From: Candidatus Aminicenantes bacterium
GTDB lineage: Bacteria; Acidobacteriota; Aminicenantia; Aminicenantales; JAFGBC01
Assembly (NCBI GenBank): GCA_963702005.1
Contig: OY969696.1
Span: 3,104,001 to 3,168,000 of the forward strand
Direction: 5' to 3'
Length of the DNA: 64,000 nt
The notes beneath the pieces are model-generated. The model worked only from the letters and a program-made list of their open reading frames with translations. It ran no database searches and was not told where the DNA came from. Shown one piece after another: positions 1 through 64,000 of the stretch (the first letter of the stretch is position 1; every line of letters starts with the position of its first letter). The position numbers were made by a program, and so were the translations under genes.

Positions 1-1543
1 TTCTGATCTTCGCTTTGCCCAAATTGCATTCCCCGGATATTTTATCAATATTGTTTTGAATATTCGCCGGAACTTGCCGCTTTGAATCAAGCCTGAACCT
101 GCGCCGTTTAAGCCTGACATATGCATTTGCCACTATCTTGGTAACTCTCCTCCCGACCAATAGGATAACCGGCAATGACAGGGCAAGCAAATACGCTTTT
201 GATAGAATTATGAACAGGCCCTGGTGCTCAATTTTGAGCGCCTCGGCCAATATCATGAAATTCGCCGGAATCCAGGAGAACAGAATTGCCGCTTTTTCCA
301 AGATCAGGGTCTTGCCAGAAAGTGCGTAGCACATCGCATCGACGCAAATAACCGTCGCTGAATAGGTAACCGGAATCGCTATCAGGTAATCCAGCAAGAC
401 AACCGATTTATACAGTTTTCCTCCCCGGCTCTGAGTAGCCGATACGACGGGCGCTCTTATGTTGGTAACTTCCTCTTTGCCAATCGTCGCTTTCCAGTCC
501 TCCGGGATCTTTATTAGCGCTCTATAATTGGAGGACAAGAGCCATAAGGAAAGCGCCATTGCGGCTATGAATATCGATGCTATGAATAAAATTGCATGCC
601 TGTATATCATCCTGCTGCTCTTCTTCATTTCGTTACTGATCGTCCGCTTAACCATCTCCACGTTGGAATGCTCTATGTTATCCAGACTTCTATCCAGGGC
701 CGGCTTGAAATATATGGGGTTAATTATTTGTTTCAAAGAATACGACCCTGGCTCTACTGAATTAACATATCTGACGAATATGGCAGAATTCAAAAAATAC
801 AGGGCAAAAAAAGACAGGATGATGAATAGACTTGCATTGAGCCACTTGAAATTGACTTCTATTACCTTCATCCTCCAAAAGAGGTAAACATCTCTCCGGA
901 CGATTTTCCGCAGGCAACCATGCAAATAATGAACAATCAGGAAGGCAGTGACAACAATAAATAATGCCTTGAATTGATACATGAATGCCAAGCACAAAAA
1001 CGTCATTATCCCATTAATGAGCAATGACACGTTCAGAGGAAGGAATGAGGCTTCAACCGGGGAAAGCAATTTAACGTCGAATTTATTTCTTAAAAACATT
1101 AGACTTCTATTTTCCGCCAGCTTAAGCCTATTGCTGAATACGGTGATATCTTTCCTAACCATCAGGGCCATAAAGAACAACGCGCCAAAAAACAAAATCA
1201 TATCCGAAAAATATACTATTTTATTAGACAAGGAGTCCTGAAAAAGCCTAAAACACTGCAAAACTAAAAAGATGAAAATGCAAATTTTTATCAACAACCC
1301 ACGCTGTTTATTTCTGCTAGGCAATGCTTCCGAAGATACCAGAGTATCGTTGTTGCTTCGGCTGAACCGGAAAGAAAAATCAATATCGAATTTATCTATT
1401 CCTGCCTGTGCCTTAATCCTTGATTCGGGACACCCATGGTTTATTGCCTTTTTTACGGCATTTTTCGCATTTATCGAAGCTAAGAAGTCTTCAGCCGCCT
1501 GAAGCGTCTCTTCAACGCTTGCCTTAACAAGAAGAATGGCCAT
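1..1543 (-). CDS. Polytopic membrane protein, 3' end runs off the window (possibly M48/M56 peptidase-like C-terminus outside window)
   Basis: Open frame from ATG at 1543 (MAILLVKASVEETL...) with no stop to position 1; several hydrophobic segments; absent from the ORF track because it is unterminated. Confidence 0.7.
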   Translation of the reverse strand, partial: MAILLVKASVEETLQAAEDFLASINAKNAVKKAINHGCPESRIKAQAGIDKFDIDFSFRFSRSNNDTLVSSEALPSRNKQRGLLIKICIFIFLVLQCFRLFQDSLSNKIVYFSDMILFFGALFFMALMVRKDITVFSNRLKLAENRSLMFLRNKFDVKLLSPVEASFLPLNVSLLINGIMTFLCLAFMYQFKALFIVVTAFLIVHYLHGCLRKIVRRDVYLFWRMKVIEVNFKWLNASLFIILSFFALYFLNSAIFVRYVNSVEPGSYSLKQIINPIYFKPALDRSLDNIEHSNVEMVKRTISNEMKKSSRMIYRHAILFIASIFIAAMALSLWLLSSNYRALIKIPEDWKATIGKEEVTNIRAPVVSATQSRGGKLYKSVVLLDYLIAIPVTYSATVICVDAMCYALSGKTLILEKAAILFSWIPANFMILAEALKIEHQGLFIILSKAYLLALSLPVILLVGRRVTKIVANAYVRLKRRRFRLDSKRQVPANIQNNIDKISGECNLGKAKIR

Positions 1544-1602
1544 TATAAATATCCTGGAGCTTTTTCAGCAGCTCTTCCTAAGCCATATGTCGCGAAAGAC
1601 AA
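1543..1602 (-). CDS. Putative 19-aa peptide (M)SFATYGLGRAAEKAPGYL
   Basis: Strong SD AGGAGG just upstream of TTG; stop overlaps next start as TAATG. Confidence 0.45.
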   Translation of the reverse strand: MSFATYGLGRAAEKAPGYL

Positions 1603-1743
1603 TTACCCCCTCCTTTCTGTCGGGCAGTTAATTTTTATCTTATCAAAAATATGCTTTGACAAAAAGCTGATTAAATTAAGGGGGTCATCCGCATTCCCTT
1701 TACAGGCTATTGTTTTAGCGATAACATTCTCTTGGGAATCGGG

Positions 1744-2607
1744 ATGATGGAAATCAAGCAGCCGCCCAAAAGGTTCTATCTTGACGACAATCAATTCACC
1801 TTCACGGAGAAGCTCAGGTCCAGGGAGATTTATATCATAGGAGGTTTTTCGGTTGACTTCCAAAAGGAAAGGGAACTTGAGCAGGAAATAACGGCGGTAA
1901 AACAACGATATGGATTCGAGAAAAGGCATCCTGTCAAATGGAACATCAAAGACCTTAAAAAGTATTACGCCGAAAAGAACGAGGAGCAGTTTTTCGACAA
2001 TCTAATGAAGGCATCAGATAAGATCCGCTTTGAGCTGTTGGATATCCTTTCGATGGAACGGTTCAATATCGCGGTTTTCGTCTCCGCTATCGTTCGCCTG
2101 AAGAGGAAGGACAAGCCAGCCATTTCGTATCAGCGCTGCCTTACCAACCTGCTCCAGAGACTGGCTATGAACGTCGGTATTACAGACGATTGCCACGCAG
2201 TTTTCCTGGATTTCTTTAAGGAAGACTCGTCAGAGATTGCAGCCTGCTACTCTGATGGCTTCCATTTTGGAAAGGACCCAGAAGGAAATCCCTACACGGC
2301 AGGCTCCCTGGCGGCTAAGGGCTTCTCCCAGTGCCTGTATTTCGGAAAAACCATTTTCAATCAATTCCTGCAACTGGCAGACCTTGTGACCGGCTGTTCA
2401 AAAGATTTCGTCGAGTGCTGCTTGAGGAAAAAGGATTTTGGCAGGGTATGCAAATTCTTCCCCCTGGTCATGCCGCGGTTATGGAAGGAGCCGGGGACGG
2501 ACAGGCCGTTCAGAAGGGGCCTGGTGATAGCCCCGCCCGAATATTATAAACCTCTGGAAGAAGGCTACGCCCAAGTTCTCAGCGAAATCGAAGAGGTCCC
2601 CTTCTAG
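1744..2607 (+). CDS. DUF3800-like (RNase H-fold) protein
   Basis: N-terminal FYLDD and C-terminal LQLADLV motifs. Confidence 0.6.
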   Translation: MMEIKQPPKRFYLDDNQFTFTEKLRSREIYIIGGFSVDFQKERELEQEITAVKQRYGFEKRHPVKWNIKDLKKYYAEKNEEQFFDNLMKASDKIRFELLDILSMERFNIAVFVSAIVRLKRKDKPAISYQRCLTNLLQRLAMNVGITDDCHAVFLDFFKEDSSEIAACYSDGFHFGKDPEGNPYTAGSLAAKGFSQCLYFGKTIFNQFLQLADLVTGCSKDFVECCLRKKDFGRVCKFFPLVMPRLWKEPGTDRPFRRGLVIAPPEYYKPLEEGYAQVLSEIEEVPF

Positions 2608-2718
2608 AAAACCAGGCTTGTTCTTATCCGCCATATCCGCATCCCCTCCATTGCCACTTAGGGAACGCCTCGGATAAGACAGCTTTTCTTCAAACGCAAA
2701 GGCGCAGGTTGGCCCTAA

Positions 2719-3651
2719 TTATGGCTGACACTCTGCGCATATGGACCTGAAAAGCGTAGTACTCAGATACCGGTCTCCACGGTCAGGCAATATCACGACT
2801 ATTGTGCCATGATGCATGTCCCTTGCCACATGCAGTGCCCCTGCCACCGCTGCGCCACTTGACATGCCAACGAACAGACCTTCCCTCGTGGCAAGCAACC
2901 TCGCCATTTCAAAAGCCTCATCATCATCAACGGTTATCTTCTCGTCCAAGGCCCTGGGATTATAGATTCCGGGAACAGCAGATTCTTCCATGTTTTTCAG
3001 GCCCTGAATCTTATGCCCCTTTTTTGGTTCGACTCCGATAATTTTTACTTGTGGCTTTTTTTCTTTCATGTATCTTCCCACGCCCATGAGCGTTCCCGTC
3101 GTTCCCATGCCAGCAACAAATATGTCAATTTCTCCCTCGGTCTGGGAAAATATCTCCGGTCCCGTTGTTTCATAGTGGGCAAGGACATTGCTCTCGTTCT
3201 CGAATTGATTGGGCATGAAATACTTTTCCGGTTCTTCATTGAGAATTTCGTGGGCTTTCCTGATAGCCCCGTCCGTTCCTTCCCCGCCCGGAGTGAGCAC
3301 GACTTCCGCGCCAAAAGCTTCAAGAATCCGGCGTCTTTCTAAGCTAACGCAATCAGGCATCACAAGCCTGACTCGATATCCCTTAGAAGCTCCTATCATT
3401 GCAAGTGCGATGCCTGTGTTTCCCGATGTGGATTCGAGGATTGTTTTGTCTTTGTTAAGTTCTCCTGATGCTTCTGCTTTTTTCACCATGCAATAAGCAG
3501 GGCGGTCTTTGACCGAGCCTCCGGGATTGCATCCTTCCAGTTTGCCATAAATCTTAGTCTTCGAATTTATGTTTAAATTAACCAATTCGGCGAGTGGCGT
3601 GTTACCGATGGTATCCAATACGCTGTATTTTTGCATTTGCCATTTACTCAT
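2719..3651 (-). CDS. cysM: Cysteine synthase (PLP, CysM/CysK family)
   Basis: IGNTPL, NPGGSVKDR, STSGNTG, GMGTTGT, IQGLKNM, DRGDRYLST. Confidence 0.92.
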   Translation of the reverse strand: MSKWQMQKYSVLDTIGNTPLAELVNLNINSKTKIYGKLEGCNPGGSVKDRPAYCMVKKAEASGELNKDKTILESTSGNTGIALAMIGASKGYRVRLVMPDCVSLERRRILEAFGAEVVLTPGGEGTDGAIRKAHEILNEEPEKYFMPNQFENESNVLAHYETTGPEIFSQTEGEIDIFVAGMGTTGTLMGVGRYMKEKKPQVKIIGVEPKKGHKIQGLKNMEESAVPGIYNPRALDEKITVDDDEAFEMARLLATREGLFVGMSSGAAVAGALHVARDMHHGTIVVILPDRGDRYLSTTLFRSICAECQP

Positions 3652-5042
3652 CTTCTATTTTCTGTAATTTCTCTTATTGCCACGACCGCCTTGTAAGCAT
3701 CTTCCACTGTGTTATAAAACGCGAAGGAAGCCCTGACTGCTCCCGGAATCATTAACGGTCCCTTGGGAAAGCCAACATTCAGCAAACCCGTCCTAATTTC
3801 ATGAGCCAATCTCGGCGCGCCCAAAAGCTGTGAAGTATATATGTGCGCACAGAAGCATCCATCCCTCATGCTTATGCCATGCCTGTCTAATTGCTGCGCA
3901 AACTCTTCGTGATTTCTTCCCATGGCGGCATTGTTAAAGGTCACTACTGCGGTTCTGTTTTCAAACTCCCTGGGACCGTAAATTTTTATGCCCCTTATTT
4001 TCCGCAATTCCCCGACGAAGTATTCTCCGAGTTCCCCATCATGCTTTTCAATTTTATCCATTCCGATTCCTTTCAGATAATCGACTGCGAAGCCCCATTC
4101 TATTGCGCCTTCCAAATCCTGGGTGCCTGGCTCAAACCTCTTATGGCCGCCTGCGTAAGCGGTAAACCATTTCGAGACCAAATCAACCGCACTTCCGCCG
4201 CTAATGTTGTTGCCTACGTACCTTTCGCTTCTTTTATTGACGAAAATCGCTCCGATGCCCATGGGTCCGTACATCTTATGGGAGGAAATTCCTGCAAAAT
4301 CCACGTCTAAATCATCCAAATCAAGCGGCATGTGCCCGGCTGACTGGGCCATGTCGAGATATACGAATCCTCTGTCTCCCAATATTTCTCTGATTTCTTT
4401 CACAGGATTTATTGCCCCGGTGACATTCGAAACGTGGACAAGATTGAGCAATATCTTCCCCTTTCCCCTTTTCGATACAGCTCTTTCAAGACAATCCAGT
4501 CTTAATCTTCCCTCTGGCAGAGAAACGGGGATAAAAAGAATCTCTGCCCCGGCTCTTGCGGCAATATTCCTTGCCGTCAATATCTGCGAATTATGCTCCA
4601 TGTCCGTAAGGATAAGAGTGTCCCCTTTATCAAATGGAAATCTGGCTGCTATAAAATTTGACGTATCGGTTGTTCCTCCAGTAAAACCAATAACGTAGTT
4701 ATCCGCGTTGAAAAATTCCCGTATTTTTTGCCTCGCTTCTTCGTTTCTTCTCTGATATTCAGCCGCTTCCCTGGAATTCTCTGAATGATTGCTTCCTCTT
4801 ATGTGAGTCTTTCTGTATTCGTGCATCCTGTCTTTGACTGATTGGGGCTCCTGGCTTGTTGCCGTATTGTCCAGATAAATCCTGCTCAATGCATCGAACA
4901 AAGGAAAATCTTTCCGTCTGATCTCATGAACATCCGGAAGCAGTCCTGGGAACAAATCAAATTCCGCCCCTTCCGCAAGAATCTTAGGCACGTCTAAGAG
5001 CCCATCTCTCCCCACGTAATTTTCCAATTTTCTTCTCAGCAT
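3648..5042 (-). CDS. sufS: Cysteine desulfurase, SufS/group II
   Basis: YLDNTATS, EHNS, SSHKMYGPMGIG (PLP Lys), RDGCFCAH (catalytic Cys), RASFAFYNT; ATGA overlap with cysM. Confidence 0.88.
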   Translation of the reverse strand: MLRRKLENYVGRDGLLDVPKILAEGAEFDLFPGLLPDVHEIRRKDFPLFDALSRIYLDNTATSQEPQSVKDRMHEYRKTHIRGSNHSENSREAAEYQRRNEEARQKIREFFNADNYVIGFTGGTTDTSNFIAARFPFDKGDTLILTDMEHNSQILTARNIAARAGAEILFIPVSLPEGRLRLDCLERAVSKRGKGKILLNLVHVSNVTGAINPVKEIREILGDRGFVYLDMAQSAGHMPLDLDDLDVDFAGISSHKMYGPMGIGAIFVNKRSERYVGNNISGGSAVDLVSKWFTAYAGGHKRFEPGTQDLEGAIEWGFAVDYLKGIGMDKIEKHDGELGEYFVGELRKIRGIKIYGPREFENRTAVVTFNNAAMGRNHEEFAQQLDRHGISMRDGCFCAHIYTSQLLGAPRLAHEIRTGLLNVGFPKGPLMIPGAVRASFAFYNTVEDAYKAVVAIREITENRR

Positions 5043-5139
5043 CTTGTGTCTCGCCTGCTCTGATACCTTTGTATTTTTGGCTTCATTCGCCCGCGCATTT
5101 TTCTATTTAAAAGCTTTCACTCTAACTATGAACTGGTTC

Positions 5140-5169
5140 AATTGTCGAGTATGCGTATAATAGACAACT
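5140..5169. repeat. Dyad recombination site L (AATTGTC-GAGTA-TGCGTA-TAATA-GACAACT)
   Basis: Imperfect palindrome around a 6-bp spacer; inverted counterpart at 5838-5867. Confidence 0.6.
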
Positions 5170-5193
5170 GAAACGGCTAAGGATTTCGGGACT

Positions 5194-5817
5194 ATGGCAT
5201 CAAAAGAAGCGCTTCTATCTCGAAGCAGAGAGCCTCAGGTTAAGTATCTGGAAAAAGAAGAGGTCTACCGGCTATTCATGTCTATAACCGGAAAGAATTA
5301 TCGCGACAAGGCCATGTTCGATTTGATATACCGGCATGGACTGCGAAGAATTGAAGCAACCTGGCTTAGGAAAGACTGGGTACACAATGGCCGGATTTGG
5401 ATTCAGCGGGCAAAGAACGGCGTTTCTCAGGAGTACAATCTCCATCCTGCCTCGGAAAAATTGCTGGAATTGTATCTGGCGCAAAGAGGAGAAGACGGCA
5501 ATCCGTACCTCTTCGCTAGCCGGGAAAGCGGAAACGCCCGCCCGATTTCAAGCGGTCTGATTTATTACCTTTTCCAAATATACGCGGCCAGAGCGGGTAT
5601 CGCCCCCGAGAAGCGTTTCGTTCATATTCTTAGGCACTCCATTGCCGTCCATTTATTGAATGCAGGATGGGATCTATGCGACGTCCAGGACCAGCTCGGT
5701 CAAAAGGACATACGAAATACGGCAATCTACGGAAAGGTCTCGAATAAAAGACGAGACATGCAGTTTCAGAAACTGCTCAAATCAAACGAGATCGCCGACA
5801 CTCTGTCGGGGACTTGA
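5194..5817 (+). CDS. Small tyrosine recombinase (FimB/FimE-like, catalytic domain only)
   Basis: HGLRRIE (R), RAKNG (K), HILRHS, LGQKDIRNTAIY (Y); 207 aa. Confidence 0.9.
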   Translation: MASKEALLSRSREPQVKYLEKEEVYRLFMSITGKNYRDKAMFDLIYRHGLRRIEATWLRKDWVHNGRIWIQRAKNGVSQEYNLHPASEKLLELYLAQRGEDGNPYLFASRESGNARPISSGLIYYLFQIYAARAGIAPEKRFVHILRHSIAVHLLNAGWDLCDVQDQLGQKDIRNTAIYGKVSNKRRDMQFQKLLKSNEIADTLSGT

Positions 5818-5837
5818 AAACTATCGGGGCATTATCG

Positions 5838-5867
5838 AGTTGACGAATCTACGCAAAAACGTTAACT
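5838..5867. repeat. Dyad recombination site R (AGTTGAC-GAATC-TACGCA-AAAAC-GTTAACT)
   Basis: Same 7-5-6-5-7 geometry as site L; spacer TACGCA is the reverse complement of TGCGTA. Confidence 0.6.
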
Positions 5868-6015
5868 CAAGTCAAATATATTAAATAATCAACTTTAAGG
5901 GGCTTTTTCCGTTTGACATTTTATCATATTACAATTTATCATCTCTAGCGATGGGACGAGGCAAAATTGGCGCGGGAACGCTCATCTAGGCGGCACAGAA
6001 AAAAAGGAAAATAAT

Positions 6016-6948
6016 ATGGATTTTATAATGCTTTTGGCCACAGTCTTGTTTGTTAGTACTTCGGTATGGTTATGGCGTTTCGCTATGGCCCAGATGATTA
6101 TGCTATCACTGGATACATCGCTCGCTCCTAATCAGAATATTGCTGCATCACAAATGCCCAACCTAGGGTGGTATAGATCTATACTAAATGTCATTAAGAA
6201 ACTGTATCGCAATAAAGTTTATTTATTATTGAAAACATTTCCGTTCATAATATTTATTGGAGGCAATATTTATTTTTTAATATTCAAAGGCCACCTTTGG
6301 ATGTCAAGTTCTAACTCGATTTTGTCATTATTAGCATTTTCAATACTCGCTTTTGTTCCTAACCCTTTTAAAGATCGAAAACAAGATCGCAAGATTGCAG
6401 ATTTAGAACTAAAGACATTTAAGAAATATAAAGAAGAAGAAACTGTGCGATATGTTGGCCAGGCTATGTTGCCCAAAAAGGTTTATGAAGAGGATTCACA
6501 TAATATAACTGTCAATCTAAAGCCTTCGTTCAATATGCCTTCGAAAGATCATAATAAATTTTGCGTTCGAGATAACAAGAGTGGCAAATCATTTGTTATA
6601 CAAATTGTTAAAAATAGCAGGTTGAAGCAATTTATTGAGATTGAGCTTTTAGCTGCTGGATTTGAAATTGATGGAGAAAAGAAGCAGCAACAATCTTTTA
6701 GTATGAAGACATTGTCCTACTGTTGGAACTGCTATTTCCCAAACTCAGGCAATCACACGCTCAGTTTAATTATAAGACTGTTAAGCCCATCTAAAGCCAT
6801 TGAAGTTGGAGCCATACAACATAGCATAAAGGTTGCTAAACTGGACAACCTAACAAAACGTCAGGTTTGGTTAATCGCATCGCTAGCTGGTTTAGTATCG
6901 GGTGGGCTAACAATTGCTGAAGTATTCCGTCGGCTGGGCTTATGGTAA
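6016..6948 (+). CDS. Hypothetical membrane protein
   Basis: 310-aa low-GC ORF, N- and C-terminal hydrophobic helices, AAGGA SD, TTGACA at 5913. Confidence 0.6.
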   Translation: MDFIMLLATVLFVSTSVWLWRFAMAQMIMLSLDTSLAPNQNIAASQMPNLGWYRSILNVIKKLYRNKVYLLLKTFPFIIFIGGNIYFLIFKGHLWMSSSNSILSLLAFSILAFVPNPFKDRKQDRKIADLELKTFKKYKEEETVRYVGQAMLPKKVYEEDSHNITVNLKPSFNMPSKDHNKFCVRDNKSGKSFVIQIVKNSRLKQFIEIELLAAGFEIDGEKKQQQSFSMKTLSYCWNCYFPNSGNHTLSLIIRLLSPSKAIEVGAIQHSIKVAKLDNLTKRQVWLIASLAGLVSGGLTIAEVFRRLGLW

Positions 6949-7505
6949 AAAGCAAATTGAGCTTTCCCCCGTTGATTGGACAATAAAGAGGAGGTTTGAA
7001 GGTGCATTCTCGGCCCGCCCGTCTTGATTATTCTGGCCATTCTGATGCCCAAAAGCAATTTTTCGCGGCAGCCTAGAAAAATCGGCTTCACCACTTGACC
7101 CAGGAACGACGATCTCGACCAGGTCCATATCAAACCCTTGGCTACAAATCGGCCTTTTGCTTTTCTGGGAGGCCAAAATCAACCGCATGTGGATAGAATC
7201 ATCGCTCACCTCAAGCTGACGTTCTTCGCCGAAAAACCTCCTCCGCCCCGGGTCGCTTATCAAGAAATTTGAGTGGCCACCGAAGCCGGCAGTGAATATT
7301 TTTCATGGTCCTCTCCTTGCCCAGCGGTGAGGTCCGGGTAATTTGCGGCACTTTATGCGCCTCGGATGGCTTTGCGGACATACCTCGTGCCCCCAAGCCG
7401 TTCTTGACATCCTTTTTTGTTATGATTTTTACTTGCTCACCATGGTTATATAAGAAAATGGGAGCGAAAATGCGCCCTCGGCCAGTGCCGCCGAAAACCA
7501 ATTTC

Positions 7506-9008
7506 TTATATTTTCAATCGTTCAAGGCGACGAGCTAGCAATTTAAGAGAAGGTTCCTTTATCTTAAGCGCTTCATTGATAGCCTTCTGACGTAAATTAT
7601 CTGCATTGGAACTATTAGCTAACAATTCCTCTCGAGCGAGGTAAATCATAGCACGAGCCTTTAGCCATGGCTGTGATTCTTTGTAGGCGATTTGTATAGC
7701 CTTATGATATAAATCTCTTCCTTCATTTGGCCTACCTGAACGATATTCTAACAACCCAGAAGTAGCCAAAGCGCAAATTTTAGTTGACAAGGGACAGCGG
7801 CTTAAATCAATTTTCGATAATGCTTTCTTAGCTTCCTCCAGTTTGCCTAGGTGGATAAGACTAAATGCAAGGTTATTTAATAAAGTCGGCTCCTTAGGAA
7901 TAATCCTCAGTGCGGATTCGATTATCTTAGTACCGGATATGTGGTCCTCAAATATTTCACTTGTTAAAAAAGACATATGAATATAAGGTCTTCTAGAAAA
8001 TGGTTCATCAGAAAGCCAAAATCGAGAATGTTCAAGAGATTTTTTCCATTTTCCTTCAAAGTAGGTCATTAAGGCTTTAGCTTCAAATGCACGAATTGGA
8101 TCAAATTTCTTTTCAAGCAGATCCTCAATCGTAACATACCTAGTTGCCCAAACAGCCTGAGCCAATGCATTATCGTTTGGTTTCTGCAATGAAAAAGCGA
8201 AGAGCTTTTTTGCCTTCTTGGAATTTCCTTTCCAGAGTTCCACACTTGCTAAAGCACTAGACAATTCACAAACTTGAAAGGGATCAAGCGATCTGCCATC
8301 AACAATTCTCATGCCAGGCTTTATAAGCTTTGAGCTCTTTTCAAGAATCGAACTAATAGCAATTTCTGTTGCCATGAGCCATGGATCATGCTTAGTTATC
8401 TCCGCGTTTCTTAAAAGATAGTGTGCCTTTTCAGGCTGGTTTAGATGAAGCTCAAGGCGAGCTGCACTTCTTAGAATGTAACGATTTAATGGAGCAAGAT
8501 AGTATGCAATTTGCATTGCTTTTTTGGCCTGCTCCTGTAAACCAAGTATTGTGTACAATCTTGCTAGATCTGCCCATACAAATGCATTGCGTGGTTGATC
8601 AATTCTTTTCTTTTTCATCCGCCTTATTGGCTCATATAAGTCACGTCTATCTGCGGAGATTGGAGCTTGCAAACTATCTTCTAAAGGCATAGGAATCCGC
8701 AGCACCTTGGCTGCAATCGACTTTGCTGCAGTGGAGGAGCCTGAATCTGGCTCTAAAACAAACTTTGCAGCGTCAATAGCCAACTCTGGATGCCCCATTA
8801 CATAAGCAACTCCGAGAAAATCAGTTGCGAACAACAACGTGCGATTGTTGGTCCACTCCTCCTTTTTTTTTAGTATAAATGAGTCTGGCGGCAATGCAGA
8901 AACTAATCGAGTCTCTGTGGGATCTAATTCTCCTGATTGAAGCGCTAGCTGAAATTCCCGCCAGCGAGGGACTATCCTGCGTCGAGTGTTTTCAATATTA
9001 ACTGCCAT
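7506..9008 (-). CDS. TPR/alpha-solenoid protein
   Basis: TPR-like motifs (WADLARLYTILG, LLNNLAFSLIHLGKLEEA); overlaps the kinase stop. Confidence 0.75.
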   Translation of the reverse strand: MAVNIENTRRRIVPRWREFQLALQSGELDPTETRLVSALPPDSFILKKKEEWTNNRTLLFATDFLGVAYVMGHPELAIDAAKFVLEPDSGSSTAAKSIAAKVLRIPMPLEDSLQAPISADRRDLYEPIRRMKKKRIDQPRNAFVWADLARLYTILGLQEQAKKAMQIAYYLAPLNRYILRSAARLELHLNQPEKAHYLLRNAEITKHDPWLMATEIAISSILEKSSKLIKPGMRIVDGRSLDPFQVCELSSALASVELWKGNSKKAKKLFAFSLQKPNDNALAQAVWATRYVTIEDLLEKKFDPIRAFEAKALMTYFEGKWKKSLEHSRFWLSDEPFSRRPYIHMSFLTSEIFEDHISGTKIIESALRIIPKEPTLLNNLAFSLIHLGKLEEAKKALSKIDLSRCPLSTKICALATSGLLEYRSGRPNEGRDLYHKAIQIAYKESQPWLKARAMIYLAREELLANSSNADNLRQKAINEALKIKEPSLKLLARRLERLKI

Positions 9009-10065
9009 GGCTTATGCTTGCTAATAATCCTAATTCGGCACGTTTACCAAGGCGATCAAAAAGAGAGATATATCGCTCAAGGCTGTAGGGATTTGAATGA
9101 CCCCGCCGATTATATGGATGGCCTCGTAATAGCGGATCAGGCTCGCAGAGCTGCTCTATTGTCCTTATCATCTCTTCTTGGATTTCTGGAGGAATCGATT
9201 TTTTTATTTCTTCTAATGCTTTCCCAAACGCATCCCTTACATAAGGTAGAACCTGCCGATAATCTAGCGGCCATACTTCCCAAATATGTTTTGGATGAAG
9301 TTTGTCTCGAAGTATAGCCGTCATCTGGATTCCGCAAAAGAAAAAAACCACCATGCTACCCATGAGATAAAGATCGCACCCATATCGCCGACATTTCCAA
9401 TCAGGTTGCATTTCTCCGTAAAGTAGTTCTGGAGGAGCATAAGATTTTGCTCCTGGTATGCAATATTTGGAGAAAGGAGAAGTAACTTCTAGGCGTTCAG
9501 CTCGCCCCAAGTCTGCCACCTTCATTTGATCTCCCTTAAAAACGAGTACATTTGATGGCTTTAAATCTTGATGAGCTATGCCATGACCATGAAGCTGCCA
9601 GAGACCAACGGCGATATGATGTAGGGATTTGAGTATCCATGCGAGGTCGAAAGCTTGTGCTGCTTTGGGGTGAGAGCGAATATCCCCTTCAGCCAGATCG
9701 AAGATTAAGAACTGCACTGCGTAGGCTCCTCCGGGCAGCTCTATCTTTCCCTCATCCAAAGCTGTGACGACACGACTCATCTTTTTTTCTCTGCAACGGG
9801 CTAGGATATCTCTCTCAAAGTTGAACGCTTCGGTCATCGCTTGAAATGCTCTTGCTGGATCTGGGGACTTGAGCGCCTCTGAGAAGTCTAATGCCTTCAG
9901 GAAAGCTTTTTGTCCTGCTGAGTTTTCAATGATATAACCAACTGAGAAACTCATTCCTGTGGCTCTCTTTGGACGGATAAGCTTTTCTATTACTTTCCAA
10001 TCATCATTTACTATTTGACCAGTTAACTCGTGAGCTGGATTCTTAATCGATATGTTATTTTTCAT
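8998..10065 (-). CDS. Hanks-type Ser/Thr protein kinase
   Basis: AFLKAL, HQDLKPSN, ADLGRA, YAPPE, DLYLMG. Confidence 0.92.
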   Translation of the reverse strand: MKNNISIKNPAHELTGQIVNDDWKVIEKLIRPKRATGMSFSVGYIIENSAGQKAFLKALDFSEALKSPDPARAFQAMTEAFNFERDILARCREKKMSRVVTALDEGKIELPGGAYAVQFLIFDLAEGDIRSHPKAAQAFDLAWILKSLHHIAVGLWQLHGHGIAHQDLKPSNVLVFKGDQMKVADLGRAERLEVTSPFSKYCIPGAKSYAPPELLYGEMQPDWKCRRYGCDLYLMGSMVVFFFCGIQMTAILRDKLHPKHIWEVWPLDYRQVLPYVRDAFGKALEEIKKSIPPEIQEEMIRTIEQLCEPDPLLRGHPYNRRGHSNPYSLERYISLFDRLGKRAELGLLASISHGS

Positions 10066-10176
10066 CGGACATAAATCTCATAAGTAATAAGATAACATGA
10101 TGATGTGATGCTCCTCCTCCCGACGTTTATAATAGACTTCCGGTTGGAAATTTATTTTTAGGAGCTGCACAGATGA

Positions 10177-10205
10177 ATTATGCCGGTATTGACCATCATC
10201 GTCAA
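10177..10205 (-). promoter_or_regulatory. sigma70-like promoter of kinase-TPR operon
   Basis: TTGACG-N17-CATAAT on minus strand. Confidence 0.55.
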
Positions 10206-10332
10206 TATTAGAAGTTCTTCATTATATGTCCAGCTAATGATAACGTTTGAATATCAGTATTATCCGCATCTCTTCTACGTCCAGTTTAATACGCTGCAAT
10301 TCTTAATTCCCATCTATTTCTTGGCGGTCTTT

Positions 10333-10992
10333 ATGCCTAAAAAGCTTGAGCAATTTGATACGGAGAAGGATGAGTGGTACAAACAGCCGAGGCTTTACAT
10401 AGATACGAAGAGCCTTGCCTATTCTCTTTACGAGGAGGGAACGGAGTTTAAATCCTTCCTTTCCAGGGACCTATCGAAAAAATTCGTCGATGGGCTTGAT
10501 TCGCTTCTCGACAACGGGAATAGCGAGAAAAAGGAAAGACTGAAGAAGCATAACGGCAACGGCTCTGACATGGGCGCGCTGCTAAAGTCGAACGGCAAGA
10601 TTAGGAAGCCGGTTATAAGCTTCTTCTCTGATAAGGCGCGGGTCCTTAGGGAAGAAATAGAGAAAATAAATCAGGACATGGAATCCAGAAAGGTAATACA
10701 CAGAGAAACGCAGCAAGACGTTTTTGCTGATTCGAAAGAGATCAAAAGGCTTCTCCAAGAAATCTCGCTGTATTCGCCTGGGACGAAACACTCGATTGAC
10801 CTGCGACGCATCGAGCTTGAGCGGGAGATGCTCGGCCTGCGGAAGGAATTGAGAATTTCGGGTCTCTCACTATGGAAAGATATCGTAATGCTCCGCCGCG
10901 AGCTCAGAGAAATAATCTTCGAATACCAGGCGCTAAAGCGCATGGCGGAGCTGGTCGAGAACGGAGGCGGGGCGCATGGCGTTTCAGGATGA
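10333..10992 (+). CDS. Coiled-coil hypothetical protein (partner of downstream ATPase)
   Basis: Charged helical ORF; ATG 10333 preferred over 10180; overlaps ATPase start. Confidence 0.7.
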   Translation: MPKKLEQFDTEKDEWYKQPRLYIDTKSLAYSLYEEGTEFKSFLSRDLSKKFVDGLDSLLDNGNSEKKERLKKHNGNGSDMGALLKSNGKIRKPVISFFSDKARVLREEIEKINQDMESRKVIHRETQQDVFADSKEIKRLLQEISLYSPGTKHSIDLRRIELEREMLGLRKELRISGLSLWKDIVMLRRELREIIFEYQALKRMAELVENGGGAHGVSG

Positions 10993-13021
10993 GATCGAAT
11001 CCCTTTTTCGCAAGCTTAAGCCGGTTCTGGGGAAGGATATCGATACCCTGTGGCTGGCTTACAATACTCAAACCGACCCGCGTTCGAGGGCAGAGATCGT
11101 CGGGATTCTGTTTTCCCTAGCTTCAAAGTATCTTGACGAGACATACGACAAGAAAGTTCTTCTAAGCCTGCCGGAGAAGGACAACATTTCTGGGGAATAC
11201 GAGCTCGGAAGGGTCGTTTACGGAGACCAGGAATATCATCCCTTTGGCCTACGCGAGAACGAATGGCTGAGGCACGTCGGCATATTCGGGACGACCGGCT
11301 CAGGGAAAACAAATTGCGCCTTTGTTCTTCTCTCTGTCCTACAAAAGATGAAGAAGCCTTTCCTTATCTTTGACTGGAAGAGGAATTATCGAGATCTTGT
11401 CGTCCTCGGCGATTTCTCCAGCCTGAAAATCTATACAATTGGCCGCGATACCTCTTCTCTCTTCTTCAATCCCCTGATTCCTCCTGCAGGGACGAAGCCG
11501 CAGGAGTGGCTGAAAAAGGTGATTGAGGTCATGTGCCATGCTTATTTCCTCGGCGAAGGCGTAGCTTTCCTCCTGCAAAAAGCGATTGACATGGCATATT
11601 CAGACTTCGGAGTTTATTCTGATTCGCCAGACGAATATCCGACTTTCAAAGACGTGCTTGCAATTCTTGAAAAGATGGAGGTCAAAGGCAGGAAGGCGCT
11701 GTGGATGGACTCGACGCTTCGAACGCTTGGCGTACTCTGCTTCGGCGAATTTGGCCGCGTCCTGAACGTGAGAAAGCCTTATCCGCTTGCCAATTTGTTG
11801 AAGGAAAATGTGATTCTGGAGCTCGATGCGCTGACGAATTCCGACAAGACGTTTTTCATCGAGGCGCTGCTGCTGTGGATTCACCATTACAGGCTCTCGG
11901 AGGGCGAAAGAGAGGTTTTCAAGCACGCGATTGTCATTGAAGAAGCTCATCACATCCTGCTTCGTAAAAAGCAGGAAATGACAGGAACGGAAGCGATAAC
12001 GGACATCATCCTTCGAGAGATCCGTGAGCTCGGCGAAGCGATAATCCTGATTGACCAGCATCCATCGCTTATTTCTCTGCCGGCGCTTGGAAACACATAC
12101 ACGACCATTTGCTTCGGCCTGAAGCACAGGGCGGACATGTATACGATAAGCGAATCATTGCTTCTCGAAAAGGACCAGGTCGATTTCCTGGGCCAGCTTG
12201 AAACGGGCCTGGCCATCGTCAAGCTCCAGGGCCGCTACTTCAAGCCCTTCCTTGTGCGCTTCCCTCTGTTTCCCATACGGAAAGGCGTCGTTTCCGATTC
12301 CGACCTTCTGAGGCGGAATGGAAGTCATTTGCAAGAAAGCGAGGTTGTCAGGCTCAAGCGCGGCCTCGACGGGCTTGTCAGGTCGCTTGAAGGTTTGGTT
12401 AATAAGGAGGGGGCGGAGGTTGTTTTAACTGAAGATGAGAGGCGATTCCTAGCGGACATCGCCAGAAATCCGATATCGGGCGTCGTTGCACGATATGCGA
12501 GGATAGGGATAAACAGATATCAGGGAAATCATATCCAGGGAAAGCTCCTTGAGAAAAAGCTTATTTCCTGGAGGCCTGTTGCCACCAGGAAAGGCCGCCT
12601 AAAGGTGTTCGTGCTGACGGACGAGGGGAAGAAAGCGATTCCCGACGTTCGCGTCGAAAAGGTCTTCCATAAGGCTGGAAGTTTCGAGCATGAGTCGGCG
12701 AAGCTTAAGGCCGGCGAGCATTACAGGCGGAAAGGCTACGCCGTGACCTACGAATATAAGCTCCCTGGCGGGCGGGCGGTGGACGTCGTCGCTGAGAAAG
12801 ACGGGAAGAGGATAGCGATAGAAATTGAGACGGGCAAAAGCGACTCGCTTTATAACATCAGGAAGGATCTGGAGGCGGGGTTTGAGGAGGTGCTGGTCAT
12901 CGCACTCGATAAAAGAACGAAGGATTCAATTGAGCGGGACACGAATAATCTCGATATTACTTTCCCACATCGCAAAAAGGTGATTATTGCGTCTGAAACC
13001 GTTGTTCAGAACTTAATCTGA
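10976..13021 (+). CDS. HerA/VirD4-like (DUF87) ATPase fused to wHTH and PD-(D/E)XK nuclease-like domain
   Basis: GTTGSGKT, FDWKRNY, IVIEEAH, LIDQHP; C-terminal VDVVAEKDGKRIAIEIETGKS. Confidence 0.85.
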   Translation: MAFQDEIESLFRKLKPVLGKDIDTLWLAYNTQTDPRSRAEIVGILFSLASKYLDETYDKKVLLSLPEKDNISGEYELGRVVYGDQEYHPFGLRENEWLRHVGIFGTTGSGKTNCAFVLLSVLQKMKKPFLIFDWKRNYRDLVVLGDFSSLKIYTIGRDTSSLFFNPLIPPAGTKPQEWLKKVIEVMCHAYFLGEGVAFLLQKAIDMAYSDFGVYSDSPDEYPTFKDVLAILEKMEVKGRKALWMDSTLRTLGVLCFGEFGRVLNVRKPYPLANLLKENVILELDALTNSDKTFFIEALLLWIHHYRLSEGEREVFKHAIVIEEAHHILLRKKQEMTGTEAITDIILREIRELGEAIILIDQHPSLISLPALGNTYTTICFGLKHRADMYTISESLLLEKDQVDFLGQLETGLAIVKLQGRYFKPFLVRFPLFPIRKGVVSDSDLLRRNGSHLQESEVVRLKRGLDGLVRSLEGLVNKEGAEVVLTEDERRFLADIARNPISGVVARYARIGINRYQGNHIQGKLLEKKLISWRPVATRKGRLKVFVLTDEGKKAIPDVRVEKVFHKAGSFEHESAKLKAGEHYRRKGYAVTYEYKLPGGRAVDVVAEKDGKRIAIEIETGKSDSLYNIRKDLEAGFEEVLVIALDKRTKDSIERDTNNLDITFPHRKKVIIASETVVQNLI

Positions 13022-14689
13022 CATTGTCCTTACAGCAGTCTCCCTTACCCCGGCTAATCGCGCAGAAATCTCGTTCACGCATCGACCTAACCTAATCGGA
13101 ATTGCCTTGCCTTCTTTAAACTTCACTAGCGCATCTCTATCGTCTCGATATTCGTTTAATTGTGAGTGATCTTTGATATAGCTTTCTAAAACTAGGCAAT
13201 AAGGCGCTGCTTGTCTGTTATCCACATCTAGGTCGGCGAGCTTTTCAATAGCATGAGCCAAATAGTTTATCAGTAGGCAGTGTTCTTGATCGCCAACGAA
13301 ATATACGTCGCCTTCCCCCACTCCAGCCCTCGCCTGAAAACGGAAGGGATCTTCAGAAATTGAATCCAGCATAAGCAGATGATACATCGAGAGTGCTGTC
13401 GAAAACATGCAACCTGAGAAATTATCGAAATAAGCGGAAAGCTTGTCGCCCGCATTTTCTTCTTTGGGTGAAATCTTGCCCCCGAACAGAATTGACCAGT
13501 TCTTGGGGACTGCGGTAATCCGCTTAAACCATTCATGGTATTTCCTCAGGACGGGAGAGGAAATATTCCTCGTCAAGAAATCCAGAATATAGGAACTCTT
13601 CTTAATGTCATAAAAAGATATATGACTCCGGGGACTTTCGTATCCCATGACATTTCGCTGATGAGCCAAGAAATAAGTGAAATCGAATTTTCCAAGCAAA
13701 GCCCTGTTCCATAGACCCACTTCGTCCAATATCTTTTGAAGAGTGCCTATCAGCACGTCGTCGGCAGGCACTTTTTCTCTAAGGGCGCATGACTTTAGCT
13801 CATGCATAGAAATTAAAAGACTTTCCAACTCCTTAAGCATTGCGCTCTTAGAAATTCCCGGTTCGGGAAATAGCTTCATCTGCCTGGAAAACTCCATAGT
13901 GAGGAGCCTAATGACCTCCCACGTCTTCAACAGGTAAGAGGATACGCCTTCAACGAGATCGTATAGAATCGAATCAGGCGGAAACGTGCGCACTCTAGCC
14001 AATAAATTCTTCCTCAGTATTGATTTTATGCCACTTCCCAAGCGCTCTTTTATCAACCCCGAACTTTTTAGCAATGCTATTTTTTCTTTGAGCGAACCGA
14101 CGGTATCTGTTATTTTCTTATCCGTCTCTTGTTTGCGTCTTTCTATGGTTTCCGGTTTTTGAGGCCGCTCAAGATAGAACGTCTTCCTTACGTAATCGTA
14201 TATATCGCTGGCTATTATCTCCAAATCGCCTATAAGAAAACTCATCCCGCCATCGTCATTCCTGAACATGTCAATAAATGTCAGGTTGGAAAGCCCTCCT
14301 TCGGTTTTCCAGATGTCGATTAATTCGGCGATTGTGCTTTCGTATTGGAACAAGTACGCCTTTGTTCTGAGAATGTCGATTTTGTTCATAAACCTATCAG
14401 TGTATGTAAAAGCTGTTCCATCGCCAGTGGTTTCCTTGTCATAATAACGTGATTCGAGCGATTCCAGAACGAGAGGAGGCCTTTCTACGACCAGAAAATT
14501 GGGTTGCCATAGATTGACGGAGCCTCGCCGGAAGATCTTGGTATCCATGTATTCTATGGATACATTCAAAATATTTCGAGAAATGGAGAGCATTTTCTCT
14601 ACGGCACCAAGGGGAACTTTCTTCTCTCCCTTCAATCTTTCCGATGTATAGGAAGTCAGTGCAATGAATTCGGTAATTTGATTTTCCAT
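13013..14689 (-). CDS. Hypothetical helical protein (558 aa)
   Basis: Long ORF 10 bp downstream of PRTase gene; no recognised motif. Confidence 0.7.
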   Translation of the reverse strand: MENQITEFIALTSYTSERLKGEKKVPLGAVEKMLSISRNILNVSIEYMDTKIFRRGSVNLWQPNFLVVERPPLVLESLESRYYDKETTGDGTAFTYTDRFMNKIDILRTKAYLFQYESTIAELIDIWKTEGGLSNLTFIDMFRNDDGGMSFLIGDLEIIASDIYDYVRKTFYLERPQKPETIERRKQETDKKITDTVGSLKEKIALLKSSGLIKERLGSGIKSILRKNLLARVRTFPPDSILYDLVEGVSSYLLKTWEVIRLLTMEFSRQMKLFPEPGISKSAMLKELESLLISMHELKSCALREKVPADDVLIGTLQKILDEVGLWNRALLGKFDFTYFLAHQRNVMGYESPRSHISFYDIKKSSYILDFLTRNISSPVLRKYHEWFKRITAVPKNWSILFGGKISPKEENAGDKLSAYFDNFSGCMFSTALSMYHLLMLDSISEDPFRFQARAGVGEGDVYFVGDQEHCLLINYLAHAIEKLADLDVDNRQAAPYCLVLESYIKDHSQLNEYRDDRDALVKFKEGKAIPIRLGRCVNEISARLAGVRETAVRTMSD

Positions 14690-14698
14690 TTCTTGTCG

Positions 14699-16036
14699 CT
14701 AGAGATAAAGACGGACGGTGCCCGCCTCCGACATCCTGTAGCTTCTCTTGGCCTCGTGTGCGCCATTGCGTTGACGAACATCAAACATCGGGCTGCAGTA
14801 CCCATAATCATTCAGAACTTCGACGCCAATCGAAACCTCAAGCCGAGATCGTCCTGTTTGCTCCGTCAGTTCCCCAATATCTCTTCCGACAGATTTCCAA
14901 AAGTACAGATTCTTTTCAGATTTGTTTTCCTCGCGATAGTTGGAATCAAGGACCCGCATGAGATCCTTTGTCAAAGATTGAATGTCATCCGGATAGACAG
15001 CATCGCCGGTTGCATCGTCCTTTAATAATATAACATTCGCCTGATTATCTGCACTCCCCGCATAAGACTTCCACAAGCTTTCCAATTCGATGGCGACGCG
15101 TTTTCCGAAATATTGTTCCAAACGGGGCATCTCCATGCGGAAGTCCGTAAGAGCTATTCCGCACTTGCCTATGTCCGAGATCAAGTTCCGCGCCTGCCTT
15201 AATCGCGTAGAAAGCGAGAAGCTCTCATAGAGATTCCTCGTCTTTACTTCTCCGTCTTGCCAGGGTTTTGACAGGATTTTTTCGGATTCTCTCCAAAGCG
15301 GATCAGAAACGCTAAGGTCGGGAGCGATGAGCAGCGAAGGGAAGTATTGTGCAGAAATCCTCATCACATGCCCGCTCGCATCTACATTGAAGCGAATCTT
15401 ATTTGAGCATGAATCCCTCGCGATTCTAGTATCCACTTCAGGAGACCAGGAGGGATAATGCACGCTCCAAGTCTTGCACATGGGGTGGCGCTTATACTCT
15501 ACGACGTAACCAGCGTATTTCGATATATCAAGAAGCGCCTCTGCACTATCGTTATCTCGCAAGTAAGCCGAGAATAAAAGGTGATCGGGATTCGACGGCC
15601 TGAACTTAAGTGAAAGCTGTGATAATTCCTCTATGAGATTCTCAAGTTGCTCTTTCTTCAGAATCGTCGAGAAATTTATGCCGTCTATGTGTCTATATTC
15701 CCTAGCTTCTTCGCTGTCGAACAACGCAAATGCATATTTGCCTACGTCGCTCAGACCTTTTTTTGCTAAGTCGTTGGCGAGTGCATTTATCGTTTTACCT
15801 GTAAAAACCGCATCGTCGATGATTGCCGCCCTTTTTCCATTAATTTCTTTTGGCTCAAGGAAATCAATGGCTCTACTATACATAATTTTCGGTCTTGAAT
15901 GATCTAGAGACGAAATTACTTCATTGAGAACGAGCGCTCCCTTCGATTCAATCGGGATAATGAAATCATAATTTTGGGATAGTACCTCTGATTCCAAGAA
16001 CTCCTTGAACTGAGGAAAAAGCTCCGACATATTCAT
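14699..16036 (-). CDS. Phosphoribosyltransferase-domain protein with probable C-terminal wHTH
   Basis: PRPP-binding loop AAIIDDAVFTGKT; C-terminal IGELTEQTGRSRLEV. Confidence 0.75.
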   Translation of the reverse strand: MNMSELFPQFKEFLESEVLSQNYDFIIPIESKGALVLNEVISSLDHSRPKIMYSRAIDFLEPKEINGKRAAIIDDAVFTGKTINALANDLAKKGLSDVGKYAFALFDSEEAREYRHIDGINFSTILKKEQLENLIEELSQLSLKFRPSNPDHLLFSAYLRDNDSAEALLDISKYAGYVVEYKRHPMCKTWSVHYPSWSPEVDTRIARDSCSNKIRFNVDASGHVMRISAQYFPSLLIAPDLSVSDPLWRESEKILSKPWQDGEVKTRNLYESFSLSTRLRQARNLISDIGKCGIALTDFRMEMPRLEQYFGKRVAIELESLWKSYAGSADNQANVILLKDDATGDAVYPDDIQSLTKDLMRVLDSNYREENKSEKNLYFWKSVGRDIGELTEQTGRSRLEVSIGVEVLNDYGYCSPMFDVRQRNGAHEAKRSYRMSEAGTVRLYL

Positions 16037-16119
16037 TGAAATATTCCCTTCGTTTTATAAAAGCATATTCTCCCGCCCCGTTACTGAAGTGGACACTGAT
16101 GTCTAGATTATCCAACGAT

Positions 16120-17373
16120 TTAGTCGTTGTCAAGAACGGCGTCCCGTCCAGGCACGATAAAAGCCAAGACGCTCAGAATGAGCTCTCTGTTCGGGTCGTC
16201 CGGTTGACGAAGGACAAAGCGGAATTCCGTCTCACCCGTCCTGCCTACGTCTCTCTTATAGCAAGCATGAGCCCGGACGACATCGGGTATTTTCGCTAAA
16301 ACGTCGCTAAACCTCTTCCCCCGGTAAAAAAGAATGATCGCCGTCTTAGTGTCCCTCCAGCTTGCGTAACCGAGGATTTGATCGATGGTTTCGGAAAAGG
16401 CTTTTTCGCCTTTCCAGAATTTGCACTCTGCGATGAAGGCATTCCTGCCTTCGTGCCTGATAAGGATGTCGGTTTTGCCGCTGTAATTAAATGTTTCGCC
16501 CGTTGCGGCGCCTTCATATTGGGCGTTGAGCTGGATGAGAAAGTGCTGGCGCAAATCTTCTTCCTTCATGCCCTCAAAAGCGCTCGGACTCCTTTCAAGC
16601 ACCAAAGCCATGTTCTTCACGATGGACAGAATGTTTTCGTATTCGGCCATTTCCAGGGCGGGCTCTGGAGCAAACGGCTTGCTTGTTGCCGTCGGCCTTG
16701 CTATTCTTGGCTTTCTCTTTACCTCAGGTATAGCATACGTCCTAGGCATGTCTTCACGCTTCCTGACGGGAATGCCAAGTTTCTCTACCAAATCGAGGTC
16801 CTTTAGTATCTTCCGCTTGCGCAGCCTGAATGCCTCCCGTATGAAAGGCTCAAACTCTTTGTTGAAGCCTTCTATGTTGCTCCTGACCCAGCCAAGATAT
16901 TGCTGAATGTCGCTGATCCTTCTTGATATCTCTTTTCCCAGCTCCTCGGCGTTCGGTTCAGTTTGCTGATAAACGAGGCACACTTCCTGGCCGACGACTT
17001 CTCCTCGCGGAGGGCTCATGGTGTAGGGGCTCGGAGTATATTTAAAGAACGTGCCGTCTCCGCTGAACGGAACCGAAACAGTCAGCGTGACGCCTTTGAC
17101 ATAGCACGGACGGCTCCTGTCAAAAACGGCTCTCATCCTGTCCTGGCTGACGTCGATGTCCACGTCGGAGGGCGCAGAAATGCACTTGTTATCCGGGTCG
17201 AGGATTGGGGGTTCGATCGAATACTTGTCCGCAAAATGCCTGACGAAGTCTTCCTCGCTCGAATTCAGAAGAGAGTTCGTCTCGATGGCCTCGACTTCTT
17301 TCTTTGCATGCTCCTTGACCGCCTCAATATAATCCCTCAATTCCCCATGGCCATAAAATAGAAGCTCCTGCAT
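16120..17373 (-). CDS. Protein with C-terminal PD-(D/E)XK restriction-endonuclease-like domain
   Basis: EEDLR...GKTDILIRHEGRNAFIAECKFW; ATG at 17373. Confidence 0.75.
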   Translation of the reverse strand: MQELLFYGHGELRDYIEAVKEHAKKEVEAIETNSLLNSSEEDFVRHFADKYSIEPPILDPDNKCISAPSDVDIDVSQDRMRAVFDRSRPCYVKGVTLTVSVPFSGDGTFFKYTPSPYTMSPPRGEVVGQEVCLVYQQTEPNAEELGKEISRRISDIQQYLGWVRSNIEGFNKEFEPFIREAFRLRKRKILKDLDLVEKLGIPVRKREDMPRTYAIPEVKRKPRIARPTATSKPFAPEPALEMAEYENILSIVKNMALVLERSPSAFEGMKEEDLRQHFLIQLNAQYEGAATGETFNYSGKTDILIRHEGRNAFIAECKFWKGEKAFSETIDQILGYASWRDTKTAIILFYRGKRFSDVLAKIPDVVRAHACYKRDVGRTGETEFRFVLRQPDDPNRELILSVLAFIVPGRDAVLDND

Positions 17374-17584
17374 TAGATGCCTCTTGCCTAATCTCATTTG
17401 AAAGATAGCAATATAAACGATGCGAGTCAATTTGAAACATGCTGCATTCCCGTCTTCAGATAGGTGCCCCGGATGCCGGCGGCAACTTTATAAACCCGCT
17501 TGACCATAATTTAATCAATTATTCTCGCTAGCGTTCCGCAAGGGACGTTAGAAAATATCCGCTATAGCTTGACGAGGGCTTGGA

Positions 17585-18154
17585 ATGGACAAAGTCGCGG
17601 TTTTCATTGACAACGGCTATTTCAAGAAGATACAGGACCATTTCAAAACGAGGGTAGATTACGAAAAGTTCTCGAACGAGATAGTCGGCCCCGGTTTCGA
17701 GCGGTTCAGAACCTACGTATACGATTGCCCGCCGTATCAGTCCAATCCGCCCATTCATGAGCAGTCGGTAATGAAGTCCCAGTTCGACTCGTTCAAGTAC
17801 AACATATCCCGCCTGCCCAGATTCGAATTCCGGACGGGCAGGCTCCAGCTCCTCAGGGATTCGAACGGGAACGTCATCATGAATGAAAACGGTTCTCCGG
17901 AATTCAGGCAGAAGGGGGTCGACATGGCCCTCGGCATCGACACAGCGAAACTTTCAAGCAAAGGTACGGTGCAAAAGATCATCATAGTGGCCGGAGACAG
18001 CGATTTCGTCCCCGCCATCATAGCCGCCAAATCAGAAGGCGTTCTCGTCACCCTATATTATTCCCAAATCGGCTACATTCACGACAGCTTGTACGAAGCA
18101 TGCGATGACCGGATAGAGTTAACGAAAGCGCTGTTCGAGAAATGCAAGCGATAA
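17585..18154 (+). CDS. NYN/LabA PIN-like RNase
   Basis: VFIDNGY, QKGVDMALGID, AGDSDFVP, ACD. Confidence 0.92.
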   Translation: MDKVAVFIDNGYFKKIQDHFKTRVDYEKFSNEIVGPGFERFRTYVYDCPPYQSNPPIHEQSVMKSQFDSFKYNISRLPRFEFRTGRLQLLRDSNGNVIMNENGSPEFRQKGVDMALGIDTAKLSSKGTVQKIIIVAGDSDFVPAIIAAKSEGVLVTLYYSQIGYIHDSLYEACDDRIELTKALFEKCKR

Positions 18155-18220
18155 GGCGCGTTCCCGGCGTGCCGAGGCCGCCGCGGACGTTTGCCAGATT
18201 AGGCGGCTTTTTTCTTGCTT

Positions 18221-18577
18221 TCACCAGGGTAGATTGACCTCAATCGACGAAGCGTCCGGCAGCCTGTCCCCGACTTTCGGAGCAAGTCTATCTCCGAGGT
18301 ATCTTTCTACGCCGTCCTTCTGATGGCTTGGGACGCTCGCCCAGGTAACAAAAAGACCCAGATTCCTGAAGGCCAGAATCTGTGAATCCTGTCTATGTTG
18401 TGCGATTCTATCCCTGATGACGCCCTGCCCTGCTCTGACCGTATGCGACGGATTCCCCCCATGCCAGATGACGTAAACGCCTTCCATGCCGTCGAAATGA
18501 TCGTTAGACAAATTGACGGTGAGGAAGTCGCACCATGACTCGCCAGTGCATTTAATCCAATTCAAAGTAATCGGCAT
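18221..18577 (-). CDS. Divergent GIY-YIG-like protein
   Basis: GVYVIW...RAGQG.IRDRIAQHR...VERYL. Confidence 0.55.
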   Translation of the reverse strand: MPITLNWIKCTGESWCDFLTVNLSNDHFDGMEGVYVIWHGGNPSHTVRAGQGVIRDRIAQHRQDSQILAFRNLGLFVTWASVPSHQKDGVERYLGDRLAPKVGDRLPDASSIEVNLPW

Positions 18578-18618
18578 AATGTCCCCTTTAAAAAAATGTG
18601 CTTACGAATTAAAAAGCT

Positions 18619-18846
18619 CTACTTCTTTCCCTTATCCGGCTTCTCCGGCGGCTTCCTTGGCGGAGGAGGGGGCACAAAGCCTTTCTTCTCTGGAGGCTCC
18701 GGTTTCTTTGGAGGTCCCGGAGGCACGTAACCTTTCCTGATATCTACTTTTTTATCTTCCGACATGTGTGCCCCCTTCATTAAGCGAGGGTTCTGGGGAC
18801 AAAAGCCTCCCTGGATTTTCGCCAGTATCTTTTTCTCTTCCGACAT
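18619..18846 (-). CDS. Small Pro/Lys-rich repeat peptide(s)
   Basis: Two MSE(E/D)KK starts (18846, 18765) and repeated KG(Y/F)VPP motif. Confidence 0.5.
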   Translation of the reverse strand: MSEEKKILAKIQGGFCPQNPRLMKGAHMSEDKKVDIRKGYVPPGPPKKPEPPEKKGFVPPPPPRKPPEKPDKGKK

Positions 18847-18857
18847 GCTTTACTCTC

Positions 18858-19307
18858 CTAATGCGGCATGTTCTTGGATACGAAGACCACGAGGAGAATC
18901 ACTCCAAGAATGAAAGCCGCTATCGAAGTTATGTTCAGGCCGAGCGTCCACTGGGCGGCTTTGTTTTTTTCGCTCTCTCTTTTCTTCCCGTCGAAAATCA
19001 CTTTCTCCAGGATTTCGATTTGCTTGCGACAGGCGCACTGACTGACCAGGAAAGAAATCAACGTGGAGAGCAGGCTTGTGCCGAAGCCCGCCCATGCGAC
19101 CAGCAGCCAGGCGAATGTACCCTGCCTAATGGCAGGGACGATTTCCTTGACAAAGGCGAGGGAAAAGCCGAATGCGCCCGCGGCGAGCGTCAGGATGGTC
19201 TTGTCGAACTTATGGGTTTCTTCGGCCTGTGATTGGATGAGCTTCGCCCGTTCATCGAGGTAGACCTTATATTCGTCTTCCCGGCTTCGGTTCTCTTCGC
19301 ACATCAC
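18858..19307 (-). CDS. Three-TM membrane protein
   Basis: Hydrophobic helices; sigma70 promoter upstream. Confidence 0.75.
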   Translation of the reverse strand: MMCEENRSREDEYKVYLDERAKLIQSQAEETHKFDKTILTLAAGAFGFSLAFVKEIVPAIRQGTFAWLLVAWAGFGTSLLSTLISFLVSQCACRKQIEILEKVIFDGKKRESEKNKAAQWTLGLNITSIAAFILGVILLVVFVSKNMPH

Positions 19308-19321
19308 CTAACCCGAAAATA

Positions 19322-19350
19322 ACTATAAGCCGCCTCTTAGCCGATGTCAA
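19322..19350 (-). promoter_or_regulatory. sigma70-like promoter
   Basis: TTGACA-N17-TATAGT. Confidence 0.6.
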
Positions 19351-19585
19351 TTTTATTTAGAAATAAGCTACGCCTTCTTCCTCCCCGTTCCCTAATGGAA
19401 AGCAAGAATTTGTGCAAACGCAATACGATAGGCTTTTTCCAGCAGCTAATAAAATGAGCCGATCTTAAAACCTGTTTGGAGCCGAATTGTTTTCTCTTTA
19501 TGTTTAAACATTTATATAGTTTTTATCGGCATTTCTGGCATTCCGTATAAACAAGGCTTAAAACGCTTTCGGTCAACATATTTTC

Positions 19586-20620
19586 ATGCCCGGCGAGGAA
19601 AGGATCATAAAAAACGCGGAAATGCTGAACGACGCGTACCTCATCGGCAATCCGCTCGCAAGGGATTTCCAGCTAAAGGAACTCACATCGTGCCTGCGTC
19701 CCGCGCTCGAAGGGAAAAAGCCCGCGCATGCCTGGCTGTACGGAAGGCCTGGGACCGGGAAGACGCTGGTCGCGAAATTCGTCCTGAGAGAGCTGAGCAG
19801 AGAAGGACTTCTGGGCGGGATATACGTCAACTGCTGGGAGAACAATTCCTATTACGCGGTTCTCGACAAGCTCGTCCGCGAGCTCCGCATCCTGGGCGCG
19901 GAGAAGCTCAATACGGCGTTCAAGCTGGAGCGCTTCCGTAATTTCGTGGGGTCTCGCCCCTTCGTCATCGTCCTCGACGAGGTAGATCAGGCCAGGCGGC
20001 TGGAAAGGGACGCGCTTGTCTACAATCTCTGCGGCATCGGCAAAGTGGGGCTCGTCCTGATAAGCAATTCCGCTGACGCGTTCCTGGCGCTTGACGACCG
20101 GATAAAATCTCGCCTGAACGCAATGACCCTGGAATTCGAATGCTACAGCCCAGGCCGGCTCATGGGCATTCTCCGGCAGCGCGTCGAGCTTGCGCTGGCA
20201 GCCGGAACCGCGGACGAGGCGGTGCTGTCCAAGGTCACGGCGCTTTCCGAGGGCGATGCGCGCATGGCCTTCAAGATTCTAAAACAGGCGGCTCAAAACG
20301 CGGAAGCCGATGGTTCCGCGGCGATTGGCATGGACCACGTCATTTCGGCCCATACGTCTGCCAGGGAAATCAGGAAAGATGCCCTTTTAGCCAGGCTGTC
20401 GTCTCACCACAGGCTTCTTTACGACCTGGTGCGGCAGAAGGGCGAGGTCAATTCCGGCGAACTCTGGGAGGCTTATCTGGCCGAATCATCGCGCTTGGGG
20501 CGGCCGGCCATCGCTCTGCGCACGTTCTCCGAGTACATGAATCGGTTGATCGAACTGGAGCTCGTCCAGTGGGACCGGGCGCTGGTCAGGGGAAAGGTGA
20601 GGGTGTTTAAGCTGTCTTAG
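19586..20620 (+). CDS. cdc6: Orc1/Cdc6-family AAA+ replication initiator (archaeal type)
   Basis: LARDFQLKEL, YGRPGTGKT, YVNCW, IVLDEVD, LDDRIKSRL, GDARMA, C-terminal wHTH. Confidence 0.88.
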   Translation: MPGEERIIKNAEMLNDAYLIGNPLARDFQLKELTSCLRPALEGKKPAHAWLYGRPGTGKTLVAKFVLRELSREGLLGGIYVNCWENNSYYAVLDKLVRELRILGAEKLNTAFKLERFRNFVGSRPFVIVLDEVDQARRLERDALVYNLCGIGKVGLVLISNSADAFLALDDRIKSRLNAMTLEFECYSPGRLMGILRQRVELALAAGTADEAVLSKVTALSEGDARMAFKILKQAAQNAEADGSAAIGMDHVISAHTSAREIRKDALLARLSSHHRLLYDLVRQKGEVNSGELWEAYLAESSRLGRPAIALRTFSEYMNRLIELELVQWDRALVRGKVRVFKLS

Positions 20621-20646
20621 TATGTTATATTATTTATAAGAAAATA

Positions 20647-21375
20647 ATGCCCAAAAAGAATATACCTAATAAATTAATTATTTCATTTATTTTTTCTTAC
20701 TTTAAACTATTGGCAATGGCTTTTATCATCTATTTAGTATGTATTATTACTTTATCAACTATACTTGCGTATAAATATGAAGAATTTGTATTAAAAAAAG
20801 AATCACTCTTATCATTTTATTTTTTGATACCATTTAGTCTCGGAGTACTTATTGAACTTAATAATGAGAAATATAAAAAATCGATTTCATTAATTTACGG
20901 ATATTTATTGGGATTATTTGCTGGAATATCACTTGCAGCATCTATTCTTTATGGATTTATTTTTGGAATAATAATATTACTAATTTTTATTCTTGGGAAA
21001 CATATAGGTGGTTTTTGTCAGAGATATTTTTTTAAGCCGATACATACCTTTATTAAACCCTATATTTCATCAATATTGTTTAATTTAAAAATAATCATTG
21101 GGTATATTTTTCTTTGCACAATAATTTCCTTCTTATTTGCCTTAGTCTTTGCTCAATTGCAGCTTCATAATTCATGTAATTTTGGCTCCTTAGCTGGCCT
21201 TTTTTCTCATTTCATCAATTCATTTCTCAACATGATATCCTTTGGAAATATAGGAATTAAGGCAGATTGTGAAGTAATTAGTAAAATTCATCTTGTTCAA
21301 TATTTCATTTTTTCGCTAGTGACGATAATATTTGGAATTTTATTAATCAGGCCAAAATTAAAAACACAGAATTAA
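20647..21375 (+). CDS. Very low-GC membrane protein with channel pore-loop-like segment
   Basis: Multiple TM helices; SFLNMISFGNIGI resembles an Ion_trans_2 pore helix. Confidence 0.6.
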   Translation: MPKKNIPNKLIISFIFSYFKLLAMAFIIYLVCIITLSTILAYKYEEFVLKKESLLSFYFLIPFSLGVLIELNNEKYKKSISLIYGYLLGLFAGISLAASILYGFIFGIIILLIFILGKHIGGFCQRYFFKPIHTFIKPYISSILFNLKIIIGYIFLCTIISFLFALVFAQLQLHNSCNFGSLAGLFSHFINSFLNMISFGNIGIKADCEVISKIHLVQYFIFSLVTIIFGILLIRPKLKTQN

Positions 21376-21465
21376 GCAATATTATCTACCTAGACTGCTT
21401 CAATTTCCTATAATGAATTCTTTTCTCAGAGGAAGGTTCATAATTTTATTGCCTTATCTAATTTA

Positions 21466-21525
21466 GTCCGCTGGGACCGGGCGCTGGTCAGGGGGAAGGT
21501 GAGAGTGTTCAGGCCAACAGACTGA
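21466..21525 (+). pseudogene. Duplicated 3' end of cdc6
   Basis: Encodes VRWDRALVRGKVRVFRPTD* versus VQWDRALVRGKVRVFKLS* at 20564-20620. Confidence 0.85.
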
Positions 21526-21598
21526 CCACTTAGCACTTTCTCGGTTCTTTTTAATATAATTAAAGACGGAAATAAATGAATCCGTCAAGGGGACATAA

Positions 21599-23794
21599 AT
21601 GAACAATCATTCAAAAGACGCAGATTATCTAGATAAGATAAGACAGGCTCATGATCACGCTCTTCAGGAAAAAGAAACGATAAAGAGAAAGATTGAAACC
21701 GCTATTTCCGATATAGATGTAATTGAATTACTAGCGCATATTGCATTTATCTCACAATACGTTCCCGAGAATGACCACACTATTAATCAGAGTATGCGGG
21801 AATACCCTTCTCTGCATTATTTAGCCGGGTTATCCTTGAAACAGCATCTCGTTAGCACAAGGCCTCCGGAAAATCGGGAGGTCGAAGCCATCTCAGAAGA
21901 CGTCAACCGATATTTCATTTCATATATGCAGGATATAACCCTACAAAGCTTTAAAAAAGAAAAGGCATCAGACGAGGACGGATTAATCCTTCAAGCTAGA
22001 ATCCAAAAAATGTTACGGCAGACAAGTGCGATGATGTATCCGTTCCAAGTAGAAACCCTAATTCATGGCTTATTCTCTCAATTTGATGAGTATTTCTTGA
22101 CAAAGGCTGGCTTCAGAGCGTCCACGGCCCTAGAATTCGGTACGAAAATAATCAAGCGGTATGAAAGGATGGCCAATAATAGATATGAAGAGGTGGGATC
22201 AGCAAGAAAGAGGGCCGCTGAAGAATTAAAAGATCCTGTCAAAGGGTCAGCTATCAGAGCGACTATGGCCGATTCTTTATCAGATGAAGACTTGCTAACT
22301 TCCTATACGGCCTTCTTATTGTTCACTAACATCAAAGAAATGTTTCTTTTCAATCCGGAATTGCTATGTAGGGAAGAAGGTATTTCGGATTCGTCAGAAT
22401 TCGCCAATTATGTGAATGCTCTAAGTTGCGAATTCGGTTCAAATCAAGATTTTAATGATCCGCTTGATAGCAACATCATATCCATCAAGCCATTCATTAA
22501 GGTAAATGGCGACGCCTTTTTTGTTCCAATATTTCAGGACTTGATCCATAATCTTCCGCTTATTCTGGAATCCCTCCTTGAACAAGATAAGTTAGCACAA
22601 TCAGGGATCTGGCAGAGATACCAATCTAGCCGAGCTAACTTTATCGAGGGCCGAATTTGCGATTTTCTTTCCAGGTTGTTTCCCAATGCAAACATATTTA
22701 GGAATGTAAAATATGTTTATCAGGGGAACGAATGCGAAGCGGATATTATCGTCCTTTATGACAACAAAATATTTTTAGTTGAAGCAAAAGCGGGCTCTTT
22801 TAGAGAACAGGCGCAACGTGGAGGAATCGAAAGCCTAAAGAAGGACCTAAAGAAACTGATCGAGGAGGCATATCAGCAAGGGAGGAGGACAGCCGCTTAT
22901 CTAAAATCAAATGAAATCTCGACTTTTTCGTATTCCCAAGGCAATAAGATTTTGGAGATTAAACAAAACAATCAGACCACATTCATCATAGGGGTTACTC
23001 TAGAGCCCCTCATGAGCCTCGCTATCGGCTTGAAGAATCTTAGGTCGTTGGGGCTTTTCATTGAAAATGAGTATCCGTGGTCAGTTCAAATCAATGAACT
23101 GGATTTAGTTACGCGCCATCTTCCTTCTCCGACTATTTTTATTCACTACTTAGAAAGCCGTCTTCGGGCCATAGACGAAAATGTTTTTCATGCCTACGAC
23201 GAACTTTCGTTTCTTGCCTGGTATCTCAGAAAAGGGAACTTTTTAGTTCCATATGACAAGGACGACAAACAGCCAAATCTTTTGGAGATCGGGTCCGATT
23301 GGACAACGCCCTTCGATGAGCATTATCTCTTTGGTAAGGAAAAGCCGGAACTAGACATCGAAGATGATTTGCTAAAAATCATACGCATCTTAGAATATCT
23401 AAATCCGATTGGCTACTCGGACATCGCAAGCGCGCTCTTAGATTTCGACCATGAAGCAAGAAGACTAATCATCGCGAAGATTAACGACTTAATATCGTTA
23501 TCGAAAAGCGACCGGGAACCTCATGATTTTTCCGTAATCTATAAGGAAGATTTGGATACCGGCCTTAGCTTCATGACACTTGTAGGGAGAGACGGATTAA
23601 AAGAGCGTCTGGGCTCCTACTGTGCCTTGAAAAAATACCAAACTAAAACAAAAAGATGGCTCGGATTAGGACGAGATGTTCAGGATGACAGATGGTTTGT
23701 AAATGATTTCGCTTATTTCAATTTTCCTTGGGAACTCAATTCAAAAATGGACGAATTGCTCCGCGCTTTTCCCATGAGGGATAAAAGCACATAA
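21599..23794 (+). CDS. NERD/PD-(D/E)XK nuclease-domain protein
   Basis: ECEADIIVLYDNKIFLVEAK...AYQQ. Confidence 0.8.
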   Translation: MNNHSKDADYLDKIRQAHDHALQEKETIKRKIETAISDIDVIELLAHIAFISQYVPENDHTINQSMREYPSLHYLAGLSLKQHLVSTRPPENREVEAISEDVNRYFISYMQDITLQSFKKEKASDEDGLILQARIQKMLRQTSAMMYPFQVETLIHGLFSQFDEYFLTKAGFRASTALEFGTKIIKRYERMANNRYEEVGSARKRAAEELKDPVKGSAIRATMADSLSDEDLLTSYTAFLLFTNIKEMFLFNPELLCREEGISDSSEFANYVNALSCEFGSNQDFNDPLDSNIISIKPFIKVNGDAFFVPIFQDLIHNLPLILESLLEQDKLAQSGIWQRYQSSRANFIEGRICDFLSRLFPNANIFRNVKYVYQGNECEADIIVLYDNKIFLVEAKAGSFREQAQRGGIESLKKDLKKLIEEAYQQGRRTAAYLKSNEISTFSYSQGNKILEIKQNNQTTFIIGVTLEPLMSLAIGLKNLRSLGLFIENEYPWSVQINELDLVTRHLPSPTIFIHYLESRLRAIDENVFHAYDELSFLAWYLRKGNFLVPYDKDDKQPNLLEIGSDWTTPFDEHYLFGKEKPELDIEDDLLKIIRILEYLNPIGYSDIASALLDFDHEARRLIIAKINDLISLSKSDREPHDFSVIYKEDLDTGLSFMTLVGRDGLKERLGSYCALKKYQTKTKRWLGLGRDVQDDRWFVNDFAYFNFPWELNSKMDELLRAFPMRDKST

Positions 23795-23862
23795 TTCTTT
23801 ATTCGCACAAACCGCATCCTCCCTCCTCAATCCTTTTCTTCCCCCCTGCCTTCCTACTTCCC

Positions 23863-23976
23863 ATGGATTACAGAAAACTTGACGAGCTCCCCGCCTGGGT
23901 CAAGCTCGTGAACAGGCTTCTTCATGGCCAGGAGACTCTTGAAGACGTCAGGCCATACAGGGAGGCGAAGGGATGA
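23863..23976 (+). CDS. 37-aa hypothetical protein
   Basis: MDYRKLDELPAWVKLVNRLLHGQETLEDVRPYREAKG; ATGA overlap with next ORF. Confidence 0.45.
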   Translation: MDYRKLDELPAWVKLVNRLLHGQETLEDVRPYREAKG

Positions 23977-24194
23977 ACGAGATCCACATTCTGGATATAA
24001 GGATTATTGGAGCTGGAATAGTTTTCATAGCCTTTGCGCTGATCGTGGTTGCTGGATTCGCGCTCGGCCCTTATCTTGAGGTGGTTTCTCCTTACGATGG
24101 AAAGCTTTTGATAATTGCATCTTCGATTTCTCTTGGGGTCATGATTGCCACTGCCTGTTTCATAATCTACTCTATGTTCAAACGCAAAGAATGA
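23973..24194 (+). CDS. Small two-TM protein
   Basis: Two hydrophobic helices; GGAGG SD. Confidence 0.65.
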   Translation: MNEIHILDIRIIGAGIVFIAFALIVVAGFALGPYLEVVSPYDGKLLIIASSISLGVMIATACFIIYSMFKRKE

Positions 24195-24337
24195 GCTTCT
24201 TCTGAAAGCTTTATAAGCATAAAAGGCAATATATAAACAGACCTACGGCGCTACATTTTACGTTGCTGGCTCAGTCCCAGCGTAAAACGCATTGTGTAGC
24301 GCTAAGGTATTTAAAAACCAGAGGGGGTTTGATACCT

Positions 24338-25522
24338 ATGATGCGCCTCGATGCACATAAGTACAAAGAAAGAATTGAGCGGTTTTTTGAGAAGCTTGAA
24401 GACAGTCCGATGAATGAAGAAGACAAGAAAATCCTCGATAAATATAGAGATTACCTCGTTTCTGAGGGGATAACCTTAGGCAGGGTGGCCAAATACCTCC
24501 ACGACTTAAACAAAGCTTCAGGACTCTTGGGCAAAAAGTTCGGAGAAGCGGATGAGGGGGATATCAGGACGATCGTAACCATTTTCGACAAAAATGAGAA
24601 ATACTCTCCCTGGACAAAGCGCGATTTCAAAATAGCCCTTCGTAAATTCTACACCTGGCTGCGCGGGACGAAGACATATCCTCCTGAAGTGGCTTGGCTG
24701 CGGGTCCATGTAAAGATCAGGAACACCAAGACGGCAGAAAACATGCTCACAGAGGAGGAGGTAAAAAAGCTTATTGATCATGCGCCTGGCGCTCAGGAAA
24801 AGGCATTCATTGCGACGCTTTACGAAAGCGGCTGCAGGATAGGAGAACTGATTTACCTGAAAACAAACCAGGTCAAATTCGACGACTTCGGAGCTCAACT
24901 ATTCGTGACGGGCAAGACGGGCTTCAGAAGGGTGAGAGTGATCGCGTGCGTCCCCTATCTCATCGAATGGACAAACAAACATCCGTTGAAGCACGATTCA
25001 GAAGCGTACCTCTGGATAAATAGAAAGCTTGAACCTTTCGATTACAACGGGATAGCTCAGACGCTTTACCGCATCGCAAAAAAGGCGGGCATCAAAAAGA
25101 ACGTAAATCCCCATAACTTCAGGCATTCGCGGGCGACCTATCTGGCGAATTTTCTGACCGAAGCCCAGATGAAAGAGCATTTTGGATGGACGCAGGACTC
25201 GAAAATGGCGGCAGTCTATGTCCATTTGTCCGGTCGAGACGTGGACAAGGCTCTTCTGAAGGTCTATGGAATCGAAAGCGCTGAACAGAAGAAAGAAAGC
25301 ATTTTCAAACCGAAAGAGTGCGCCCGCTGCCGCCTCTCTAATCAGGCAACCAACCGCTTCTGCTCCCGCTGCGGCCTCCCCCTGGACGAAGAAGCCAAGG
25401 CCGAGGTCATGAGGAAGGACATGGAGCGGGAAAAGGCGGACCAGGTGCTGGACAAACTTATCGAGGACCGGGAGTTCAGGGAGATGTTTGTACAAAAACT
25501 ACAGAATTTTAAGCGGCTCTAG
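24338..25522 (+). CDS. Tyrosine integrase of archaeal type with C-terminal zinc ribbon
   Basis: YESGCRIGE, GKTG, PHNFRHSRAT, FGW..DSKMAAVYVHL, CARC...CSRCG. Confidence 0.92.
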   Translation: MMRLDAHKYKERIERFFEKLEDSPMNEEDKKILDKYRDYLVSEGITLGRVAKYLHDLNKASGLLGKKFGEADEGDIRTIVTIFDKNEKYSPWTKRDFKIALRKFYTWLRGTKTYPPEVAWLRVHVKIRNTKTAENMLTEEEVKKLIDHAPGAQEKAFIATLYESGCRIGELIYLKTNQVKFDDFGAQLFVTGKTGFRRVRVIACVPYLIEWTNKHPLKHDSEAYLWINRKLEPFDYNGIAQTLYRIAKKAGIKKNVNPHNFRHSRATYLANFLTEAQMKEHFGWTQDSKMAAVYVHLSGRDVDKALLKVYGIESAEQKKESIFKPKECARCRLSNQATNRFCSRCGLPLDEEAKAEVMRKDMEREKADQVLDKLIEDREFREMFVQKLQNFKRL

Positions 25523-26083
25523 TTAATCTACCTTCTTTTTTCCCAAATAAGGAAACCCGCAAAAAAAACAACGGACTTTTTCTGTCCAATCTTCGCGTAT
25601 TTTAATCTTCCGCTTGCAACAGGGCAATTCAACTATTTCCATATCATTTGTTTCGGGAGAGATCCAAGGCTCCTCCATTTTCATTTCTTGCGCATCAATT
25701 TTTATTGAAAATAATCCAGACGAAGACCCGCCGAAATTTCTCTTCAACGGCCTGATAAGTTCTTCGTTGATTATTCTATTCGCTAGGTTTTTCGCAAAGA
25801 CGCCGATATAAGCCATTTGTTCATCGGTCCACCAATTACTGGCCGCGGACACTTGCCCGCAATAAGGGCAGAAGAATTCTGGCTCGGGCTTTCCACCCTC
25901 TTCTTGTTTAACTTCATCAGCTTTATTATCGAGCATAAAGTTCTCGACTCCCTTTTTAGCCAGGTTTTCGAGTTCTTTCTCATCAAGCAATACTTTGAAC
26001 TCCCTCCGGCATAAAGGACACAGCCTGCGGAAAAATCTTTCATCGTCCGTAGGAAGAGGAACACTCATTTCAATGTGGCTCAT
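25523..26083 (-). CDS. Multi-zinc-ribbon protein
   Basis: CPLC, CPYC, PCC, CFFC; overlaps upstream Abi_C gene. Confidence 0.75.
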   Translation of the reverse strand: MSHIEMSVPLPTDDERFFRRLCPLCRREFKVLLDEKELENLAKKGVENFMLDNKADEVKQEEGGKPEPEFFCPYCGQVSAASNWWTDEQMAYIGVFAKNLANRIINEELIRPLKRNFGGSSSGLFSIKIDAQEMKMEEPWISPETNDMEIVELPCCKRKIKIREDWTEKVRCFFCGFPYLGKKKVD

Positions 26084-26864
26084 TTCCCGCTCCTTTTATT
26101 TGTACAAATCGCCTTATTATTGCGGTTGCCAGGCTTGAAGATATGTTAATGGCCAACTCCGCTATATATGCCGATGTCTGGGGCGGGAATTTCCCTTTTC
26201 CATGTGCGTCTCCAAGAACGTTTCGCAGACCCCCGAGATTGGTGATTAATCCCGTCAATGCATTTAGAACACGGGTCAGCTCTTCGCTTGCATCTATCTT
26301 ATCAAAATCAAGAAGTGCGCGAGTGGACTTCCATAAATCAGATAATTGTTTCTTCTCAGGCAAAGGCCTCTTGCATTCGTCATGACAAATTCGCATCGTA
26401 CTTTCGAGACAGCTTATGCTCCGAGTTACCGCATTTTCGAAATTTCCGTCCCTTATGGCCGTTCTTGCTTTCTCAATGTCCTGGAATGCGGCGAAAAATC
26501 CATGTTTTTCGAAGAGTCCTCTCGCTGTCGTCACGATTTGTCGAGTTGTTTCGGCGGTCGGCAATTCGCATTTTTTACAATAATCTAGATTCGTGTCTCT
26601 ACGCCGTATTTTGCAGAATAGGTTGTGAATGTGATACGCGTTATGCCTCCAGATTTGAATACTGGGAGTGATCGCGTCACAACCAACTTCTCTATATACC
26701 TTGCCTACGGGACATTCAAGGCAAATCTCCGCTGATACTTCGTTCGTATTGTGCTCCCCGCCGGTCTGTTTGGCCGCTCTACAAATCAGCGTCCCCATTC
26801 CGATTTCTTGAAGATGGCAACTTATGTCGTCTTGCTCGGAAGGTCCCTTTTTCTCATCAGTCAT
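26070..26864 (-). CDS. Abortive-infection C-terminal (Abi_C/HEPN-like) protein with Cys-rich N-terminus
   Basis: AVTRSISCLES, LGGLRNVLGDAHG, AELAIN. Confidence 0.75.
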   Translation of the reverse strand: MTDEKKGPSEQDDISCHLQEIGMGTLICRAAKQTGGEHNTNEVSAEICLECPVGKVYREVGCDAITPSIQIWRHNAYHIHNLFCKIRRRDTNLDYCKKCELPTAETTRQIVTTARGLFEKHGFFAAFQDIEKARTAIRDGNFENAVTRSISCLESTMRICHDECKRPLPEKKQLSDLWKSTRALLDFDKIDASEELTRVLNALTGLITNLGGLRNVLGDAHGKGKFPPQTSAYIAELAINISSSLATAIIRRFVQIKGAGNEPH

Positions 26865-26994
26865 TAAAAGCCCCTTTAATTGTTAATTCATACGGAATTA
26901 TATTCGTTTTCTCCCGTTTATTAAAGCCTCTTTAAAAGCATAATCCGCATTGCTTCTCGGCCAGACTTTAAAAGAGGTCTGTCAATCGGCATAC

Positions 26995-27144
26995 ATGAAT
27001 TCGGCGAATCCCCGGAAGACGGTCGCTTTCGCCTGTCCAGGCTGCCTGACGACATTCCATCTTTATATCTGGGAAATCGAGGAAGGCGCTCCGAAATGTA
27101 ACTACTGCATGATCCCCCTTGAGAGGGTGAAGAATCGGAGGTGA
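26995..27144 (+). CDS. Small zinc-finger protein
   Basis: CPGC...CNYC. Confidence 0.6.
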   Translation: MNSANPRKTVAFACPGCLTTFHLYIWEIEEGAPKCNYCMIPLERVKNRR

Positions 27145-27147
27145 AGG

Positions 27148-27612
27148 ATGAATCTCAACGAAATGAGTCATGAGAGGCAGGTGGGCTATCTGCGGTCGGT
27201 TTTGAGGTCGGGGAAAGGCACTCTGACGGGCTTTATGGCGCTGTTCGCGTTCCGCCATCATCTCGCATCGAAGCATTCGCCCGACTTCTCGCAGAGCCCG
27301 GTGCTGCGCTGGTATCTGGGCCAGCTCGCGAAGGAATACATCAAGCGCTACTACGCTGAAGCGAAGAGCACGCTGGAGAACTTCGCCGAGATCGGCCTGC
27401 TCGAAGCGAAGGGCGACGCCGAAGAGGTCCAGAGGGAATTCCGGCTGAACGAAGCTTTCTTGCCTGCCCTTCAGGAAGTGCTCGAAGAGATCTTCGGCAA
27501 CGAAACCGTCGCAGACGCAGTCGCCAGGGCCAAATACTACAGGGACCCTGCCTCGGCAAAGGAAAGGCCGCATGCTCGGAAGGATTTCAAGAATGCAGAG
27601 GTGGGAAAATGA
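27148..27612 (+). CDS. Hypothetical protein (possible wHTH)
   Basis: GGAGGTGA SD; coupled operon. Confidence 0.7.
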   Translation: MNLNEMSHERQVGYLRSVLRSGKGTLTGFMALFAFRHHLASKHSPDFSQSPVLRWYLGQLAKEYIKRYYAEAKSTLENFAEIGLLEAKGDAEEVQREFRLNEAFLPALQEVLEEIFGNETVADAVARAKYYRDPASAKERPHARKDFKNAEVGK

Positions 27613-28052
27613 AGGGCGAGATCGAGAAAATCTGGAAGAATGCGACAGCCGATGGTAGAAAATACAACGTCTTGCAGATAGGCGGCGTGCGCTATTCGCT
27701 TTGGGAAGGCGACTACCTGGACAAGCTGAGCGAAGGCCAGACGCTCGAATTCGACTTCCGCGAGAGCGGCGACTTCAGGAACATCAGCAAAATCTACGAC
27801 CCGGCGGGGGCCAAGAAACCGAGCGAGAACGACGCCCTGCCGCCGGAGCCTCCAGCAAACGACAATCAACAGGGCCAGAAGGCGCGCCAAATCGTGAGGA
27901 TGAGCAGCCTGCGTTCGGCCAGCCAGATCCTGAACGGGTCGAGAATCCCTGCCGGCGAGCGCGCCGAGAAGACGATAGAAATCGCGAAGAAGTTCGAGAA
28001 GTACATCGGCGACGAGGGCTTGGCGGACCTCGAAGATGAAAACAAGCCATAG
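27609..28052 (+). CDS. Putative OB-fold ssDNA-binding-like protein
   Basis: Beta-rich N-terminus (YSLW...GDFRNI), Pro linker, IVRMSSLRSA motif, acidic tail. Confidence 0.5.
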   Translation: MKGEIEKIWKNATADGRKYNVLQIGGVRYSLWEGDYLDKLSEGQTLEFDFRESGDFRNISKIYDPAGAKKPSENDALPPEPPANDNQQGQKARQIVRMSSLRSASQILNGSRIPAGERAEKTIEIAKKFEKYIGDEGLADLEDENKP

Positions 28053-28350
28053 GCTTTCGGAATTCGTGAAGTCCCTCGGACGATATGGACGGCCTGAGCC
28101 AGGCGAAGAGCTCTTGACCGAATATGGAAAGGCAAGGGTTTTGCGCGTCGTTCCCTATGAGGAAGTCGTCGAAGAGATGAGGAGAGACCTCGTCGCTAGC
28201 AAGGAAATCGAGCGCTTCGATTTGCGCGCCGAGCATTTCCTCGGAAAGAAGGACAAGTATTTCGAGGCCGAGCTTGCATATCCCGACGGCGAAGTCGAAC
28301 GAATCGACTGGAGCGAATACCTCGCCATGAAAAACAAAGGAAAAGGGTGA
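28036..28350 (+). CDS. Hypothetical protein
   Basis: Overlapping operon gene with backbone-like codon usage. Confidence 0.65.
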   Translation: MKTSHRLSEFVKSLGRYGRPEPGEELLTEYGKARVLRVVPYEEVVEEMRRDLVASKEIERFDLRAEHFLGKKDKYFEAELAYPDGEVERIDWSEYLAMKNKGKG

Positions 28351-28445
28351 TTTTACGGTCGCACACGAAAAAATCAGGTTAGGTGATCAGGAGTTCGCGG
28401 TCAGAACGAAGAAGGTTTATCAAAGAGACCTTACCTCAGACTGTT

Positions 28446-28630
28446 GGTCCGTCCAGGTTTGGGGCCTCCCCTACTGCTCGGGCTTCGGGAACCCTGAGGC
28501 GATGTGCGAGTTCCTGGCGACCGAGGAATGCGGAGGATACGGCGTCAGACGGAAGATCCTCAGGGGCAAATACCCCCTCCACGGCCTTCCTGACGCATCT
28601 TCGGGGGCCGGACCGTAGGGTGTGGGGAGT
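28446..28630 (+). ncRNA. Candidate structured RNA or ssDNA element
   Basis: Nested stems GGTCCG/CGGACC, GCGTCAG/CTGACGC, GGAAG/CTTCC, AGGGG/CCCCT, TTCCT/AGGAA. Confidence 0.45.
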
Positions 28631-28636
28631 AGAACC

Positions 28637-28879
28637 ATGAAAAAGGCCCGCATTTTCGTCCTGGTGAAGAATTTCGGGGGCGTCAACCACGACGCCGAGC
28701 TTTACTCCAGCCTCGCGGAGGCCAAGCGCGGCTTCGCCGAGTATACGGGCTTCGGCTATTCCAGAGAATATTGCGATCCCTGCTCTCCCAAGTACTCGGA
28801 AAAATTCAGCGAGACGAAGCTTTTCGAGCTCGATATGCCGGATTTCCTCAGGCCAAGGCGGACAAAGCAAAAAGGGTGA
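28637..28879 (+). CDS. Hypothetical protein
   Basis: GGGGAG SD; GTGA overlap with radC-like gene. Confidence 0.6.
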   Translation: MKKARIFVLVKNFGGVNHDAELYSSLAEAKRGFAEYTGFGYSREYCDPCSPKYSEKFSETKLFELDMPDFLRPRRTKQKG

Positions 28880-29400
28880 CTTATCTGGAAGGCGAGTATG
28901 AGAACGGCGGCATAAAGTCGATAAGGCAGAGGAGGCAGCGCAAGGACTCGTATTTCGACGGCTACGAATATCGCGGATACAAGGTCAAGACTAAGCTGGC
29001 CATCGAAGGACGCAGGGAATACAAGCCGCTGAAGCTTTCGAACTCTTCAGACGTTTTCGGCGCTTTCAGGAAGCTTCACGAGGCGGACAAGGAGAAGTTC
29101 TATTCCGTTCTCCTCGACACCAAGAACAAGGTCATAGGGGTTGACATGGTGAGCCAGGGCTCGCTGGAATCAGCTCCGGTCGCTCCCCGAGAAGTTTACA
29201 AGGCCGCACTTCTCGCATCCGCCGCTTCGGTCATATTCATTCATTCCCATCCTTCGGGCGAACCCGAGCCTTCCTCCGCCGACATAGAGCTCACCCGCCA
29301 GCTCAAGCAGGTCGGCCAGCTTATGGGCATCCAGGTGCTCGACCACGTGATCATCGGGCGCGGCAAGTTCTACAGCTTTGCGGACAAGGGGGAATTATGA
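28876..29400 (+). CDS. radC: RadC-like JAB domain protein
   Basis: EKFYSVLLDTKN, PREVYK, HSHPSG, PSSAD, LDHVIIG. Confidence 0.9.
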   Translation: MTYLEGEYENGGIKSIRQRRQRKDSYFDGYEYRGYKVKTKLAIEGRREYKPLKLSNSSDVFGAFRKLHEADKEKFYSVLLDTKNKVIGVDMVSQGSLESAPVAPREVYKAALLASAASVIFIHSHPSGEPEPSSADIELTRQLKQVGQLMGIQVLDHVIIGRGKFYSFADKGEL

Positions 29401-29621
29401 CCGGCGGCCTGCACGAAGTCCGGGTTCGCTTGCCCGGATTTAGGAGATACAAAGGATATTCCGACCTGATTGATACTTACTGCTGCTCGGCTACGTCATG
29501 CTACTATGTCGAGTTTCCCGCGCTCGGATACGAAGGCTACTTCCAGAAGTCGGACGTTGAAGTCAAAGAGGTGAGAATATCGAGTTCAGAAAAAAAGAAT
29601 TGTCGGTTGAAGAAACGATGA
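29397..29621 (+). CDS. Hypothetical protein
   Basis: ATGA-coupled on both sides. Confidence 0.55.
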   Translation: MTGGLHEVRVRLPGFRRYKGYSDLIDTYCCSATSCYYVEFPALGYEGYFQKSDVEVKEVRISSSEKKNCRLKKR

Positions 29622-29902
29622 AGCGCTATCCCAGGCTGACGGCGCATGTCATAGCCGAGTCGCTCGGCTACGCCACTCCATCGTGCGCTGCACGCATTCT
29701 GAAAGACGCGAGGGAGAGGAAGGAGAACTACTGCGAGTGGATCGACGCCTGCTACGGCGGCGACCCGCTTCCTGCGGTAAAGAACGCGATAAGGAACAGG
29801 CACACGCACAGCGGTTTCATGGCCGAATACAAGCTCGCGCTGGCGCTCGTGCGGAAGGCGCTCGAAACAAGCGACGAGCCGGTCTTTGCGAGCTGGTTTT
29901 AA
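29618..29902 (+). CDS. Hypothetical protein
   Basis: Coupled operon gene. Confidence 0.65.
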   Translation: MKRYPRLTAHVIAESLGYATPSCAARILKDARERKENYCEWIDACYGGDPLPAVKNAIRNRHTHSGFMAEYKLALALVRKALETSDEPVFASWF

Positions 29903-30078
29903 TGAAGAGAATCAATCTGACTTTCGACGATATCGAACCTCTAGAACGAGCATTAAACAAATACGCTTCCATGGGAAGCGGCCTAGTCTTTTACAAGGGC
30001 GAAGGCTGGGACTGGAGGATGGCCAGGTATGCCCTGGAGGACTTGAAGGCGCGCAGGGATGGAGAAAAGGGACGCTGA
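29902..30078 (+). CDS. 58-aa hypothetical protein
   Basis: TAATG coupling; MKRINLTFDD... Confidence 0.55.
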   Translation: MKRINLTFDDIEPLERALNKYASMGSGLVFYKGEGWDWRMARYALEDLKARRDGEKGR

Positions 30079-30124
30079 AATTCCCTTCATGGCGAGCCGG
30101 TTTTATAGCGAAAGAGGTGGGAAA

Positions 30125-30415
30125 GTGACAAAATTCGATACGGATGGGAAGCATTTATATATCGACGGCAAGAAGGTCCTGCGCGGCTGGGAGTCGTTCT
30201 CTGGCTGGTACTGGTTCGCTACTGAAAAAGCGAACGAGCAGATGAGCGACCTGGGCGACGGCAAGCCGGTCAAGGACACGATTTATTTCGGCCTGGTCCA
30301 GGGTCTTGAGGAGGAATGGGGCTACTTCTCCCAGGCGGAAATCGAGAGCCTCAGGCCGAAGACGTGGGAAATCCCGAAGAAGAATTTGCCTTATTCGGGA
30401 AGACGTAGCAATTAA
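30125..30415 (+). CDS. DUF2958-like protein
   Basis: GWYWFATE...YFGLVQGLEEEWGYFSQAEI. Confidence 0.7.
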   Translation: MTKFDTDGKHLYIDGKKVLRGWESFSGWYWFATEKANEQMSDLGDGKPVKDTIYFGLVQGLEEEWGYFSQAEIESLRPKTWEIPKKNLPYSGRRSN

Positions 30416-30499
30416 TGGTTTTGTTCATCTTTTTATGTCCATGTTGAAAACATATCGATTATAAAGTATAAGTTTTACTAGAATATCGGAGGTAGGGTT

Positions 30500-31345
30500 A
30501 TGCCAGATAAAACGAGCCTGAAATTAGATAATCCTGATATTGGGAGGATCCCAGTTGGCAAGATTTCTTTTGAAAAATGGAATGTGAGAACTCTCGACAG
30601 AAATAAAGGTGTAGGGGAACTCGCAGAGAGCATTCTAAAATATGGGCTCCTGCAGCCTATAGTAGTGATTGAAGAAAAAGCCGGGTTCGAGTTAATTATT
30701 GGCCAGCGCAGGCTTCTTGCTTTTAAAGAACTAATCAAACAAGGCCACAGCCAATTTAAAGATATTCCGGCAATAATACTTCACAAAAAAGCAGACGAAG
30801 AAGATCTAAAAATTCTATCCCTATCCGAGAACATCCATAGAGTCGAACTAAATAGAGCGGATATTGTAGAGGTTGTTAGCTTCTTATACAAGAAATACAA
30901 CAAATCAGCAAAAAAGGTATCGCGGCTTCTCGGCAAGAGTGTATCCTACATTTATGAACACCTTAAAATCCAGGATGCACCCACAGAAATCAAGCAAATG
31001 CTGGCATCTAGAGAATTGAGAAAAGAAGACGTCAAAAGACTAATGGAGGTTGCCGCTGACGATAAGAATAAAATGCTCGAATTAGCGAAAGAAATGAAAA
31101 GCCTTACTGCTCCCGAGAAGACAAGGCTTGTTGAAATAGGGAAGAAGAAACCGCAAATTAAGTCGAAAGACCTTATCGAGGAAGTAAGAAAACCGAGAAT
31201 CGAAGAAAAGGTTATTGTCCCCTTGACTCCCGAGCTGCTTTCAGCACTTGATAATGCAGTGAAGGCAATCGGTTTAAGCAGAGAGGAAATCGCCAGAAAA
31301 GCACTAGAGGACTGGCTTGATAATAAAGGATATCTCAAAGGGTAA
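30500..31345 (+). CDS. ParB/Srx-domain protein with HTH and C-terminal RHH
   Basis: LAESILKYGLLQPIVV, GQRRLLA, SLSENIHR; C-terminal RHH-like IVPLTPEL...EIARKAL. Confidence 0.9.
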   Translation: MPDKTSLKLDNPDIGRIPVGKISFEKWNVRTLDRNKGVGELAESILKYGLLQPIVVIEEKAGFELIIGQRRLLAFKELIKQGHSQFKDIPAIILHKKADEEDLKILSLSENIHRVELNRADIVEVVSFLYKKYNKSAKKVSRLLGKSVSYIYEHLKIQDAPTEIKQMLASRELRKEDVKRLMEVAADDKNKMLELAKEMKSLTAPEKTRLVEIGKKKPQIKSKDLIEEVRKPRIEEKVIVPLTPELLSALDNAVKAIGLSREEIARKALEDWLDNKGYLKG

Positions 31346-31347
31346 TA

Positions 31348-32043
31348 ATGGAAATTAAGTCCCTTGCGAAGATTGGAAAAGGAACCAGACGCAAATATAG
31401 AGACCTTGATTTATTAGACGTTTCAGAAGAAATCAAATCACTCTACCTCTCATTAAGATCGTTAAGTAAGGTCGCCGAATTAACCAAACTTTCGCCAGAA
31501 ATGGTTAGAGAGTTCCTGCAAGTGAATAAATTAGACCCTCGCGTAAAGCATCTGATAAAAAAACGGTTCATAAATAGCGTTGATATTGCCTATCGGCTTT
31601 CAAAATTAAAAAAGGATGAACAATACATACTCGCAAAATTGCTAATTAAGAACGACTTCACAAGCAAGGACATCAGAAACATTGTGAATTTTAAAATCGA
31701 CAATCCCCAGATCAGCTTAATAAGAGCGACTGAAAGGGTTATCCAATCGAAAGACAAAAAACTATTCGTTGGCTATTTTGGAATTGAAAAAGATGTTTTT
31801 GATAGCCTTTCGCGGCTCCCGAATAAAAAAAGATCCAATGAAGATATTATTAAATCGTTTTTCCTTGAGATCGTTACAGAGCCCTTTCTGGTCGATTTTG
31901 AGCTTAATGGGAGAGTCGCTATTATTAGAGTCACAAGGGAAGGATTATCTAAACTAAGAATAAGGGCGAGGCTCCTCCGCATTCCTCTTAAGCAAATCGC
32001 AAACAGACTCGTTGTGCAATATTGTAGAGGGCATAATTTATGA
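31348..32043 (+). CDS. ParB-like HTH protein lacking the N-terminal CTPase domain
   Basis: SLSKVAELTKLSPEMVREFL...AYRLSKL. Confidence 0.55.
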   Translation: MEIKSLAKIGKGTRRKYRDLDLLDVSEEIKSLYLSLRSLSKVAELTKLSPEMVREFLQVNKLDPRVKHLIKKRFINSVDIAYRLSKLKKDEQYILAKLLIKNDFTSKDIRNIVNFKIDNPQISLIRATERVIQSKDKKLFVGYFGIEKDVFDSLSRLPNKKRSNEDIIKSFFLEIVTEPFLVDFELNGRVAIIRVTREGLSKLRIRARLLRIPLKQIANRLVVQYCRGHNL

Positions 32044-32645
32044 GTATGAACAGGGCCACTGCCGTATTGGCGCAGGAACTTACAGAACTGCTAAGCAAGT
32101 CCACTCCTTATTCCCTTTCTAGCCCTTCTTTCACGAGTCCAACATTGCATGACTTTGTTAAAGGCCTCATCCTTTCTACAAATATCGTCGATTTCATCGA
32201 AAGACACCTTCCCAATGGATTCAGGGCAGACTGGGGGCAGGTAATTGACACAAAGGATGGAAACATTCTTTCGAAAGAATGTGACATAATCATATACGAG
32301 GGCAAACCTCATAAGAGAATTAAGAATAGATGCATGGACTTTGTTTTAGTAGATAAGAATAAAGCTCGCATCGTAATACAGGTTAAAAGCAGTATTTCGG
32401 TCGTAAAACCGGAAGATAAAGACTATTGCAGGGAGCTAAAAAAGTTTGTGCCAGAGATATGGTTTCTGTGCGAAGCCTGCATCGCTTCAAGCGATAGACG
32501 AATAGTTAAAATAAAGCGTGACCTACAGTCTATCGGCTACAACCGATTTTTTTATTTCTATAAGATTAGAGATAATCCCATAGAAAGGGACATCGCGTAT
32601 AAACCCTTCCTCAAATTTATAAACCTGATAAAGAAACTTAAGTAG
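32040..32645 (+). CDS. DUF6602-like PD-(D/E)XK nuclease
   Basis: FIERHLP...GQVID...SKECDIIIY...IQVKS. Confidence 0.65.
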   Translation: MSMNRATAVLAQELTELLSKSTPYSLSSPSFTSPTLHDFVKGLILSTNIVDFIERHLPNGFRADWGQVIDTKDGNILSKECDIIIYEGKPHKRIKNRCMDFVLVDKNKARIVIQVKSSISVVKPEDKDYCRELKKFVPEIWFLCEACIASSDRRIVKIKRDLQSIGYNRFFYFYKIRDNPIERDIAYKPFLKFINLIKKLK

Positions 32646-32654
32646 TGGTTACGT

Positions 32655-33653
32655 ATGCATAAATCGAAGATTAACAATTCAAATAAAAGGAAAATTAATG
32701 AATGGTGGAAGTCCATAGGTGAATCATTTGTCAATATAAAAATAAAAGGCCTCAGAGTTAAATGCCCGTCCTGTAAAGAAACCGGAATAATTATCACTAG
32801 ATGGATTAAAGGCCCGAAACAAAAGCCTGCTTATGTATTGCATCTAAGAAGTAAGAAATTCTGTAGAATAACCCCCATTCAGTATCATAATTTGAAGAAT
32901 AATATTTCTTTATTTGAGAGTGACATAAAGAACATATTGAATAAGCGAAAGTCTTTTGTTCTATTCAGCGGAGGTAAAGACAGCTTGGCAACTTTGGCTT
33001 ATCTGAAAAGTCTCACGAACGGATCAGGAAGGCATATTGCAGCTATTTATGTTGATACGACAGCAGGTCTCCCTGAAAACACAGAATATATAAAAAAGGT
33101 CTGCAGATATCTTAAGGTAAAACTGAAAATAGTAAGGCCAAAGGTTGATTATTTCACCCTCGTAAAAAAGTGGGGAATCCCAAGTTACCGATATAGATGG
33201 TGTTGCCGGGAACTAAAAATTAAACCGATTGAGGATTTTCTAGCTACCATCAAAGAACCAAAAGTAGTTTTTGATGGCATAAGGGCCGTAGAATCTAGGA
33301 TAAGAAAAGAATATATTCCTATTTGGTATCATCCTAGCTTCAAGTGCTTGTCTGTCAGTCCGATTTTCAATTGGTCTGATCAAGATGTAATATCATATAT
33401 AAATAGCAATGGCATTCCTAAAACCATATTACATTCGCTTGGTTCTTCTACTGAATGTTGGTGTGGAGCTTACAAAACCGAGACAGACTTTAGGAATTTA
33501 TATGATTTGAATAAGGTTATGTTTAAAAAATTAGCGAGAGTTGAAAAAGAGAACAAAAACCGATATACATTTCTTTATAAAAAAGGTCAAAAAATTTCCC
33601 TTAGAATTTTAGAAAAGAAGATTCTTAACGAAAAAAGGCAAGAAGCAAACTAG
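32655..33653 (+). CDS. PAPS-reductase-family (PP-loop) protein with N-terminal Zn ribbon
   Basis: FSGGKDS, VDT, RWCCRELK, GIRAVES.R, PIFNWS, ECWCGA. Confidence 0.85.
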   Translation: MHKSKINNSNKRKINEWWKSIGESFVNIKIKGLRVKCPSCKETGIIITRWIKGPKQKPAYVLHLRSKKFCRITPIQYHNLKNNISLFESDIKNILNKRKSFVLFSGGKDSLATLAYLKSLTNGSGRHIAAIYVDTTAGLPENTEYIKKVCRYLKVKLKIVRPKVDYFTLVKKWGIPSYRYRWCCRELKIKPIEDFLATIKEPKVVFDGIRAVESRIRKEYIPIWYHPSFKCLSVSPIFNWSDQDVISYINSNGIPKTILHSLGSSTECWCGAYKTETDFRNLYDLNKVMFKKLARVEKENKNRYTFLYKKGQKISLRILEKKILNEKRQEAN

Positions 33654-33727
33654 CTTTTTCCCAAAACCAGCGGTAATCCCCTCTTTCCCGCAGATTGACT
33701 ATTCGCTTTAATCCCTATCTAAAAGAT

Positions 33728-36691
33728 CTAAACATTGACACCTTGGTTCTCATAAGAACCCCAATGATAAGCTTCCTGGTCAAGGAGATTATAAAGCGGC
33801 ATCAGATCTTCTGCTTGTATTTTCTTTCCCGAAATCACTGACAACAACTTTGTATCTAACTCTACTCTTAGCCCTTTACCCTGGGTTGCTTCCTTAAACT
33901 GGTCTTGAAGAAGAGGAAATTTATCATTCTTTATCTTGTCATAAAACTTCCCAAGCTCGTCTATATCTTTGGAGCCGATTTTTGTTATGTCAAGCGTTAA
34001 CAATTTTTCCAGTCTTCCTTTTTTCATGCCTGTCCAGGGACCTTCCGTGACTTCAAGTTCTGACATTAAAAGCAAAAGTCCCGGAGTGGAATTAAGCCAT
34101 AAAGCGAAAATTTTACATGCATCTTCCGGCGTTATCTTTTCTAAGGTCGGTTTAATTGACCACCAGACATTCGAAAGGACGGGTTTTGTACAATTGAGTG
34201 CAATCAGCGGAGTTGAATTCAAACGAACTCTTTCGGCGATAATAAGGTTGCTCGAAGCTTTTATTATGGTGTTCATATCCATGCCAGGCTTTGGGGCTAG
34301 CTTTGTGTTTGGCTGAATCTCTATCTCGTTCATTTCTTTCAGCCTCCCCCAAACGCTATAGATTAACCCACCCTTGTCTACGACCTCGAAACTATCATGG
34401 ACTTGGTGCCTGTCTGGCCCGACTTTAGCAATTGAATCAAGACTTGTTAAATGCAGATCGATTTCTTTTTTCCCCGGCAACAGCAGTTCTTCTCTCGTGC
34501 GCATCGCATAAGCAATCTTAGTAATCTCAGGATTTGCAAATGCAATTATCCTGCCAAAATTATCTACATTTTCTTTTATGATTTCACTTTCAACTGAATA
34601 CAATTTAGCAACAACCTCTCCATCATTTCTTATAGTCTGAGGCCAGGCATTTGGATCCGAGAATAAATCATATGCTTCTGTTTTTTGGGCTGCATTGAAA
34701 TTACTAATAATCTGTTTTGAAAGCACAAGAGACTCAAAAACGTTACTTGGTTTTCTGTGCAATACTACAAGTATAGTTTTTCCAGGCTCTTCTTTTTCTT
34801 CTAATTTTCTTGCAACGAAAAGGCATTCGCTTAAATCAGTATTCTCGCTGAAATTATAGCTTTTAGGTTCAGCACTAACGATAATGTATTCAAGATGATA
34901 ACCGCCTTGCTCCCACTCTTTTCTTTCCCGTTCTGATGACAGCAATGCTCTAATTTTTTCCCATGAATCTCCTGAGAGCAAGTTTCGTGGCAAGACAAAT
35001 GCTATTCTTCCTCCTTTTTTAACATATTTGTCCGCAAGCACAACAAAAACCGCCCCGAGCCCTGCTTGTCCTATACCTTCGAATCCATATTTTTTCAGCA
35101 GATCGGACAAGTTCTTCTTCATCAATTCCCGTAGCTTTGTATTCTCAACATGGCCGAACATAAGATTATCTCCGCAAGAGCGTGCAAAAGGAGGATTCAT
35201 AATAATCAGATCAAACATCTGGGGATTTAATTTAATGGATTCAATTTTACGTTCTTTTACCCCAACTCTCACTGGCCCCCTTTCATCGCCGTACATTATT
35301 TTGCTTTTTAGAACCTGAGATCCGCCAGCAAGAAAATTAATGCTGCCCAAATCACCTCTTTCTCCTATGGGAAGGACATAAATGTTGGTTTTATCAAAAA
35401 TGGTTTCTGAATTATGCAAAGCCAAAGTGACAGTGGCAATATGTGCTGCATAAAGCATAACATCAAAACCATAAATTGAATTTTCAATCAAGTTCCTATG
35501 AAGGGTTTTCGTATCAATATCCTTGTCCTTTTCCGCAGAGGCTATTATGTGTTTATCTTCTATCGCCCTATAGGTCGCCGAAAGAAGAGTCCCCGACCCG
35601 CATGCCATATCTACGACTTTCAGACATTTAATTTTATCGGGGTCGGTCCAGTCAATCTTTCCCCAAAGCGATTCTTTCGTATCAAGGCACAATCTCGCTA
35701 AAAGCCACGCCGCAGGGACGCTCGTATAATATGTAGCAAGATGCTTTGCGATTTTTTCAAAAAGTAGTTTGTGATAAATCCTCCCCATAAGGTCGTGCTT
35801 GAGCAAAGCTTTTCCAGCAGCAATGTAATATGAAGTCTTTATCACTTTTTCCATTGCTATTTCAGCGACATTAGGCAACAAATCTAGCATTAGACCGGAA
35901 AGGACAAATACTGGTTCATAGTCTATCTTCAAGGCTTCTTCAAAGCTTCTTTTAAGAGTCGATATCCAGGTCTTTTCCTTCTTTTTTGTTTTATCAAAAC
36001 CCGTAAGTCCGCTTTTGTCGGAAATTACGTTATAGAATATCGAAGCGTCTAGAAGAACCAGCATTGCCATCTTTATTGTTCTAACTCGTTCGTCCCCATT
36101 TTTTGGCTTGGTTACTTCCATTACTTCGGCAAGTCTGTCAGTTAATCTCTTGACAGCATCATCTGCACCTAATCTGTGAATAATTTCTTCAGTTGCTTCA
36201 TTAATCGTATTGTTTAGTTCGTCAACGGCCTCAGTTAAAATGTCGGCGGATACAACTTCATTAATAGCAGATCTAATGATTTTGCCAAGACTATTTACAT
36301 CAACCTCTTCCCAGCTAATTTTCTGTTCTGGCTCGGACCTTCCGGGAATCCAGATTGCCACTTCATATTTTGATTTTTTTAGAATCGGCTTAAGCTCATT
36401 CATCGGGGTAAATAGCTTATCCGTCTTTGCAAGATGATAAATAACCCCGATTGAAACGTCACAGAGGCCTTCTCTCACTCTCTTGCTACATTGATCCGCA
36501 AGCTCGTTTCTTGCAGTCTGTTTTGGAAGCTTACCTTCGAGTATTACTTTTACGCCCTCTAAAAGCATAAAAACGTCGGGTTTTCGAATATCAGTTTTAC
36601 CCTTCATAACTAGCTCGCCTGCTCCGACTAAGCCATGTTTCGTTAGTAATTCGGCGAGCATTACATTCAATGCTGGTTCGCTATATTCCAT
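33728..36691 (-). CDS. Fused restriction-modification enzyme (type IIG-like, N6-adenine MTase)
   Basis: N-terminal PDV...ILEGK, YYT, DMACGSGTLL, MNPPF, C-terminal specificity region. Confidence 0.88.
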   Translation of the reverse strand: MEYSEPALNVMLAELLTKHGLVGAGELVMKGKTDIRKPDVFMLLEGVKVILEGKLPKQTARNELADQCSKRVREGLCDVSIGVIYHLAKTDKLFTPMNELKPILKKSKYEVAIWIPGRSEPEQKISWEEVDVNSLGKIIRSAINEVVSADILTEAVDELNNTINEATEEIIHRLGADDAVKRLTDRLAEVMEVTKPKNGDERVRTIKMAMLVLLDASIFYNVISDKSGLTGFDKTKKKEKTWISTLKRSFEEALKIDYEPVFVLSGLMLDLLPNVAEIAMEKVIKTSYYIAAGKALLKHDLMGRIYHKLLFEKIAKHLATYYTSVPAAWLLARLCLDTKESLWGKIDWTDPDKIKCLKVVDMACGSGTLLSATYRAIEDKHIIASAEKDKDIDTKTLHRNLIENSIYGFDVMLYAAHIATVTLALHNSETIFDKTNIYVLPIGERGDLGSINFLAGGSQVLKSKIMYGDERGPVRVGVKERKIESIKLNPQMFDLIIMNPPFARSCGDNLMFGHVENTKLRELMKKNLSDLLKKYGFEGIGQAGLGAVFVVLADKYVKKGGRIAFVLPRNLLSGDSWEKIRALLSSERERKEWEQGGYHLEYIIVSAEPKSYNFSENTDLSECLFVARKLEEKEEPGKTILVVLHRKPSNVFESLVLSKQIISNFNAAQKTEAYDLFSDPNAWPQTIRNDGEVVAKLYSVESEIIKENVDNFGRIIAFANPEITKIAYAMRTREELLLPGKKEIDLHLTSLDSIAKVGPDRHQVHDSFEVVDKGGLIYSVWGRLKEMNEIEIQPNTKLAPKPGMDMNTIIKASSNLIIAERVRLNSTPLIALNCTKPVLSNVWWSIKPTLEKITPEDACKIFALWLNSTPGLLLLMSELEVTEGPWTGMKKGRLEKLLTLDITKIGSKDIDELGKFYDKIKNDKFPLLQDQFKEATQGKGLRVELDTKLLSVISGKKIQAEDLMPLYNLLDQEAYHWGSYENQGVNV

Positions 36692-37156
36692 ATTTCCCTC
36701 TTAATTATCCTTTAGATATCTTCAGCTCAGGTTTAATAAAACTTTATCAGAACGCCTTAAATCTCTCAAGCACTATGATTTTGAGAAATTCAGAGGCTTT
36801 TTGCGTCTATGTAACTGAGGCGAACATCCCGCTCACGCGGTCTTTTTCGTAACCGGGAGGCCAGGGGAAACCCGGCCTCCGCCCGCCTCACTCCCTTCAA
36901 TTGGCCAAGTCTAAGCAGAATTTCGCTCTTGTTTTGATTCTACGTGTCTTTTTTGGCAGGGCCGAAGGCTAAGACCGGCCAGAAACCTGATAAAGCGCTG
37001 CTTTTAGGCCAACTCCCGGAAAAACAAGTCCCTAGAATGCCCGCAAGGCAATTTTTTCAAAGCGGTCAAGGCAACTTGCCCTAGGGATGGGGCCCGAATC
37101 GGGCTTACAGAAGGTCCGCTGACCCGATATAGCGGACCAGAGACGCCAATTCGCAG

Positions 37157-38354
37157 CTATCCTTGGGGATATTCATCTTCACTGGACTCGGTAGTCGCTG
37201 GCTTTGCGAAAAAACCACTTTCATTCCGAATCTCCTCCATTCTCTTTCTGATGCTCTTCCCTCCATTCAGGCATATAGAGATAATACAAATCAAACGAAT
37301 GTCCAACTCCTGGTTTGCTTTGTTCCGTGGCAATTCCGACAATCGTCTTGCAGTCCAAATTCAAACCTCTCGCTATAAAACAACGCACTCCGAGCTCGGC
37401 ACGTCTATATTTCCTTTCAATGGTATGAGGCAAGGCGAGCAAGACATAAATTATGCCAGAGGGAGAACGTAACATTCGAGCCCTCACCTTGTTCTGTGAG
37501 GACAGAAGAATGAATTCACGGAACAATTTCCCAAGGATTCTTCGGCTAAATCTATCTTCTCGGGCCATGGTCCTAAGAATAATGTCTCCATCGTCTGGCG
37601 AACTGCTGAATTCAAGATTTCCCTTCAATACGTCTTTTGCAATATCTTCAATTACATCGTCCCATAAATAGCTTATCTTATCTTCTTCTATTTTCCTCTG
37701 ATATTCTGGCTTTTTCGCAAAAGAATCCCATAACCCACCTTCTATATGGACAACATCATAATTCGCCGGAAGCTTTTTCCCTGAGTGCAAGTAGAGTGCC
37801 AAGAGGTTTTCTTCTCCTGCCAAAAAAGGCGTTTCTTTGCCGGCCATATAAAACTCCTCTTTTGCTGAGAGGTAACTGATAAAATCTAATATCGTATCGA
37901 GCTCTCGAAGGATTATGCTAAAAGACATCTCATCCAGAACATGAACGAATCCTTTTCCAAGATCTCCGTATATCATGGGGACCTTATCTTTGCTACCCAA
38001 AGCGACGACCACACGATGGAATTTCCGCTCATGTTCAGCCGGAAGCCTTAATTCTCGACTCCCGTTACTTTTTATTAGATGACTGGCCTTCTTAAGCCAT
38101 CGTTCCGCTCCGTAAACCTGTTTGGCGGACTCCTCTATGGCCTTGCGATTCCAGCGCTTCCAGTCTATCTGAATATCCTCACCTTCCGTTACGTTGATTT
38201 CCTTCACGCTAAAGACAACGATATCGGGTTCACAGACTATAAGAATGTCGCAGAGTTCTTTCCCGTTTTCCCTAGGGGGATTGGCATGGCTCCATAAAGA
38301 CAGAAATGTTTCTTGGCAGATATGAAAGACAAATTCTTCCGACTTGTTCTTCAT
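37157..38354 (-). CDS. NERD-like nuclease-related protein, probable frameshift near C-terminus
   Basis: ELCDILIV...FSVK..Q; in-frame stop at 37221, a second frame continues RMEEIRNESGFF...EDEYPQG to 37157. Confidence 0.65.
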
Positions 38355-38361
38355 TCCATCG

Positions 38362-38682
38362 TTATCTCTTTACATATTCGTTATAAATTGCTTCGAGTTC
38401 CCCGTTAAGTGCTTCCATGTTCTTCTTGATAGGCTTCAGTACCGACTCTGCGCTATTTGCTCCAATTTTCCCGCTTTTTAAATCAGTTTCTAACGAATCG
38501 AGACTTGCGCAAACGCTCTTGGCCTGACTTGACAGATGCCCTATTCTTTTGATTGCGTTTTTCATTTCATTTACCAGCTTTTCATCTTTTTTATAGAAGT
38601 GATGCGAAATGAAGAATCCTATGATCCCGCCAAGTATGACGCCTGCTACTGTCGAAGTCATTGTTATGGCTAGCGCGCTCAT
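38362..38682 (-). CDS. Single-TM coiled-coil protein
   Basis: N-terminal TM, heptad pattern; GGAGG SD. Confidence 0.7.
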   Translation of the reverse strand: MSALAITMTSTVAGVILGGIIGFFISHHFYKKDEKLVNEMKNAIKRIGHLSSQAKSVCASLDSLETDLKSGKIGANSAESVLKPIKKNMEALNGELEAIYNEYVKR

Positions 38683-38992
38683 GGAACCCTCCTAAATCTT
38701 ATAGGAAATAATAGGCTCTTCTGTGATATATCGCAAGGTCTTCCTTATTGACTTCGGGCAATATTTTCGTCTACGCACACTTCATAAAGATAAAATTTTC
38801 TCAGCGGAGATTCAGGTTTCCGCCTGTCTCATCAAGAAGAACTCTTGAATTTTCAGAAATATGATACAATGCATATGGCTTTCTTGAGCCGGCTGGGGAG
38901 AGCCCCCACCTTGATGGTTCCCATCAAAACCCCCCTTTTGCTGACAACAGCCGGCATCTTGGGCATCGAGAAAGCGACATGACTTTCCAGAA

Positions 38993-39014
38993 TTCCAGGG
39001 ACGTTCCAGGGACG
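38993..39014. repeat. Tandem 11-bp repeat TTCCAGGGACG x2 (integrase arm-type site)
   Basis: Direct repeat ~110 bp from the tRNA-Leu fragment. Confidence 0.5.
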
Positions 39015-39120
39015 AAGCCATGCCAAAACAGACCAATTTTTTCTGCTTACGCCTGTCTTGGCCTAAATTGTTCTGTCAGCGATAAGTCAATCGTATCAGA
39101 GATATAAGAGGCAAAGAGAA

Positions 39121-39186
39121 TGCCGAGGGCCGGACTCGAACCGGCATGGAGCTTACGCCCCGAGGGATTTTAAGTCCCTCGTATCT
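39121..39186 (-). pseudogene. tRNA-Leu(TAA) 3' fragment (att remnant)
   Basis: GAGGGACTTAAAATCCCTC anticodon arm, long variable arm, GGTTCGAGTCC T-arm; 5' acceptor/D arm missing. Confidence 0.85.
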
Positions 39187-39319
39187 TTCAGGACAGACCT
39201 CTCCCCGTGTAACGCCGGTGTAACAGATTGTGCTAAAACTCGCCTACTTCGGACTAATGGTGCATAAAAGGAAACAAGCCAAACCCAAGGGAAATCAGGG
39301 GAAGAAAGGAACTTAAGGC

Positions 39320-39369
39320 TGGCAGCGCTACGGGGATTCGAACCCCGGTCTGATGGCTGAGAACCACCG
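39320..39369 (-). pseudogene. tRNA-Glu(CTC) 3' fragment
   Basis: GGTGG-TTCTCAG-CCATC, CGGGGTTCGAATCCCCG, ends GCCA; no matching 5' acceptor strand. Confidence 0.8.
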
Positions 39370-39493
39370 CTTAGGCCGTATTGGAAGCGTTTCAGCGTTC
39401 GACACGACAAAAAGTAAACGATTTGCCGGCACTCGTCGGTTTGACTTGGCTTCCTTCCTAAGCCATAATCGGCAGCGTCCCAGGAGGAATCCG

Positions 39494-39970
39494 ATGCCTA
39501 AAGCCCTCGTTTCCTATTATTCAAGGACGGGAAATACCAAGAAGATGGCCGCCCGGATCGCCGAGGTGCTCGAGTCGCAAGGCCTCGAGGTGGACCTGAA
39601 AACGGTAGCGGACACAGCCCCGGCTGATCTCCTCGGCTACGACTGCATCGTCCTCGGATCCCCAACTTATTACGGCTCCATGGCCTGGGAGATGAAGAAG
39701 CTTCTCGACGAGAGCGTCAAGTTCCACGGGAAGCTCCGGGGGAAGGTCGGCGGGGCTTTCACCTCTTCGGCCAACATCGGAGGGGGCAACGAGACGACCG
39801 TCCTCGATATCCTCCAGGCGCTCCTCATTCACGGCATGGTCGTCCAGGGGGATCACAGGTTCGACCATTATGGCCCTGTCTCGGTCGGCCGGCCCGACAA
39901 GAGGTCGCTCGACTGTTGCGAAGCCCACGCCAAGAACCTGGCCGCCCTAACAAAAAAACTTTTCTCTTAA
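39494..39970 (+). CDS. Flavodoxin/WrbA-like NAD(P)H-dependent oxidoreductase
   Basis: YYSRTGNTKKMA, GSPTYYG, GKVGGAFTS; AGGAGG SD. Confidence 0.9.
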   Translation: MPKALVSYYSRTGNTKKMAARIAEVLESQGLEVDLKTVADTAPADLLGYDCIVLGSPTYYGSMAWEMKKLLDESVKFHGKLRGKVGGAFTSSANIGGGNETTVLDILQALLIHGMVVQGDHRFDHYGPVSVGRPDKRSLDCCEAHAKNLAALTKKLFS

Positions 39971-40322
39971 ATTCTCGACGCCCCGCCTTGACGGGGGGCT
40001 GTGGGACGCCCGCGGCCTACGCGAGGGCGTTGGAGGGGGTATCCAAGCGCTTTTGCATTATACTGGACCGATTTGAGGGGGGCAGGTCAATGATCAGTCC
40101 CAAACTTACTTGACATCTCATTGCGTTGTGATGTATTCGATCATTTAGGGGAAATTCATTCTGTGTGTAAACACCCACTCGGCTGACACAGCATAAAATG
40201 GATTTCCGTTAAACTATTACGGAAAAGAAGGTGAAGCATCCCCGTTATCCCAACTCCAAGGCTTCCCCACCTCTAGAGCGGAGGGCATGGCTTTAGTTGA
40301 CATATTTGCACAGGAGGCAAAA

Positions 40323-41939
40323 ATGATCAAGAAAGCTTCGGTACTTTTCATTTTTTTGCTTTTTATCCCCTACGGCAACACAGCAAGCGGACAGGATCTT
40401 AGGCTTCCCTATAAGGGTCAAATCTGCAGTGATGACGTTGCATTTAGCATCTTTAGCTTATGCAAAGGCCCTGCGGGCTATTTTTCTATTGAAGACGCAA
40501 AGAATCTTACTAGCACCTTCAAAGCGGACACGAAGGGTCTGGGCACCGCTGCGTATTTCACCATTAAAAATGAAGCCAACAAGAGTTCGGCTATCATGGC
40601 GATAACAAACGGGTTGGGACCTGCGGCGCAATTTTTGACATCAAACGTGAATACCTTTGGAGACACGCTTTTATCCGAGACCCAAGGGCGCGGGAGTTCG
40701 GCCGGGCATTTTGTCACTTCGTCAAATAAAAATATATTTGTGACACTTCGATCAGAAACTTATGGACGGGGGCCGGCAGGCCAATTCGCGGTATTCAATC
40801 CCGATAGCGATGCGAATGCGCTCATTTCCTCAACCGCAGGAATCGGTCGGGCTGGAATATTCACCTGCTACAATAGAGATAATTGGAGCCCGGCATTTCA
40901 AGCTTGGACCTCGGGGAAAGGAGCTGCTGGCTATTTTCAGATTGAAAATCCAAATAACATATTTCCCGCTGTTTATGGAACTTCAAGTGGTTTAGGAAAT
41001 GGTGTGCTTGGCAGCAGCACCGGCTCAAGCGCTGCAGTCCGTGGCTATGCAGATGGCGAAGGGAGCTCAATTTATGGGTATAAAATAGGTAATGGTAACG
41101 CCGGGACCTTCATAAATGGAGATGTAAATAACGAGTCTCCCGCGCTCCGAGTGGAAAACCGTGGGGAGCTTGGTACAGCTGCGATTTTTGAAAACTCAGC
41201 TGCAGCCTGGACCGATAGACCTACGATAGCAGCTATTAACAGAGCTGGTGGTCCTGGTCCGGCCGTGGCAGGATTGTTCTTTGGCTGGGTTGTGGTGCGG
41301 GGAAATTTACGTGCAGATAATGCTGATTTTTGGAACCTTGATGTTTATGGCACACTCACAAAATATTCGGGGAGTTTCAAAATCGACCATCCCTTGGATC
41401 CTGAAAATAAATACCTCTACCATTCATTTGTAGAAAGCCCTGATATGAAAAACGTATACGACGGAGTTGTCGCCTTGGATAAAGCGGGCGAAGCTTGGGT
41501 GAATCTTCCTGATTATTTTGAGGCTTTGAACCGCGATTTTCGCTACCAGCTCACTCCCATTGGTGGGCCCGCCCCCGACCTTCATATTGCGGAGAAGATC
41601 TCAAACAATAAGTTCAAAATCGCCGGAGGCACGCCCGGCTTGGAGGTATCCTGGCAAGTAACGGGAATACGGCAGGATGCTTATGCCAAGGCTCATCCGA
41701 TCATTCCGGAAGTCGAAAAAGAAAAAGAGAACCGTGGCAAATATCTAACACCCGCAGAATTTGGGAAACCGGATGAGTTAGGAATACACCCTAAGAAACG
41801 CGATCAAGAATATGTCAACAAGATATTGACACAATTAGAGAAGCAAAAAGAAACTGATAAGAAAGATATTGACAATTTATCTAAGGCCTTAAAGCTCCTC
41901 AAGGAACAGGGAAAAGTTTCTGATGCAGTGCATAAATGA
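40323..41939 (+). CDS. Secreted beta-helical/tail-fibre-like protein with C-terminal chaperone-like domain
   Basis: Signal peptide; G/A/N-rich repeats; FKIDHPLDPENKYLYHSFVESPD...LPDYFEALN. Confidence 0.75.
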   Translation: MIKKASVLFIFLLFIPYGNTASGQDLRLPYKGQICSDDVAFSIFSLCKGPAGYFSIEDAKNLTSTFKADTKGLGTAAYFTIKNEANKSSAIMAITNGLGPAAQFLTSNVNTFGDTLLSETQGRGSSAGHFVTSSNKNIFVTLRSETYGRGPAGQFAVFNPDSDANALISSTAGIGRAGIFTCYNRDNWSPAFQAWTSGKGAAGYFQIENPNNIFPAVYGTSSGLGNGVLGSSTGSSAAVRGYADGEGSSIYGYKIGNGNAGTFINGDVNNESPALRVENRGELGTAAIFENSAAAWTDRPTIAAINRAGGPGPAVAGLFFGWVVVRGNLRADNADFWNLDVYGTLTKYSGSFKIDHPLDPENKYLYHSFVESPDMKNVYDGVVALDKAGEAWVNLPDYFEALNRDFRYQLTPIGGPAPDLHIAEKISNNKFKIAGGTPGLEVSWQVTGIRQDAYAKAHPIIPEVEKEKENRGKYLTPAEFGKPDELGIHPKKRDQEYVNKILTQLEKQKETDKKDIDNLSKALKLLKEQGKVSDAVHK

Positions 41940-41959
41940 TTATGGAACCGGCAGAAAGG

Positions 41960-42199
41960 CAGAGATCCGACTGCGTGATCGTCTGGCGCCTCGGCCCGTA
42001 GTAGCGTAACCCGCTCAAAGACACGGGACGCCGGGGGGCTTCTCCGCCACGAACGGCAACTTCAAGTGTCCGATGATCCGGTCCCCGGCGGCATACTCGG
42101 GGATAAAGGCAGCAACCTTCATTCGGCCGCTACATTTGGGACAGGGCATCGGGTTCACCTCATAGGCCTTCCGGATCATGGCCGTCTAGCCCTTTAGGA
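41960..42199 (-). pseudogene. IS91-family transposase C-terminal remnant
   Basis: PKG*TAMIRKAYEVNPMPCPKCSGRMKVAAFI...RIIGHL with in-frame stop. Confidence 0.7.
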
Positions 42200-42222
42200 A
42201 TACCGTTGGCAGAGAGACCAAC

Positions 42223-42460
42223 TTGTGACCAAATTGTGACTATCCCCGGTATATTTCCATATAATTTGGTACACCTCCGTATACCTAGAAACAAGTCATA
42301 AATTGTAGAAAAGACTGACTATTACTTTATAATGAGGAGGTTAGGGAAACCGGCCGGATCGGATTCGAAGTCCATCGCTCTATCCACTGAGCTACGGGCG
42401 CGCCGGAGGCGACGCACGTAAAATCAATAGGATTCTTCCCGATTCCCGGGATGAAGTCAA
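42223..42460. repeat. Cassette right end copy 1: arm repeat TTGTGACCAAATTGTGAC + ~120-bp spacer + tRNA-Arg 5' half + promoter
   Basis: Near-identical to 46138-46353; partial copy at 49636-49748. Confidence 0.9.
42361..42401 (-). pseudogene. tRNA-Arg(TCG) 5' half, copy 1
   Basis: GCGCCCGTAGCTCAGTGGATAGAGCGATGGACTTCGAATCC then non-tRNA; TTGACT-N17-AAGAAT upstream. Confidence 0.85.
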
Positions 42461-42731
42461 CCCCTTCTACCTCCAGTCATCAGGCTGCACTCACGGGCCG
42501 TTAGCACGGCTCCATGAGTACAGGCGAAGCGCCGGGACTATATAAGGGTAGTCCTGAGCCTTGCGAAGGGCAACTCCCCGAAGCCACGGCTTGAATGCGG
42601 TCCTGAAATAGAAGTCACAATTCGACCAAAATATCCTTCTGGAGCGATGCCGTCTTTAGGGGGGCGTGCTTATGATCCTGGCCGCCGCGATGATCAGGGA
42701 TGAAAATACCGTACCTCAACGCTCCCGCACA

Positions 42732-43232
42732 TCACAGCTCCTGGTCTTTCCAGGCCCCGGTGTATATCGCGGTGCCTTTGCATTCCTGAAGAACGACGTG
42801 ACAGATCCGCATTCCCGGCGTCAGCCTTATCTTATTCCGTCCGGCGTTGTAGATCTCCAGGATCTGCCTGTTCGAGATCCCCGGAGCCAGGAACGGGGCC
42901 GCGATATGGCTCATGAGCCCGATCCGGGCGAATCTCGAGCGCGAATTCAGCCAGCCGCACACGTCCCCGGGGAGAGTGATCCTCTCCTTCGTGATCCCGA
43001 GCACCAGCTCACCCGGCTCCAATAGATAGCCGTCAGTGATGTCCATGAGCTTGGCCAGAGTTTTGTAGTCTATGTCGGCCCTCGTGATGTGCTGGTCGCT
43101 ATTGAAGACGCGCAACTTGTTATCCAACGTCAGATCGATCGACGCGGGGCCGACGGCAGCCTCGTCATAGGGCTCTATCCGGATCCTGCCCTCATGGATC
43201 TGCCGGAGAATTTCGGGTTTCGCCAGGATCAT
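42732..43232 (-). CDS. dcd: dCTP deaminase
   Basis: MIL...PASIDLTL, LLEPGE..LG.T.E, SRSRFARIGL, LEIYN. Confidence 0.88.
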   Translation of the reverse strand: MILAKPEILRQIHEGRIRIEPYDEAAVGPASIDLTLDNKLRVFNSDQHITRADIDYKTLAKLMDITDGYLLEPGELVLGITKERITLPGDVCGWLNSRSRFARIGLMSHIAAPFLAPGISNRQILEIYNAGRNKIRLTPGMRICHVVLQECKGTAIYTGAWKDQEL

Positions 43233-43398
43233 CTTGAACGCTCTCTCAGGCTCATCATCGAGACCCTCCTTGACCGGAATGCGCGCCGGTCGTGCCATCT
43301 TGGCGACGGGGCGCCGGAACGAGCATCATATGCAAAACCCGAGGGTATTTCAACGGGGAGGGGTCTGCCTTCGCCGCCCTTTCCTCAAGAATATAATA

Positions 43399-43513
43399 GT
43401 CACAATTTGGTCACAGGATGCATCAGCCGGGGAAGAGCCTCCCCTACTTCTTATTGATAATGCAGGGGGATGAGGGGCTGTACCGGCGCAAGGACGCTGG
43501 AGGGGGTATCCAA
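43399..43513. repeat. Cassette left end: GTCACAATTTGGTCACA ... TGGAGGGGGTATCCAA
   Basis: Homologous to 47458-47570 and partly to 39993-40046. Confidence 0.8.
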
Positions 43514-43525
43514 GGATCTTGTTTG

Positions 43526-45952
43526 TTATTTCTTCAGCAGTATCTTTGAAGAATACGGAGGAAGGGTGATGCTGCCGCTGACAGCATGATCATCCAGGTC
43601 GTATAAGGTTCGCTGCAGGGCAAATTTCTTTGTTGAATTTGTTTTATTGATAAATATCAAATTACGCTTCAATGGGTCATCGTACAAGACTTTGACTTTC
43701 TGTAGGCAGATATTATCCAGCCAGTAATCCGGCGCATTCGCGTTGACATCATAATCTATGCGAGCAGGGTCAGTCCTGTAAGTGGGCGTAAAAATTATCC
43801 TATGGTCTTTTCGTTTTGAATCGACAAAGACGGTTTTATGCATTTCTAAATTCCCATAGGTTGTTGCGTCCCTTGTTTGCACGTCCACTGTGCCGGGCGC
43901 CAGAGCAATCGTGCTGAATGAGAGTTCGTATGCTTGCCCCGCCTCTAGGCCAAAATAGTTATGATTATTGCAGGCGACGCCATCATAACAGTGCAGGTGC
44001 CAGCTTCCATTGTTTAATTGATCGTTGATACCCCAGGATGAAGTGCAAGTATTGGTGGGCGACCAGCACGCCCAGCCGTCTATATTAGAATTAAAATCTC
44101 CATTCACAATGAGGTTGCCGCTTTCTATATCTATCACGGAATAAGCATTCCAGCTGACATGGCTGGACTTGGCGCTCGCATCTTTTAGGGCCTTCCACTG
44201 ACTGACCGTATACAAGAGATAGCGGTTGACTTTGTTCTTTTGGCTTATTGTAGAAATAGATAATTCATTGTAGGGGCTGCAATAATAGTTACCGGCATAA
44301 GTCGCGAAATCCAAATTCCTGTTCTCCCAATTGGTAAGCATCAAGGGATAACTATCTTCATCCACAGAATATAATATATTTTTCACAATCGTATTGTTTG
44401 ATACGGGAGTCGTGCTAATACTATCCTGGCTCATTAATATCGATCCGCCTTGGCAGTTAAATAGCGTATTTCCGTTGATCGTATTGTTGATACTGTTGTG
44501 CAGAAAAATGCCCGCGGCCGCGCAATTGACGACGGTATTATTCTGGATAAGAGCATTGCCGCTGCCATCGTCCATATAGATCCCGTCCGCACCACCAGTT
44601 TTGTCCGGCGTAGCCTGATAATTCCCGATTCCATTTTGGATAACATTATTGCGGATAACGCAGCCTGTCCCATTACGGTTGATATGGTCGTTATTACTCC
44701 AGGTATAAATGGCGGCGCCATCGTCGGTGGTCAGGCAAAACTTATTTATCAGATTATTTTCAATCCGTGTATTCTTTGAATATTTCAAACCACAATAGCC
44801 GATGCTATCCAGGCTATTAAAACTGATATTTCCATTATCGATATCGCCTTCGATCTGCATAGCGTAATAGCCAATCTCATCTTTGGTGGCCCTGCCTGCA
44901 TATAAGCCGATACGCTTTAATGTATTGTTCTGAACAATGATATTCTTACAATCCCATGTACTTATCCCCATTCCGCAAATATCCGTAATGATATTATTTT
45001 TAATGAGAACATTATCAACGCTCTGAAGAAATATAGCTTTTGAATAGATCGCATTGAAACGGCATTGCTGGATAGAAATATCGGTATAACCGTAATCCGC
45101 ATTCACTCCATTGACCTGCTGGTGCCTGAAACTGATATGGCTGATGTGGATATAGCTTACGTGCTCTATATTAATTCCATACTCGTATACGGAAGCTTCT
45201 GATGAACTGTTTGAAGGCAAAGAAGCTGACCACAGGTAGAGTTCTTGTTGTGATGGATTGAAATAAAATTCACCGGCCGTATCTAAGGCTTCCATTTTAT
45301 TGCTTAAGAAATAGCCCCAGCCGTTTGTAAAATCATATTCTATCGGGTTGGTCATGGTGATATTGCCATCGGCAAATGACTCCACTTCGTGTTCGCCATA
45401 TTGCCAGCGTACCATGCGGTTGTGAAGTGTGGCGCCGTTCCAGTATCCCTTCGTTTGCGTTAATTCCGCATCGTAAAAGCCCTTTTTGCCGTTGGCCTTG
45501 TCAATCGTTAAAAAGCCACTGTTGGGATAGCGCGCGGGCAGGCACAGCGTACTGTTATAAAAAACCATTACGGGATTTATCTTCAAGGCAGCTTTATAAA
45601 TCTTGCCTTTGTGTAGTGACCAGTTGTTGACATATTCACTGCCGCTGATTACAGGTAAAGCGCCATTGCCATAAGAGGTGATGATGATGGGCTGTGAGGC
45701 AGTGCCGGACTGCTTAATATTCAACTGCCCACGAAATGTATCGCCGCGCTTAAATAATATATTATCTCCTGGTCTCAATGCGATCGTATTAAGTTTAGCA
45801 ATTGTTTTGAATGGCGTCTTTGATGAAGTGCCGTTGTTGTGATCGTTGCCATTAGCGGCGATATAATAATCTGTTGCATAGGCTTGCAGGGATGCAGCAA
45901 GAAGGAAAATGAAAACCACAATTTTTTTTATGAATTTCCATTTATTCGGCAC
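43526..45952 (-). CDS. Secreted right-handed beta-helix (pectin-lyase-like) protein with CBM-like domain
   Basis: Signal peptide, YYIAANGND..NGTS..PFKTI, DDGAAIY, GIYMDD, NLIVNGDF. Confidence 0.85.
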   Translation of the reverse strand: MPNKWKFIKKIVVFIFLLAASLQAYATDYYIAANGNDHNNGTSSKTPFKTIAKLNTIALRPGDNILFKRGDTFRGQLNIKQSGTASQPIIITSYGNGALPVISGSEYVNNWSLHKGKIYKAALKINPVMVFYNSTLCLPARYPNSGFLTIDKANGKKGFYDAELTQTKGYWNGATLHNRMVRWQYGEHEVESFADGNITMTNPIEYDFTNGWGYFLSNKMEALDTAGEFYFNPSQQELYLWSASLPSNSSSEASVYEYGINIEHVSYIHISHISFRHQQVNGVNADYGYTDISIQQCRFNAIYSKAIFLQSVDNVLIKNNIITDICGMGISTWDCKNIIVQNNTLKRIGLYAGRATKDEIGYYAMQIEGDIDNGNISFNSLDSIGYCGLKYSKNTRIENNLINKFCLTTDDGAAIYTWSNNDHINRNGTGCVIRNNVIQNGIGNYQATPDKTGGADGIYMDDGSGNALIQNNTVVNCAAAGIFLHNSINNTINGNTLFNCQGGSILMSQDSISTTPVSNNTIVKNILYSVDEDSYPLMLTNWENRNLDFATYAGNYYCSPYNELSISTISQKNKVNRYLLYTVSQWKALKDASAKSSHVSWNAYSVIDIESGNLIVNGDFNSNIDGWACWSPTNTCTSSWGINDQLNNGSWHLHCYDGVACNNHNYFGLEAGQAYELSFSTIALAPGTVDVQTRDATTYGNLEMHKTVFVDSKRKDHRIIFTPTYRTDPARIDYDVNANAPDYWLDNICLQKVKVLYDDPLKRNLIFINKTNSTKKFALQRTLYDLDDHAVSGSITLPPYSSKILLKK

Positions 45953-46275
45953 CTGTTCATCCTCTCCTTAAAGCTCGGAATTTATGCCTTCCATCCCGAG
46001 ATGATGCTACTCTCGGCCGCGCGTCGATGTCAAGAAATCCTCGGAACGGCCAAGAAGAGTATACTTGGGGCGAAAAACCCTCCTGGACCGACTGAAAGAT
46101 GATAGACTCCAGCTTCCCTTGATAATAGGATGATCAATTGTGCCCAAATTGTGACTGTCCTCGGTATATTTCCATATACTTTGGTATACCTCCGTATACC
46201 TAGAAATAATTCATAAATTGTAGATAAGACTGACTATTACTTTATTTTGAAGAGGTTAGGGAAACCGGCCGGATC

Positions 46276-46316
46276 GGATTCGAAGTCCATTGCTCTATCC
46301 ACTGAGCTACGGGCGC
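46276..46316 (-). pseudogene. tRNA-Arg(TCG) 5' half, copy 2
   Basis: Same 41-nt half (1 mismatch); preceded on + strand by arm repeat at 46138-46155. Confidence 0.85.
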
Positions 46317-46406
46317 GCCGGAGGCGAGGGACGGAAAAGCAACTAGGATTCTTGAGGTTTACCTGCTTGGAGCGGCCGGAATATTGGGGTTGTTTTGGCC
46401 GGGTGT

Positions 46407-47234
46407 TTATTGTTCAGCGTCCGCTTTTTTCCTTCGCTTAATAATATTTTTTGAACCGATTCTTTTCAAGACCGGCATTACAACAAAGAATATTCTGGGA
46501 AAGGCCATGACCGTCCGGGCCAAAACACCCATGCCCGAAGGCACCACGATCTCCGGTTTCTTGCTGTCTGCGGCCCTGAGGATCGCCGAAGCCACCTTTT
46601 CGGGTTTCATCGCCTCTCCGATGAAGGAGAGCACGGCCTCGTCATGAAGAAGCTCATAGCGCAGCTGGGCCGTTTCCACGGAATCAGGACAGACCACGGT
46701 CACTCGAATCCCGGTTTCCTTCAGCTCGGCCGCCAGGGAAAAAGAATAACCCCGGATGGCCGCCTTGGTGGCGCTATAGACGGCTTCGCCGGGCATGGGA
46801 ACGATTCCGCCCAGGGAAGCCACATTGATGATCTTCCCGGAGTTCTGTTTCTTCATGACGGGCAAAACAGATCGGCAGCCATGGATATTCCCCATGAAGT
46901 TGACGGAAATCTGCTGGTGAATTTTCGGCCAGGGGATGGTCTCGGCCCCCCCGGGATGGACGACGCCCGCGTTATTGACCAGGATATCGATTCGACCATA
47001 GCGCTCGAGGACCTTTTCGACCATCGTCCGCCAGGACTCGGGATCCGTCACGTCGTGCTCGATCCCCTGAGCCTCGATCCCCTCTTTTTTCAACTCATTT
47101 TCCAGAGAATCGAGAGGTTCTTTGCGGATGTCCGCAAGAATAAGGACGGCCCCCTCTCGGCCCAGGCGACGGGCCGTGGCCGAGCCGATTCCTCCGGCCG
47201 CTCCGGTGATGATCACGACTTTGTTTTTGACCAA
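46407..47234 (-). CDS. Short-chain dehydrogenase/reductase
   Basis: TGAAGGIG, NNAG, YSATK. Confidence 0.93.
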   Translation of the reverse strand: MVKNKVVIITGAAGGIGSATARRLGREGAVLILADIRKEPLDSLENELKKEGIEAQGIEHDVTDPESWRTMVEKVLERYGRIDILVNNAGVVHPGGAETIPWPKIHQQISVNFMGNIHGCRSVLPVMKKQNSGKIINVASLGGIVPMPGEAVYSATKAAIRGYSFSLAAELKETGIRVTVVCPDSVETAQLRYELLHDEAVLSFIGEAMKPEKVASAILRAADSKKPEIVVPSGMGVLARTVMAFPRIFFVVMPVLKRIGSKNIIKRRKKADAEQ

Positions 47235-47405
47235 CGGAGTCCTCCTCTAGTAAGTTATTTCGGCCGCGAGCCTGTTCGACAACTCGCTTTTAAGGATTTT
47301 ACCAAACCTGACAAGAAAATATAAGAATCCAGAATTTCGCAAGCCTGTAGGCTTCGACTCCGCTTAATTTAACGGGAGGGGATAGGGGAAAACGGGAATC
47401 TGGGG

Positions 47406-47450
47406 TGGTGGAGCTGATGGGACTTGAACCCACGACCTCTTGACTGCCAG
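47406..47450 (-). pseudogene. tRNA-Ala(GGC) 3' fragment
   Basis: CTGGCAGTCAAGAGGTCGTGGGTTCAAGTCCCATCAGCTCCACCA; abuts arm repeat at 47458. Confidence 0.85.
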
Positions 47451-47527
47451 GGGAACAGTCACAATTTAGTCACAATCAGCTTCTGAGGTCAGCATCCCTC
47501 CCCTCTTTTCCTTAATAATATTGGAGA

Positions 47528-49501
47528 TCAAGGGCGCTGTGGGCGTGAGGGCGTTGGAGGGGGTATCCAATGACTATAGAGGGCGACAATCTCGAAATTG
47601 GCGGTGATCGTCTTGGGACCGTTCATCGTTATCTTCAAAGGATTCTGAAGGCTGGAGATGCTGCCGCTCCAATTCCGAAACTTGCAGCCGGCTTTAGGGA
47701 GGGCGCTCAGGGTGAGCTGGGTTCCGGCCGGGACATAAAAGACGCCAGCCCCGAGATCGGTGCGCCCGTGCGTATTCGCAGCGATCGTGAGCTTGTGGAA
47801 ACGCACGCCCCCCTTCTGTCTCTCATAGGCGCCGATATCCGTTACAGCCGTGCCATCGCCGTTCCCGTCCGCGCCCCGGGGATATCCGGCCAGATCGAAT
47901 GCCCCCGGATCCGTTCCGCTCGTCGCCCCCATGTCGATCGCAGGAGAGGTGGCGTGGAGACTGTAATCCGTCTGCGCCGGAGCGACAAACTGGGGCGACA
48001 GATAAAAGTTCCCGTTGCTCCCCCGATATCGCGCGTCTCCGAGGATACAATTTCGGACCAGGGCCGGCCTTTTGGAACCGACGATCCGGTCGTTATTCCG
48101 GTTTTTCCAAAGGATGGTGTTGGCGATTTTGATGCCGGAAACGACGTTTCCGAAACTGTTGTTATTGTTTTCGATGTTGATGCCGCCCGCCCAATCCGTG
48201 GTTTTCCCGTTCTCGACCAAGGTGTTGTTCAGAAGCGTAACGTCCCTTACGATATTATTGTCGCTGTTATCGAATCCGCCCAGCAAAACCATGCCCGCTC
48301 CGTCGTTTCGGGCGATCAGGTTATTGGCAAACTTGATCTTTTCGACCGTGTTATTCTTGGCCTTAAAGGATGCGCCCTGAATCTGAAAGCCGTTGAAGAC
48401 GCAATTCAGGATCTTGTTCCGGTTGATGAGGACATCGTCGATGCCATTGTCGTGGCCGGACATGGAGCCGCCGACCAGCATGATCGATCCTTTTACAACG
48501 ATATTTCCCTCGATGGTCGCGTGAGAGACGTGATTATCCTTGGCGTCCTTTCCCACGCCGCCGAGGACCTCGATCCCACAGTCACCCTCGGGGTTCTGAA
48601 TATAATTGTTCCTGATGAAGAGGCTTTCGATTCGGTTTCCCTGGGATTTGGAGCAGTTGGCGCCGGAGATAAGGATGGACGTGCCCTTGTGACCCCGGAT
48701 CGTGTTGTCCAAAATCTCCAGATCGGAGATGACGTTGTTTGTCGCGTTCGGCCGGGTCGCGGAGGCGAAGATGGCTCCGGTGTTGTTGCTGTTATTGGAA
48801 ATCAGATTACCCCGGATGGTGATGTTGGCGATCCGGTTGTTGGAGTTGGTCGAGGTACCTATCGCGGTGTCGATGGTGATGCCCCAACTCCCGTTGTTGA
48901 CAAGGCGGTTCTGGAGGACATCGATGTGATTGACGACCCGGTTCGAACCCGAAGCAGCGATAGAGATTCCCGACCATCCGACGGTGATCGTGTTTCCGAG
49001 AAGGGTCACCCGTTCTACCCGCGACACGCCATCTTCGGCGAAAGCCGCGACCGTAATCCCGGTCCATTCGATATCCCGGATCGTGAATCCGGCGATCGTG
49101 ACGTCGGAAGCCGTGATCCAAAAACAATCATGGGCCGTTCCCTGTCTGCCATCGAGGGTGATATCCGGCTTGCCGTCGTTGTCGATATCGCCGTTGATTT
49201 TCAGACCACCCTTTGTCAAAGCCGGCAACCCGTCGGAGACGGAGATGGTGGCGCCCTTCAAAGACGGATCGAAGCTGATCGAAAGGGATTCCACCGCGGC
49301 ATTGGCCGCGAGCATAGCTTCCCGGAGCGAGATTCCATCAGGCCCCGGGTCGTTGACCAGTGCGTCCGGACTTGATGTGTCCCCGTTCACCGTGTCGCTA
49401 TTGTTTGTAACGCGCAACGAGCTCACTTGGCTGGCCGGCGCGAAGGAGAAGAAAACGAGAATGCCTATCCATGTCGATATTCGGAGCTGGAGGGACATTA
49501 A
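47528..49501 (-). CDS. Secreted beta-helix protein with choice-of-anchor-Q-like and InlB-B-like repeat
   Basis: SLREA..AAN, Asn-rich beta helix, SPAIDMG...DIGAYE, F.NWSG...TITANF; start uncertain (ATG 49501 vs TTG 49534). Confidence 0.8.
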   Translation of the reverse strand, partial: LMSLQLRISTWIGILVFFSFAPASQVSSLRVTNNSDTVNGDTSSPDALVNDPGPDGISLREAMLAANAAVESLSISFDPSLKGATISVSDGLPALTKGGLKINGDIDNDGKPDITLDGRQGTAHDCFWITASDVTIAGFTIRDIEWTGITVAAFAEDGVSRVERVTLLGNTITVGWSGISIAASGSNRVVNHIDVLQNRLVNNGSWGITIDTAIGTSTNSNNRIANITIRGNLISNNSNNTGAIFASATRPNATNNVISDLEILDNTIRGHKGTSILISGANCSKSQGNRIESLFIRNNYIQNPEGDCGIEVLGGVGKDAKDNHVSHATIEGNIVVKGSIMLVGGSMSGHDNGIDDVLINRNKILNCVFNGFQIQGASFKAKNNTVEKIKFANNLIARNDGAGMVLLGGFDNSDNNIVRDVTLLNNTLVENGKTTDWAGGINIENNNNSFGNVVSGIKIANTILWKNRNNDRIVGSKRPALVRNCILGDARYRGSNGNFYLSPQFVAPAQTDYSLHATSPAIDMGATSGTDPGAFDLAGYPRGADGNGDGTAVTDIGAYERQKGGVRFHKLTIAANTHGRTDLGAGVFYVPAGTQLTLSALPKAGCKFRNWSGSISSLQNPLKITMNGPKTITANFEIVALYSHWIPPPTPSRPQRP

Positions 49502-49647
49502 TTCATGATATTCCCGGCCGTGCGGGGGTGTCAAGAAATCCTCGGGACGGCCAAGGCGCGATTATCAGGAAATAAACCTTCCTGCGCCGCCCAAATTACA
49601 GCTGACTTATACTCCCCGTGATCATGAGATGATAATTGTGGCCAATC

Positions 49648-49688
49648 GGATTCGAAGTCCATTGCTCTATCCACTGAGCTACGGGCGC
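49648..49688 (-). pseudogene. tRNA-Arg(TCG) 5' half, copy 3
   Basis: Identical to copy 2; TTGACT-N17-AAGAAT promoter at 49720-49748. Confidence 0.85.
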
Positions 49689-49766
49689 GCCGAAGGCGAG
49701 GGACGGAAAAGCAACTAGGATTCTTCCCGATTCCCGGGACGAAGTCAAGCTAGACTTAAATCCAGT

Positions 49767-51899
49767 TCAATTTATTTTGAGCTTCGCGACGAAAGCGTCC
49801 GTGTAGCCGCCGGCGTTCCCGGCCTGGTACGGGTTGAGGACGGGCAGGTCGATGCTGTTCGTGAAGCCCGTCAGGAAAATCCCGCCCTGGGCATCCAGCT
49901 CTAGTCCCGAAAGCGCGTCCGAATAGGACCCTCCGAAGAGCGTGGAAAAGTACAGGCTCCGCCCGTCCCGCGAGAAGGCGGTCAGAAAACCGTCCCAGGT
50001 CCCCGACTTAGCGGCCTTGATGGCGTTTTTGACCGGGAAATAGACGCTGCTCGTCTCGCCCACGACATAGGCGCGCCCGTCGGCGTCGACCTTGAGGTCA
50101 AACGGAATCTCCTCGCCTTCCCCTCCCAGGTAGGTCGCATAGACGAGGGTCTTCCCGTCCGGACCGACCTTGGCTAAGAAGGCGTCGGCGGCTCCCGACC
50201 GGTTCTTGCGGAAAGCGTTCTTGACCGGGATGGTGCCGTAGGTGTATCCCGTTATATAGGCCGCGCCTTGGCCGTCGACCGCGACCGAGCAGCCGAACTC
50301 CATATTGGGACCACCCAGGTAGCTGCAGTATTCGAGATCGCCTCCGGACGGCGCCAACTTGAGGATGTACGCGTCGGTAAAGCCGCCGCCGTACTTTTTC
50401 TGGAACGCGTTCTTGACCTGCAGGTTCAAGGTGCCCGTCGACCCGATCGCGTAGACGGCCCCGGCGGCGTCGACCTTCAAGTCCGCAATCGAATTGTAGA
50501 ACCATCCGGACAGGCCAAGATCGTTCTCGTAGACCTTGGTCTTCCCATCGGCCTCGAGCTTCAGGATAAAGATGTCTGCCCCGCCGCCGATGACGCCCCG
50601 GTTGACAGGACCCCTGAACCCGCCATTGCCCTTTAGCCCCCCCAGGTAGAGAGCGCCCTTGGCGTCGACCGCCAGGGCCTCTACGGATTCCTGAAACGGG
50701 CCGCCGAGGTACGAGGAAAAGACCAGGCTTTTTCCGTTGGGGGCCAGCTTGAAGAAGAAGCCATCCATCCATCCGCCGCCGTATTTCGGCTGGTAGGCGT
50801 TTTTGACGGGGAAATGCTCGTTGTCAGTCATCCCCCCGAGGTAGGCGGCGCCCGACGGGTCGACTTTGAAGAGCGCCGCGCCGGAGTGCAAGAAGGTGTC
50901 GATGTTAACGCCGTTGAGCGGCCTGCTCCGAAGCGCGACCGGATCGGCCAGGACGCTTTCGGTCTTGCTCGCGGCCCCGATAAATCCCCAGAACCCGGCC
51001 GGGAAAAATGCCGAATACACCAGGCTCTTGCCGTCCGGCGCAAGCTTGGTGATGTAGGCGTCTATGCGCGGCTTATGGGCTTTGTTAGGGGGAAAATCGA
51101 TGCTGTCCGTGTATCCCGTGACATAGACCGCGCCGCTCGGGTCGATGCCGATCCCCCAAGCGTTGTCCATGGTTCGGCCGCCAAGGTAGGTCGAAAAGAC
51201 GAGGACTAACGGATCGATCACGAGCTCGCGGCCCCGATCATAGGGGCCCAATTCGAAACCGTAAGCGCCGCCGCTCAGGGGCCGGAACGCCGCCTCGACC
51301 TCGACGTGAGTTCCGTCGACGACCTGATAAGCGCGCGGCTTCTGGTGCTCGAGCTCGCCCGCGGCGGATTTGACGACAATCCCGCCGTCCCGATCGAGGC
51401 GGGCCTGGACGTTCCCCTCATAGCCGAACCGGATCTGACCCGGATCGGAGCCGGGCCGGACGATCCAGTCGTACTCGACCGTCTTCGCGGTCCCAAAGAC
51501 CTTGAGGTCGACACCCTCATAGACACCGCGGTAGAAAACGCCCCGCGACGTCGGGATGCCGGTGTGCCAGTCCGTCTCGTCCCGTCCGTCGAAATAGCTC
51601 ACATAATAGTCCGCCGGGTCGACAGCCCGGACCTCCACACCCGGCCGGACGTTCTCGAGGATCATCCGTGCCCCGTCGAAGAGCAGCTCGCGCCGGGTCA
51701 GCCGGAGCGTGTAGGCCGGCGTCTTGGCGTAATAAAGGGTCTCGGCATCGGTCTGCCCCTGGTTGGCGATGAAATAGAGCGGGACATCGCCGAAGCCGGG
51801 CTCGGCTTGGACCGGGAGCGTCTGTCCCGGCCGCGCCGTCGAGAGCGCCGCGACCAGGAGCAATAGACCGAGCGAAGCTGGGATGATAAGCTTTTTCAT
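49767..51899 (-). CDS. Secreted SBBP beta-propeller repeat protein, paralogue 1
   Basis: Signal peptide, FIANQGQ, LVIDP, STYLGG / YVTG.T.S.DFP repeats. Confidence 0.9.
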   Translation of the reverse strand: MKKLIIPASLGLLLLVAALSTARPGQTLPVQAEPGFGDVPLYFIANQGQTDAETLYYAKTPAYTLRLTRRELLFDGARMILENVRPGVEVRAVDPADYYVSYFDGRDETDWHTGIPTSRGVFYRGVYEGVDLKVFGTAKTVEYDWIVRPGSDPGQIRFGYEGNVQARLDRDGGIVVKSAAGELEHQKPRAYQVVDGTHVEVEAAFRPLSGGAYGFELGPYDRGRELVIDPLVLVFSTYLGGRTMDNAWGIGIDPSGAVYVTGYTDSIDFPPNKAHKPRIDAYITKLAPDGKSLVYSAFFPAGFWGFIGAASKTESVLADPVALRSRPLNGVNIDTFLHSGAALFKVDPSGAAYLGGMTDNEHFPVKNAYQPKYGGGWMDGFFFKLAPNGKSLVFSSYLGGPFQESVEALAVDAKGALYLGGLKGNGGFRGPVNRGVIGGGADIFILKLEADGKTKVYENDLGLSGWFYNSIADLKVDAAGAVYAIGSTGTLNLQVKNAFQKKYGGGFTDAYILKLAPSGGDLEYCSYLGGPNMEFGCSVAVDGQGAAYITGYTYGTIPVKNAFRKNRSGAADAFLAKVGPDGKTLVYATYLGGEGEEIPFDLKVDADGRAYVVGETSSVYFPVKNAIKAAKSGTWDGFLTAFSRDGRSLYFSTLFGGSYSDALSGLELDAQGGIFLTGFTNSIDLPVLNPYQAGNAGGYTDAFVAKLKIN

Positions 51900-52009
51900 G
51901 CGATCCTCCTTAATTCCTGAAAAATTTTTCTTTTTTAGAATTTTATCGCCATTCCCTTCGCCATGTCAACCCCTCGACACCCATACTAAGCCGTTTCCGG
52001 CTTAGTATG

Positions 52010-53339
52010 AGGTAACATGATAGCGGAACGCACCTCCCTGACGAGTAACGCTGTGATACATTACTCGATGAATAAGAATCTCATAAGGAGGTGCGCGGCA
52101 GCCTTGCAGTACTCAGGGCTTCCATGAGTGATGTATTTTATAGGCGTAGACCATCACAAGCAAGTCTCGGTGATGACCGTCTTGGACGAGGATGGCCGGG
52201 AGCTGAGAAACGGTCGAGTGCTCAACCTGAGGAAAGAGCTGGGACGATTCCTGGAAGGATACCATCCGTTTACGGCTGTAATAGAGGCTGGCCGGTCGTC
52301 GTACGTTATGGCGGATCTCCTCCGGGAACTGGGCGGCGAGGTGAAGATGGCGAATGCGCTTCAGGTGAAAGCGATTGCGCATGCCCGGATCAAGACGGAC
52401 AAGCGCGATTCGAGGACGCTGGCCATGCTTCTGCGGGCAGGGCTGATTCCAGAGATCTATCAAAGGGAGGAGAGGAACCGGCGGGCGCAACGGGTGATGA
52501 GGATACGGGCTTATTGGACGCGCAAGCAAACGGAAGTCAAGAACAAGATCCGGGCGCTTTTAGCTCAGCAGAAAGAGGAAGTCCGGCTGGAAGTGGAAAA
52601 GCGGGAAGGGGGACTCTTCAGGACGAGGGGGTTGGAGTTTTTGACCAGGTTGTCGCTGGAGGGCCAGGACAAAATGGTTTTGGACGACCTGCTCCAGGGA
52701 TACAAGGAGGCCCAAGCTCATATCAGGAAGTCGGACGGACTCGTTCGTGTCCTGTATGGCGAGATCGAGGAAGCCTCTCGCATCGACAGCGTGCCGGGGT
52801 TTGCTACGACGTTGTCGGTCTTGGTGGCGGTCGAGATCGCCGACGTCCGGCGATTTTCCAGGCCGGCGGATCTTCATTCCTACGCCGGGGTGATCCCTTC
52901 GACCTACTCCTCGGGAGAGCGGACGGTTCACGGACACATCACCAAACAGGGGAACGCTTGGCTGAGATGGGCGGCCCTGGAAGCGGTCTATCCGGCGATC
53001 AAAAAAGACCTTGGGCTTCGGACTCTCTACAGCCGGCTGGCCAAAAGGAAGGGCCCGAACGCGGCCAAGATAGCGGTGGCCCGCCGGCTCCTGACCATCG
53101 TCTATCGAATCCTGACCGAGAACAGGACCTATATCCCAGACAGGATGAATCCCTCGGCTGCCTAGAGCAGTACTTAACGGACTCGCGAGAGTCGCGTTCT
53201 CTATGAGGTTTAGGAGCCGAGACCGGATACTACAGTGCGCTCATAGGCGCGGATAGAAGGGTGGTTCAAGAAACCGAGGCAGCCATGAGGAGAAAGAATA
53301 AAAAAATGGCTTGCGGGGCTTGCGTTCCGCCATCATAGA
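52010..53339 (+). mobile_element. IS110-family element, IS1111 subgroup
   Basis: Subterminal IRs ATGATAGCGGAACGCA (52017-52032) / TGCGTTCCGCCATCAT (53321-53336); non-coding ends. Confidence 0.85.
52128..53165 (+). CDS. IS110-family DEDD transposase/recombinase
   Basis: GVDHHK, VIEAG, KTDKRDS, PGF, YAGVIP..YSSG, GHITKQGN, AVARRL. Confidence 0.95.
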   Translation: MMYFIGVDHHKQVSVMTVLDEDGRELRNGRVLNLRKELGRFLEGYHPFTAVIEAGRSSYVMADLLRELGGEVKMANALQVKAIAHARIKTDKRDSRTLAMLLRAGLIPEIYQREERNRRAQRVMRIRAYWTRKQTEVKNKIRALLAQQKEEVRLEVEKREGGLFRTRGLEFLTRLSLEGQDKMVLDDLLQGYKEAQAHIRKSDGLVRVLYGEIEEASRIDSVPGFATTLSVLVAVEIADVRRFSRPADLHSYAGVIPSTYSSGERTVHGHITKQGNAWLRWAALEAVYPAIKKDLGLRTLYSRLAKRKGPNAAKIAVARRLLTIVYRILTENRTYIPDRMNPSAA

Positions 53340-53473
53340 AGTACTGCAAGGCTGGGCTTAGTGTCGGCGAACGGGTCAAGATAGAGCAGGGTTGTTTTCT
53401 CGGGCCGAGGTGACGATGGCCTCCCGGACGGCGTCCGTGACGATGGTATGGACGGAGACGACGTAGATCCGGT

Positions 53474-55606
53474 TCAATCCTTCTTAAGCTTCGCGACTAA
53501 AGCGTCCGTGTAGCCGCCGGCGTTCCCGGCCTGGTACGGGTTGAGGACGGGCAGGTCGATGCTGTTCGTGAAGCCCGTCAGGAAAATCCCGCCCTGGGCA
53601 TCCAGCGCCAGTCCCGAAAGCGCGTCCGAATAGGACCCTCCGAACAGCGTGGAAAAGTACAGGCTCCGCCCGTCCCGCGAGAAGGCGGTCAGAAAACCGT
53701 CCCAGGTCCCCGACTTGGCGGCCTTGATGGCGTCCTTGACAGGGAAATAGACGCTGCTCGTCTCGCCCACGACATAGGCGCGCCCGTCGGCGTCGACCTT
53801 GAGGTCAAACGGAATGTCATCGCCTTCCCCTCCCAGGTAGGTCGCATAGACAAGGGTCTTCCCGTCCGGGCTGACCTTGGCCAAGAAGGCGTCGGCCGCC
53901 CCTGTCCGGTTCTTGCGGAAAGCGTTCTTGACCGGGATGGTGCCGTAGGTGTAGCCCGTCATATAGGCCGCGCCCTGGCCGTCGACCGCGACCGAGCCGC
54001 CGAAATCCATGTTGCGACCGCCCAGGTAACTGCAGTATTCGAACTCGTCTCCGGACGGCGCCAGCTTGAAGATGAACGCATCGGTCCAGTCGCCGCCGTA
54101 CTTTTTCTGGAACGCATTCTTGACCGGCAGATTCAGGGTGCCGGTCGAACCGACCGCGTAGACGGCGCCGACGGCGTCGACCGTCAGGCCCGAAAGCGAA
54201 TCGAAGAACCATCCGGACAGTTTCAGATCCTTCTCGTAGACCTTGGTCTTTCCATCGGCCTCGAGCTTCACGATATAGACGTCTCCCCCGCCGCCGATGA
54301 TGCCCCGGTTGACGCGCGGAGAGATGGCCACATTCCCCTTTTGCCCCGCCAGGTAGAGAGCGCCCTTGGCGTCGACCGCCAGGGCCGCTAGGGATTCCTG
54401 AAACGAGCCGCCGAGGTACGAGGAAAAGACCAGGCTTTTTCCGTTGGGGGCCAGCTTGAGAAAGTAGCCGTCCTGCCATCCGCCGCCGTAGGTCGGCTGG
54501 TAGGCGTTCTTGACGGGGAAATGCTCGTTATCGGTGGAGCCGCAGAGATAGGCAGCGCCCGACGGGTCGACTTTGAAGCGCGCGGCGCCGGAGCCCGCGA
54601 AGATTGCGATGGCGGGGCCGTTGACCGGCCTGTTCGGAAGGGGGGCCGGCTCGGCCAAGGCGCGCCCGGTCCCGCCCCCGGCCAGGTAGAATCCCCAGAA
54701 ACCGACCGGGAAAAACGCCGAATAAACCAGGCTTTTACCGTCAGGCGAGAGCTTGGTGATGAAGACGTCCATTCGCGGCTTCTGGGCTTTATAGGGCGGG
54801 AAATCGATGCTGTCCGTGTATCCCGTGACATAGACCGCGCCGCTCGGGTCGATGCCGACTCCCCATGCGTCGTCCATCGTCCGGCCGCCCAGGTAGGTCG
54901 AAAAGACCAGGACAAGCGGATCGATCACGAGCTCGCGGCCTCGATCGTAAGGGCCCACTTCGAATCCGTAACCGCCGCCGTCCAAGGGCCGGAATGCCGC
55001 TTCGACCTCGACGCGAGTTCCGTCGACGATTTGATACGCGCGCGGCTTCCGATGCTCGAGCTCGCCCGCGGCGGATTTGACGACAATCCCGCCGTCCCGA
55101 TCAAGGCGGGCCTGGACGTCCCCCTCATAGCCGAACCGGATCTGATCCGGATCGGAGCCGGGCCGGACGATCCAGTCGTATTCGACCGTCTTCGCGGTCC
55201 CAAAGACCTTGAGGTCGACGCCCTCATAGACACCGCGGTAGAGAACGCCCCGCGACGTCGGGATGCCGGTGTGCCAGTCCGCTTCGTTCCGGCCGTCGAA
55301 ATAGCTCACATAGTAATCCGCCGGGTCGACGGCCCGGACCTCCACACCCGGCCGGACGTTCTCGAGGATCATCCGTGCCCCGTCGAAGAGCAGCGCGCGC
55401 CGGGTCAGCCAGAGCGTGTAGGCCGGCGTCCTGGCGTAGAACAGCGCCTCGGCATCGGTTTGCCCCTGGTTGGCGATGAAATAGAGCGGGATGTCGCCGA
55501 AGCCGGGCTCGGCTTGGACCGGGGGCGTTTGTCCCGGCCGCGCCGTCGAGAGCGCCGCGACCAGGAGCAACAGACCGAGCGAAGCTGGGATGAGAAGCCT
55601 TTTCAT
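53474..55606 (-). CDS. Secreted SBBP beta-propeller repeat protein, paralogue 2
   Basis: 710 aa, colinear and highly similar to 49767-51899. Confidence 0.9.
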   Translation of the reverse strand: MKRLLIPASLGLLLLVAALSTARPGQTPPVQAEPGFGDIPLYFIANQGQTDAEALFYARTPAYTLWLTRRALLFDGARMILENVRPGVEVRAVDPADYYVSYFDGRNEADWHTGIPTSRGVLYRGVYEGVDLKVFGTAKTVEYDWIVRPGSDPDQIRFGYEGDVQARLDRDGGIVVKSAAGELEHRKPRAYQIVDGTRVEVEAAFRPLDGGGYGFEVGPYDRGRELVIDPLVLVFSTYLGGRTMDDAWGVGIDPSGAVYVTGYTDSIDFPPYKAQKPRMDVFITKLSPDGKSLVYSAFFPVGFWGFYLAGGGTGRALAEPAPLPNRPVNGPAIAIFAGSGAARFKVDPSGAAYLCGSTDNEHFPVKNAYQPTYGGGWQDGYFLKLAPNGKSLVFSSYLGGSFQESLAALAVDAKGALYLAGQKGNVAISPRVNRGIIGGGGDVYIVKLEADGKTKVYEKDLKLSGWFFDSLSGLTVDAVGAVYAVGSTGTLNLPVKNAFQKKYGGDWTDAFIFKLAPSGDEFEYCSYLGGRNMDFGGSVAVDGQGAAYMTGYTYGTIPVKNAFRKNRTGAADAFLAKVSPDGKTLVYATYLGGEGDDIPFDLKVDADGRAYVVGETSSVYFPVKDAIKAAKSGTWDGFLTAFSRDGRSLYFSTLFGGSYSDALSGLALDAQGGIFLTGFTNSIDLPVLNPYQAGNAGGYTDALVAKLKKD

Positions 55607-56093
55607 GCAATCCTCCTTAACTCCCGAATAATTTACTTATTTTATTTTATAGCCATTCCCCTCGCCACGTCAAGGCAGGGTATGCGGAGGTATACAAGTT
55701 GAAGTATCGGGCAATTTATTCGCGACTTTCCACCGTCAGCCGAACGGGTCAAGGGGTGACCCTACGGCGAGTGGGCAATTAGCCCTCTCCGAGAGACGAT
55801 ATGAGAAGAAATCATCACGATAATCATCCAGGGCGGTGATTGTTAGATCCCTCCGCCCACCCTATTATGACAACCGAAGCGGGCAACACGATGAACGCAG
55901 CCGAATATGAACGTCAAGGATTAGGAGGCAACCTCTCCGCCGGGCCGGTCGGCGAAGAGTTGGCTCGGTCCGTGAGGAGGGGAGATTTATAGCACGGAGC
56001 GGCCATTCACCGCGCTGCGGAAAAAGCAAATTCTTATACATTTTATTTTCCGATCGTTGTATACTAACTGTAATTCGGAAAAGGAGCAAAGTC

Positions 56094-58013
56094 ATGAATC
56101 GTAAAAATGTAGTCCTCTTTATTTTCATCGGCTTGATGCTTATTATGAGCGTCTCCGCTACCTTAGTATCACAAGAAAGGATAAAACATCGTTCTTCCGG
56201 CAGAGACGTCTTGCTCCTGGAATTCCTGCTAGACCACAATGAAGTTCAGCGCCGGCACGTAAGAAATTCTTCTTCAAGAACCTCACTTGAGGCGTCAGCC
56301 ACCGCCGGAAGCTATACATTTTTGAGGAAATGGGGCGTTTTTGTCGGTGGCGGCAACGGAGAATTGTCCGGTCCTCGCGTAGTAGCCGTCGATAAATCCG
56401 GTATCGTCTATGTCGCTGATACCTACAACGACCGCATTCAGAAATTCAGCAGCAGCGGCAAATTTATCGCCAAGTGGGGTTCCTATGGCACGGGAAACGG
56501 ACAATTTAATTTTCTTTGCGGTATAGCCGTCGATAAATCCGGTAACGTCTATGTCACTGATTGCAACAACGACCGCATCCAGAAATTCAGCAGCAGCGGC
56601 AAATTTATCGCCAAGTGGGGTTCCTATGGCAGAGAAAACGGACAATTTAATTGGCCTCGCGGTATAACCACTGATATCTCCGGTAACGTCTATGTAGCTG
56701 ATACCTTCAACAACCGCATCCAGAAATTCAGCAGCAGCGGCGTATATTTAGCCCAGTGGGGTTCATGGGGCACAGGAAGTAAGGGACTTCAAGCTCCTAT
56801 GGGTATAACTATCGATAACTCCGGTAACGTGTATGTGGCTGATACGGGCAATCAGCGCATTCAGAAATTCAACCTTAACGGCGTAAATCTCATCACGTGG
56901 GGTTCATCAGGCACGGGGAACGGACAATTTAATCAGCCCTTTGGGATAACTGTCGACGCCTCCGGTAACGTCTATGTCGCTGATCGCGGCAATGACCGCA
57001 TCCAGAAATTCAGCGGCAGCGGCAAATATTTAGCCCAGTGGGGTTCATCAGGCACAGGGAACGGTCAATTTATGGCTCCTTGGGGTATAGCCGTCGATAA
57101 ATCCGGTAACGTCTTTGTAGCTGATCCCGGCAACAACCGCATCCAGAAATTCAACAGCGCCCATGTTTTCATCGCCAAGTGGGGTTCGCCCTGGGTAATT
57201 GGAAATAGCGAATTTTATAGTCCACAAGAAATAGCGCACGATAGTTCGCAAAATATTTATGTAGCCGATACTGGAAATAATCGCATCCAAAAGTTCAACA
57301 GCACCGGCACATTTCTCGCCAAGTGGGGCTCTTCTGGCACAGGGAACGGTCAATTGAATGCTCCTACCGGCATAACCATCGACAGCTCCGATAACGTCTA
57401 TGTAGCTGATGCCGGCAACAACCGCATCCAGAAATTCAGCAGCAGTGGCGCATATTTAATCCAGTGGGGTTCCTATGGCAAAGGGAATGGTCAATTTTGG
57501 TGGCCTGATGCTATAAATGTCGATAACTCCGGCAACGTCTATGTAGGTGATGCCGGCAACAGCCGCATCCAGAAATTCGACAGCAGCGGCGCATATTTAG
57601 CCCAATGGGGTTCCGATGGCACAGGGAACGGTCAATTTAATGGCCCTGATGGTATAACCACCGATAACTCCGGCAACGTCTATGTAGCTGATTGGGGCAA
57701 CAACCGCATCCAGAAATTCAGCAGCACCGGCGCATTTATCACCAAATGGGGTTCATCCGGCACAGGAAACGGACAATTTGATGGGCCTGAAGGCATAACT
57801 GTCGATAGCTCCGGTAATGTATATGTAGCTGATCTCAACGACCGTATCCAGAAATTCAGCAGCAGCGGCAAATTTATCACCACGTGGGGTTCATTAGGCT
57901 CAGGAAACGGACAATTTCGATTTCCTTTGGGTATAACTGTCGATATCTCCGGTAAAGTATATGTAGTTGATGTGACAAATAATTGTATACAAGTATTTAC
58001 CAAGGGAAAATAG
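56094..58013 (+). CDS. Secreted NHL-repeat protein
   Basis: Signal peptide and about 12 WGS.GTGNGQF..P.GI.VD.SGNVYVAD..N.RIQKF repeats. Confidence 0.92.
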   Translation: MNRKNVVLFIFIGLMLIMSVSATLVSQERIKHRSSGRDVLLLEFLLDHNEVQRRHVRNSSSRTSLEASATAGSYTFLRKWGVFVGGGNGELSGPRVVAVDKSGIVYVADTYNDRIQKFSSSGKFIAKWGSYGTGNGQFNFLCGIAVDKSGNVYVTDCNNDRIQKFSSSGKFIAKWGSYGRENGQFNWPRGITTDISGNVYVADTFNNRIQKFSSSGVYLAQWGSWGTGSKGLQAPMGITIDNSGNVYVADTGNQRIQKFNLNGVNLITWGSSGTGNGQFNQPFGITVDASGNVYVADRGNDRIQKFSGSGKYLAQWGSSGTGNGQFMAPWGIAVDKSGNVFVADPGNNRIQKFNSAHVFIAKWGSPWVIGNSEFYSPQEIAHDSSQNIYVADTGNNRIQKFNSTGTFLAKWGSSGTGNGQLNAPTGITIDSSDNVYVADAGNNRIQKFSSSGAYLIQWGSYGKGNGQFWWPDAINVDNSGNVYVGDAGNSRIQKFDSSGAYLAQWGSDGTGNGQFNGPDGITTDNSGNVYVADWGNNRIQKFSSTGAFITKWGSSGTGNGQFDGPEGITVDSSGNVYVADLNDRIQKFSSSGKFITTWGSLGSGNGQFRFPLGITVDISGKVYVVDVTNNCIQVFTKGK

Positions 58014-58475
58014 GAAGCCTGGGCGACGCTTTAATAAGGAGCGGGATGATCGAGATGAAGAAGAGGGGTGGTCTCTGCGTGGCCTTAATCCTATTAGGAG
58101 TCACGCTGCTGATCCCCTGGGGAGAGGGGCGTAGCCTCGCGCCCGCGGAAAAGTGGGTGGCGCGGTACGACGGGCCGGATCAGGCCGAAGATTGCGCTAA
58201 AGCCATTGCCGTGGACGCCAATGGCAATGTCTATGTTACCGGATCGAGCGGATACTACAGTATCTATTACGGGAAAGCAGACGGCACCGATGGAAGGGAC
58301 GACTATGCCACCGTCAAGTACGATACGAACGGCAAACAGCTTTGGGCAGCAAGGTATAATGGGCGGCTTAACGGCTGGGATGAGCCAAGCGCCATTGCCG
58401 TGGACGGCTCAGGCAATGTTTATGTCACCGGATATAGCATGGGCGCGAAGTCTGACTATGCCACTATCAAGTATA

Positions 58476-59081
58476 GTAAAGATCCCCGCGGCAAGCCGCG
58501 GGGCATTAGGAGCGCAGCTTCAAGGCCAGCTGCGCAGGCCCTTGCTCCAGTTCTCGGTGACTGACGATGTACTTCGCGATCACATCCCTCGTCATCCGGT
58601 CTCCGACCGTCCTTGCGAAATATCCGTCCTCCCACACTTCCCCGCCCCACAGCTTCTTTTTCAAGCCCGCAAACTCGCGAAACAACCCCCTCCCACTCAT
58701 GCTCTTTATGATCCTGACGACCTCCCCGATCGATCGCGATGGCGGAAATGATACTAGCAAATGAATATGATCTTCGGTAATTTCCATCTCGATGATTTCA
58801 ATATCGTACGATTCGCAAATCTCTCCCACGATCTGTTTCGCTCGTTCCCGGACTTCCACCCGCTCGAAAATCTTCTTCCGGTACTTCGGACACCAGACCA
58901 GATGGTAGGACGTGTCGTAGACCGAATGACTCGTCCGTTTCAGCGTCACCCATATACTTTACCACACTCCCGAGCAAGGGCCTTTGTGGATAAGGGGGAC
59001 TTTCCGGTCCCCCTTATCACCCCCTCGGCAAGGCATACATTCCACCCCGTGGCAAGCCACGGGGCAGCCTGTAAAGCTTTC
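58476..59081 (-). mobile_element. IS200/IS605-family element (tnpA only)
   Basis: Terminal hairpins CCCCGCGGC-AA-GCCGCGGGG (58484) and CCCCGTGGC-AA-GCCACGGGG (59045); no TSD. Confidence 0.88.
58506..58949 (-). CDS. tnpA: IS200 Y1 HUH transposase
   Basis: YHLVWCPKYR, DHIHLL, W..GYF, YI. Confidence 0.95.
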   Translation of the reverse strand: MTLKRTSHSVYDTSYHLVWCPKYRKKIFERVEVRERAKQIVGEICESYDIEIIEMEITEDHIHLLVSFPPSRSIGEVVRIIKSMSGRGLFREFAGLKKKLWGGEVWEDGYFARTVGDRMTRDVIAKYIVSHRELEQGPAQLALKLRS

Positions 59082-60110
59082 GTGCAAACGGCAAAGAGCT
59101 TTGGGTCCAAAGATATAACGGGCCTTATGGGGATCGTTATGATCAGTCCAAAGATCAGGCTTGTGCCATTGCCGTAGACGCCAAGGGCAATGTCTATGTC
59201 ACCGGGAGCAGCTCGGACCCGCAATCCTATGATGACTACGCCACTATCAAGTACGACCGCAACGGCAAACAGCTCTGGGTCAAAAGATTTATCGGGTCCA
59301 TAGAAAGCGGTCAATATGCAGATTCCCATGCAACGGCCATCGCCATAGACGGCTCGGGCAACGTCTATGTCACCGGATATAGCGCGCGTTCAGGCGGCGA
59401 TTACGTCTACGTTACCATCAAGTACAGCACAAACGGCGACGAGCTCTGGGTCAGCAAATATAAAGGGCCGAATGGAGGCGATGGTTTTGCATCTGCCATC
59501 GCGGTCGACAGTGCGGGCAACGTCTATGTCACCGGAGAGAGCCCGGGTTCAGGCGACAATAACGACTTGACAACCATCAAGATTAACCCAAACGGCAAAC
59601 AGCTCTGGGTCCAAAGGTACTTTGGGCCGCAAAAAAAACAATCCAATGCTTCCACCGAACCGACATGCTTCATTGCCGTGGACGGCTCGGGCAACGTCTC
59701 TGTCAGCGGGACGAGCCAGCGTTCGGGCGCCAGCTGCGACTATGCCACCATCAAGTACGACACAAACGGCCGACAGCTCTGGGTCCAAAGGTACGACGGG
59801 CCGACCCAACGCGATGACCGCCCGAGCGATGTGGCCGTAGACGGCTCGGGCAATGTCTATGTCACGGGATGGAGCAAAGGTTCAAGCTACTCCGATTGCG
59901 ACTATGTCACCATCATGTACAGCCCAAACGGCAAACAGCTTTGGCTGAAAAAGTATTGTGGGCCGGGCAACGGCCATGATGCGGCACACGCCATTGCCGT
60001 GGACGGCTCGGGCAATGTTTATGTCACCGGAGAGAGTCAAAGCTCGGGCGATTGGTGGTCGTATTCAGATTACGCCACCATAAAATATTAGATAGCTCCG
60101 ATCCCGAGGC

Positions 60111-61850
60111 CTAGTTGGTGATCTTCACCTGATCCACGAATCCGGTGTCCAGGCCCGCCGAGCCGCTTGCGTTGCGCTTGAACTCCCACTTCACGACGTG
60201 ATCGCCGGCGCCGATATCGAAGGTCTTCGGCTTCCAGACGCTGATGCCGCTGAGGGTTGCTTTGGCCGTCGCATCCACATAAAAGCCGAGCTTGTCCCCC
60301 TTCTCGGATGAGGTCTTCCACCAGAATGAGATCTTCGCGGGGCCCTGGACGGAGATCGACAGCCAGCTTGACTGGTTGTGACCGAGGATGTCCGGCCGCG
60401 CCGCGTCCACGCCGTCGTGCGTCTCGGACGTCTGCCCGAGCCAGGACTGCGAGCCGCCGGTCTGCCAGGCGCCGGACTGGTCCAGGGCGGAGGGGAGCGG
60501 GACCCCGGGCCACAAACCAGGGGCCGCCTGGGCCAGCCTCAGCTCTGCCTCGTTGAGCGTGGGATTGATATAATAATACGAGAGGAAGGCGCGCCCGTCC
60601 GGGCCGAGCGCCAGGCGGCAGTCGCCGGAGCCGGTGGTCCCGGTCTTCTTGACCTTCTCCGTGACCCAGGCTTTTCCCACCTGCGCCCCGAAGACCAGGT
60701 TTAAGGACATGTCGCCGTAGGCCGCGGCAGGCCGGCCGTCGCCGCTCAACATGAAACCTAATTGGCCCGGCACGCCCTTGGCGATCGAAGCGACCTTCGA
60801 CCAGCCGCCCGCGGAGAAGCTCGCGTAGCGGAGAGCATTGTTGACGCCGTCCACCAAGAGGGTGGCGGCTACGTGAGGGTTGCCTGCGGCGTCGAGTCTC
60901 AGGTAAGTCGCTCCGTGGTAGCAGTTGTAGGGCTTGATGGCATCGACGTTCGTCTTGCTCCAGACGGCTCCGTTGGTCGACGTCGCATACCTCACGATGT
61001 CTGCATACCATCCGTCGATGATGATCCGTTCGTCCCCGCAGACGTAGGCCGCGTGAGCCCGTCCGGCGCCATCTATGGCGAGCGATACCGCCGCGCTGTC
61101 TTCCACTTTATCGTAGGGCCCGCCGGTGCTGACGTCCGTGATGACCCAGGCCTTTCCGTTCAAGGAGGCGTATCTTAATCCCACCTCAAGCGTGTCATCG
61201 TAGAACACGGTATAGAAGATGTGGGGCCGGTTCTGGCTGTCAAGCGCGATGGCGTTTTGCTCGCCGCACTGGAACTTCTGGTTGCCGTCGACGACCTGGT
61301 TGGACCACGTCGCGCCGTTATAAACGGCGTACATGAGCCGCTTGGCGGCGGCGTCGAAGTAAGCCACGTGCGGCGTTCCGGAGGCCGCGAGGGCCATCGA
61401 GATGGTATGAACCCCGTCGGAGCCCCAGCCGGGGTCATTTGCTATTTTCGAGAACTTCCAGGCACTGCCGGTCCAGGCGGCATAACGGTAGGTGTCGTTG
61501 CTTTGCGCCGTGTAGGCAAGGCGCGGAAGGCCGTTGGCGTCCACACAGAGCGCATGGTCGGCTCCGGGGATATTCCAGCGCTCTACCAGCGCGTCATGCC
61601 AGGTCCCCTCCCAGGCCGCCCGCTCCGGCTGGGATCCCGCCCCCATTCCGAAGAGCGCCGCCAGCAAGGCCATGAGGCCGATTCCCAAGCGGAAGCCCGA
61701 AGGCGGCCTCTTGCTCCGACGGCTCGCGAAGAGCTTCTGGCCAATCCATCCGAAAGAATTCGACGATAAAGCATGCATGAAAGCCTCCCGTCTATTGAAG
61801 GATTCCGAACGACGACTCCTCATTCCCGACAATAGGATTTTCCTTGCCAA
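60111..61850 (-). CDS. Secreted beta-propeller surface protein
   Basis: Repeats of LALD..G.PHVAY...LRYA..G..W; C-terminal SFWWKTSSE..D.L.F domain; start uncertain (ATG 61778 plausible). Confidence 0.8.
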   Translation of the reverse strand: MARKILLSGMRSRRSESFNRREAFMHALSSNSFGWIGQKLFASRRSKRPPSGFRLGIGLMALLAALFGMGAGSQPERAAWEGTWHDALVERWNIPGADHALCVDANGLPRLAYTAQSNDTYRYAAWTGSAWKFSKIANDPGWGSDGVHTISMALAASGTPHVAYFDAAAKRLMYAVYNGATWSNQVVDGNQKFQCGEQNAIALDSQNRPHIFYTVFYDDTLEVGLRYASLNGKAWVITDVSTGGPYDKVEDSAAVSLAIDGAGRAHAAYVCGDERIIIDGWYADIVRYATSTNGAVWSKTNVDAIKPYNCYHGATYLRLDAAGNPHVAATLLVDGVNNALRYASFSAGGWSKVASIAKGVPGQLGFMLSGDGRPAAAYGDMSLNLVFGAQVGKAWVTEKVKKTGTTGSGDCRLALGPDGRAFLSYYYINPTLNEAELRLAQAAPGLWPGVPLPSALDQSGAWQTGGSQSWLGQTSETHDGVDAARPDILGHNQSSWLSISVQGPAKISFWWKTSSEKGDKLGFYVDATAKATLSGISVWKPKTFDIGAGDHVVKWEFKRNASGSAGLDTGFVDQVKITN

Positions 61851-62048
61851 CTCTGCGCCGACCTGCCGGGCGGAGAGGTTGCCCCCTACTCCCTGATGTT
61901 CACATTCGGCTGCGTTCGTGATATTGCTCTCTTCGGTTCAGAATAGGTCGGGCGGAGGGATCTGACAATCACCGCCTTGGATGATTATCGTGATGATATT
62001 TTCTCCCCTCGTCTCTCGGAAGGGGCTAATTGGCCACTCGCTGGAGGG

Positions 62049-62606
62049 TCACCCCTTCCAGAGACGAGGGAAAAAGCGAGGGATGCGGGACATGTAATCA
62101 CGATAGGATGGGATGCGGCGCACGAGGTCGACTTCTTCCAGACGCGCCTGGACAAAGACGTAGCCCACGCAAAGACCGCAGGCGACGAGAGCCGGAACGG
62201 TGGGATGGAGGATGGCGCCGCTGAGTATTATGAGGAGGAAACCGGAGTAAATCGGATGTCGGGTGTGATTATAGATGCTTTTGATCACGAGCTTGTCCTG
62301 GGAGGTGGGTCGAAAAGACCTCATGCCCAGCAGGGCAAGCCCCCAGATCATCGGAATCAAACCAATGGCAATCAAGACCCAGCCCAAGATTTGGATCGCA
62401 GGATTTAGAGCGTAGAGATGAGGGGCGGGTTTTCGAAAGGCCAGTATCAGGCCGATGACCCAGACGGGAATGCCCAGGATATTCCGCAGGACAAAGGTGG
62501 CCGCGCGGCCGCCTCTCTCGCCTAAACGGCGCGCATAGAAATCCGTGAAAGCGCTGGCCCAGTTGAAAAGAAAGCCGATCAATAAGGGAATGAGGAAGAT
62601 AGACAT
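62049..62606 (-). CDS. Isoprenylcysteine/PEMT-family membrane methyltransferase
   Basis: LVIKSIYNHTRHPIYSG, EE..L...YRDYM.R.PRF. Confidence 0.85.
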   Translation of the reverse strand: MSIFLIPLLIGFLFNWASAFTDFYARRLGERGGRAATFVLRNILGIPVWVIGLILAFRKPAPHLYALNPAIQILGWVLIAIGLIPMIWGLALLGMRSFRPTSQDKLVIKSIYNHTRHPIYSGFLLIILSGAILHPTVPALVACGLCVGYVFVQARLEEVDLVRRIPSYRDYMSRIPRFFPRLWKG

Positions 62607-62822
62607 GCCTTCGACCCCCAAGTCCGGTCAATGACTGAGTCTTGGCTCCTATTTATATTAACGCAAAGTGGGATGATAGGTTTAGAGAAGAATTCAAACT
62701 CACGCCAGCCGCCGGCGGATAAAACAGCGAATTGAACCGGGCGGATAAATTAAGATGCATTGACAAACTCCTGGCTATTCTATACTATTACTATAGTGTT
62801 TATAGGATTATGAGGAATTAAA

Positions 62823-63365
62823 TTGAAGTTCGATTATAAAACCGTTTTAGTTGTCCTGGCTTGTGCCGTGATTCTAAGCGGGACGTTCAGGCCCGGCTAT
62901 GCTCAGACGACCGTCCAGTCCCTGTCCGTTTCCCCGAGCGCCCTCAGGCCGGCTTCCCGTGCCGCCGCCGACTTGGACTGGTTCGGGACCCAGACGGAGT
63001 TCTACTTCCTCAACCTCGATTTCGCAAACCGCTACGATGAGGAAAGCTATGCGCCGCTTTTTCTTCCCGACCGGGCGCGGATCAAGTCCCTGGTCGTGCA
63101 TTACATGGACCGGGGCTGCGCCCAGGCTCAGGAGCTCTGGGTGACTCTGGTCCGTCAGAACATGGCGAGCGGGCTGGTCCAGAAGATGGCCGAAGTCACC
63201 AGCCGGGGTCTCAAGATCGATCCGACCCGGAAAACGCTCGAAGACGCGACGATCGACAACGGCCTGGTGGATAACCGCCGCTACTCCTACAGCCTCCTCG
63301 TCAAATTCAATTACATCAAACACGACCGGGTCCGTTTCCACGGCGCCCGGATCGTCTACGAATGA
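62823..63365 (+). CDS. Secreted hypothetical protein
   Basis: Signal peptide; GAGG SD; TTGACA-N17-TACTAT upstream. Confidence 0.7.
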   Translation: MKFDYKTVLVVLACAVILSGTFRPGYAQTTVQSLSVSPSALRPASRAAADLDWFGTQTEFYFLNLDFANRYDEESYAPLFLPDRARIKSLVVHYMDRGCAQAQELWVTLVRQNMASGLVQKMAEVTSRGLKIDPTRKTLEDATIDNGLVDNRRYSYSLLVKFNYIKHDRVRFHGARIVYE

Positions 63366-63501
63366 CTTGAACGGCCGCCGAATCGGCGGACCTTGACATC
63401 GGCGCGCGGCTGGCAATATTATTCCATCGTGATCAGCAAGAGAGATTCGGCGCTCGGAGCGGTGGAGGGGTGAATTAGAAAAGAGTGGCTGACACGACAG
63501 A

Positions 63502-64000
63502 ATGCTCCAGATAGGACCTAGAGACGGACCCGTTTCGCAAGAGGGGCACGTAGCCGTCATTATCGTCAATTACAACGGGGGGGACAAGATTCTGAAATGT
63601 CTCCAATCGCTTGAACGTCAAACTTACCCCAATTTTAAGGCAGTGGTCGTCGATAATCGATCCAGGGACGGATCGCTCGAGGCGGTCCGAACGCGGTTTC
63701 CTCAAGTGAGGGTCATCGAAAACGATACCAATGCCGGTTGGGGCATTGCCTGCAACGTCGGGATTGAAGCCACGACAAGCGAATACGTGGCATTGCTCAA
63801 TAACGATGCCTATCTTGACGAACGCTGCCTCGAAGAAATGGTGCGGTCCATTCAACTCCTCGAAGACTACGGCTCGTGCGCCAGCAAAATTCTTCTCTGG
63901 GACGACCCGGCTAAGATCGAAGTGGCCGGCTTGGTGATCTATCGAGACGGGCTGTCCGTCGGGAGGGGGCGCTTGCAGCCGCCGGATCGCTACAACGACT
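63502..64000 (+). CDS. Glycosyltransferase family 2 (partial)
   Basis: VIIVNYNG...VVDNRSRDGS...N.GWGIACNVG...LLNNDA; runs off the window. Confidence 0.9.
   Translation, partial: MLQIGPRDGPVSQEGHVAVIIVNYNGGDKILKCLQSLERQTYPNFKAVVVDNRSRDGSLEAVRTRFPQVRVIENDTNAGWGIACNVGIEATTSEYVALLNNDAYLDERCLEEMVRSIQLLEDYGSCASKILLWDDPAKIEVAGLVIYRDGLSVGRGRLQPPDRYND

Follow-up and report, generated by a model that had tools for sequence, protein, structure and literature searches.

Invertible DNA switches are mostly known from host-associated bacteria, in which a short promoter segment flips beside a recombinase gene and controls surface structures. In the E. coli fim system, the invertible element (fimS, 314 bp) carries the whole promoter but none of the recombinase genes. 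Hin of Salmonella, a serine recombinase, depends on an enhancer and on Fis, and at the Clostridioides difficile flgB switch, Rho termination is orientation-specific. According to a gut-inverton study, invertases near invertons are generally oriented such that the inverton cannot regulate them (PMC11892184), and recombinase expression decided by orientation is thus uncommon. Here, we analysed a locus within a 64,000-nt stretch of DNA (the window; all coordinates count from its first letter) that departs from the described switches in three respects: what flips is the recombinase gene itself, the promoter (or its -35 element) has a fixed place outside the segment, and the neighbouring genes are metabolic, in uncultured environmental hosts.

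Comparing the module with fim revealed a shared tyrosine recombinase of about 200 aa that, like FimB and FimE, lacks a separate N-terminal DNA-binding domain, as well as inverted core sites. Orientation-dependent promoter output and recombinase expression tied to orientation, known for fim from the orientational control of FimE, are proposed for the module below. In contrast to fim, what inverts here is the recombinase gene, with the promoter, or its -35, outside. With FLP/FRT of the yeast 2-micron plasmid and Cre/lox, it has in common a single tyrosine recombinase and simple sites in which two inverted arms enclose a short asymmetric spacer that determines direction; as for FLP, the inverted sites flank a segment including the recombinase gene, and two such sites also allow cassette exchange. 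This likeness is one of layout; the module is bacterial and chromosomal, has a 6-bp spacer and 12-nt arms, and does not serve plasmid amplification.

Three further systems share parts of the proposed logic. Salmonella Hin/hix is an example of a recombinase inside the invertible segment (PMC5903667), where inversion couples or uncouples a promoter and a flanking operon, as we propose for the module; unlike Hin/hix, the module has a tyrosine recombinase, 12-6-12 sites and an outside promoter, whereas the Hin promoter is inside the segment. The C. difficile RecV switches (flgB, cwpV) resemble it in that tyrosine-recombinase inversion acts on a segment with a fixed promoter on its upstream side and the regulated operon beyond it (PMC5903667), so that control is exerted after transcription initiation; RecV differs in being encoded elsewhere and in acting on many switches with non-coding segments of 150-300 bp. 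For the BREX pglX locus of Lactobacillus rhamnosus, the authors propose that the recombinase is co-transcribed with the operon in one state, which is thereby unstable (PMC9881135). The same self-limiting logic is proposed here, but at pglX the coding sequence is altered and the repeats lie in genes, whereas the module sites are intergenic and the segment holds the recombinase only.

Table 1. Features of the recombinase locus and its flanks (dot, no strand assigned; promoter scores are matches to the consensus hexamers out of 12)
Feature	Position	Strand	Remarks
Cysteine synthase family gene (CysK/CysM subfamily)	2719-3651	-	second gene of leftward operon
SufS-like class-V aminotransferase, cysteine desulfurase-like, 464 aa	3648-5042	-	first gene of leftward operon
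Possible 20-codon upstream ORF in 110-nt leader	5036-5098	-	stop overlaps SufS-like start codon
Portable module, about 790 bp	5105-5896	.	left outer block, site 1, recombinase, site 2, right outer promoter block
Left outer conserved block	5105-5139	.	from flank alignments
Promoter-like TCGACA-18-TAGAGT, 9/12	5119-5148	-	faces SufS-like gene; overlaps outer arm of site 1
Core recombination site 1	5140-5169	+	outer arm 5140-5151, spacer TGCGTA 5152-5157, inner arm 5158-5169
-10 hexamer TATAAT	5156-5161	+	last 2 nt of spacer and 4 nt of inner arm
Short tyrosine recombinase, 207 aa, catalytic domain only	5194-5817	+	Pfam Phage_integrase PF00589
Core recombination site 2	5838-5867	-	inner arm 5838-5849, spacer TACGCA 5850-5855, outer arm 5856-5867
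Junction promoter, leftward into cassette	5846-5875	-	-35 TTGACT 5875-5870 fixed outside
Separate promoter-like TTGACA-18-TATCAT, 11/12	5913-5942	+	outside module; for 310-aa gene 6016-6948

The two 30-bp dyad sites had been proposed on reading the window by itself, and their coordinates and 12-6-12 geometry proved correct, as did a common 6-bp spacer in opposite orientation, site 2 being inverted relative to site 1. Taken as a single sequence, the significance of the pair is weak: a repeat search of the window did not list it, and local alignment of the upstream flank to the reverse-complemented downstream flank, compared with 200 shuffles, gave z-scores of 1.6 for the window, not above chance, and -0.5 for the recombinase paralogue (71% identical) encoded in the same genome. 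The comparative significance, judged from related loci, is strong. The site pair is conserved around this paralogue and at 16 metagenome loci whose recombinases are 70-88% identical, a recurrence that the sequence-only reading had named as a check. In each of the 18 complete pairs, the spacer of site 2 reads as the reverse complement of that of site 1, giving inverted orientation and identical crossover regions. Two co-varying spacer types were found, TGCGTA/TACGCA in 10 pairs and TGCATA/TATGCA in 8, although this covariation amounts in total to one compensatory event between two clades, which limits its weight. Among 60 half-sites, A occupies position -12 in 59, and T positions -10 and -9 in all; read toward the spacer, the consensus approximates A-R-T-T-R-N-C-G with a T-rich run after it. 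The strict pattern ARTT-N8-TGCRTA-N8-AACT matched three times in the 4.3-Mb genome (both window sites and site 2 of the paralogue; reversed control, 0). A half-site matrix derived from 12 other loci (48 half-sites), leaving this genome out, ranked the four sites around the two recombinase genes 1-4 among all dyads in the 4.3 Mb, with 32.3, 32.1, 28.2, and 26.6 bits compared to 23.4 for the next match and a maximum of 24.4 in the reversed genome.

Both orientations of the cassette occur, between related strains represented by two contigs about 95% identical. Contig L016 corresponds to L015 carrying an inverted cassette, and the breakpoints lie within both spacers: same-strand alignment of the interiors gives 95.5% identity, the L015 left flank aligns with the L016 right flank at 95.8% over 427 nt on the opposite strand, and the overlap between the alignments is exactly the two 6-bp spacers. 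Because the far flank of L016 departs from L015 beyond 38 nt, the two represent related strains with different right-hand contexts rather than one population. L016 was the only flipped locus found; in 17 of the 18 complete pairs, the recombinase is antisense to the outside promoter. In L016, the recombinase is co-oriented with the SufS-like gene and preceded by TTGACG-18-TAAAAT, and the co-orientation predicted for the flipped window is thus present as found. Comparison between loci shows, at the level of sequence, that the sites are real, that exchange takes place at the spacers, and that both orientations exist in nature; the inversion system is very probably real.

The recombinase is the sole gene between the two sites, and hence a dedicated recombinase encoded at the locus. 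It scored well above the PF00589 cut-off (90 bits versus 27.1, residues 18-184 of 207) and aligned to XerD and Xer-like structures, with residues 16-189 matching residues 102-271 of structure 4a8e (E 4.9e-16). Reading its motifs by the catalytic residue roles of XerD, Arg51, Lys74, His144, Arg147, and Tyr179 are present, including the His-x-x-Arg motif. XerA, XerH, and XerS were its best sequence matches, and the 6-bp central region recalls dif-type sites, yet the protein remained below the cut-offs of XerA (97.3 bits versus 220), XerD (76.5 versus 329.6), and XerC (75.9 versus 335), and consists of the C-terminal domain only instead of the two-domain Xer architecture. The module is also set apart from single-recombinase Xer systems by having two inverted sites for each gene and two copies in the genome, and by the lack of a dimer-resolution role. 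Scores were likewise below the cut-offs for the FimB/FimE-type invertases (45.0 and 47.5 bits versus 221 and 222; NCBIfam PRK09870, PRK09871) and for the integron integrase (TIGR02249, 56 bits versus 265, the match limited to residues 133-186), and neither the loci nor the genome yielded additional attC-like sites. An identity of about 35% links the protein to Salmonella plasmid genes that carry the annotation tyrosine-type DNA invertase.

In the leftward operon, the SufS-like gene (Pfam Aminotran_5, 270.2 bits) fell below the cysteine desulfurase SufS model (TIGR01979, 274 bits versus 475), and no sufBCD context was seen in the ORF list of the window. The downstream gene, which overlaps it by 4 nt (Pfam PALP, 264.9 bits), exceeded the NCBIfam cut-offs for the cysKM subfamily (394.4 versus 344.15) and the cysK equivalog (355.7 versus 350.95) but fell below those of the CysM models (TIGR01138 and PRK11761, 366 bits versus 394 and 413). 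The names FimB-like, sufS, and cysM given to the three genes in the sequence-only reading thus all lie below curated cut-offs. The genome contains six further class-V aminotransferase paralogue matches and two further cysteine synthase paralogues. Homologues of the SufS-like gene occupy the left position at L015, L016, L021, L022, and L029, but at least four kinds of left-hand operon were seen across loci, of which the SufS-like/cysteine synthase pair is one. The switch is therefore a generic rather than a sulfur-specific device. In all 15 loci that retain the left flank, the left gene points away from the cassette, starting 48-119 nt from spacer 1.

Promoters were scored by matches to the consensus hexamers. 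As found, the junction promoter faces the operon with TTGACT-18-TAGATT (9/12; -10 at 5851-5846). In-silico inversion replaced the -10 with the TATAAT that travels with the cassette (TAAAAT in most group-A relatives), yielding TTGACT-18-TATAAT (11/12), which bears out the composite promoter with 18-nt spacing that had been predicted. The same arrangement is present in L015, L017, and L019, and its strong form exists as found in the flipped L016. The promoter-like sequence TCGACA-18-TAGAGT lies in the fixed left flank, independent of orientation, and is present in two of 13 scanned loci, the window and L022, which share this flank; in the other 11, the left flank has no sigma-70-like leftward promoter of at least 9/12. 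In 10 of 15 related loci, a complete outside promoter, TTTACA-16-TAnAAT, lies at a fixed distance, varies in the -10 at positions 3 to 5 only, and needs no inside -10. It is unchanged by orientation, which counts against an ON/OFF reading. No conserved intrinsic terminator in either direction and no conserved antisense ORF were found. The ON/OFF switch that had been claimed is thus only partly supported by these sequence comparisons: the sites are real, the segment inverts, and the promoter improves, but the present state is not a clean OFF.

The best account of these observations is that 5105-5896 represents a single copy of an inversion module that is both portable and self-contained. Where flanks are unrelated, similarity to other loci begins at 5102-5105 (L017, L019, L026) and stops at 5880-5896 (L022, L015, L020, L026), and the genome holds two copies, that of the window and the paralogue. 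The catalytic-domain-only recombinase would bind four half-sites forming the two inverted core sites, and strand exchange within the identical spacers would flip the 698-bp segment, which contains the recombinase gene and its -10 element and nothing else. The leftward promoter fixed outside site 2 would be the prime candidate for driving transcription of the left-hand operon. In the found state, the transcript would be antisense to the recombinase and, in the subfamily of the window, the junction -10 would be the weaker TAGATT; in the flipped state, TATAAT would serve as -10 and the recombinase would be read in sense as first gene of one unit with the operon. Since the flipped state would make recombinase, it should destabilise itself, and since the found state would silence the recombinase, it should be the resting state. 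Operon expression would accordingly be low as found and high when flipped, not strictly OFF and ON. The recombinase cassette is a real DNA switch of unusual layout; its effect on the sulfur-metabolism neighbours is putative. Whether orientation alters operon expression we regard as evenly balanced, and the explanation as a whole, regulation of the operon included, may prove right or wrong with about the same probability.

Tentatively, and with a probability well short of even, the loci may represent a new family of 'flip-gate' modules, in which a recombinase-only segment sits between a fixed, near-consensus outside promoter and a promoterless accessory operon, the resting state is silenced by antisense transcription, and a rare flip yields a transient operon pulse in a subpopulation, besides permitting cassette exchange. 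If so, a rare flip would place recombinase and operon on one translated transcript and the pulse would terminate itself, while the two sites would also permit exchange of whole cassettes between loci and strains. Such modules would be general stochastic pulse generators at the edges of defence islands in uncultured sediment bacteria, where metabolic operons (SufS-like/cysteine synthase, LuxE/LuxC, N-acyl synthase/radical SAM) would have recruited them. Comprising about 790 bp, a single small protein, and 30-bp sites that take their direction from the 6-bp spacer, the module is a compact candidate for a self-limiting toggle and for cassette exchange.

The module could instead be a platform for shuffling or replacing island DNA, by cassette exchange at the two sites or large rearrangements between modules, with local inversion a by-product that has no regulatory role for the SufS-like/cysteine synthase operon. 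Mosaic identity breaks at the spacers fit this explanation. The window is 95-100% identical to L022 up to spacer 1 (100% directly left of it) and 61-75% beyond, whereas compared to L017 the interior is about 80% identical and the sequence outside spacer 2 is 95-100% identical, with region 5897-6015 at 100%. Against these flank-matched contigs, interior identity is 75-80% and interior dS 1.3-1.7. Similarly, L030 and the paralogue locus share 84% identity across left flank and module and 97.9% in the right flank. Such sharp breaks show that sites of this kind shape genome islands in nature. The variety of unrelated left operons, the many right-hand inserts that adjoin the module, candidate defence genes among them, the failure to find the module and a 13-kb region in two same-genus genomes, and an outside promoter indifferent to orientation in most loci point in the same direction. 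However, each locus has exactly two sites and the half-site matrix found no solitary site in the 4.3-Mb genome, so partner sites for shuffling are scarce, and the spacers differ between the genome's two modules. Moreover, a left gene that always faces away, usually without its own promoter, and a conserved near-consensus outside promoter aimed through the cassette are hard to explain without a transcriptional role. We consider this alternative unlikely, though deserving real weight.

The proposed toggle may also be a locked relic in this genome, where the family inverts but the local recombinase is impaired and the found orientation is fixed unless the paralogous recombinase acts in trans. The window recombinase carries Gln170 at the His/Trp position, the LLGH-motif His of XerD; 44 of 45 aligned relatives have His here and the window alone deviates. 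Gln also replaces a near-invariant Trp three residues before, and the paralogue retains both residues. On account of this Gln at the catalytic His, the window copy may flip poorly, and whether it still flips efficiently by itself could go either way. The ORF is nevertheless intact, as in other family members; its dN of 0.067-0.070 from the nearest relatives is the same as among other members and its dN/dS is 0.04-0.05 (family, 0.04-0.07). The remaining signature residues are present, and in score the two window sites match the best of the family. In other tyrosine recombinases, substitutions at this position lower activity and do not always abolish it. Permanent locking is improbable, if to be taken seriously, at this copy.

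That the sites are attL and attR of an integrated mobile element with the recombinase as its integrase, undergoing excision and integration instead of inversion, is very improbable. The recombinase does lie at the edge of a variable, defence-rich island with a HerA/FtsK-like ATPase and is patchily distributed among relatives, but the spacers are inverted, not direct, in every pair, the sites bracket the recombinase gene only, and L015 and L016 differ by inversion. In addition, no close relatives of the recombinase were found in viral contigs, phages, or plasmids, where the best matches stayed below 40% identity. Chance resemblance of two sites near an ordinary integrase gene, as the low single-locus z-scores and the silent repeat search might suggest, is refuted by the conserved pairs, spacer covariation, top-four genome rank, and breakpoints at the spacers.

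Two further features lie near the inversion module's left edge. The possible upstream ORF in the leader of the SufS-like gene is missing from L015 and L029, whose leaders are shorter, and stays open, with substitutions, in L022. The left outer conserved block opens with an 8-mer at 5105-5112, which in most relatives is the palindrome ATTTAAAT.

The recombinase gene in the window is enclosed by two 30-bp dyads, with the positions, the geometry, and the oppositely oriented spacers described by the sequence-only reading, and by eye the two sites agree at ~20 of 30 positions. The site pair was not among the results of a repeat search over 4900-6100, and aligning one flank against the inverted other flank gave non-significant scores relative to shuffles for the window (z 1.6) and for its paralogue in the same genome (z -0.5), so that the single-sequence evidence of the first reading was not by itself above chance. 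The same inverted-alignment test was negative for nine homologues of ~40% identity from named genomes, which is uninformative because the test also fails on the window and its close relatives.

Positions of the features discussed, in window coordinates unless a locus or the genome is named
Feature	Position (nt)	Strand	Details
DUF3800 protein gene	1732-2607	+	34.6 bits; just past the cysteine synthase gene
Upstream ORF	5036-5098	-	20 codons; stop overlaps the SufS-like start codon
Left limit of similarity	5102-5105
Palindromic 8-mer	5105-5112		ATTTAAAT in most loci
Site 1	5140-5169		30-bp dyad; spacer TGCGTA at 5152-5157
Recombinase ORF	5194-5817	+	207 aa
Hairpin	5227-5210	-	single minus-strand hairpin
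Site 2	5838-5867		30-bp dyad; spacer TACGCA at 5850-5855
Right limit of similarity	5880-5896
Non-coding stretches	5905-6017, 7183-7509, 10090-10207
PADLOC candidate defence matches	7506-10065 and 16120-17430	-	PDC-M71B, PDC-M71A, PDC-S54
Family-less/DUF87 pair	10180-13021	+	270 aa and 680 aa
Paralogous pair, paralogue locus L007	L007 11496-15060
Insert, paralogue locus L007	L007 8976-11428 (genome 129975-132428)		2.45 kb
Spacers, metagenome locus L015	935-940, 1633-1638
Spacers, metagenome locus L016	469-474, 1167-1172
Weak dyad candidate	genome 3423905		outside the window

Comparing the flanks of related recombinase genes gave a different picture. The recombinase paralogue (71% identical), located at 129 kb of the same genome (4.31 Mb, one contig), is bracketed by the same two dyads, with spacers (TGCATA/TATGCA) that are exact reverse complements. 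Querying metagenomes with an alignment built from 45 family members returned 19 loci, 17 of them (L015-L031) at 70-88% identity; L032 (28%) and L033 (25%) were left out of all counts as distant. Looking for the pair around homologues, as the first reading had proposed, showed both sites kept at the paralogue and, by flank alignment, in every metagenome locus long enough to include them. At a threshold of at least 18 bits, a matrix scan put the number of sites at exactly two for every one of the 16 complete metagenome loci, for the paralogue region, and for the entire 64-kb window, and at one for the 5'-truncated L031; this matrix was trained on 14 of the scanned loci, with L018, L019, L022, L023, and L031 outside the training set and L019 and L022 near-duplicates of training loci. 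With a matrix that left out the window's own genome (48 half-sites from 12 other loci only), the four recombinase-flanking sites ranked first to fourth in the whole genome (32.3, 32.1, 28.2, and 26.6 bits), followed by a match of 23.4 bits, while the best score in a reversed-genome control was 24.4 bits. The site-pair observation is confirmed.

One half-site is common to all four arms. Among 60 half-sites, T at -10 and -9 and a G or A at -11 were present in all, A at -12 in 59, and C at -6 in 49. In 18/18 complete pairs, spacer 1 and spacer 2 were reverse complements of each other, ten of these pairs (window, L015-L023) of the TGCGTA/TACGCA type and eight (paralogue, L024-L030) of the TGCATA/TATGCA type; these include the near-duplicates L017/L019 (99.85% identity), L021/L022 (100%), and L017/L018 (98%). 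Because the two spacer types track two clades of the recombinase protein, this covariation amounts to one compensatory event and not many. The comparison shows four half-sites of one consensus, arranged as two inverted sites of 12-6-12 geometry.

An integron-like or shufflon reading was rejected, as no extra site in the genome scored above the control, and scanning the 17 metagenome loci, the paralogue region, and the 64-kb window likewise yielded no extra site. The 23.4-bit genome match, a weak dyad candidate below the control maximum, has a different spacer. Three loci of another genome of the phylum, G385 (L009, L013, and L014), have their own conserved dyad, common to all three, just upstream of recombinases of ~40% identity; aligning L008, L009, L012, L013, and L014 (~38-41% identity, two genomes of the phylum) revealed no clear downstream dyad partner.

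Two of the metagenome loci differ in orientation. The interiors of L015 and L016 align on the same strand (95.5% identity over 704 nt), and an opposite-strand match (95.8% over 427 nt, reaching the contig end) pairs the left flank of L015 with the right flank of L016, with the alignments overlapping by exactly the two 6-bp spacers. The SufS-like gene and the recombinase are divergent in L015 and co-oriented in L016, so that the flipped state predicted from the window sequence, with the recombinase co-oriented to the SufS-like gene, exists as L016. Their other flanks match for 38 nt only, indicating that L015 and L016 represent related strains with different right-hand neighbours rather than one population.

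Whole interiors differ between otherwise similar loci as well. Window and L022 are 95.3% identical in the SufS-like gene, 90.3% in its leader, and 100% (47/47) up to spacer 1, but identity drops to 61% and 75% inside the cassette. On the right-hand side, the window and L017 share ~80% identity in the interior, 95% just outside spacer 2, 100% over the next 119 nt, and 96% in the rightward 310-aa gene. Synonymous divergence of the recombinase gene between the window and L015 and L017 reached 1.3-1.7. Near-identical flanks around a divergent interior indicate that the window interior has been swapped at the two sites, and a similar step was seen between the paralogue locus and L030 (84% in left flank and module, 97.9% to the right). 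As judged by comparison between loci, these data show exchange inside the spacers, both orientations in nature, and replacement of whole interiors.

Similarity to loci with unrelated flanks starts at 5102-5105 and stops at 5880-5896, delimiting a module unit of ~790 bp in which a left outer block, site 1, the recombinase gene, site 2, and a right outer block follow one another. The left outer block opens with the palindromic 8-mer, which marks the left module boundary 35-47 nt from site 1. In some loci the left gene has this 8-mer between its ribosome-binding site and its start codon.

The right outer block is promoter-like sequence aimed into the cassette. In 10/15 loci scored it reads TTTACA-16-TAnAAT; the -35 begins at a distance of 47-48 nt from spacer 2, and the -10 differs at positions 3 to 5 only. 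In the other five (window, L015, L016, L017, and L019), a TTGAC(T/G) -35 begins 20 nt away from the spacer, and the -10 is made up of the last two spacer bases and four bases of the adjacent inner arm. This junction -10 is TAGATT (9/12) with the recombinase antisense and TAAAAT or TATAAT (10-11/12) with the recombinase sense; L016 as found has the strong form. The composite promoter of the sequence-only reading therefore stands as a predicted element, but it is limited to one subfamily, and the found state already has a 9/12 promoter. Overall, the recombinase was antisense to the outside promoter in 17/18 complete pairs.

Between 60 nt inside the cassette and the left-gene start codon, no leftward sigma-70-like site of at least 9/12 was detected in 11/13 loci, and the two exceptions, window and L022, share the same flank and the same TCGACA-18-TAGAGT. 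No orientation-specific intrinsic terminators were conserved among loci: the single minus-strand hairpin of the window is not common to other loci, the hairpin of four group-B loci sits in conserved coding sequence, and no locus has a terminator-like hairpin between the recombinase stop codon and site 2. Likewise, there was no conserved antisense ORF (longest stop-free stretches 53-104 aa, differing by locus), Rfam gave no match on 4900-6100 at E up to 1, and the antisense RNA shows a C-over-G bias of 1.1-1.5, no different from the ordinary gene-strand bias in the window, which thus provides no evidence for Rho sites.

We propose the outside promoter as the principal candidate for driving transcription of the left operon. 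With the cassette as found, the transcript from this promoter would be antisense to the recombinase and would silence it, and the antisense orientation in nearly all complete pairs fits the found state as the silencing state. After a flip, recombinase and left operon would form one unit, with the recombinase gene at its head. The flipped state would thereby make recombinase and should revert, while the found state should keep the recombinase silent. Where the outside promoter is complete, polarity on the untranslated antisense leader might make operon output differ; base composition there is uninformative. We consider it very probable that the inversion system is real, and we give about even chances to the plausible idea that it regulates the SufS-like/cysteine synthase operon. 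The sequence-only reading is thus partly supported: the inversion system stands, but its ON/OFF switch would in the window be a low/high one.

The left gene is directed away from the cassette in 15/15 loci with a left flank, and starts 48-119 nt from spacer 1. Its identity varies: it is SufS-like in the window (followed by the cysteine synthase gene), L015, L016, L021, L022, and L029; LuxE in L017, L019, and L027, followed by LuxC where the contig extends far enough; a small protein without assignment in L024 and L028 (then a methyltransferase) and in L026 (then an N-acyl amino acid synthase and a B12-radical SAM enzyme); and a metallophosphoesterase at the paralogue locus, whose flank recurs by DNA similarity in L030, where the partial ORF has no Pfam match. 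The window's own genome has six further paralogue matches for the SufS-like gene and two for the cysteine synthase gene, and the window genes are accessory copies. A possible short upstream ORF precedes the SufS-like gene and is also open, with substitutions, in L022.

For the recombinase itself, the single Pfam match is the Phage_integrase catalytic domain (90 bits, residues 18-184), and the protein scored below every curated family cut-off tested: XerA type (97 bits, cut-off 220), XerD (76.5, 330), integron integrase (56, 265), and FimB/FimE type (45-47.5, 221-222), so that the earlier label FimB-like falls short of its cut-off. Among solved structures, Xer proteins are its best relatives, and the alignment covers no more than their C-terminal domain. 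While the catalytic residues Arg51, Lys74, His144, Arg147, and Tyr179 are present, Gln170 occupies the position of the His in the LLGH motif of XerD (His in 44/45 aligned relatives), and the near-invariant Trp167 is also Gln; the paralogue retains both His and Trp. Given these two changes and a pairwise dN/dS of 0.04-0.07, window pairs included, this copy may be slow or need help, but is not decaying. The Gln170 substitution may hamper the window switch. In 15/45 family members, all with intact ORFs and conserved sites, Lys replaces the second catalytic Arg (His-x-x-Arg, position 147 in window protein numbering), a residue unusual there for active tyrosine recombinases.

The module would operate in the manner of fim- or Hin-type switches, and its simple sites resemble Flp- or Xer-like ones, but by the tests run here it belongs to none of the fim, Hin, Flp, or Xer families. 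That recombinases lie "near or inside" invertible regions is textbook knowledge (PMC9881135), Hin is the cited example of a recombinase within its own invertible segment (PMC5903667), co-transcription of the recombinase in one orientation of a BREX locus was proposed to destabilise that state (PMC9881135), and invertases near gut invertons are called "generally non-regulatable" by the inverton (PMC11892184). The open-access literature searched contained no description of this recombinase family and no tyrosine-recombinase inverton with the recombinase gene as sole content behind an outside promoter.

Of 433 candidates from a protein search, 201 relatives reached E 1e-20 or better, all of ~200-230 aa and with source names from several phyla. 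Searching genome contigs with the single protein gave no match, and the alignment-based search gave 44 loci, all at no more than 50% identity in the best segment; viral contigs gave no match, and the plasmid and phage matches listed were all below 40% identity. Of 400 other genomes of the phylum, 4 matched at E 1e-20 or better, in each case at 42% identity or less, and 30 relatives, including two same-genus genomes, had no close recombinase homologue. Those two genomes (92% and 83% complete) had no match at E 1e-15 and, short non-coding matches aside, lack the 13.1-kb region, which was not found in one same-order genome either. These non-coding stretches match several contigs of the same-genus genome G401 at 66-88%, while the genes do not; all three are unrepeated in the window's own genome, except that the second has a partial copy there.

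On its right-hand side the module is followed by candidate defence genes with strong PADLOC scores (PDC-M71B, 459 bits; PDC-M71A, 403 bits; PDC-S54, 516 bits) and a gene pair encoding a family-less protein (220-270 aa overall) and a HerA/FtsK-like DUF87 ATPase. The family-less/DUF87 pair is found right of the module in nine loci, directly adjoining it in L025, L028, and L030 and separated from it elsewhere by variable inserts. One such insert is the PDC-M71 pair, which is absent from L017; a PDC-S54 homologue comes after the HerA-like gene in L025. The family-less/DUF87 pair may have a functional link to the module, or it may be the marker of a mobile or defence island. The patchy region, the defence genes, and the recurring HerA-like pair place the module at the edge of a variable island. 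At the paralogue locus, an insert absent from L030, despite the 97.9% identity of that flank, sits exactly between the module and its 220-aa gene and contains a periplasmic-binding-domain gene and a gene for a 387-aa protein without assignment. Just past the far end of the left operon lies a DUF3800 gene, a type often found in variable islands.

Follow-up and report, generated by a model that had tools for sequence, protein, structure and literature searches.

The window analysed here, a 64,000-nucleotide stretch of DNA from a Candidatus Aminicenantes bacterium, carries a conserved series of backbone genes encoding a coiled-coil protein, a HerA/FtsK-type ATPase with winged-helix (wHTH) and nuclease domains, an Orc1/Cdc6-type AAA+ protein, a Xer-like integrase with a zinc ribbon and an OB-fold protein, an order that recurs at dozens of loci. 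The coordinates of these genes, of the cargo between them and of the island ends are collected in Table 1. A second, diverged copy of the element in the host genome, hereafter copy B, has the same gene order and proteins 59-79% identical to those of the window copy. The original prediction for this locus had named the coiled-coil and HerA-type pair, an NYN gene, the Orc1/Cdc6 gene, the zinc-ribbon integrase and the small-gene cluster, and all of them are present.

Table 1 Features of the window and its island (negative positions lie to the left of the window)
Feature	Position	Strand	Support or remark
Left 45-nt repeat of the 64.7 kb island	-22335..-22291		Perfect match to right copy
Short tyrosine recombinase Int2, 207 aa	5194..5817	+	Pfam Phage_integrase 1.9e-25
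Left cargo: 310-aa protein, TPR protein (7506-9008, -), Ser/Thr kinase-like (8998-10065, -)	6016..10065		Pfam
TTATCCGCA box	10260..10268	+	Exact match; ~70 nt upstream of coiled-coil/HerA unit
Coiled-coil protein, ~219 aa	10333..10992	+	Overlaps HerA start by 17 nt
HerA/FtsK-type ATPase, winged helix, PD-(D/E)xK-like nuclease domain	10976..13021	+	DUF87, Pfam 1.4e-11
Hotspot 1: 558-aa protein, PRTase-like, PDC-S54, NYN, small ORFs	13013..19307		
PDC-S54 candidate defence gene	16120-17430	-	PADLOC 1.8e-155
NYN	17585-18154	+	7.2e-14
Tandem 9-mer boxes TTATCGGCA TTTCTGGCA	19523..19540	+	~63 nt upstream of Cdc6-type gene; flanking motifs GTTTAAAC / GTATAAAC
Orc1/Cdc6-type AAA+ protein, 344 aa: AAA+, lid, C-terminal winged helix	19586..20620	+	
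Inserted cassette with 242-aa hydrophobic protein (20647-21375)	20621..21459	+	
Cdc6-type gene 3'-end relic	21460..21520	+	Encodes LVRWDRALVRGKVRVFRPTD, then stop
NERD-domain protein (731 aa) and 73-aa membrane protein	21599..24194	+	NERD 3.7e-6
Xer-like tyrosine recombinase, C-terminal CxxC zinc ribbon	24263/24338-25522	+	Phage_integrase 1.6e-20; 394 aa from second ATG
186-aa CxxC protein and AbiJ-like/Abi_C protein	25523..26864	-	Abi_C 2.7e-11; PADLOC AbiJ 3.7e-9
Small-gene cluster: 64-aa Zn protein, s154, s147 (OB-fold), s104, RadC/JAB, 74 aa, s100, s118	26950..30415	+	
RadC/JAB	28771-29400	+	7.4e-42
Right cargo: two ParB-like, DUF6602, PAPS-reductase-like, methyltransferase, NERD-like	30500..38682		
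Eco57I/MmeI-type methyltransferase	33728-36691	-	
NERD-like protein	37221-38354	-	
140-nt block, rightmost shared sequence	38857..38996		86% identity to copy B (genome 166402-166541)
tRNA-like relic	39121..39209	-	ARAGORN: tRNA-Leu(taa); only 3' 49 nt match elsewhere in genome
Right 45-nt repeat: tRNA-Arg(tcg) 5' half plus 4 nt	42357..42401	-	Perfect
tRNA-Arg 5'-half fragments	42361-42401, 46276-46316, 49648-49688		
SBBP/DUF7948 genes	49767-51899 and 53474-55606		
IS110-family transposase	52128-53165		

Backbone proteins and cargo

The longer form of the coiled-coil ORF begins at 10180, and homologues begin near its residue 52; the protein was left unassigned by Pfam, PHROG and Atlas, and its homologues lie directly upstream of HerA at 16 loci by clustering and in 21 ORFs by BLAST. 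The best model for the HerA-type ATPase is NCBIfam CedD (6.8e-28), with 97.6 bits against a cut-off of 600 bits. Foldseek searches with a structure model of its C-terminal part (pLDDT 85.6) returned VC1899, AF1548, Cdn1, Bax1, EndoMS, Can2 and a MarR-type wHTH (best E 1.2e-4), and residues E571/H572, D603, E616, E618-T-G and S622 are invariant or nearly so across 26 sequences. The conservation of these catalytic-type residues in the modelled domain suggests a candidate active nuclease. By eye, a transmembrane stretch was noticed neither in HerA nor in the coiled-coil protein from its residue 52 onward.

The Orc1/Cdc6-type protein owes its assignment to Cdc6_lid (PF22703, 1.6e-13) and to TIGR02928, which it passes marginally (182.2 bits, cut-off 181.3), and further matches AAA_16, AAA_22 and AAA; four ORC1-type PRK00411 models (one subfamily, three equivalog) remain far under their cut-offs (e.g., 137.9 versus 354). 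Profile alignments extend without a large gap over residues 4-347 of Sulfolobus Orc1-1 (2qby_A, 7.4e-52) and residues 3-357 of Aeropyrum ORC1 (2v1u_A, 1e-41). The protein is colinear with these solved structures, winged helix included, and has no room for a REase insert. Positions G53, G56-T60, D131-E132, D224, R226 and A228, covering Walker A, Walker B and the GDAR sensor-2 motif, are invariant in 16 Cdc6-type sequences. The gene is preceded by one or two boxes of the form TTATCSGCA, overlapping a promoter-like stretch. Allowing one mismatch, at least one box was found in 54 of 72 distinct regions upstream of Cdc6-type genes, mostly at -54 to -82 and in near-uniform orientation (4 of ~100 on the other strand). 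In 16 of 32 distinct loci the motif also precedes the coiled-coil/HerA unit, on the forward strand and at clustered positions. With only one or two boxes and the promoter-like overlap, the arrangement resembles an operator more than it does an origin equipped with an unwinding element.

R...HxxR...Y-type motifs are visible in the zinc-ribbon integrase (CRIGE, RHSRAT, YVHL), which has 3648 relatives of ~395 aa and matches the archaeal XerA structures 4a8e and 5hxy in the PDB. We rejected its assignment as a XerA/Xer chromosome-resolution recombinase, since it scores under all equivalog cut-offs (XerA_Arch 110.1/220, XerD 92.7/329.6, XerC 85.3/335 bits) and bears the additional zinc ribbon. The shorter recombinase Int2, also counted in the backbone, is the leftmost gene in common with copy B (72% identity to genome 129247-129864), with similar genes in five related loci. 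All genes of the small cluster are likewise common to copy B, at 56-86% identity. Among them, s147 was recovered by BLAST in 24 distinct ORFs; its model (pLDDT 75.7) comprises an OB barrel, a linker, a helical hairpin and an acidic tail, and the best fold matches, all weak (E at least 0.01), are ssDNA-binding OB proteins, which suggests an OB-fold, SSB-like protein. Its gene is linked to the integrase.

Cargo accumulates at three hotspots, between HerA and Cdc6, between Cdc6 and the integrase, and after the small genes, here occupied by defence-type genes. The NYN, PDC-S54, NERD, AbiJ-like and restriction-modification genes are hotspot cargo. None of the genes in hotspot 1 has homologues in related loci, and the NYN gene, originally counted among the backbone, does not belong there; the distance from HerA to Cdc6 varies between 102 and 6777 nt across loci. 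The NERD protein and its 73-aa neighbor are shared with copy B only (63% and 88% identity), apart from a partial match at locus L063. In the left cargo, the kinase ORF has a weak local match (30% over 117 aa) to a non-syntenic 1,259-aa ORF of copy B and part of the intergenic segment 6995-7157 recurs elsewhere in region B as a repeat; neither the rest of the left cargo nor the right cargo has a counterpart in copy B.

Directly behind the Cdc6-type gene, the inserted cassette lies between 49-nt direct repeats (88% identical), and contigs of three metagenome runs display the cassette-less junction, joining 20569 to 21472. Relics similar to the adjoining Cdc6 3' end are present in copy B and at L002 (two), L043, L046, L057/L059 and L069. 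An integron-like cassette platform was considered for these relics and rejected, as their left edges vary (54 to 108 nt) and, across 82 genes, the Cdc6 3' end displayed no excess of synonymous conservation. A more speculative possibility is that this conserved gene end may act as a landing pad for cassette gain and loss.

Island boundaries and host genome

The element, with a GC content of 38-52% compared with 60.4% genome-wide, is part of a low-GC island of 64.7 kb at tRNA-Arg(tcg), delimited by perfect 45-nt direct repeats. Copy B occupies a low-GC island of 77.9 kb at tRNA-Val, ending in perfect 43-nt tRNA-derived repeats, and family elements at L061 and L064/L065 likewise have tRNA-Val(cac) immediately before them. 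No repeats flank the backbone alone; the tRNA repeats enclose composite islands carrying further recombinases. Rfam identified no tRNA in the window. The extent originally given, 10333-30415, does contain the backbone, but the conserved unit is wider, reaching from the Int2 gene to 38996 within the 64.7 kb island. A search of 40 relatives belonging to the same genus or order recovered the Cdc6-type gene in none; their assemblies are too broken up to reveal an empty site. The Cdc6 gene block is 87-98% identical among elements with differing flanks. Tyrosine recombinase motifs, tRNA-derived repeats, foreign composition and absence from close relatives point to a tRNA-integrating island and, together with copy B, bear out the expectation that a bacterial chromosome here carries a mobile, integrative unit encoding an Orc1/Cdc6-type protein.

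Signs of an extrachromosomal form were not found in the collections searched: among 80 fetched metagenome loci, those of at least 3 kb displayed no terminal overlap indicative of circular contigs, no close relative was present among 72,556 plasmids (only haloarchaeal matches of ~30% identity) and none in IMG/VR. Type IV secretion, capsid and relaxase families were not matched by Pfam or NCBIfam among the ORFs scanned (from window -20 kb to 42 kb for type IV secretion and relaxase), as had been noted originally, and matches to TrwB, VirB4 and TraG were weak and confined to the P-loop. With no type IV secretion or relaxase match in these ORFs, classification as an integrative conjugative element was rejected.

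The host genome is a single contig of 4,309,361 bases with bacterial SSU and LSU rRNA and with DnaA (550 bits). No convincing MCM was found in it, the best match being partial (35.6 bits) and to a model that also matches 14 of 14 control genomes, which leaves Orc1/Cdc6 without its classical client. The bacterial setting anticipated for the locus is confirmed by the rRNA and DnaA as well as by the tRNA-Arg fragments, the IS110-family transposase and the SBBP genes, whereas an IS200 element, predicted alongside IS110, was not seen among the ORFs covered by a non-exhaustive scan. Two of the outcomes named beforehand as contrary to the original reading concern the host and the assembly. An archaeal host for the whole contig is ruled out by bacterial rRNA and DnaA on one contig, and a chimeric assembly is unlikely because the genome is one contig, the diverged copy B lies 3 Mb away and contigs from three metagenome runs match the element at 99.8% identity across 2 kb.

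Distribution and phylogeny of the family

A species-genome collection yielded 28 loci, of which 26 come from bacterial MAGs, scattered patchily over at least 12 phyla, and 2 from archaeal ones. Across these 28 GTDB loci, BLAST recovered Cdc6 in 27, HerA in 17, the integrase in 14 and s147 in 7. Linkage was assessed in a set of 92 non-redundant loci, from which 11 identical duplicates had been dropped. HerA is located upstream of Cdc6 in 23 of the 32 loci with at least 5 kb of upstream sequence and downstream in two others, a linkage (25/32) that exceeds that between Cdc6 and the integrase, which at 35% identity or more follows Cdc6 in 22 of the 43 loci whose downstream sequence spans 5 kb or more. 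Of 26 loci flanked on both sides by 5 kb or more, two have the integrase without HerA (e.g., L098, with 10 kb on each side). The backbone order also holds in metagenome loci and is maintained, together with the integrase family and the s147 cluster, down to ~40% Cdc6 identity.

Phylogenetic analysis places the family in its own clade (100/100), apart from the Cdc6 proteins of haloarchaeal plasmids and viruses, and each of three archaeal-MAG rows nests among bacterial rows; two Aenigmatarchaeota loci harbor neither HerA nor integrase within 10 kb. The original prediction had pictured an archaeal element crossing into a bacterium and had itself named nesting of the backbone proteins in long-established bacterial clades as evidence to the contrary; this nesting, with 26 of 28 loci bacterial, is what we find. 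Its perception of archaeal likeness is sound insofar as the nearest characterised relatives (the Orc1-1, ORC1 and XerA structures, HerA/CedD) are archaeal. The mobile Cdc6 unit in a bacterium therefore stands, whereas the archaeal cross-domain family does not, and judged from sequence comparison the stretch is the conserved core of a mainly bacterial integrative-island family, not a recent archaeal import.

Possible roles of the Orc1/Cdc6-type module

Several known systems resemble the element in part. Haloarchaeal plasmids and viruses (e.g., SNJ2, BJ1, LSV-48N) have an Orc1/Cdc6-type gene on a mobile replicon (26-37% identity, 85-99% coverage), in a separate clade and on circular replicons of archaeal hosts with MCM, whereas the window family is integrated, resides in bacteria and possesses a HerA-nuclease and an integrase family of its own. 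Bacterial tRNA-integrated defence islands and mobilisable elements share the recombinase, tRNA repeats, odd GC, absence from relatives and defence cargo at hotspots, but the window backbone has an Orc1/Cdc6-type protein in place of Rep/primase or relaxase. Actinomycete integrative conjugative elements combine Int, Rep and an FtsK-like TraB with a wHTH and, on this general description, follow the same minimal scheme of integrase, initiator and one wHTH-bearing FtsK/HerA-type motor; there, TraB is membrane-anchored and without nuclease, and Rep is of the rolling-circle type. HerA-clade ATPases are associated with DNA exchange, according to the passages that describe them, in Thermus ICETh1 ‘transjugation’, where the HerA-like TdtA acts in DNA donation (PMC5365140, PMC7767461), and in the Sulfolobales Ced system, whose CedD has a transmembrane domain (PMC11868833); the window HerA shares this clade but scores far under the CedD cut-off.

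We favor, with doubt still slightly outweighing confidence, a single proposal in which the backbone of the integrative island unites integrase mobility at tRNA sites, a Cdc6-type initiator and a HerA motor. The Xer-like integrase would insert the unit into tRNA anticodon-loop sites and excise it again, and the Cdc6-type protein would be the element’s own sequence-specific DNA-binding AAA+ protein, recognising the TTATCSGCA boxes before its own gene and before the coiled-coil/HerA unit. As an initiator-type loader, it could maintain or replicate the excised element with the OB-fold (SSB-like) protein, and the co-regulated coiled-coil/HerA-wHTH-nuclease motor would process or pump DNA. Synteny, loci with Cdc6 and no HerA, mobility, Orc1 architecture, the shared boxes and the link between OB-fold protein and integrase support this proposal; weighing against it are the lack of circular, plasmid or viral forms in the collections searched, the missing MCM, the operator-like boxes, the stronger HerA-Cdc6 linkage and repeats that belong to composite islands.

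The strong HerA-Cdc6 linkage and the conserved nuclease residues fit instead a published defence reading, by which the coiled-coil/HerA-wHTH-nuclease and the Orc/Cdc6 ATPase would form a conflict system (defence or competitor exclusion) of the ‘HerA/FtsK capture’ type within an integrative element. The Cdc6-type protein would position the complex on DNA, invading DNA would be intercepted by the HerA motor and its nuclease, and the module would have no part in replicating the element. We consider this quite possible, although on balance it remains doubtful. The passages of PMC10853773 on these systems describe mobile neighborhoods that couple HerA/FtsK, an Orc/CDC6-clade AAA+, a wHTH and an active REase-fold nuclease, with anti-invader activity as a prediction only, and PMC12839542 calls the HerA/FtsK-Orc/CDC6 co-occurrence recurrent. 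All four domains are present in the window, boxes are shared upstream of both units, the neighboring cargo is of the defence type, and on haloarchaeal plasmids the short Cdc6 genes H1 and H7 adjoin annotated PD-(D/E)XK nuclease genes; the lack of MCM and of plasmid or circular forms noted above points the same way. However, in the published class, as those passages present it, the Orc/CDC6 protein ‘invariably’ carries an inactive REase between its AAA+ core and its wHTH, an insert that the window protein lacks. The text of the paper nowhere mentions an integrase, nor the fixed synteny with a zinc-ribbon recombinase and OB-fold protein that the window family has. PADLOC matched the coiled-coil, HerA and Cdc6 proteins with no model beyond a weak P-loop hit, and both the fixed gene order, kept together with a single integrase family and the s147 cluster, and the loci with Cdc6 and integrase but no HerA are atypical of a free-moving defence operon. 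Up to 6.8 kb of foreign genes lie between HerA and Cdc6.

It is very unlikely that the Cdc6-type ATPase regulates the neighboring tyrosine recombinase or selects its targets, as the AAA+ proteins TnsC, MuB and IstB do for transposases: to our knowledge, no tyrosine recombinase needs an AAA+ partner of this kind, Orc1/Cdc6 proper matches much better than the PHROG ‘DNA transposition protein’ (3.2e-8), and the integrase is within reach in only about half of the loci, even though the two genes are often 214-580 nt apart and co-oriented and the relevant part of PMC10853773 places the Tn7 and Mu ATPases in this clade. Least probable is a recent cross-domain transfer of an archaeal element, or an assembly error that fused an archaeal contig to bacterial DNA; the archaeal nature of the nearest characterised homologues and the three family members in archaeal MAGs speak for it, but the bacterial predominance and nesting described above, the separate haloarchaeal clade, archaeal loci without the backbone, the one-contig genome with its second copy and island ends made of bacterial tRNA-derived repeats argue against it.

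The novel replication or transfer module envisaged in the original prediction is possible. In its most specific form, in which an Orc1/Cdc6-type initiator in bacteria binds TTATCSGCA boxes and, instead of MCM, loads the element’s hexameric motor of the HerA type, we regard it as unlikely. If true, an archaeal-style initiation module would have spread through more than ten bacterial phyla, replicating or mobilising an excised island.

Two composite islands in a bacterial host

The host genome, a single contig of 4,309,361 bases, carries a bacterial SSU rRNA (1579.9 bits), a bacterial LSU rRNA, two tRNAs in the rRNA spacer and a full-length DnaA (550.5 bits). DnaA is the replication initiator of bacteria, Orc1/Cdc6 that of archaea and eukaryotes. 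GC content is 60.4% in the genome versus 38–52% in the backbone region of the window. All genes from which the original prediction had assembled an archaeal-type Orc1/Cdc6 element, namely CC (coiled-coil), HerA/DUF87, NYN, Orc1/Cdc6, zinc-ribbon integrase and a small-gene run, are present at their window positions. Of the bacterial markers it listed, tRNA-Arg fragments, an IS110-family transposase and SBBP/DUF7948 genes were recovered, but IS200 was absent among the ORFs scanned. Two 710-aa DUF7948/SBBP paralogues flank the IS110-family gene. A separate 50-nt stretch, which resembles the beginning of an IS110-type transposase gene (MNYAGIDHH...), has one copy in the genome; in four sediment metagenomes its coverage is very high and both of its sides have loose ends.

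A tBLASTn search of the backbone against its own genome identified a second copy (copy B) alongside the window's island (copy A). Identities between the copies are 72% for the recombinase Int2, 76–79% for CC, 76% for HerA, 59% for Cdc6, 63% for the NERD protein, 42% for Int (inverted), 63% for s154, 74% for s147, 69% for RadC and 56–86% for other small genes. On the window side, the part in common begins at Int2 (5194) and extends to 30415, with a further 140-nt block to the right. Next to that block lies a tRNA-Leu(taa) called by ARAGORN, not by Rfam. Only its 3′ 49 nt match elsewhere, at genome 1659761–1659809, a site ~550 nt away from the genuine tRNA-Leu(taa) gene; the feature is probably the remnant of an old att site where the shared backbone ends on the right.

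Copy A is bounded by perfect 45-nt direct repeats, 64,692 bases apart, consisting of the tRNA-Arg(tcg) 5′ half plus 4 nt. This tRNA-Arg(tcg) locus is a hotspot for insertions: beyond the full gene, the 5′ half occurs in four copies. Integration that duplicates a tRNA 5′ half is unusual. The half copies delimit mini-islands of 1.8, 3.9 and 3.3 kb, and near genome 3071836 there is a displaced 3′ half belonging to another tRNA-Arg version. In the same-genus genome G001, a tRNA-Arg 5′ half adjoins the conserved left flank; the assemblies of G001 and its congener G002 (370–500 contigs, repeat-rich) are too broken up to reveal an empty site. Copy B is bounded by perfect 43-nt repeats, 77,941 bases apart, that represent the 3′ part of tRNA-Val(cac), and the same tRNA lies directly upstream of family elements, in the same orientation, in L061 and L064/L065. 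Three more partial tRNA-Val copies downstream of island B suggest that small islands have accumulated in tandem.

Each of the two islands is composite. In island A, the leftmost 27 kb contain sugar genes as well as a phage-type integrase and a further HerA-like gene. This second ATPase is distant (24% identity; weak TraG, AAA_10 and FtsK P-loop matches), a radical-SAM gene adjoins the set, and integrase and ATPase may belong to another integrated element. No repeats bounding the backbone alone were found, nor direct repeats linking the region upstream of Int2 to the right end in either copy, nor degenerate internal copies of the tRNA repeats; no tRNA lay within 10 kb in the 23 GTDB loci scanned. 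The proposal of a mobile integrative unit with an Orc1/Cdc6-type gene in a bacterial genome nevertheless holds, given the second copy, the tRNA-derived repeats, the low GC content and the absence of the gene from 40/40 genomes of the same genus or order.

Coordinates of island features (negative positions lie left of the window)
Feature	Reference	Position	Remark
tRNA-Arg gene, full	window	-24218..-24145	minus strand
45-nt repeats of copy A	window	-22335..-22291; 42357-42401	
tRNA-Arg(tcg) 5′-half copies	window	-22331..-22291; 42361-42401; 46276-46316; 49648-49688	
Mini-island region	window; genome	42357-49688; 3071836-3081709	
Phage-type integrase and second HerA-like ATPase	window	-12947..-6346	L037:7053-13654
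Int2	window	5194-5817	
IS110-like 50-nt stretch	window	10155-10207	
Box before CC gene	window	10260-10268	~70 nt upstream
Coiled-coil protein (CC)	window	10333-10992	ORF readable from 10180; homologues start near residue 52
HerA/DUF87 ATPase	window	10976-13021	
NYN protein	window	17585-18154	
Boxes before Cdc6-type gene	window	19523-19540	
Orc1/Cdc6-type protein	window	19586-20620	344 residues
Cassette at Cdc6 3′ end	window	within 20564-21520	902 nt
Tyrosine recombinase (Int)	window	end at 25522	C-terminal CxxC zinc ribbon
Small-gene run	window	up to 30415	
ParB-like/PAPS-reductase-like row	window	30500-33653	
Block shared with copy B	window	38857-38996	
tRNA-Leu(taa)-like	window	39121-39209	
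IS110-family transposase	window	52128-53165	with flanking paralogues, 49767-55606
Copy B	genome	129-167 kb	
43-nt repeats of copy B	genome	89489-89531; 167430-167472	
Partial tRNA-Val copies	genome	172172; 175167; 177157	region 89457-177200, loci L038-L041
Cdc6 relic, copy B	genome	142917-142993	
Cdc6 relics (two), L002	L002	12384-12452; 13293-13355	
Cdc6 relic, L043	L043	3606-3665	
Cdc6 relic, L046	L046	10617-10670	
Cdc6 relic, L057 (L057/L059)	L057	13467-13574	
Cdc6 relic, L069	L069	14728-14799	

Distribution and phylogeny of the island family

Among 8000 candidates scored, 327 relatives of the Cdc6-type protein fall at E ≤ 0.001, with source names comprising Aminicenantes bacteria, “bacterium” and one Helarchaeota MAG. 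Within the species-genome collection, 28 loci carry a relative, 26 in bacterial MAGs and two in Aenigmatarchaeota. The bacterial hosts span Eubacteriales, Armatimonadota, Chloroflexia, Dehalococcoidia, Acidobacteria, Thermoanaerobaculia, Pirellulales, Sedimentisphaerales, Binatia, Proteobacteria, Deltaproteobacteria, Syntrophobacterales, Ignavibacteria, Zixibacteria, Bacteroidetes and two unclassified bacteria. BLAST of the window ORFs against these 28 loci recovered HerA homologues in 17 loci, integrase homologues in 14, s147 homologues in seven and coiled-coil homologues in six (16 loci by clustering), and backbone homologues keep their order and orientation; metagenome loci show the same order. 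The Cdc6-type gene is the most conserved gene of the family.

Linkage was counted in 92 loci after removal of 11 exact duplicates. Of the 32 loci whose upstream sequence covers at least 5 kb, 23 have HerA upstream of the Cdc6-type gene and two have it downstream instead. Of the 43 loci with that much sequence on the downstream side, 22 carry Int there, at ≥35% identity to that of the window. Where both flanks are available (n = 26), HerA and Int co-occur in 11 loci, HerA alone is found in nine, Int alone in two and neither in four, the last including both archaeal loci. Spacing ranges from 102 to 6777 nt between HerA and Cdc6 and from 214 to 8713 nt between Cdc6 and Int, and both gaps appear as insertion hotspots.

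NYN, PDC-S54 (PADLOC 1.8e-155), PRTase-like and AbiJ-like genes and the right-hand ParB/PAPS-reductase/methyltransferase block are without counterparts in related loci and are therefore regarded as cargo, so that NYN drops out of the backbone to which it had been assigned. The NERD gene is common only to copy B and, partially, one metagenome locus. The right-hand block consists of two ParB-like genes, DUF6602 and a PAPS-reductase-like gene in a row, followed on the opposite strand by a 987-aa Eco57I/MmeI-type methyltransferase; we take the row to resemble ParB/PAPS-reductase (IbrA/IbrB- or DndB/DndC-like) DNA-modification modules. Collectively, these loci represent a family of integrative islands that has spread horizontally, combining a fixed backbone with hotspots for cargo.

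For a maximum-likelihood tree, 31 rows were used: 22 came from GTDB loci and two from the copies in this genome, three were named proteins from databases, and four were Cdc6 proteins of haloarchaeal plasmids or viruses. L014, whose gene has an internal stop, was left out. The Cdc6-type family forms a 100/100 clade separate from the haloarchaeal proteins, host phyla are scrambled, and the three archaeal-MAG rows are each nested among bacterial rows. With 26 of 28 genome loci bacterial, the original prediction, read strictly as an archaeal element moved across domains, is not borne out, and the tree indicates that the island family is not an archaeal import; being only midpoint-rooted, it is still compatible with a deep archaeal origin of the gene. 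Among 72,556 plasmids, matches to the Cdc6-type protein occur only in haloarchaeal replicons (~30% identity), and the seven matches among 50,697 phage records are all haloviruses. A viral reading was dropped because IMG/VR gave only four distant matches (26–33% identity). The haloarchaeal short Cdc6 proteins closest to that of the window are encoded on plasmids of Halobacterium noricense (L122) and Halococcus dombrowskii (L125), where in both cases the next gene bears a PD-(D/E)XK nuclease annotation, and these pairs may be an archaeal counterpart of Cdc6–nuclease coupling.

Backbone proteins, upstream boxes and cassette turnover

The Cdc6-type protein passes TIGR02928 marginally (182.2 bits, cut-off 181.3) and stays below the cut-offs of the ORC1-type PRK00411 models. 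A profile of 16 family members is colinear from the N-terminus into the winged helix with Sulfolobus Orc1-1 (2qby_A, 7.4e-52) and Aeropyrum ORC1 (2v1u_A, 1e-41), and the 16 sequences show no variation in Walker A, Walker B or the GDAR sensor-2. Colinearity and motifs identify it as an Orc1/Cdc6 protein of canonical architecture with no inserted domain. A search for longer, fused versions returned none at E ≤ 1e-10, which counts as weak evidence.

The best NCBIfam model for HerA is CedD (6.8e-28, far under its cut-off). Its last 212 residues, modelled from 27 sequences (pLDDT 85.6), are predicted to consist of a winged helix and, after it, an alpha/beta domain. In Foldseek, this model matched CARF-nuclease and other PD-(D/E)xK proteins (VC1899 at 1.2e-4, AF1548, Cdn1, Bax1, EndoMS, Can2) as well as MarR-type regulators, and E571/H572, D603, E616, E618-T-G and S622 are strictly or almost strictly conserved across 26 sequences. 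The model of s147 (18 sequences, pLDDT 75.7) comprises a five-stranded OB barrel, a disordered linker, a helical hairpin and an acidic tail. Its best folds are ssDNA-binding OB proteins (LEF-3, RPA, Rim1, SsbA/B, PriB), all at E ≥ 0.01, pointing to a predicted SSB-like OB-fold protein; in the Atlas its matches were confined to viral hypothetical clusters (score 0.94), and in PHROGs to phrog_993 (3e-4). The coiled-coil protein had no usable match in Atlas or PHROGs.

Of 72 distinct regions upstream of the Cdc6-type gene, 54 contain at least one TTATCSGCA box, one mismatch allowed. Most boxes lie at −54 to −82, often in tandem, with only 4 of about 100 on the other strand, and GTTTAAAC / GTATAAAC-type motifs are located on either side. 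The box, which we take to be one base off the DnaA-box consensus, also precedes the CC/HerA unit, on the forward strand at clustered positions in 16/32 loci and on the opposite strand in only 5/32. Since the box is common to both upstream regions, the two units look co-regulated.

The 3′ end of the Cdc6-type gene is a site of turnover. A 49-nt repeat of its last codons (88% identity) sits 902 nt downstream, and the pair brackets a 242-aa hydrophobic ORF. Contigs from three sediment-metagenome runs of three studies lack this cassette and join 20569 to 21472, with 29 letters fitting both sides; they match the window at 95% on the left (33 differences/677 nt) and 99.8% on the right (4/2030). Comparable relics, the last 54–108 nt of the gene at 0.33–6 kb downstream of the intact copy, bring the number of distinct elements with such a relic to seven, the window's included. 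Cdc6 gene blocks are 87–98% identical between elements with differing flanks, with breakpoints ~217–254 nt past the stop in four loci. As relic left edges vary (54 to 108 nt) and synonymous variation at the 3′ end is ordinary (82 genes), an integron-like reading is weakened, and homology-driven accretion between related elements is favoured over a dedicated att site.

Possible roles of the Cdc6/HerA module

We tentatively assign the Cdc6/HerA module to element maintenance, with confidence falling just short of even. The Cdc6-type protein would act as an initiator-type, box-binding AAA+ protein together with Int and the OB-fold protein, and the HerA-nuclease would serve as a co-regulated DNA motor. 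HerA/FtsK, Orc/CDC6, wHTH and REase have been combined in a predicted anti-invader “capture” system, as set out in PMC10853773 and PMC12839542, and a function of this kind is only somewhat less likely here. It would account for the nuclease domain predicted in HerA, the stronger linkage between HerA and Cdc6, and the nuclease genes that adjoin short Cdc6 genes on two haloarchaeal plasmids. It is likewise favoured by a host with no convincing MCM, for which the Pfam search gave only weak, partial scores with an unspecific model matching all 14 control genomes including E. coli, and by the lack of a circular form among 72,556 plasmids and among the metagenome loci of at least 3 kb from 80 of about 170 metagenome relatives. 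However, the inserted inactive REase that defines capture systems is absent from the window's Cdc6-type protein, PADLOC has no model for CC, HerA or Cdc6, gene order with one integrase family holds down to ~40% identity, and some loci carry Cdc6 and Int without HerA.

[quoted passage not shown] The full-text literature searched, with subscription journals and supplements outside its scope, did not describe any integrative element of bacteria that has a canonical Orc1/Cdc6 gene as its basis; Figure 7 or the supplements of PMC10853773 may list the family.

An Orc1/Cdc6 protein occurs in many bacterial phyla in fixed order with a predicted HerA-nuclease motor, a Xer-like integrase and a putative SSB-like protein, although bacteria use DnaA. 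If the Cdc6-type protein replicates the element, the family would offer a route by which initiation of the archaeal type could operate in bacteria. Should it form a defence module, it would be an integrase-linked variant of the predicted “capture” systems in a simple three-gene form. Under either reading, the family is a vehicle that moves defence genes (PDC-S54, NERD, AbiJ-like, restriction-modification) through sediment bacteria.
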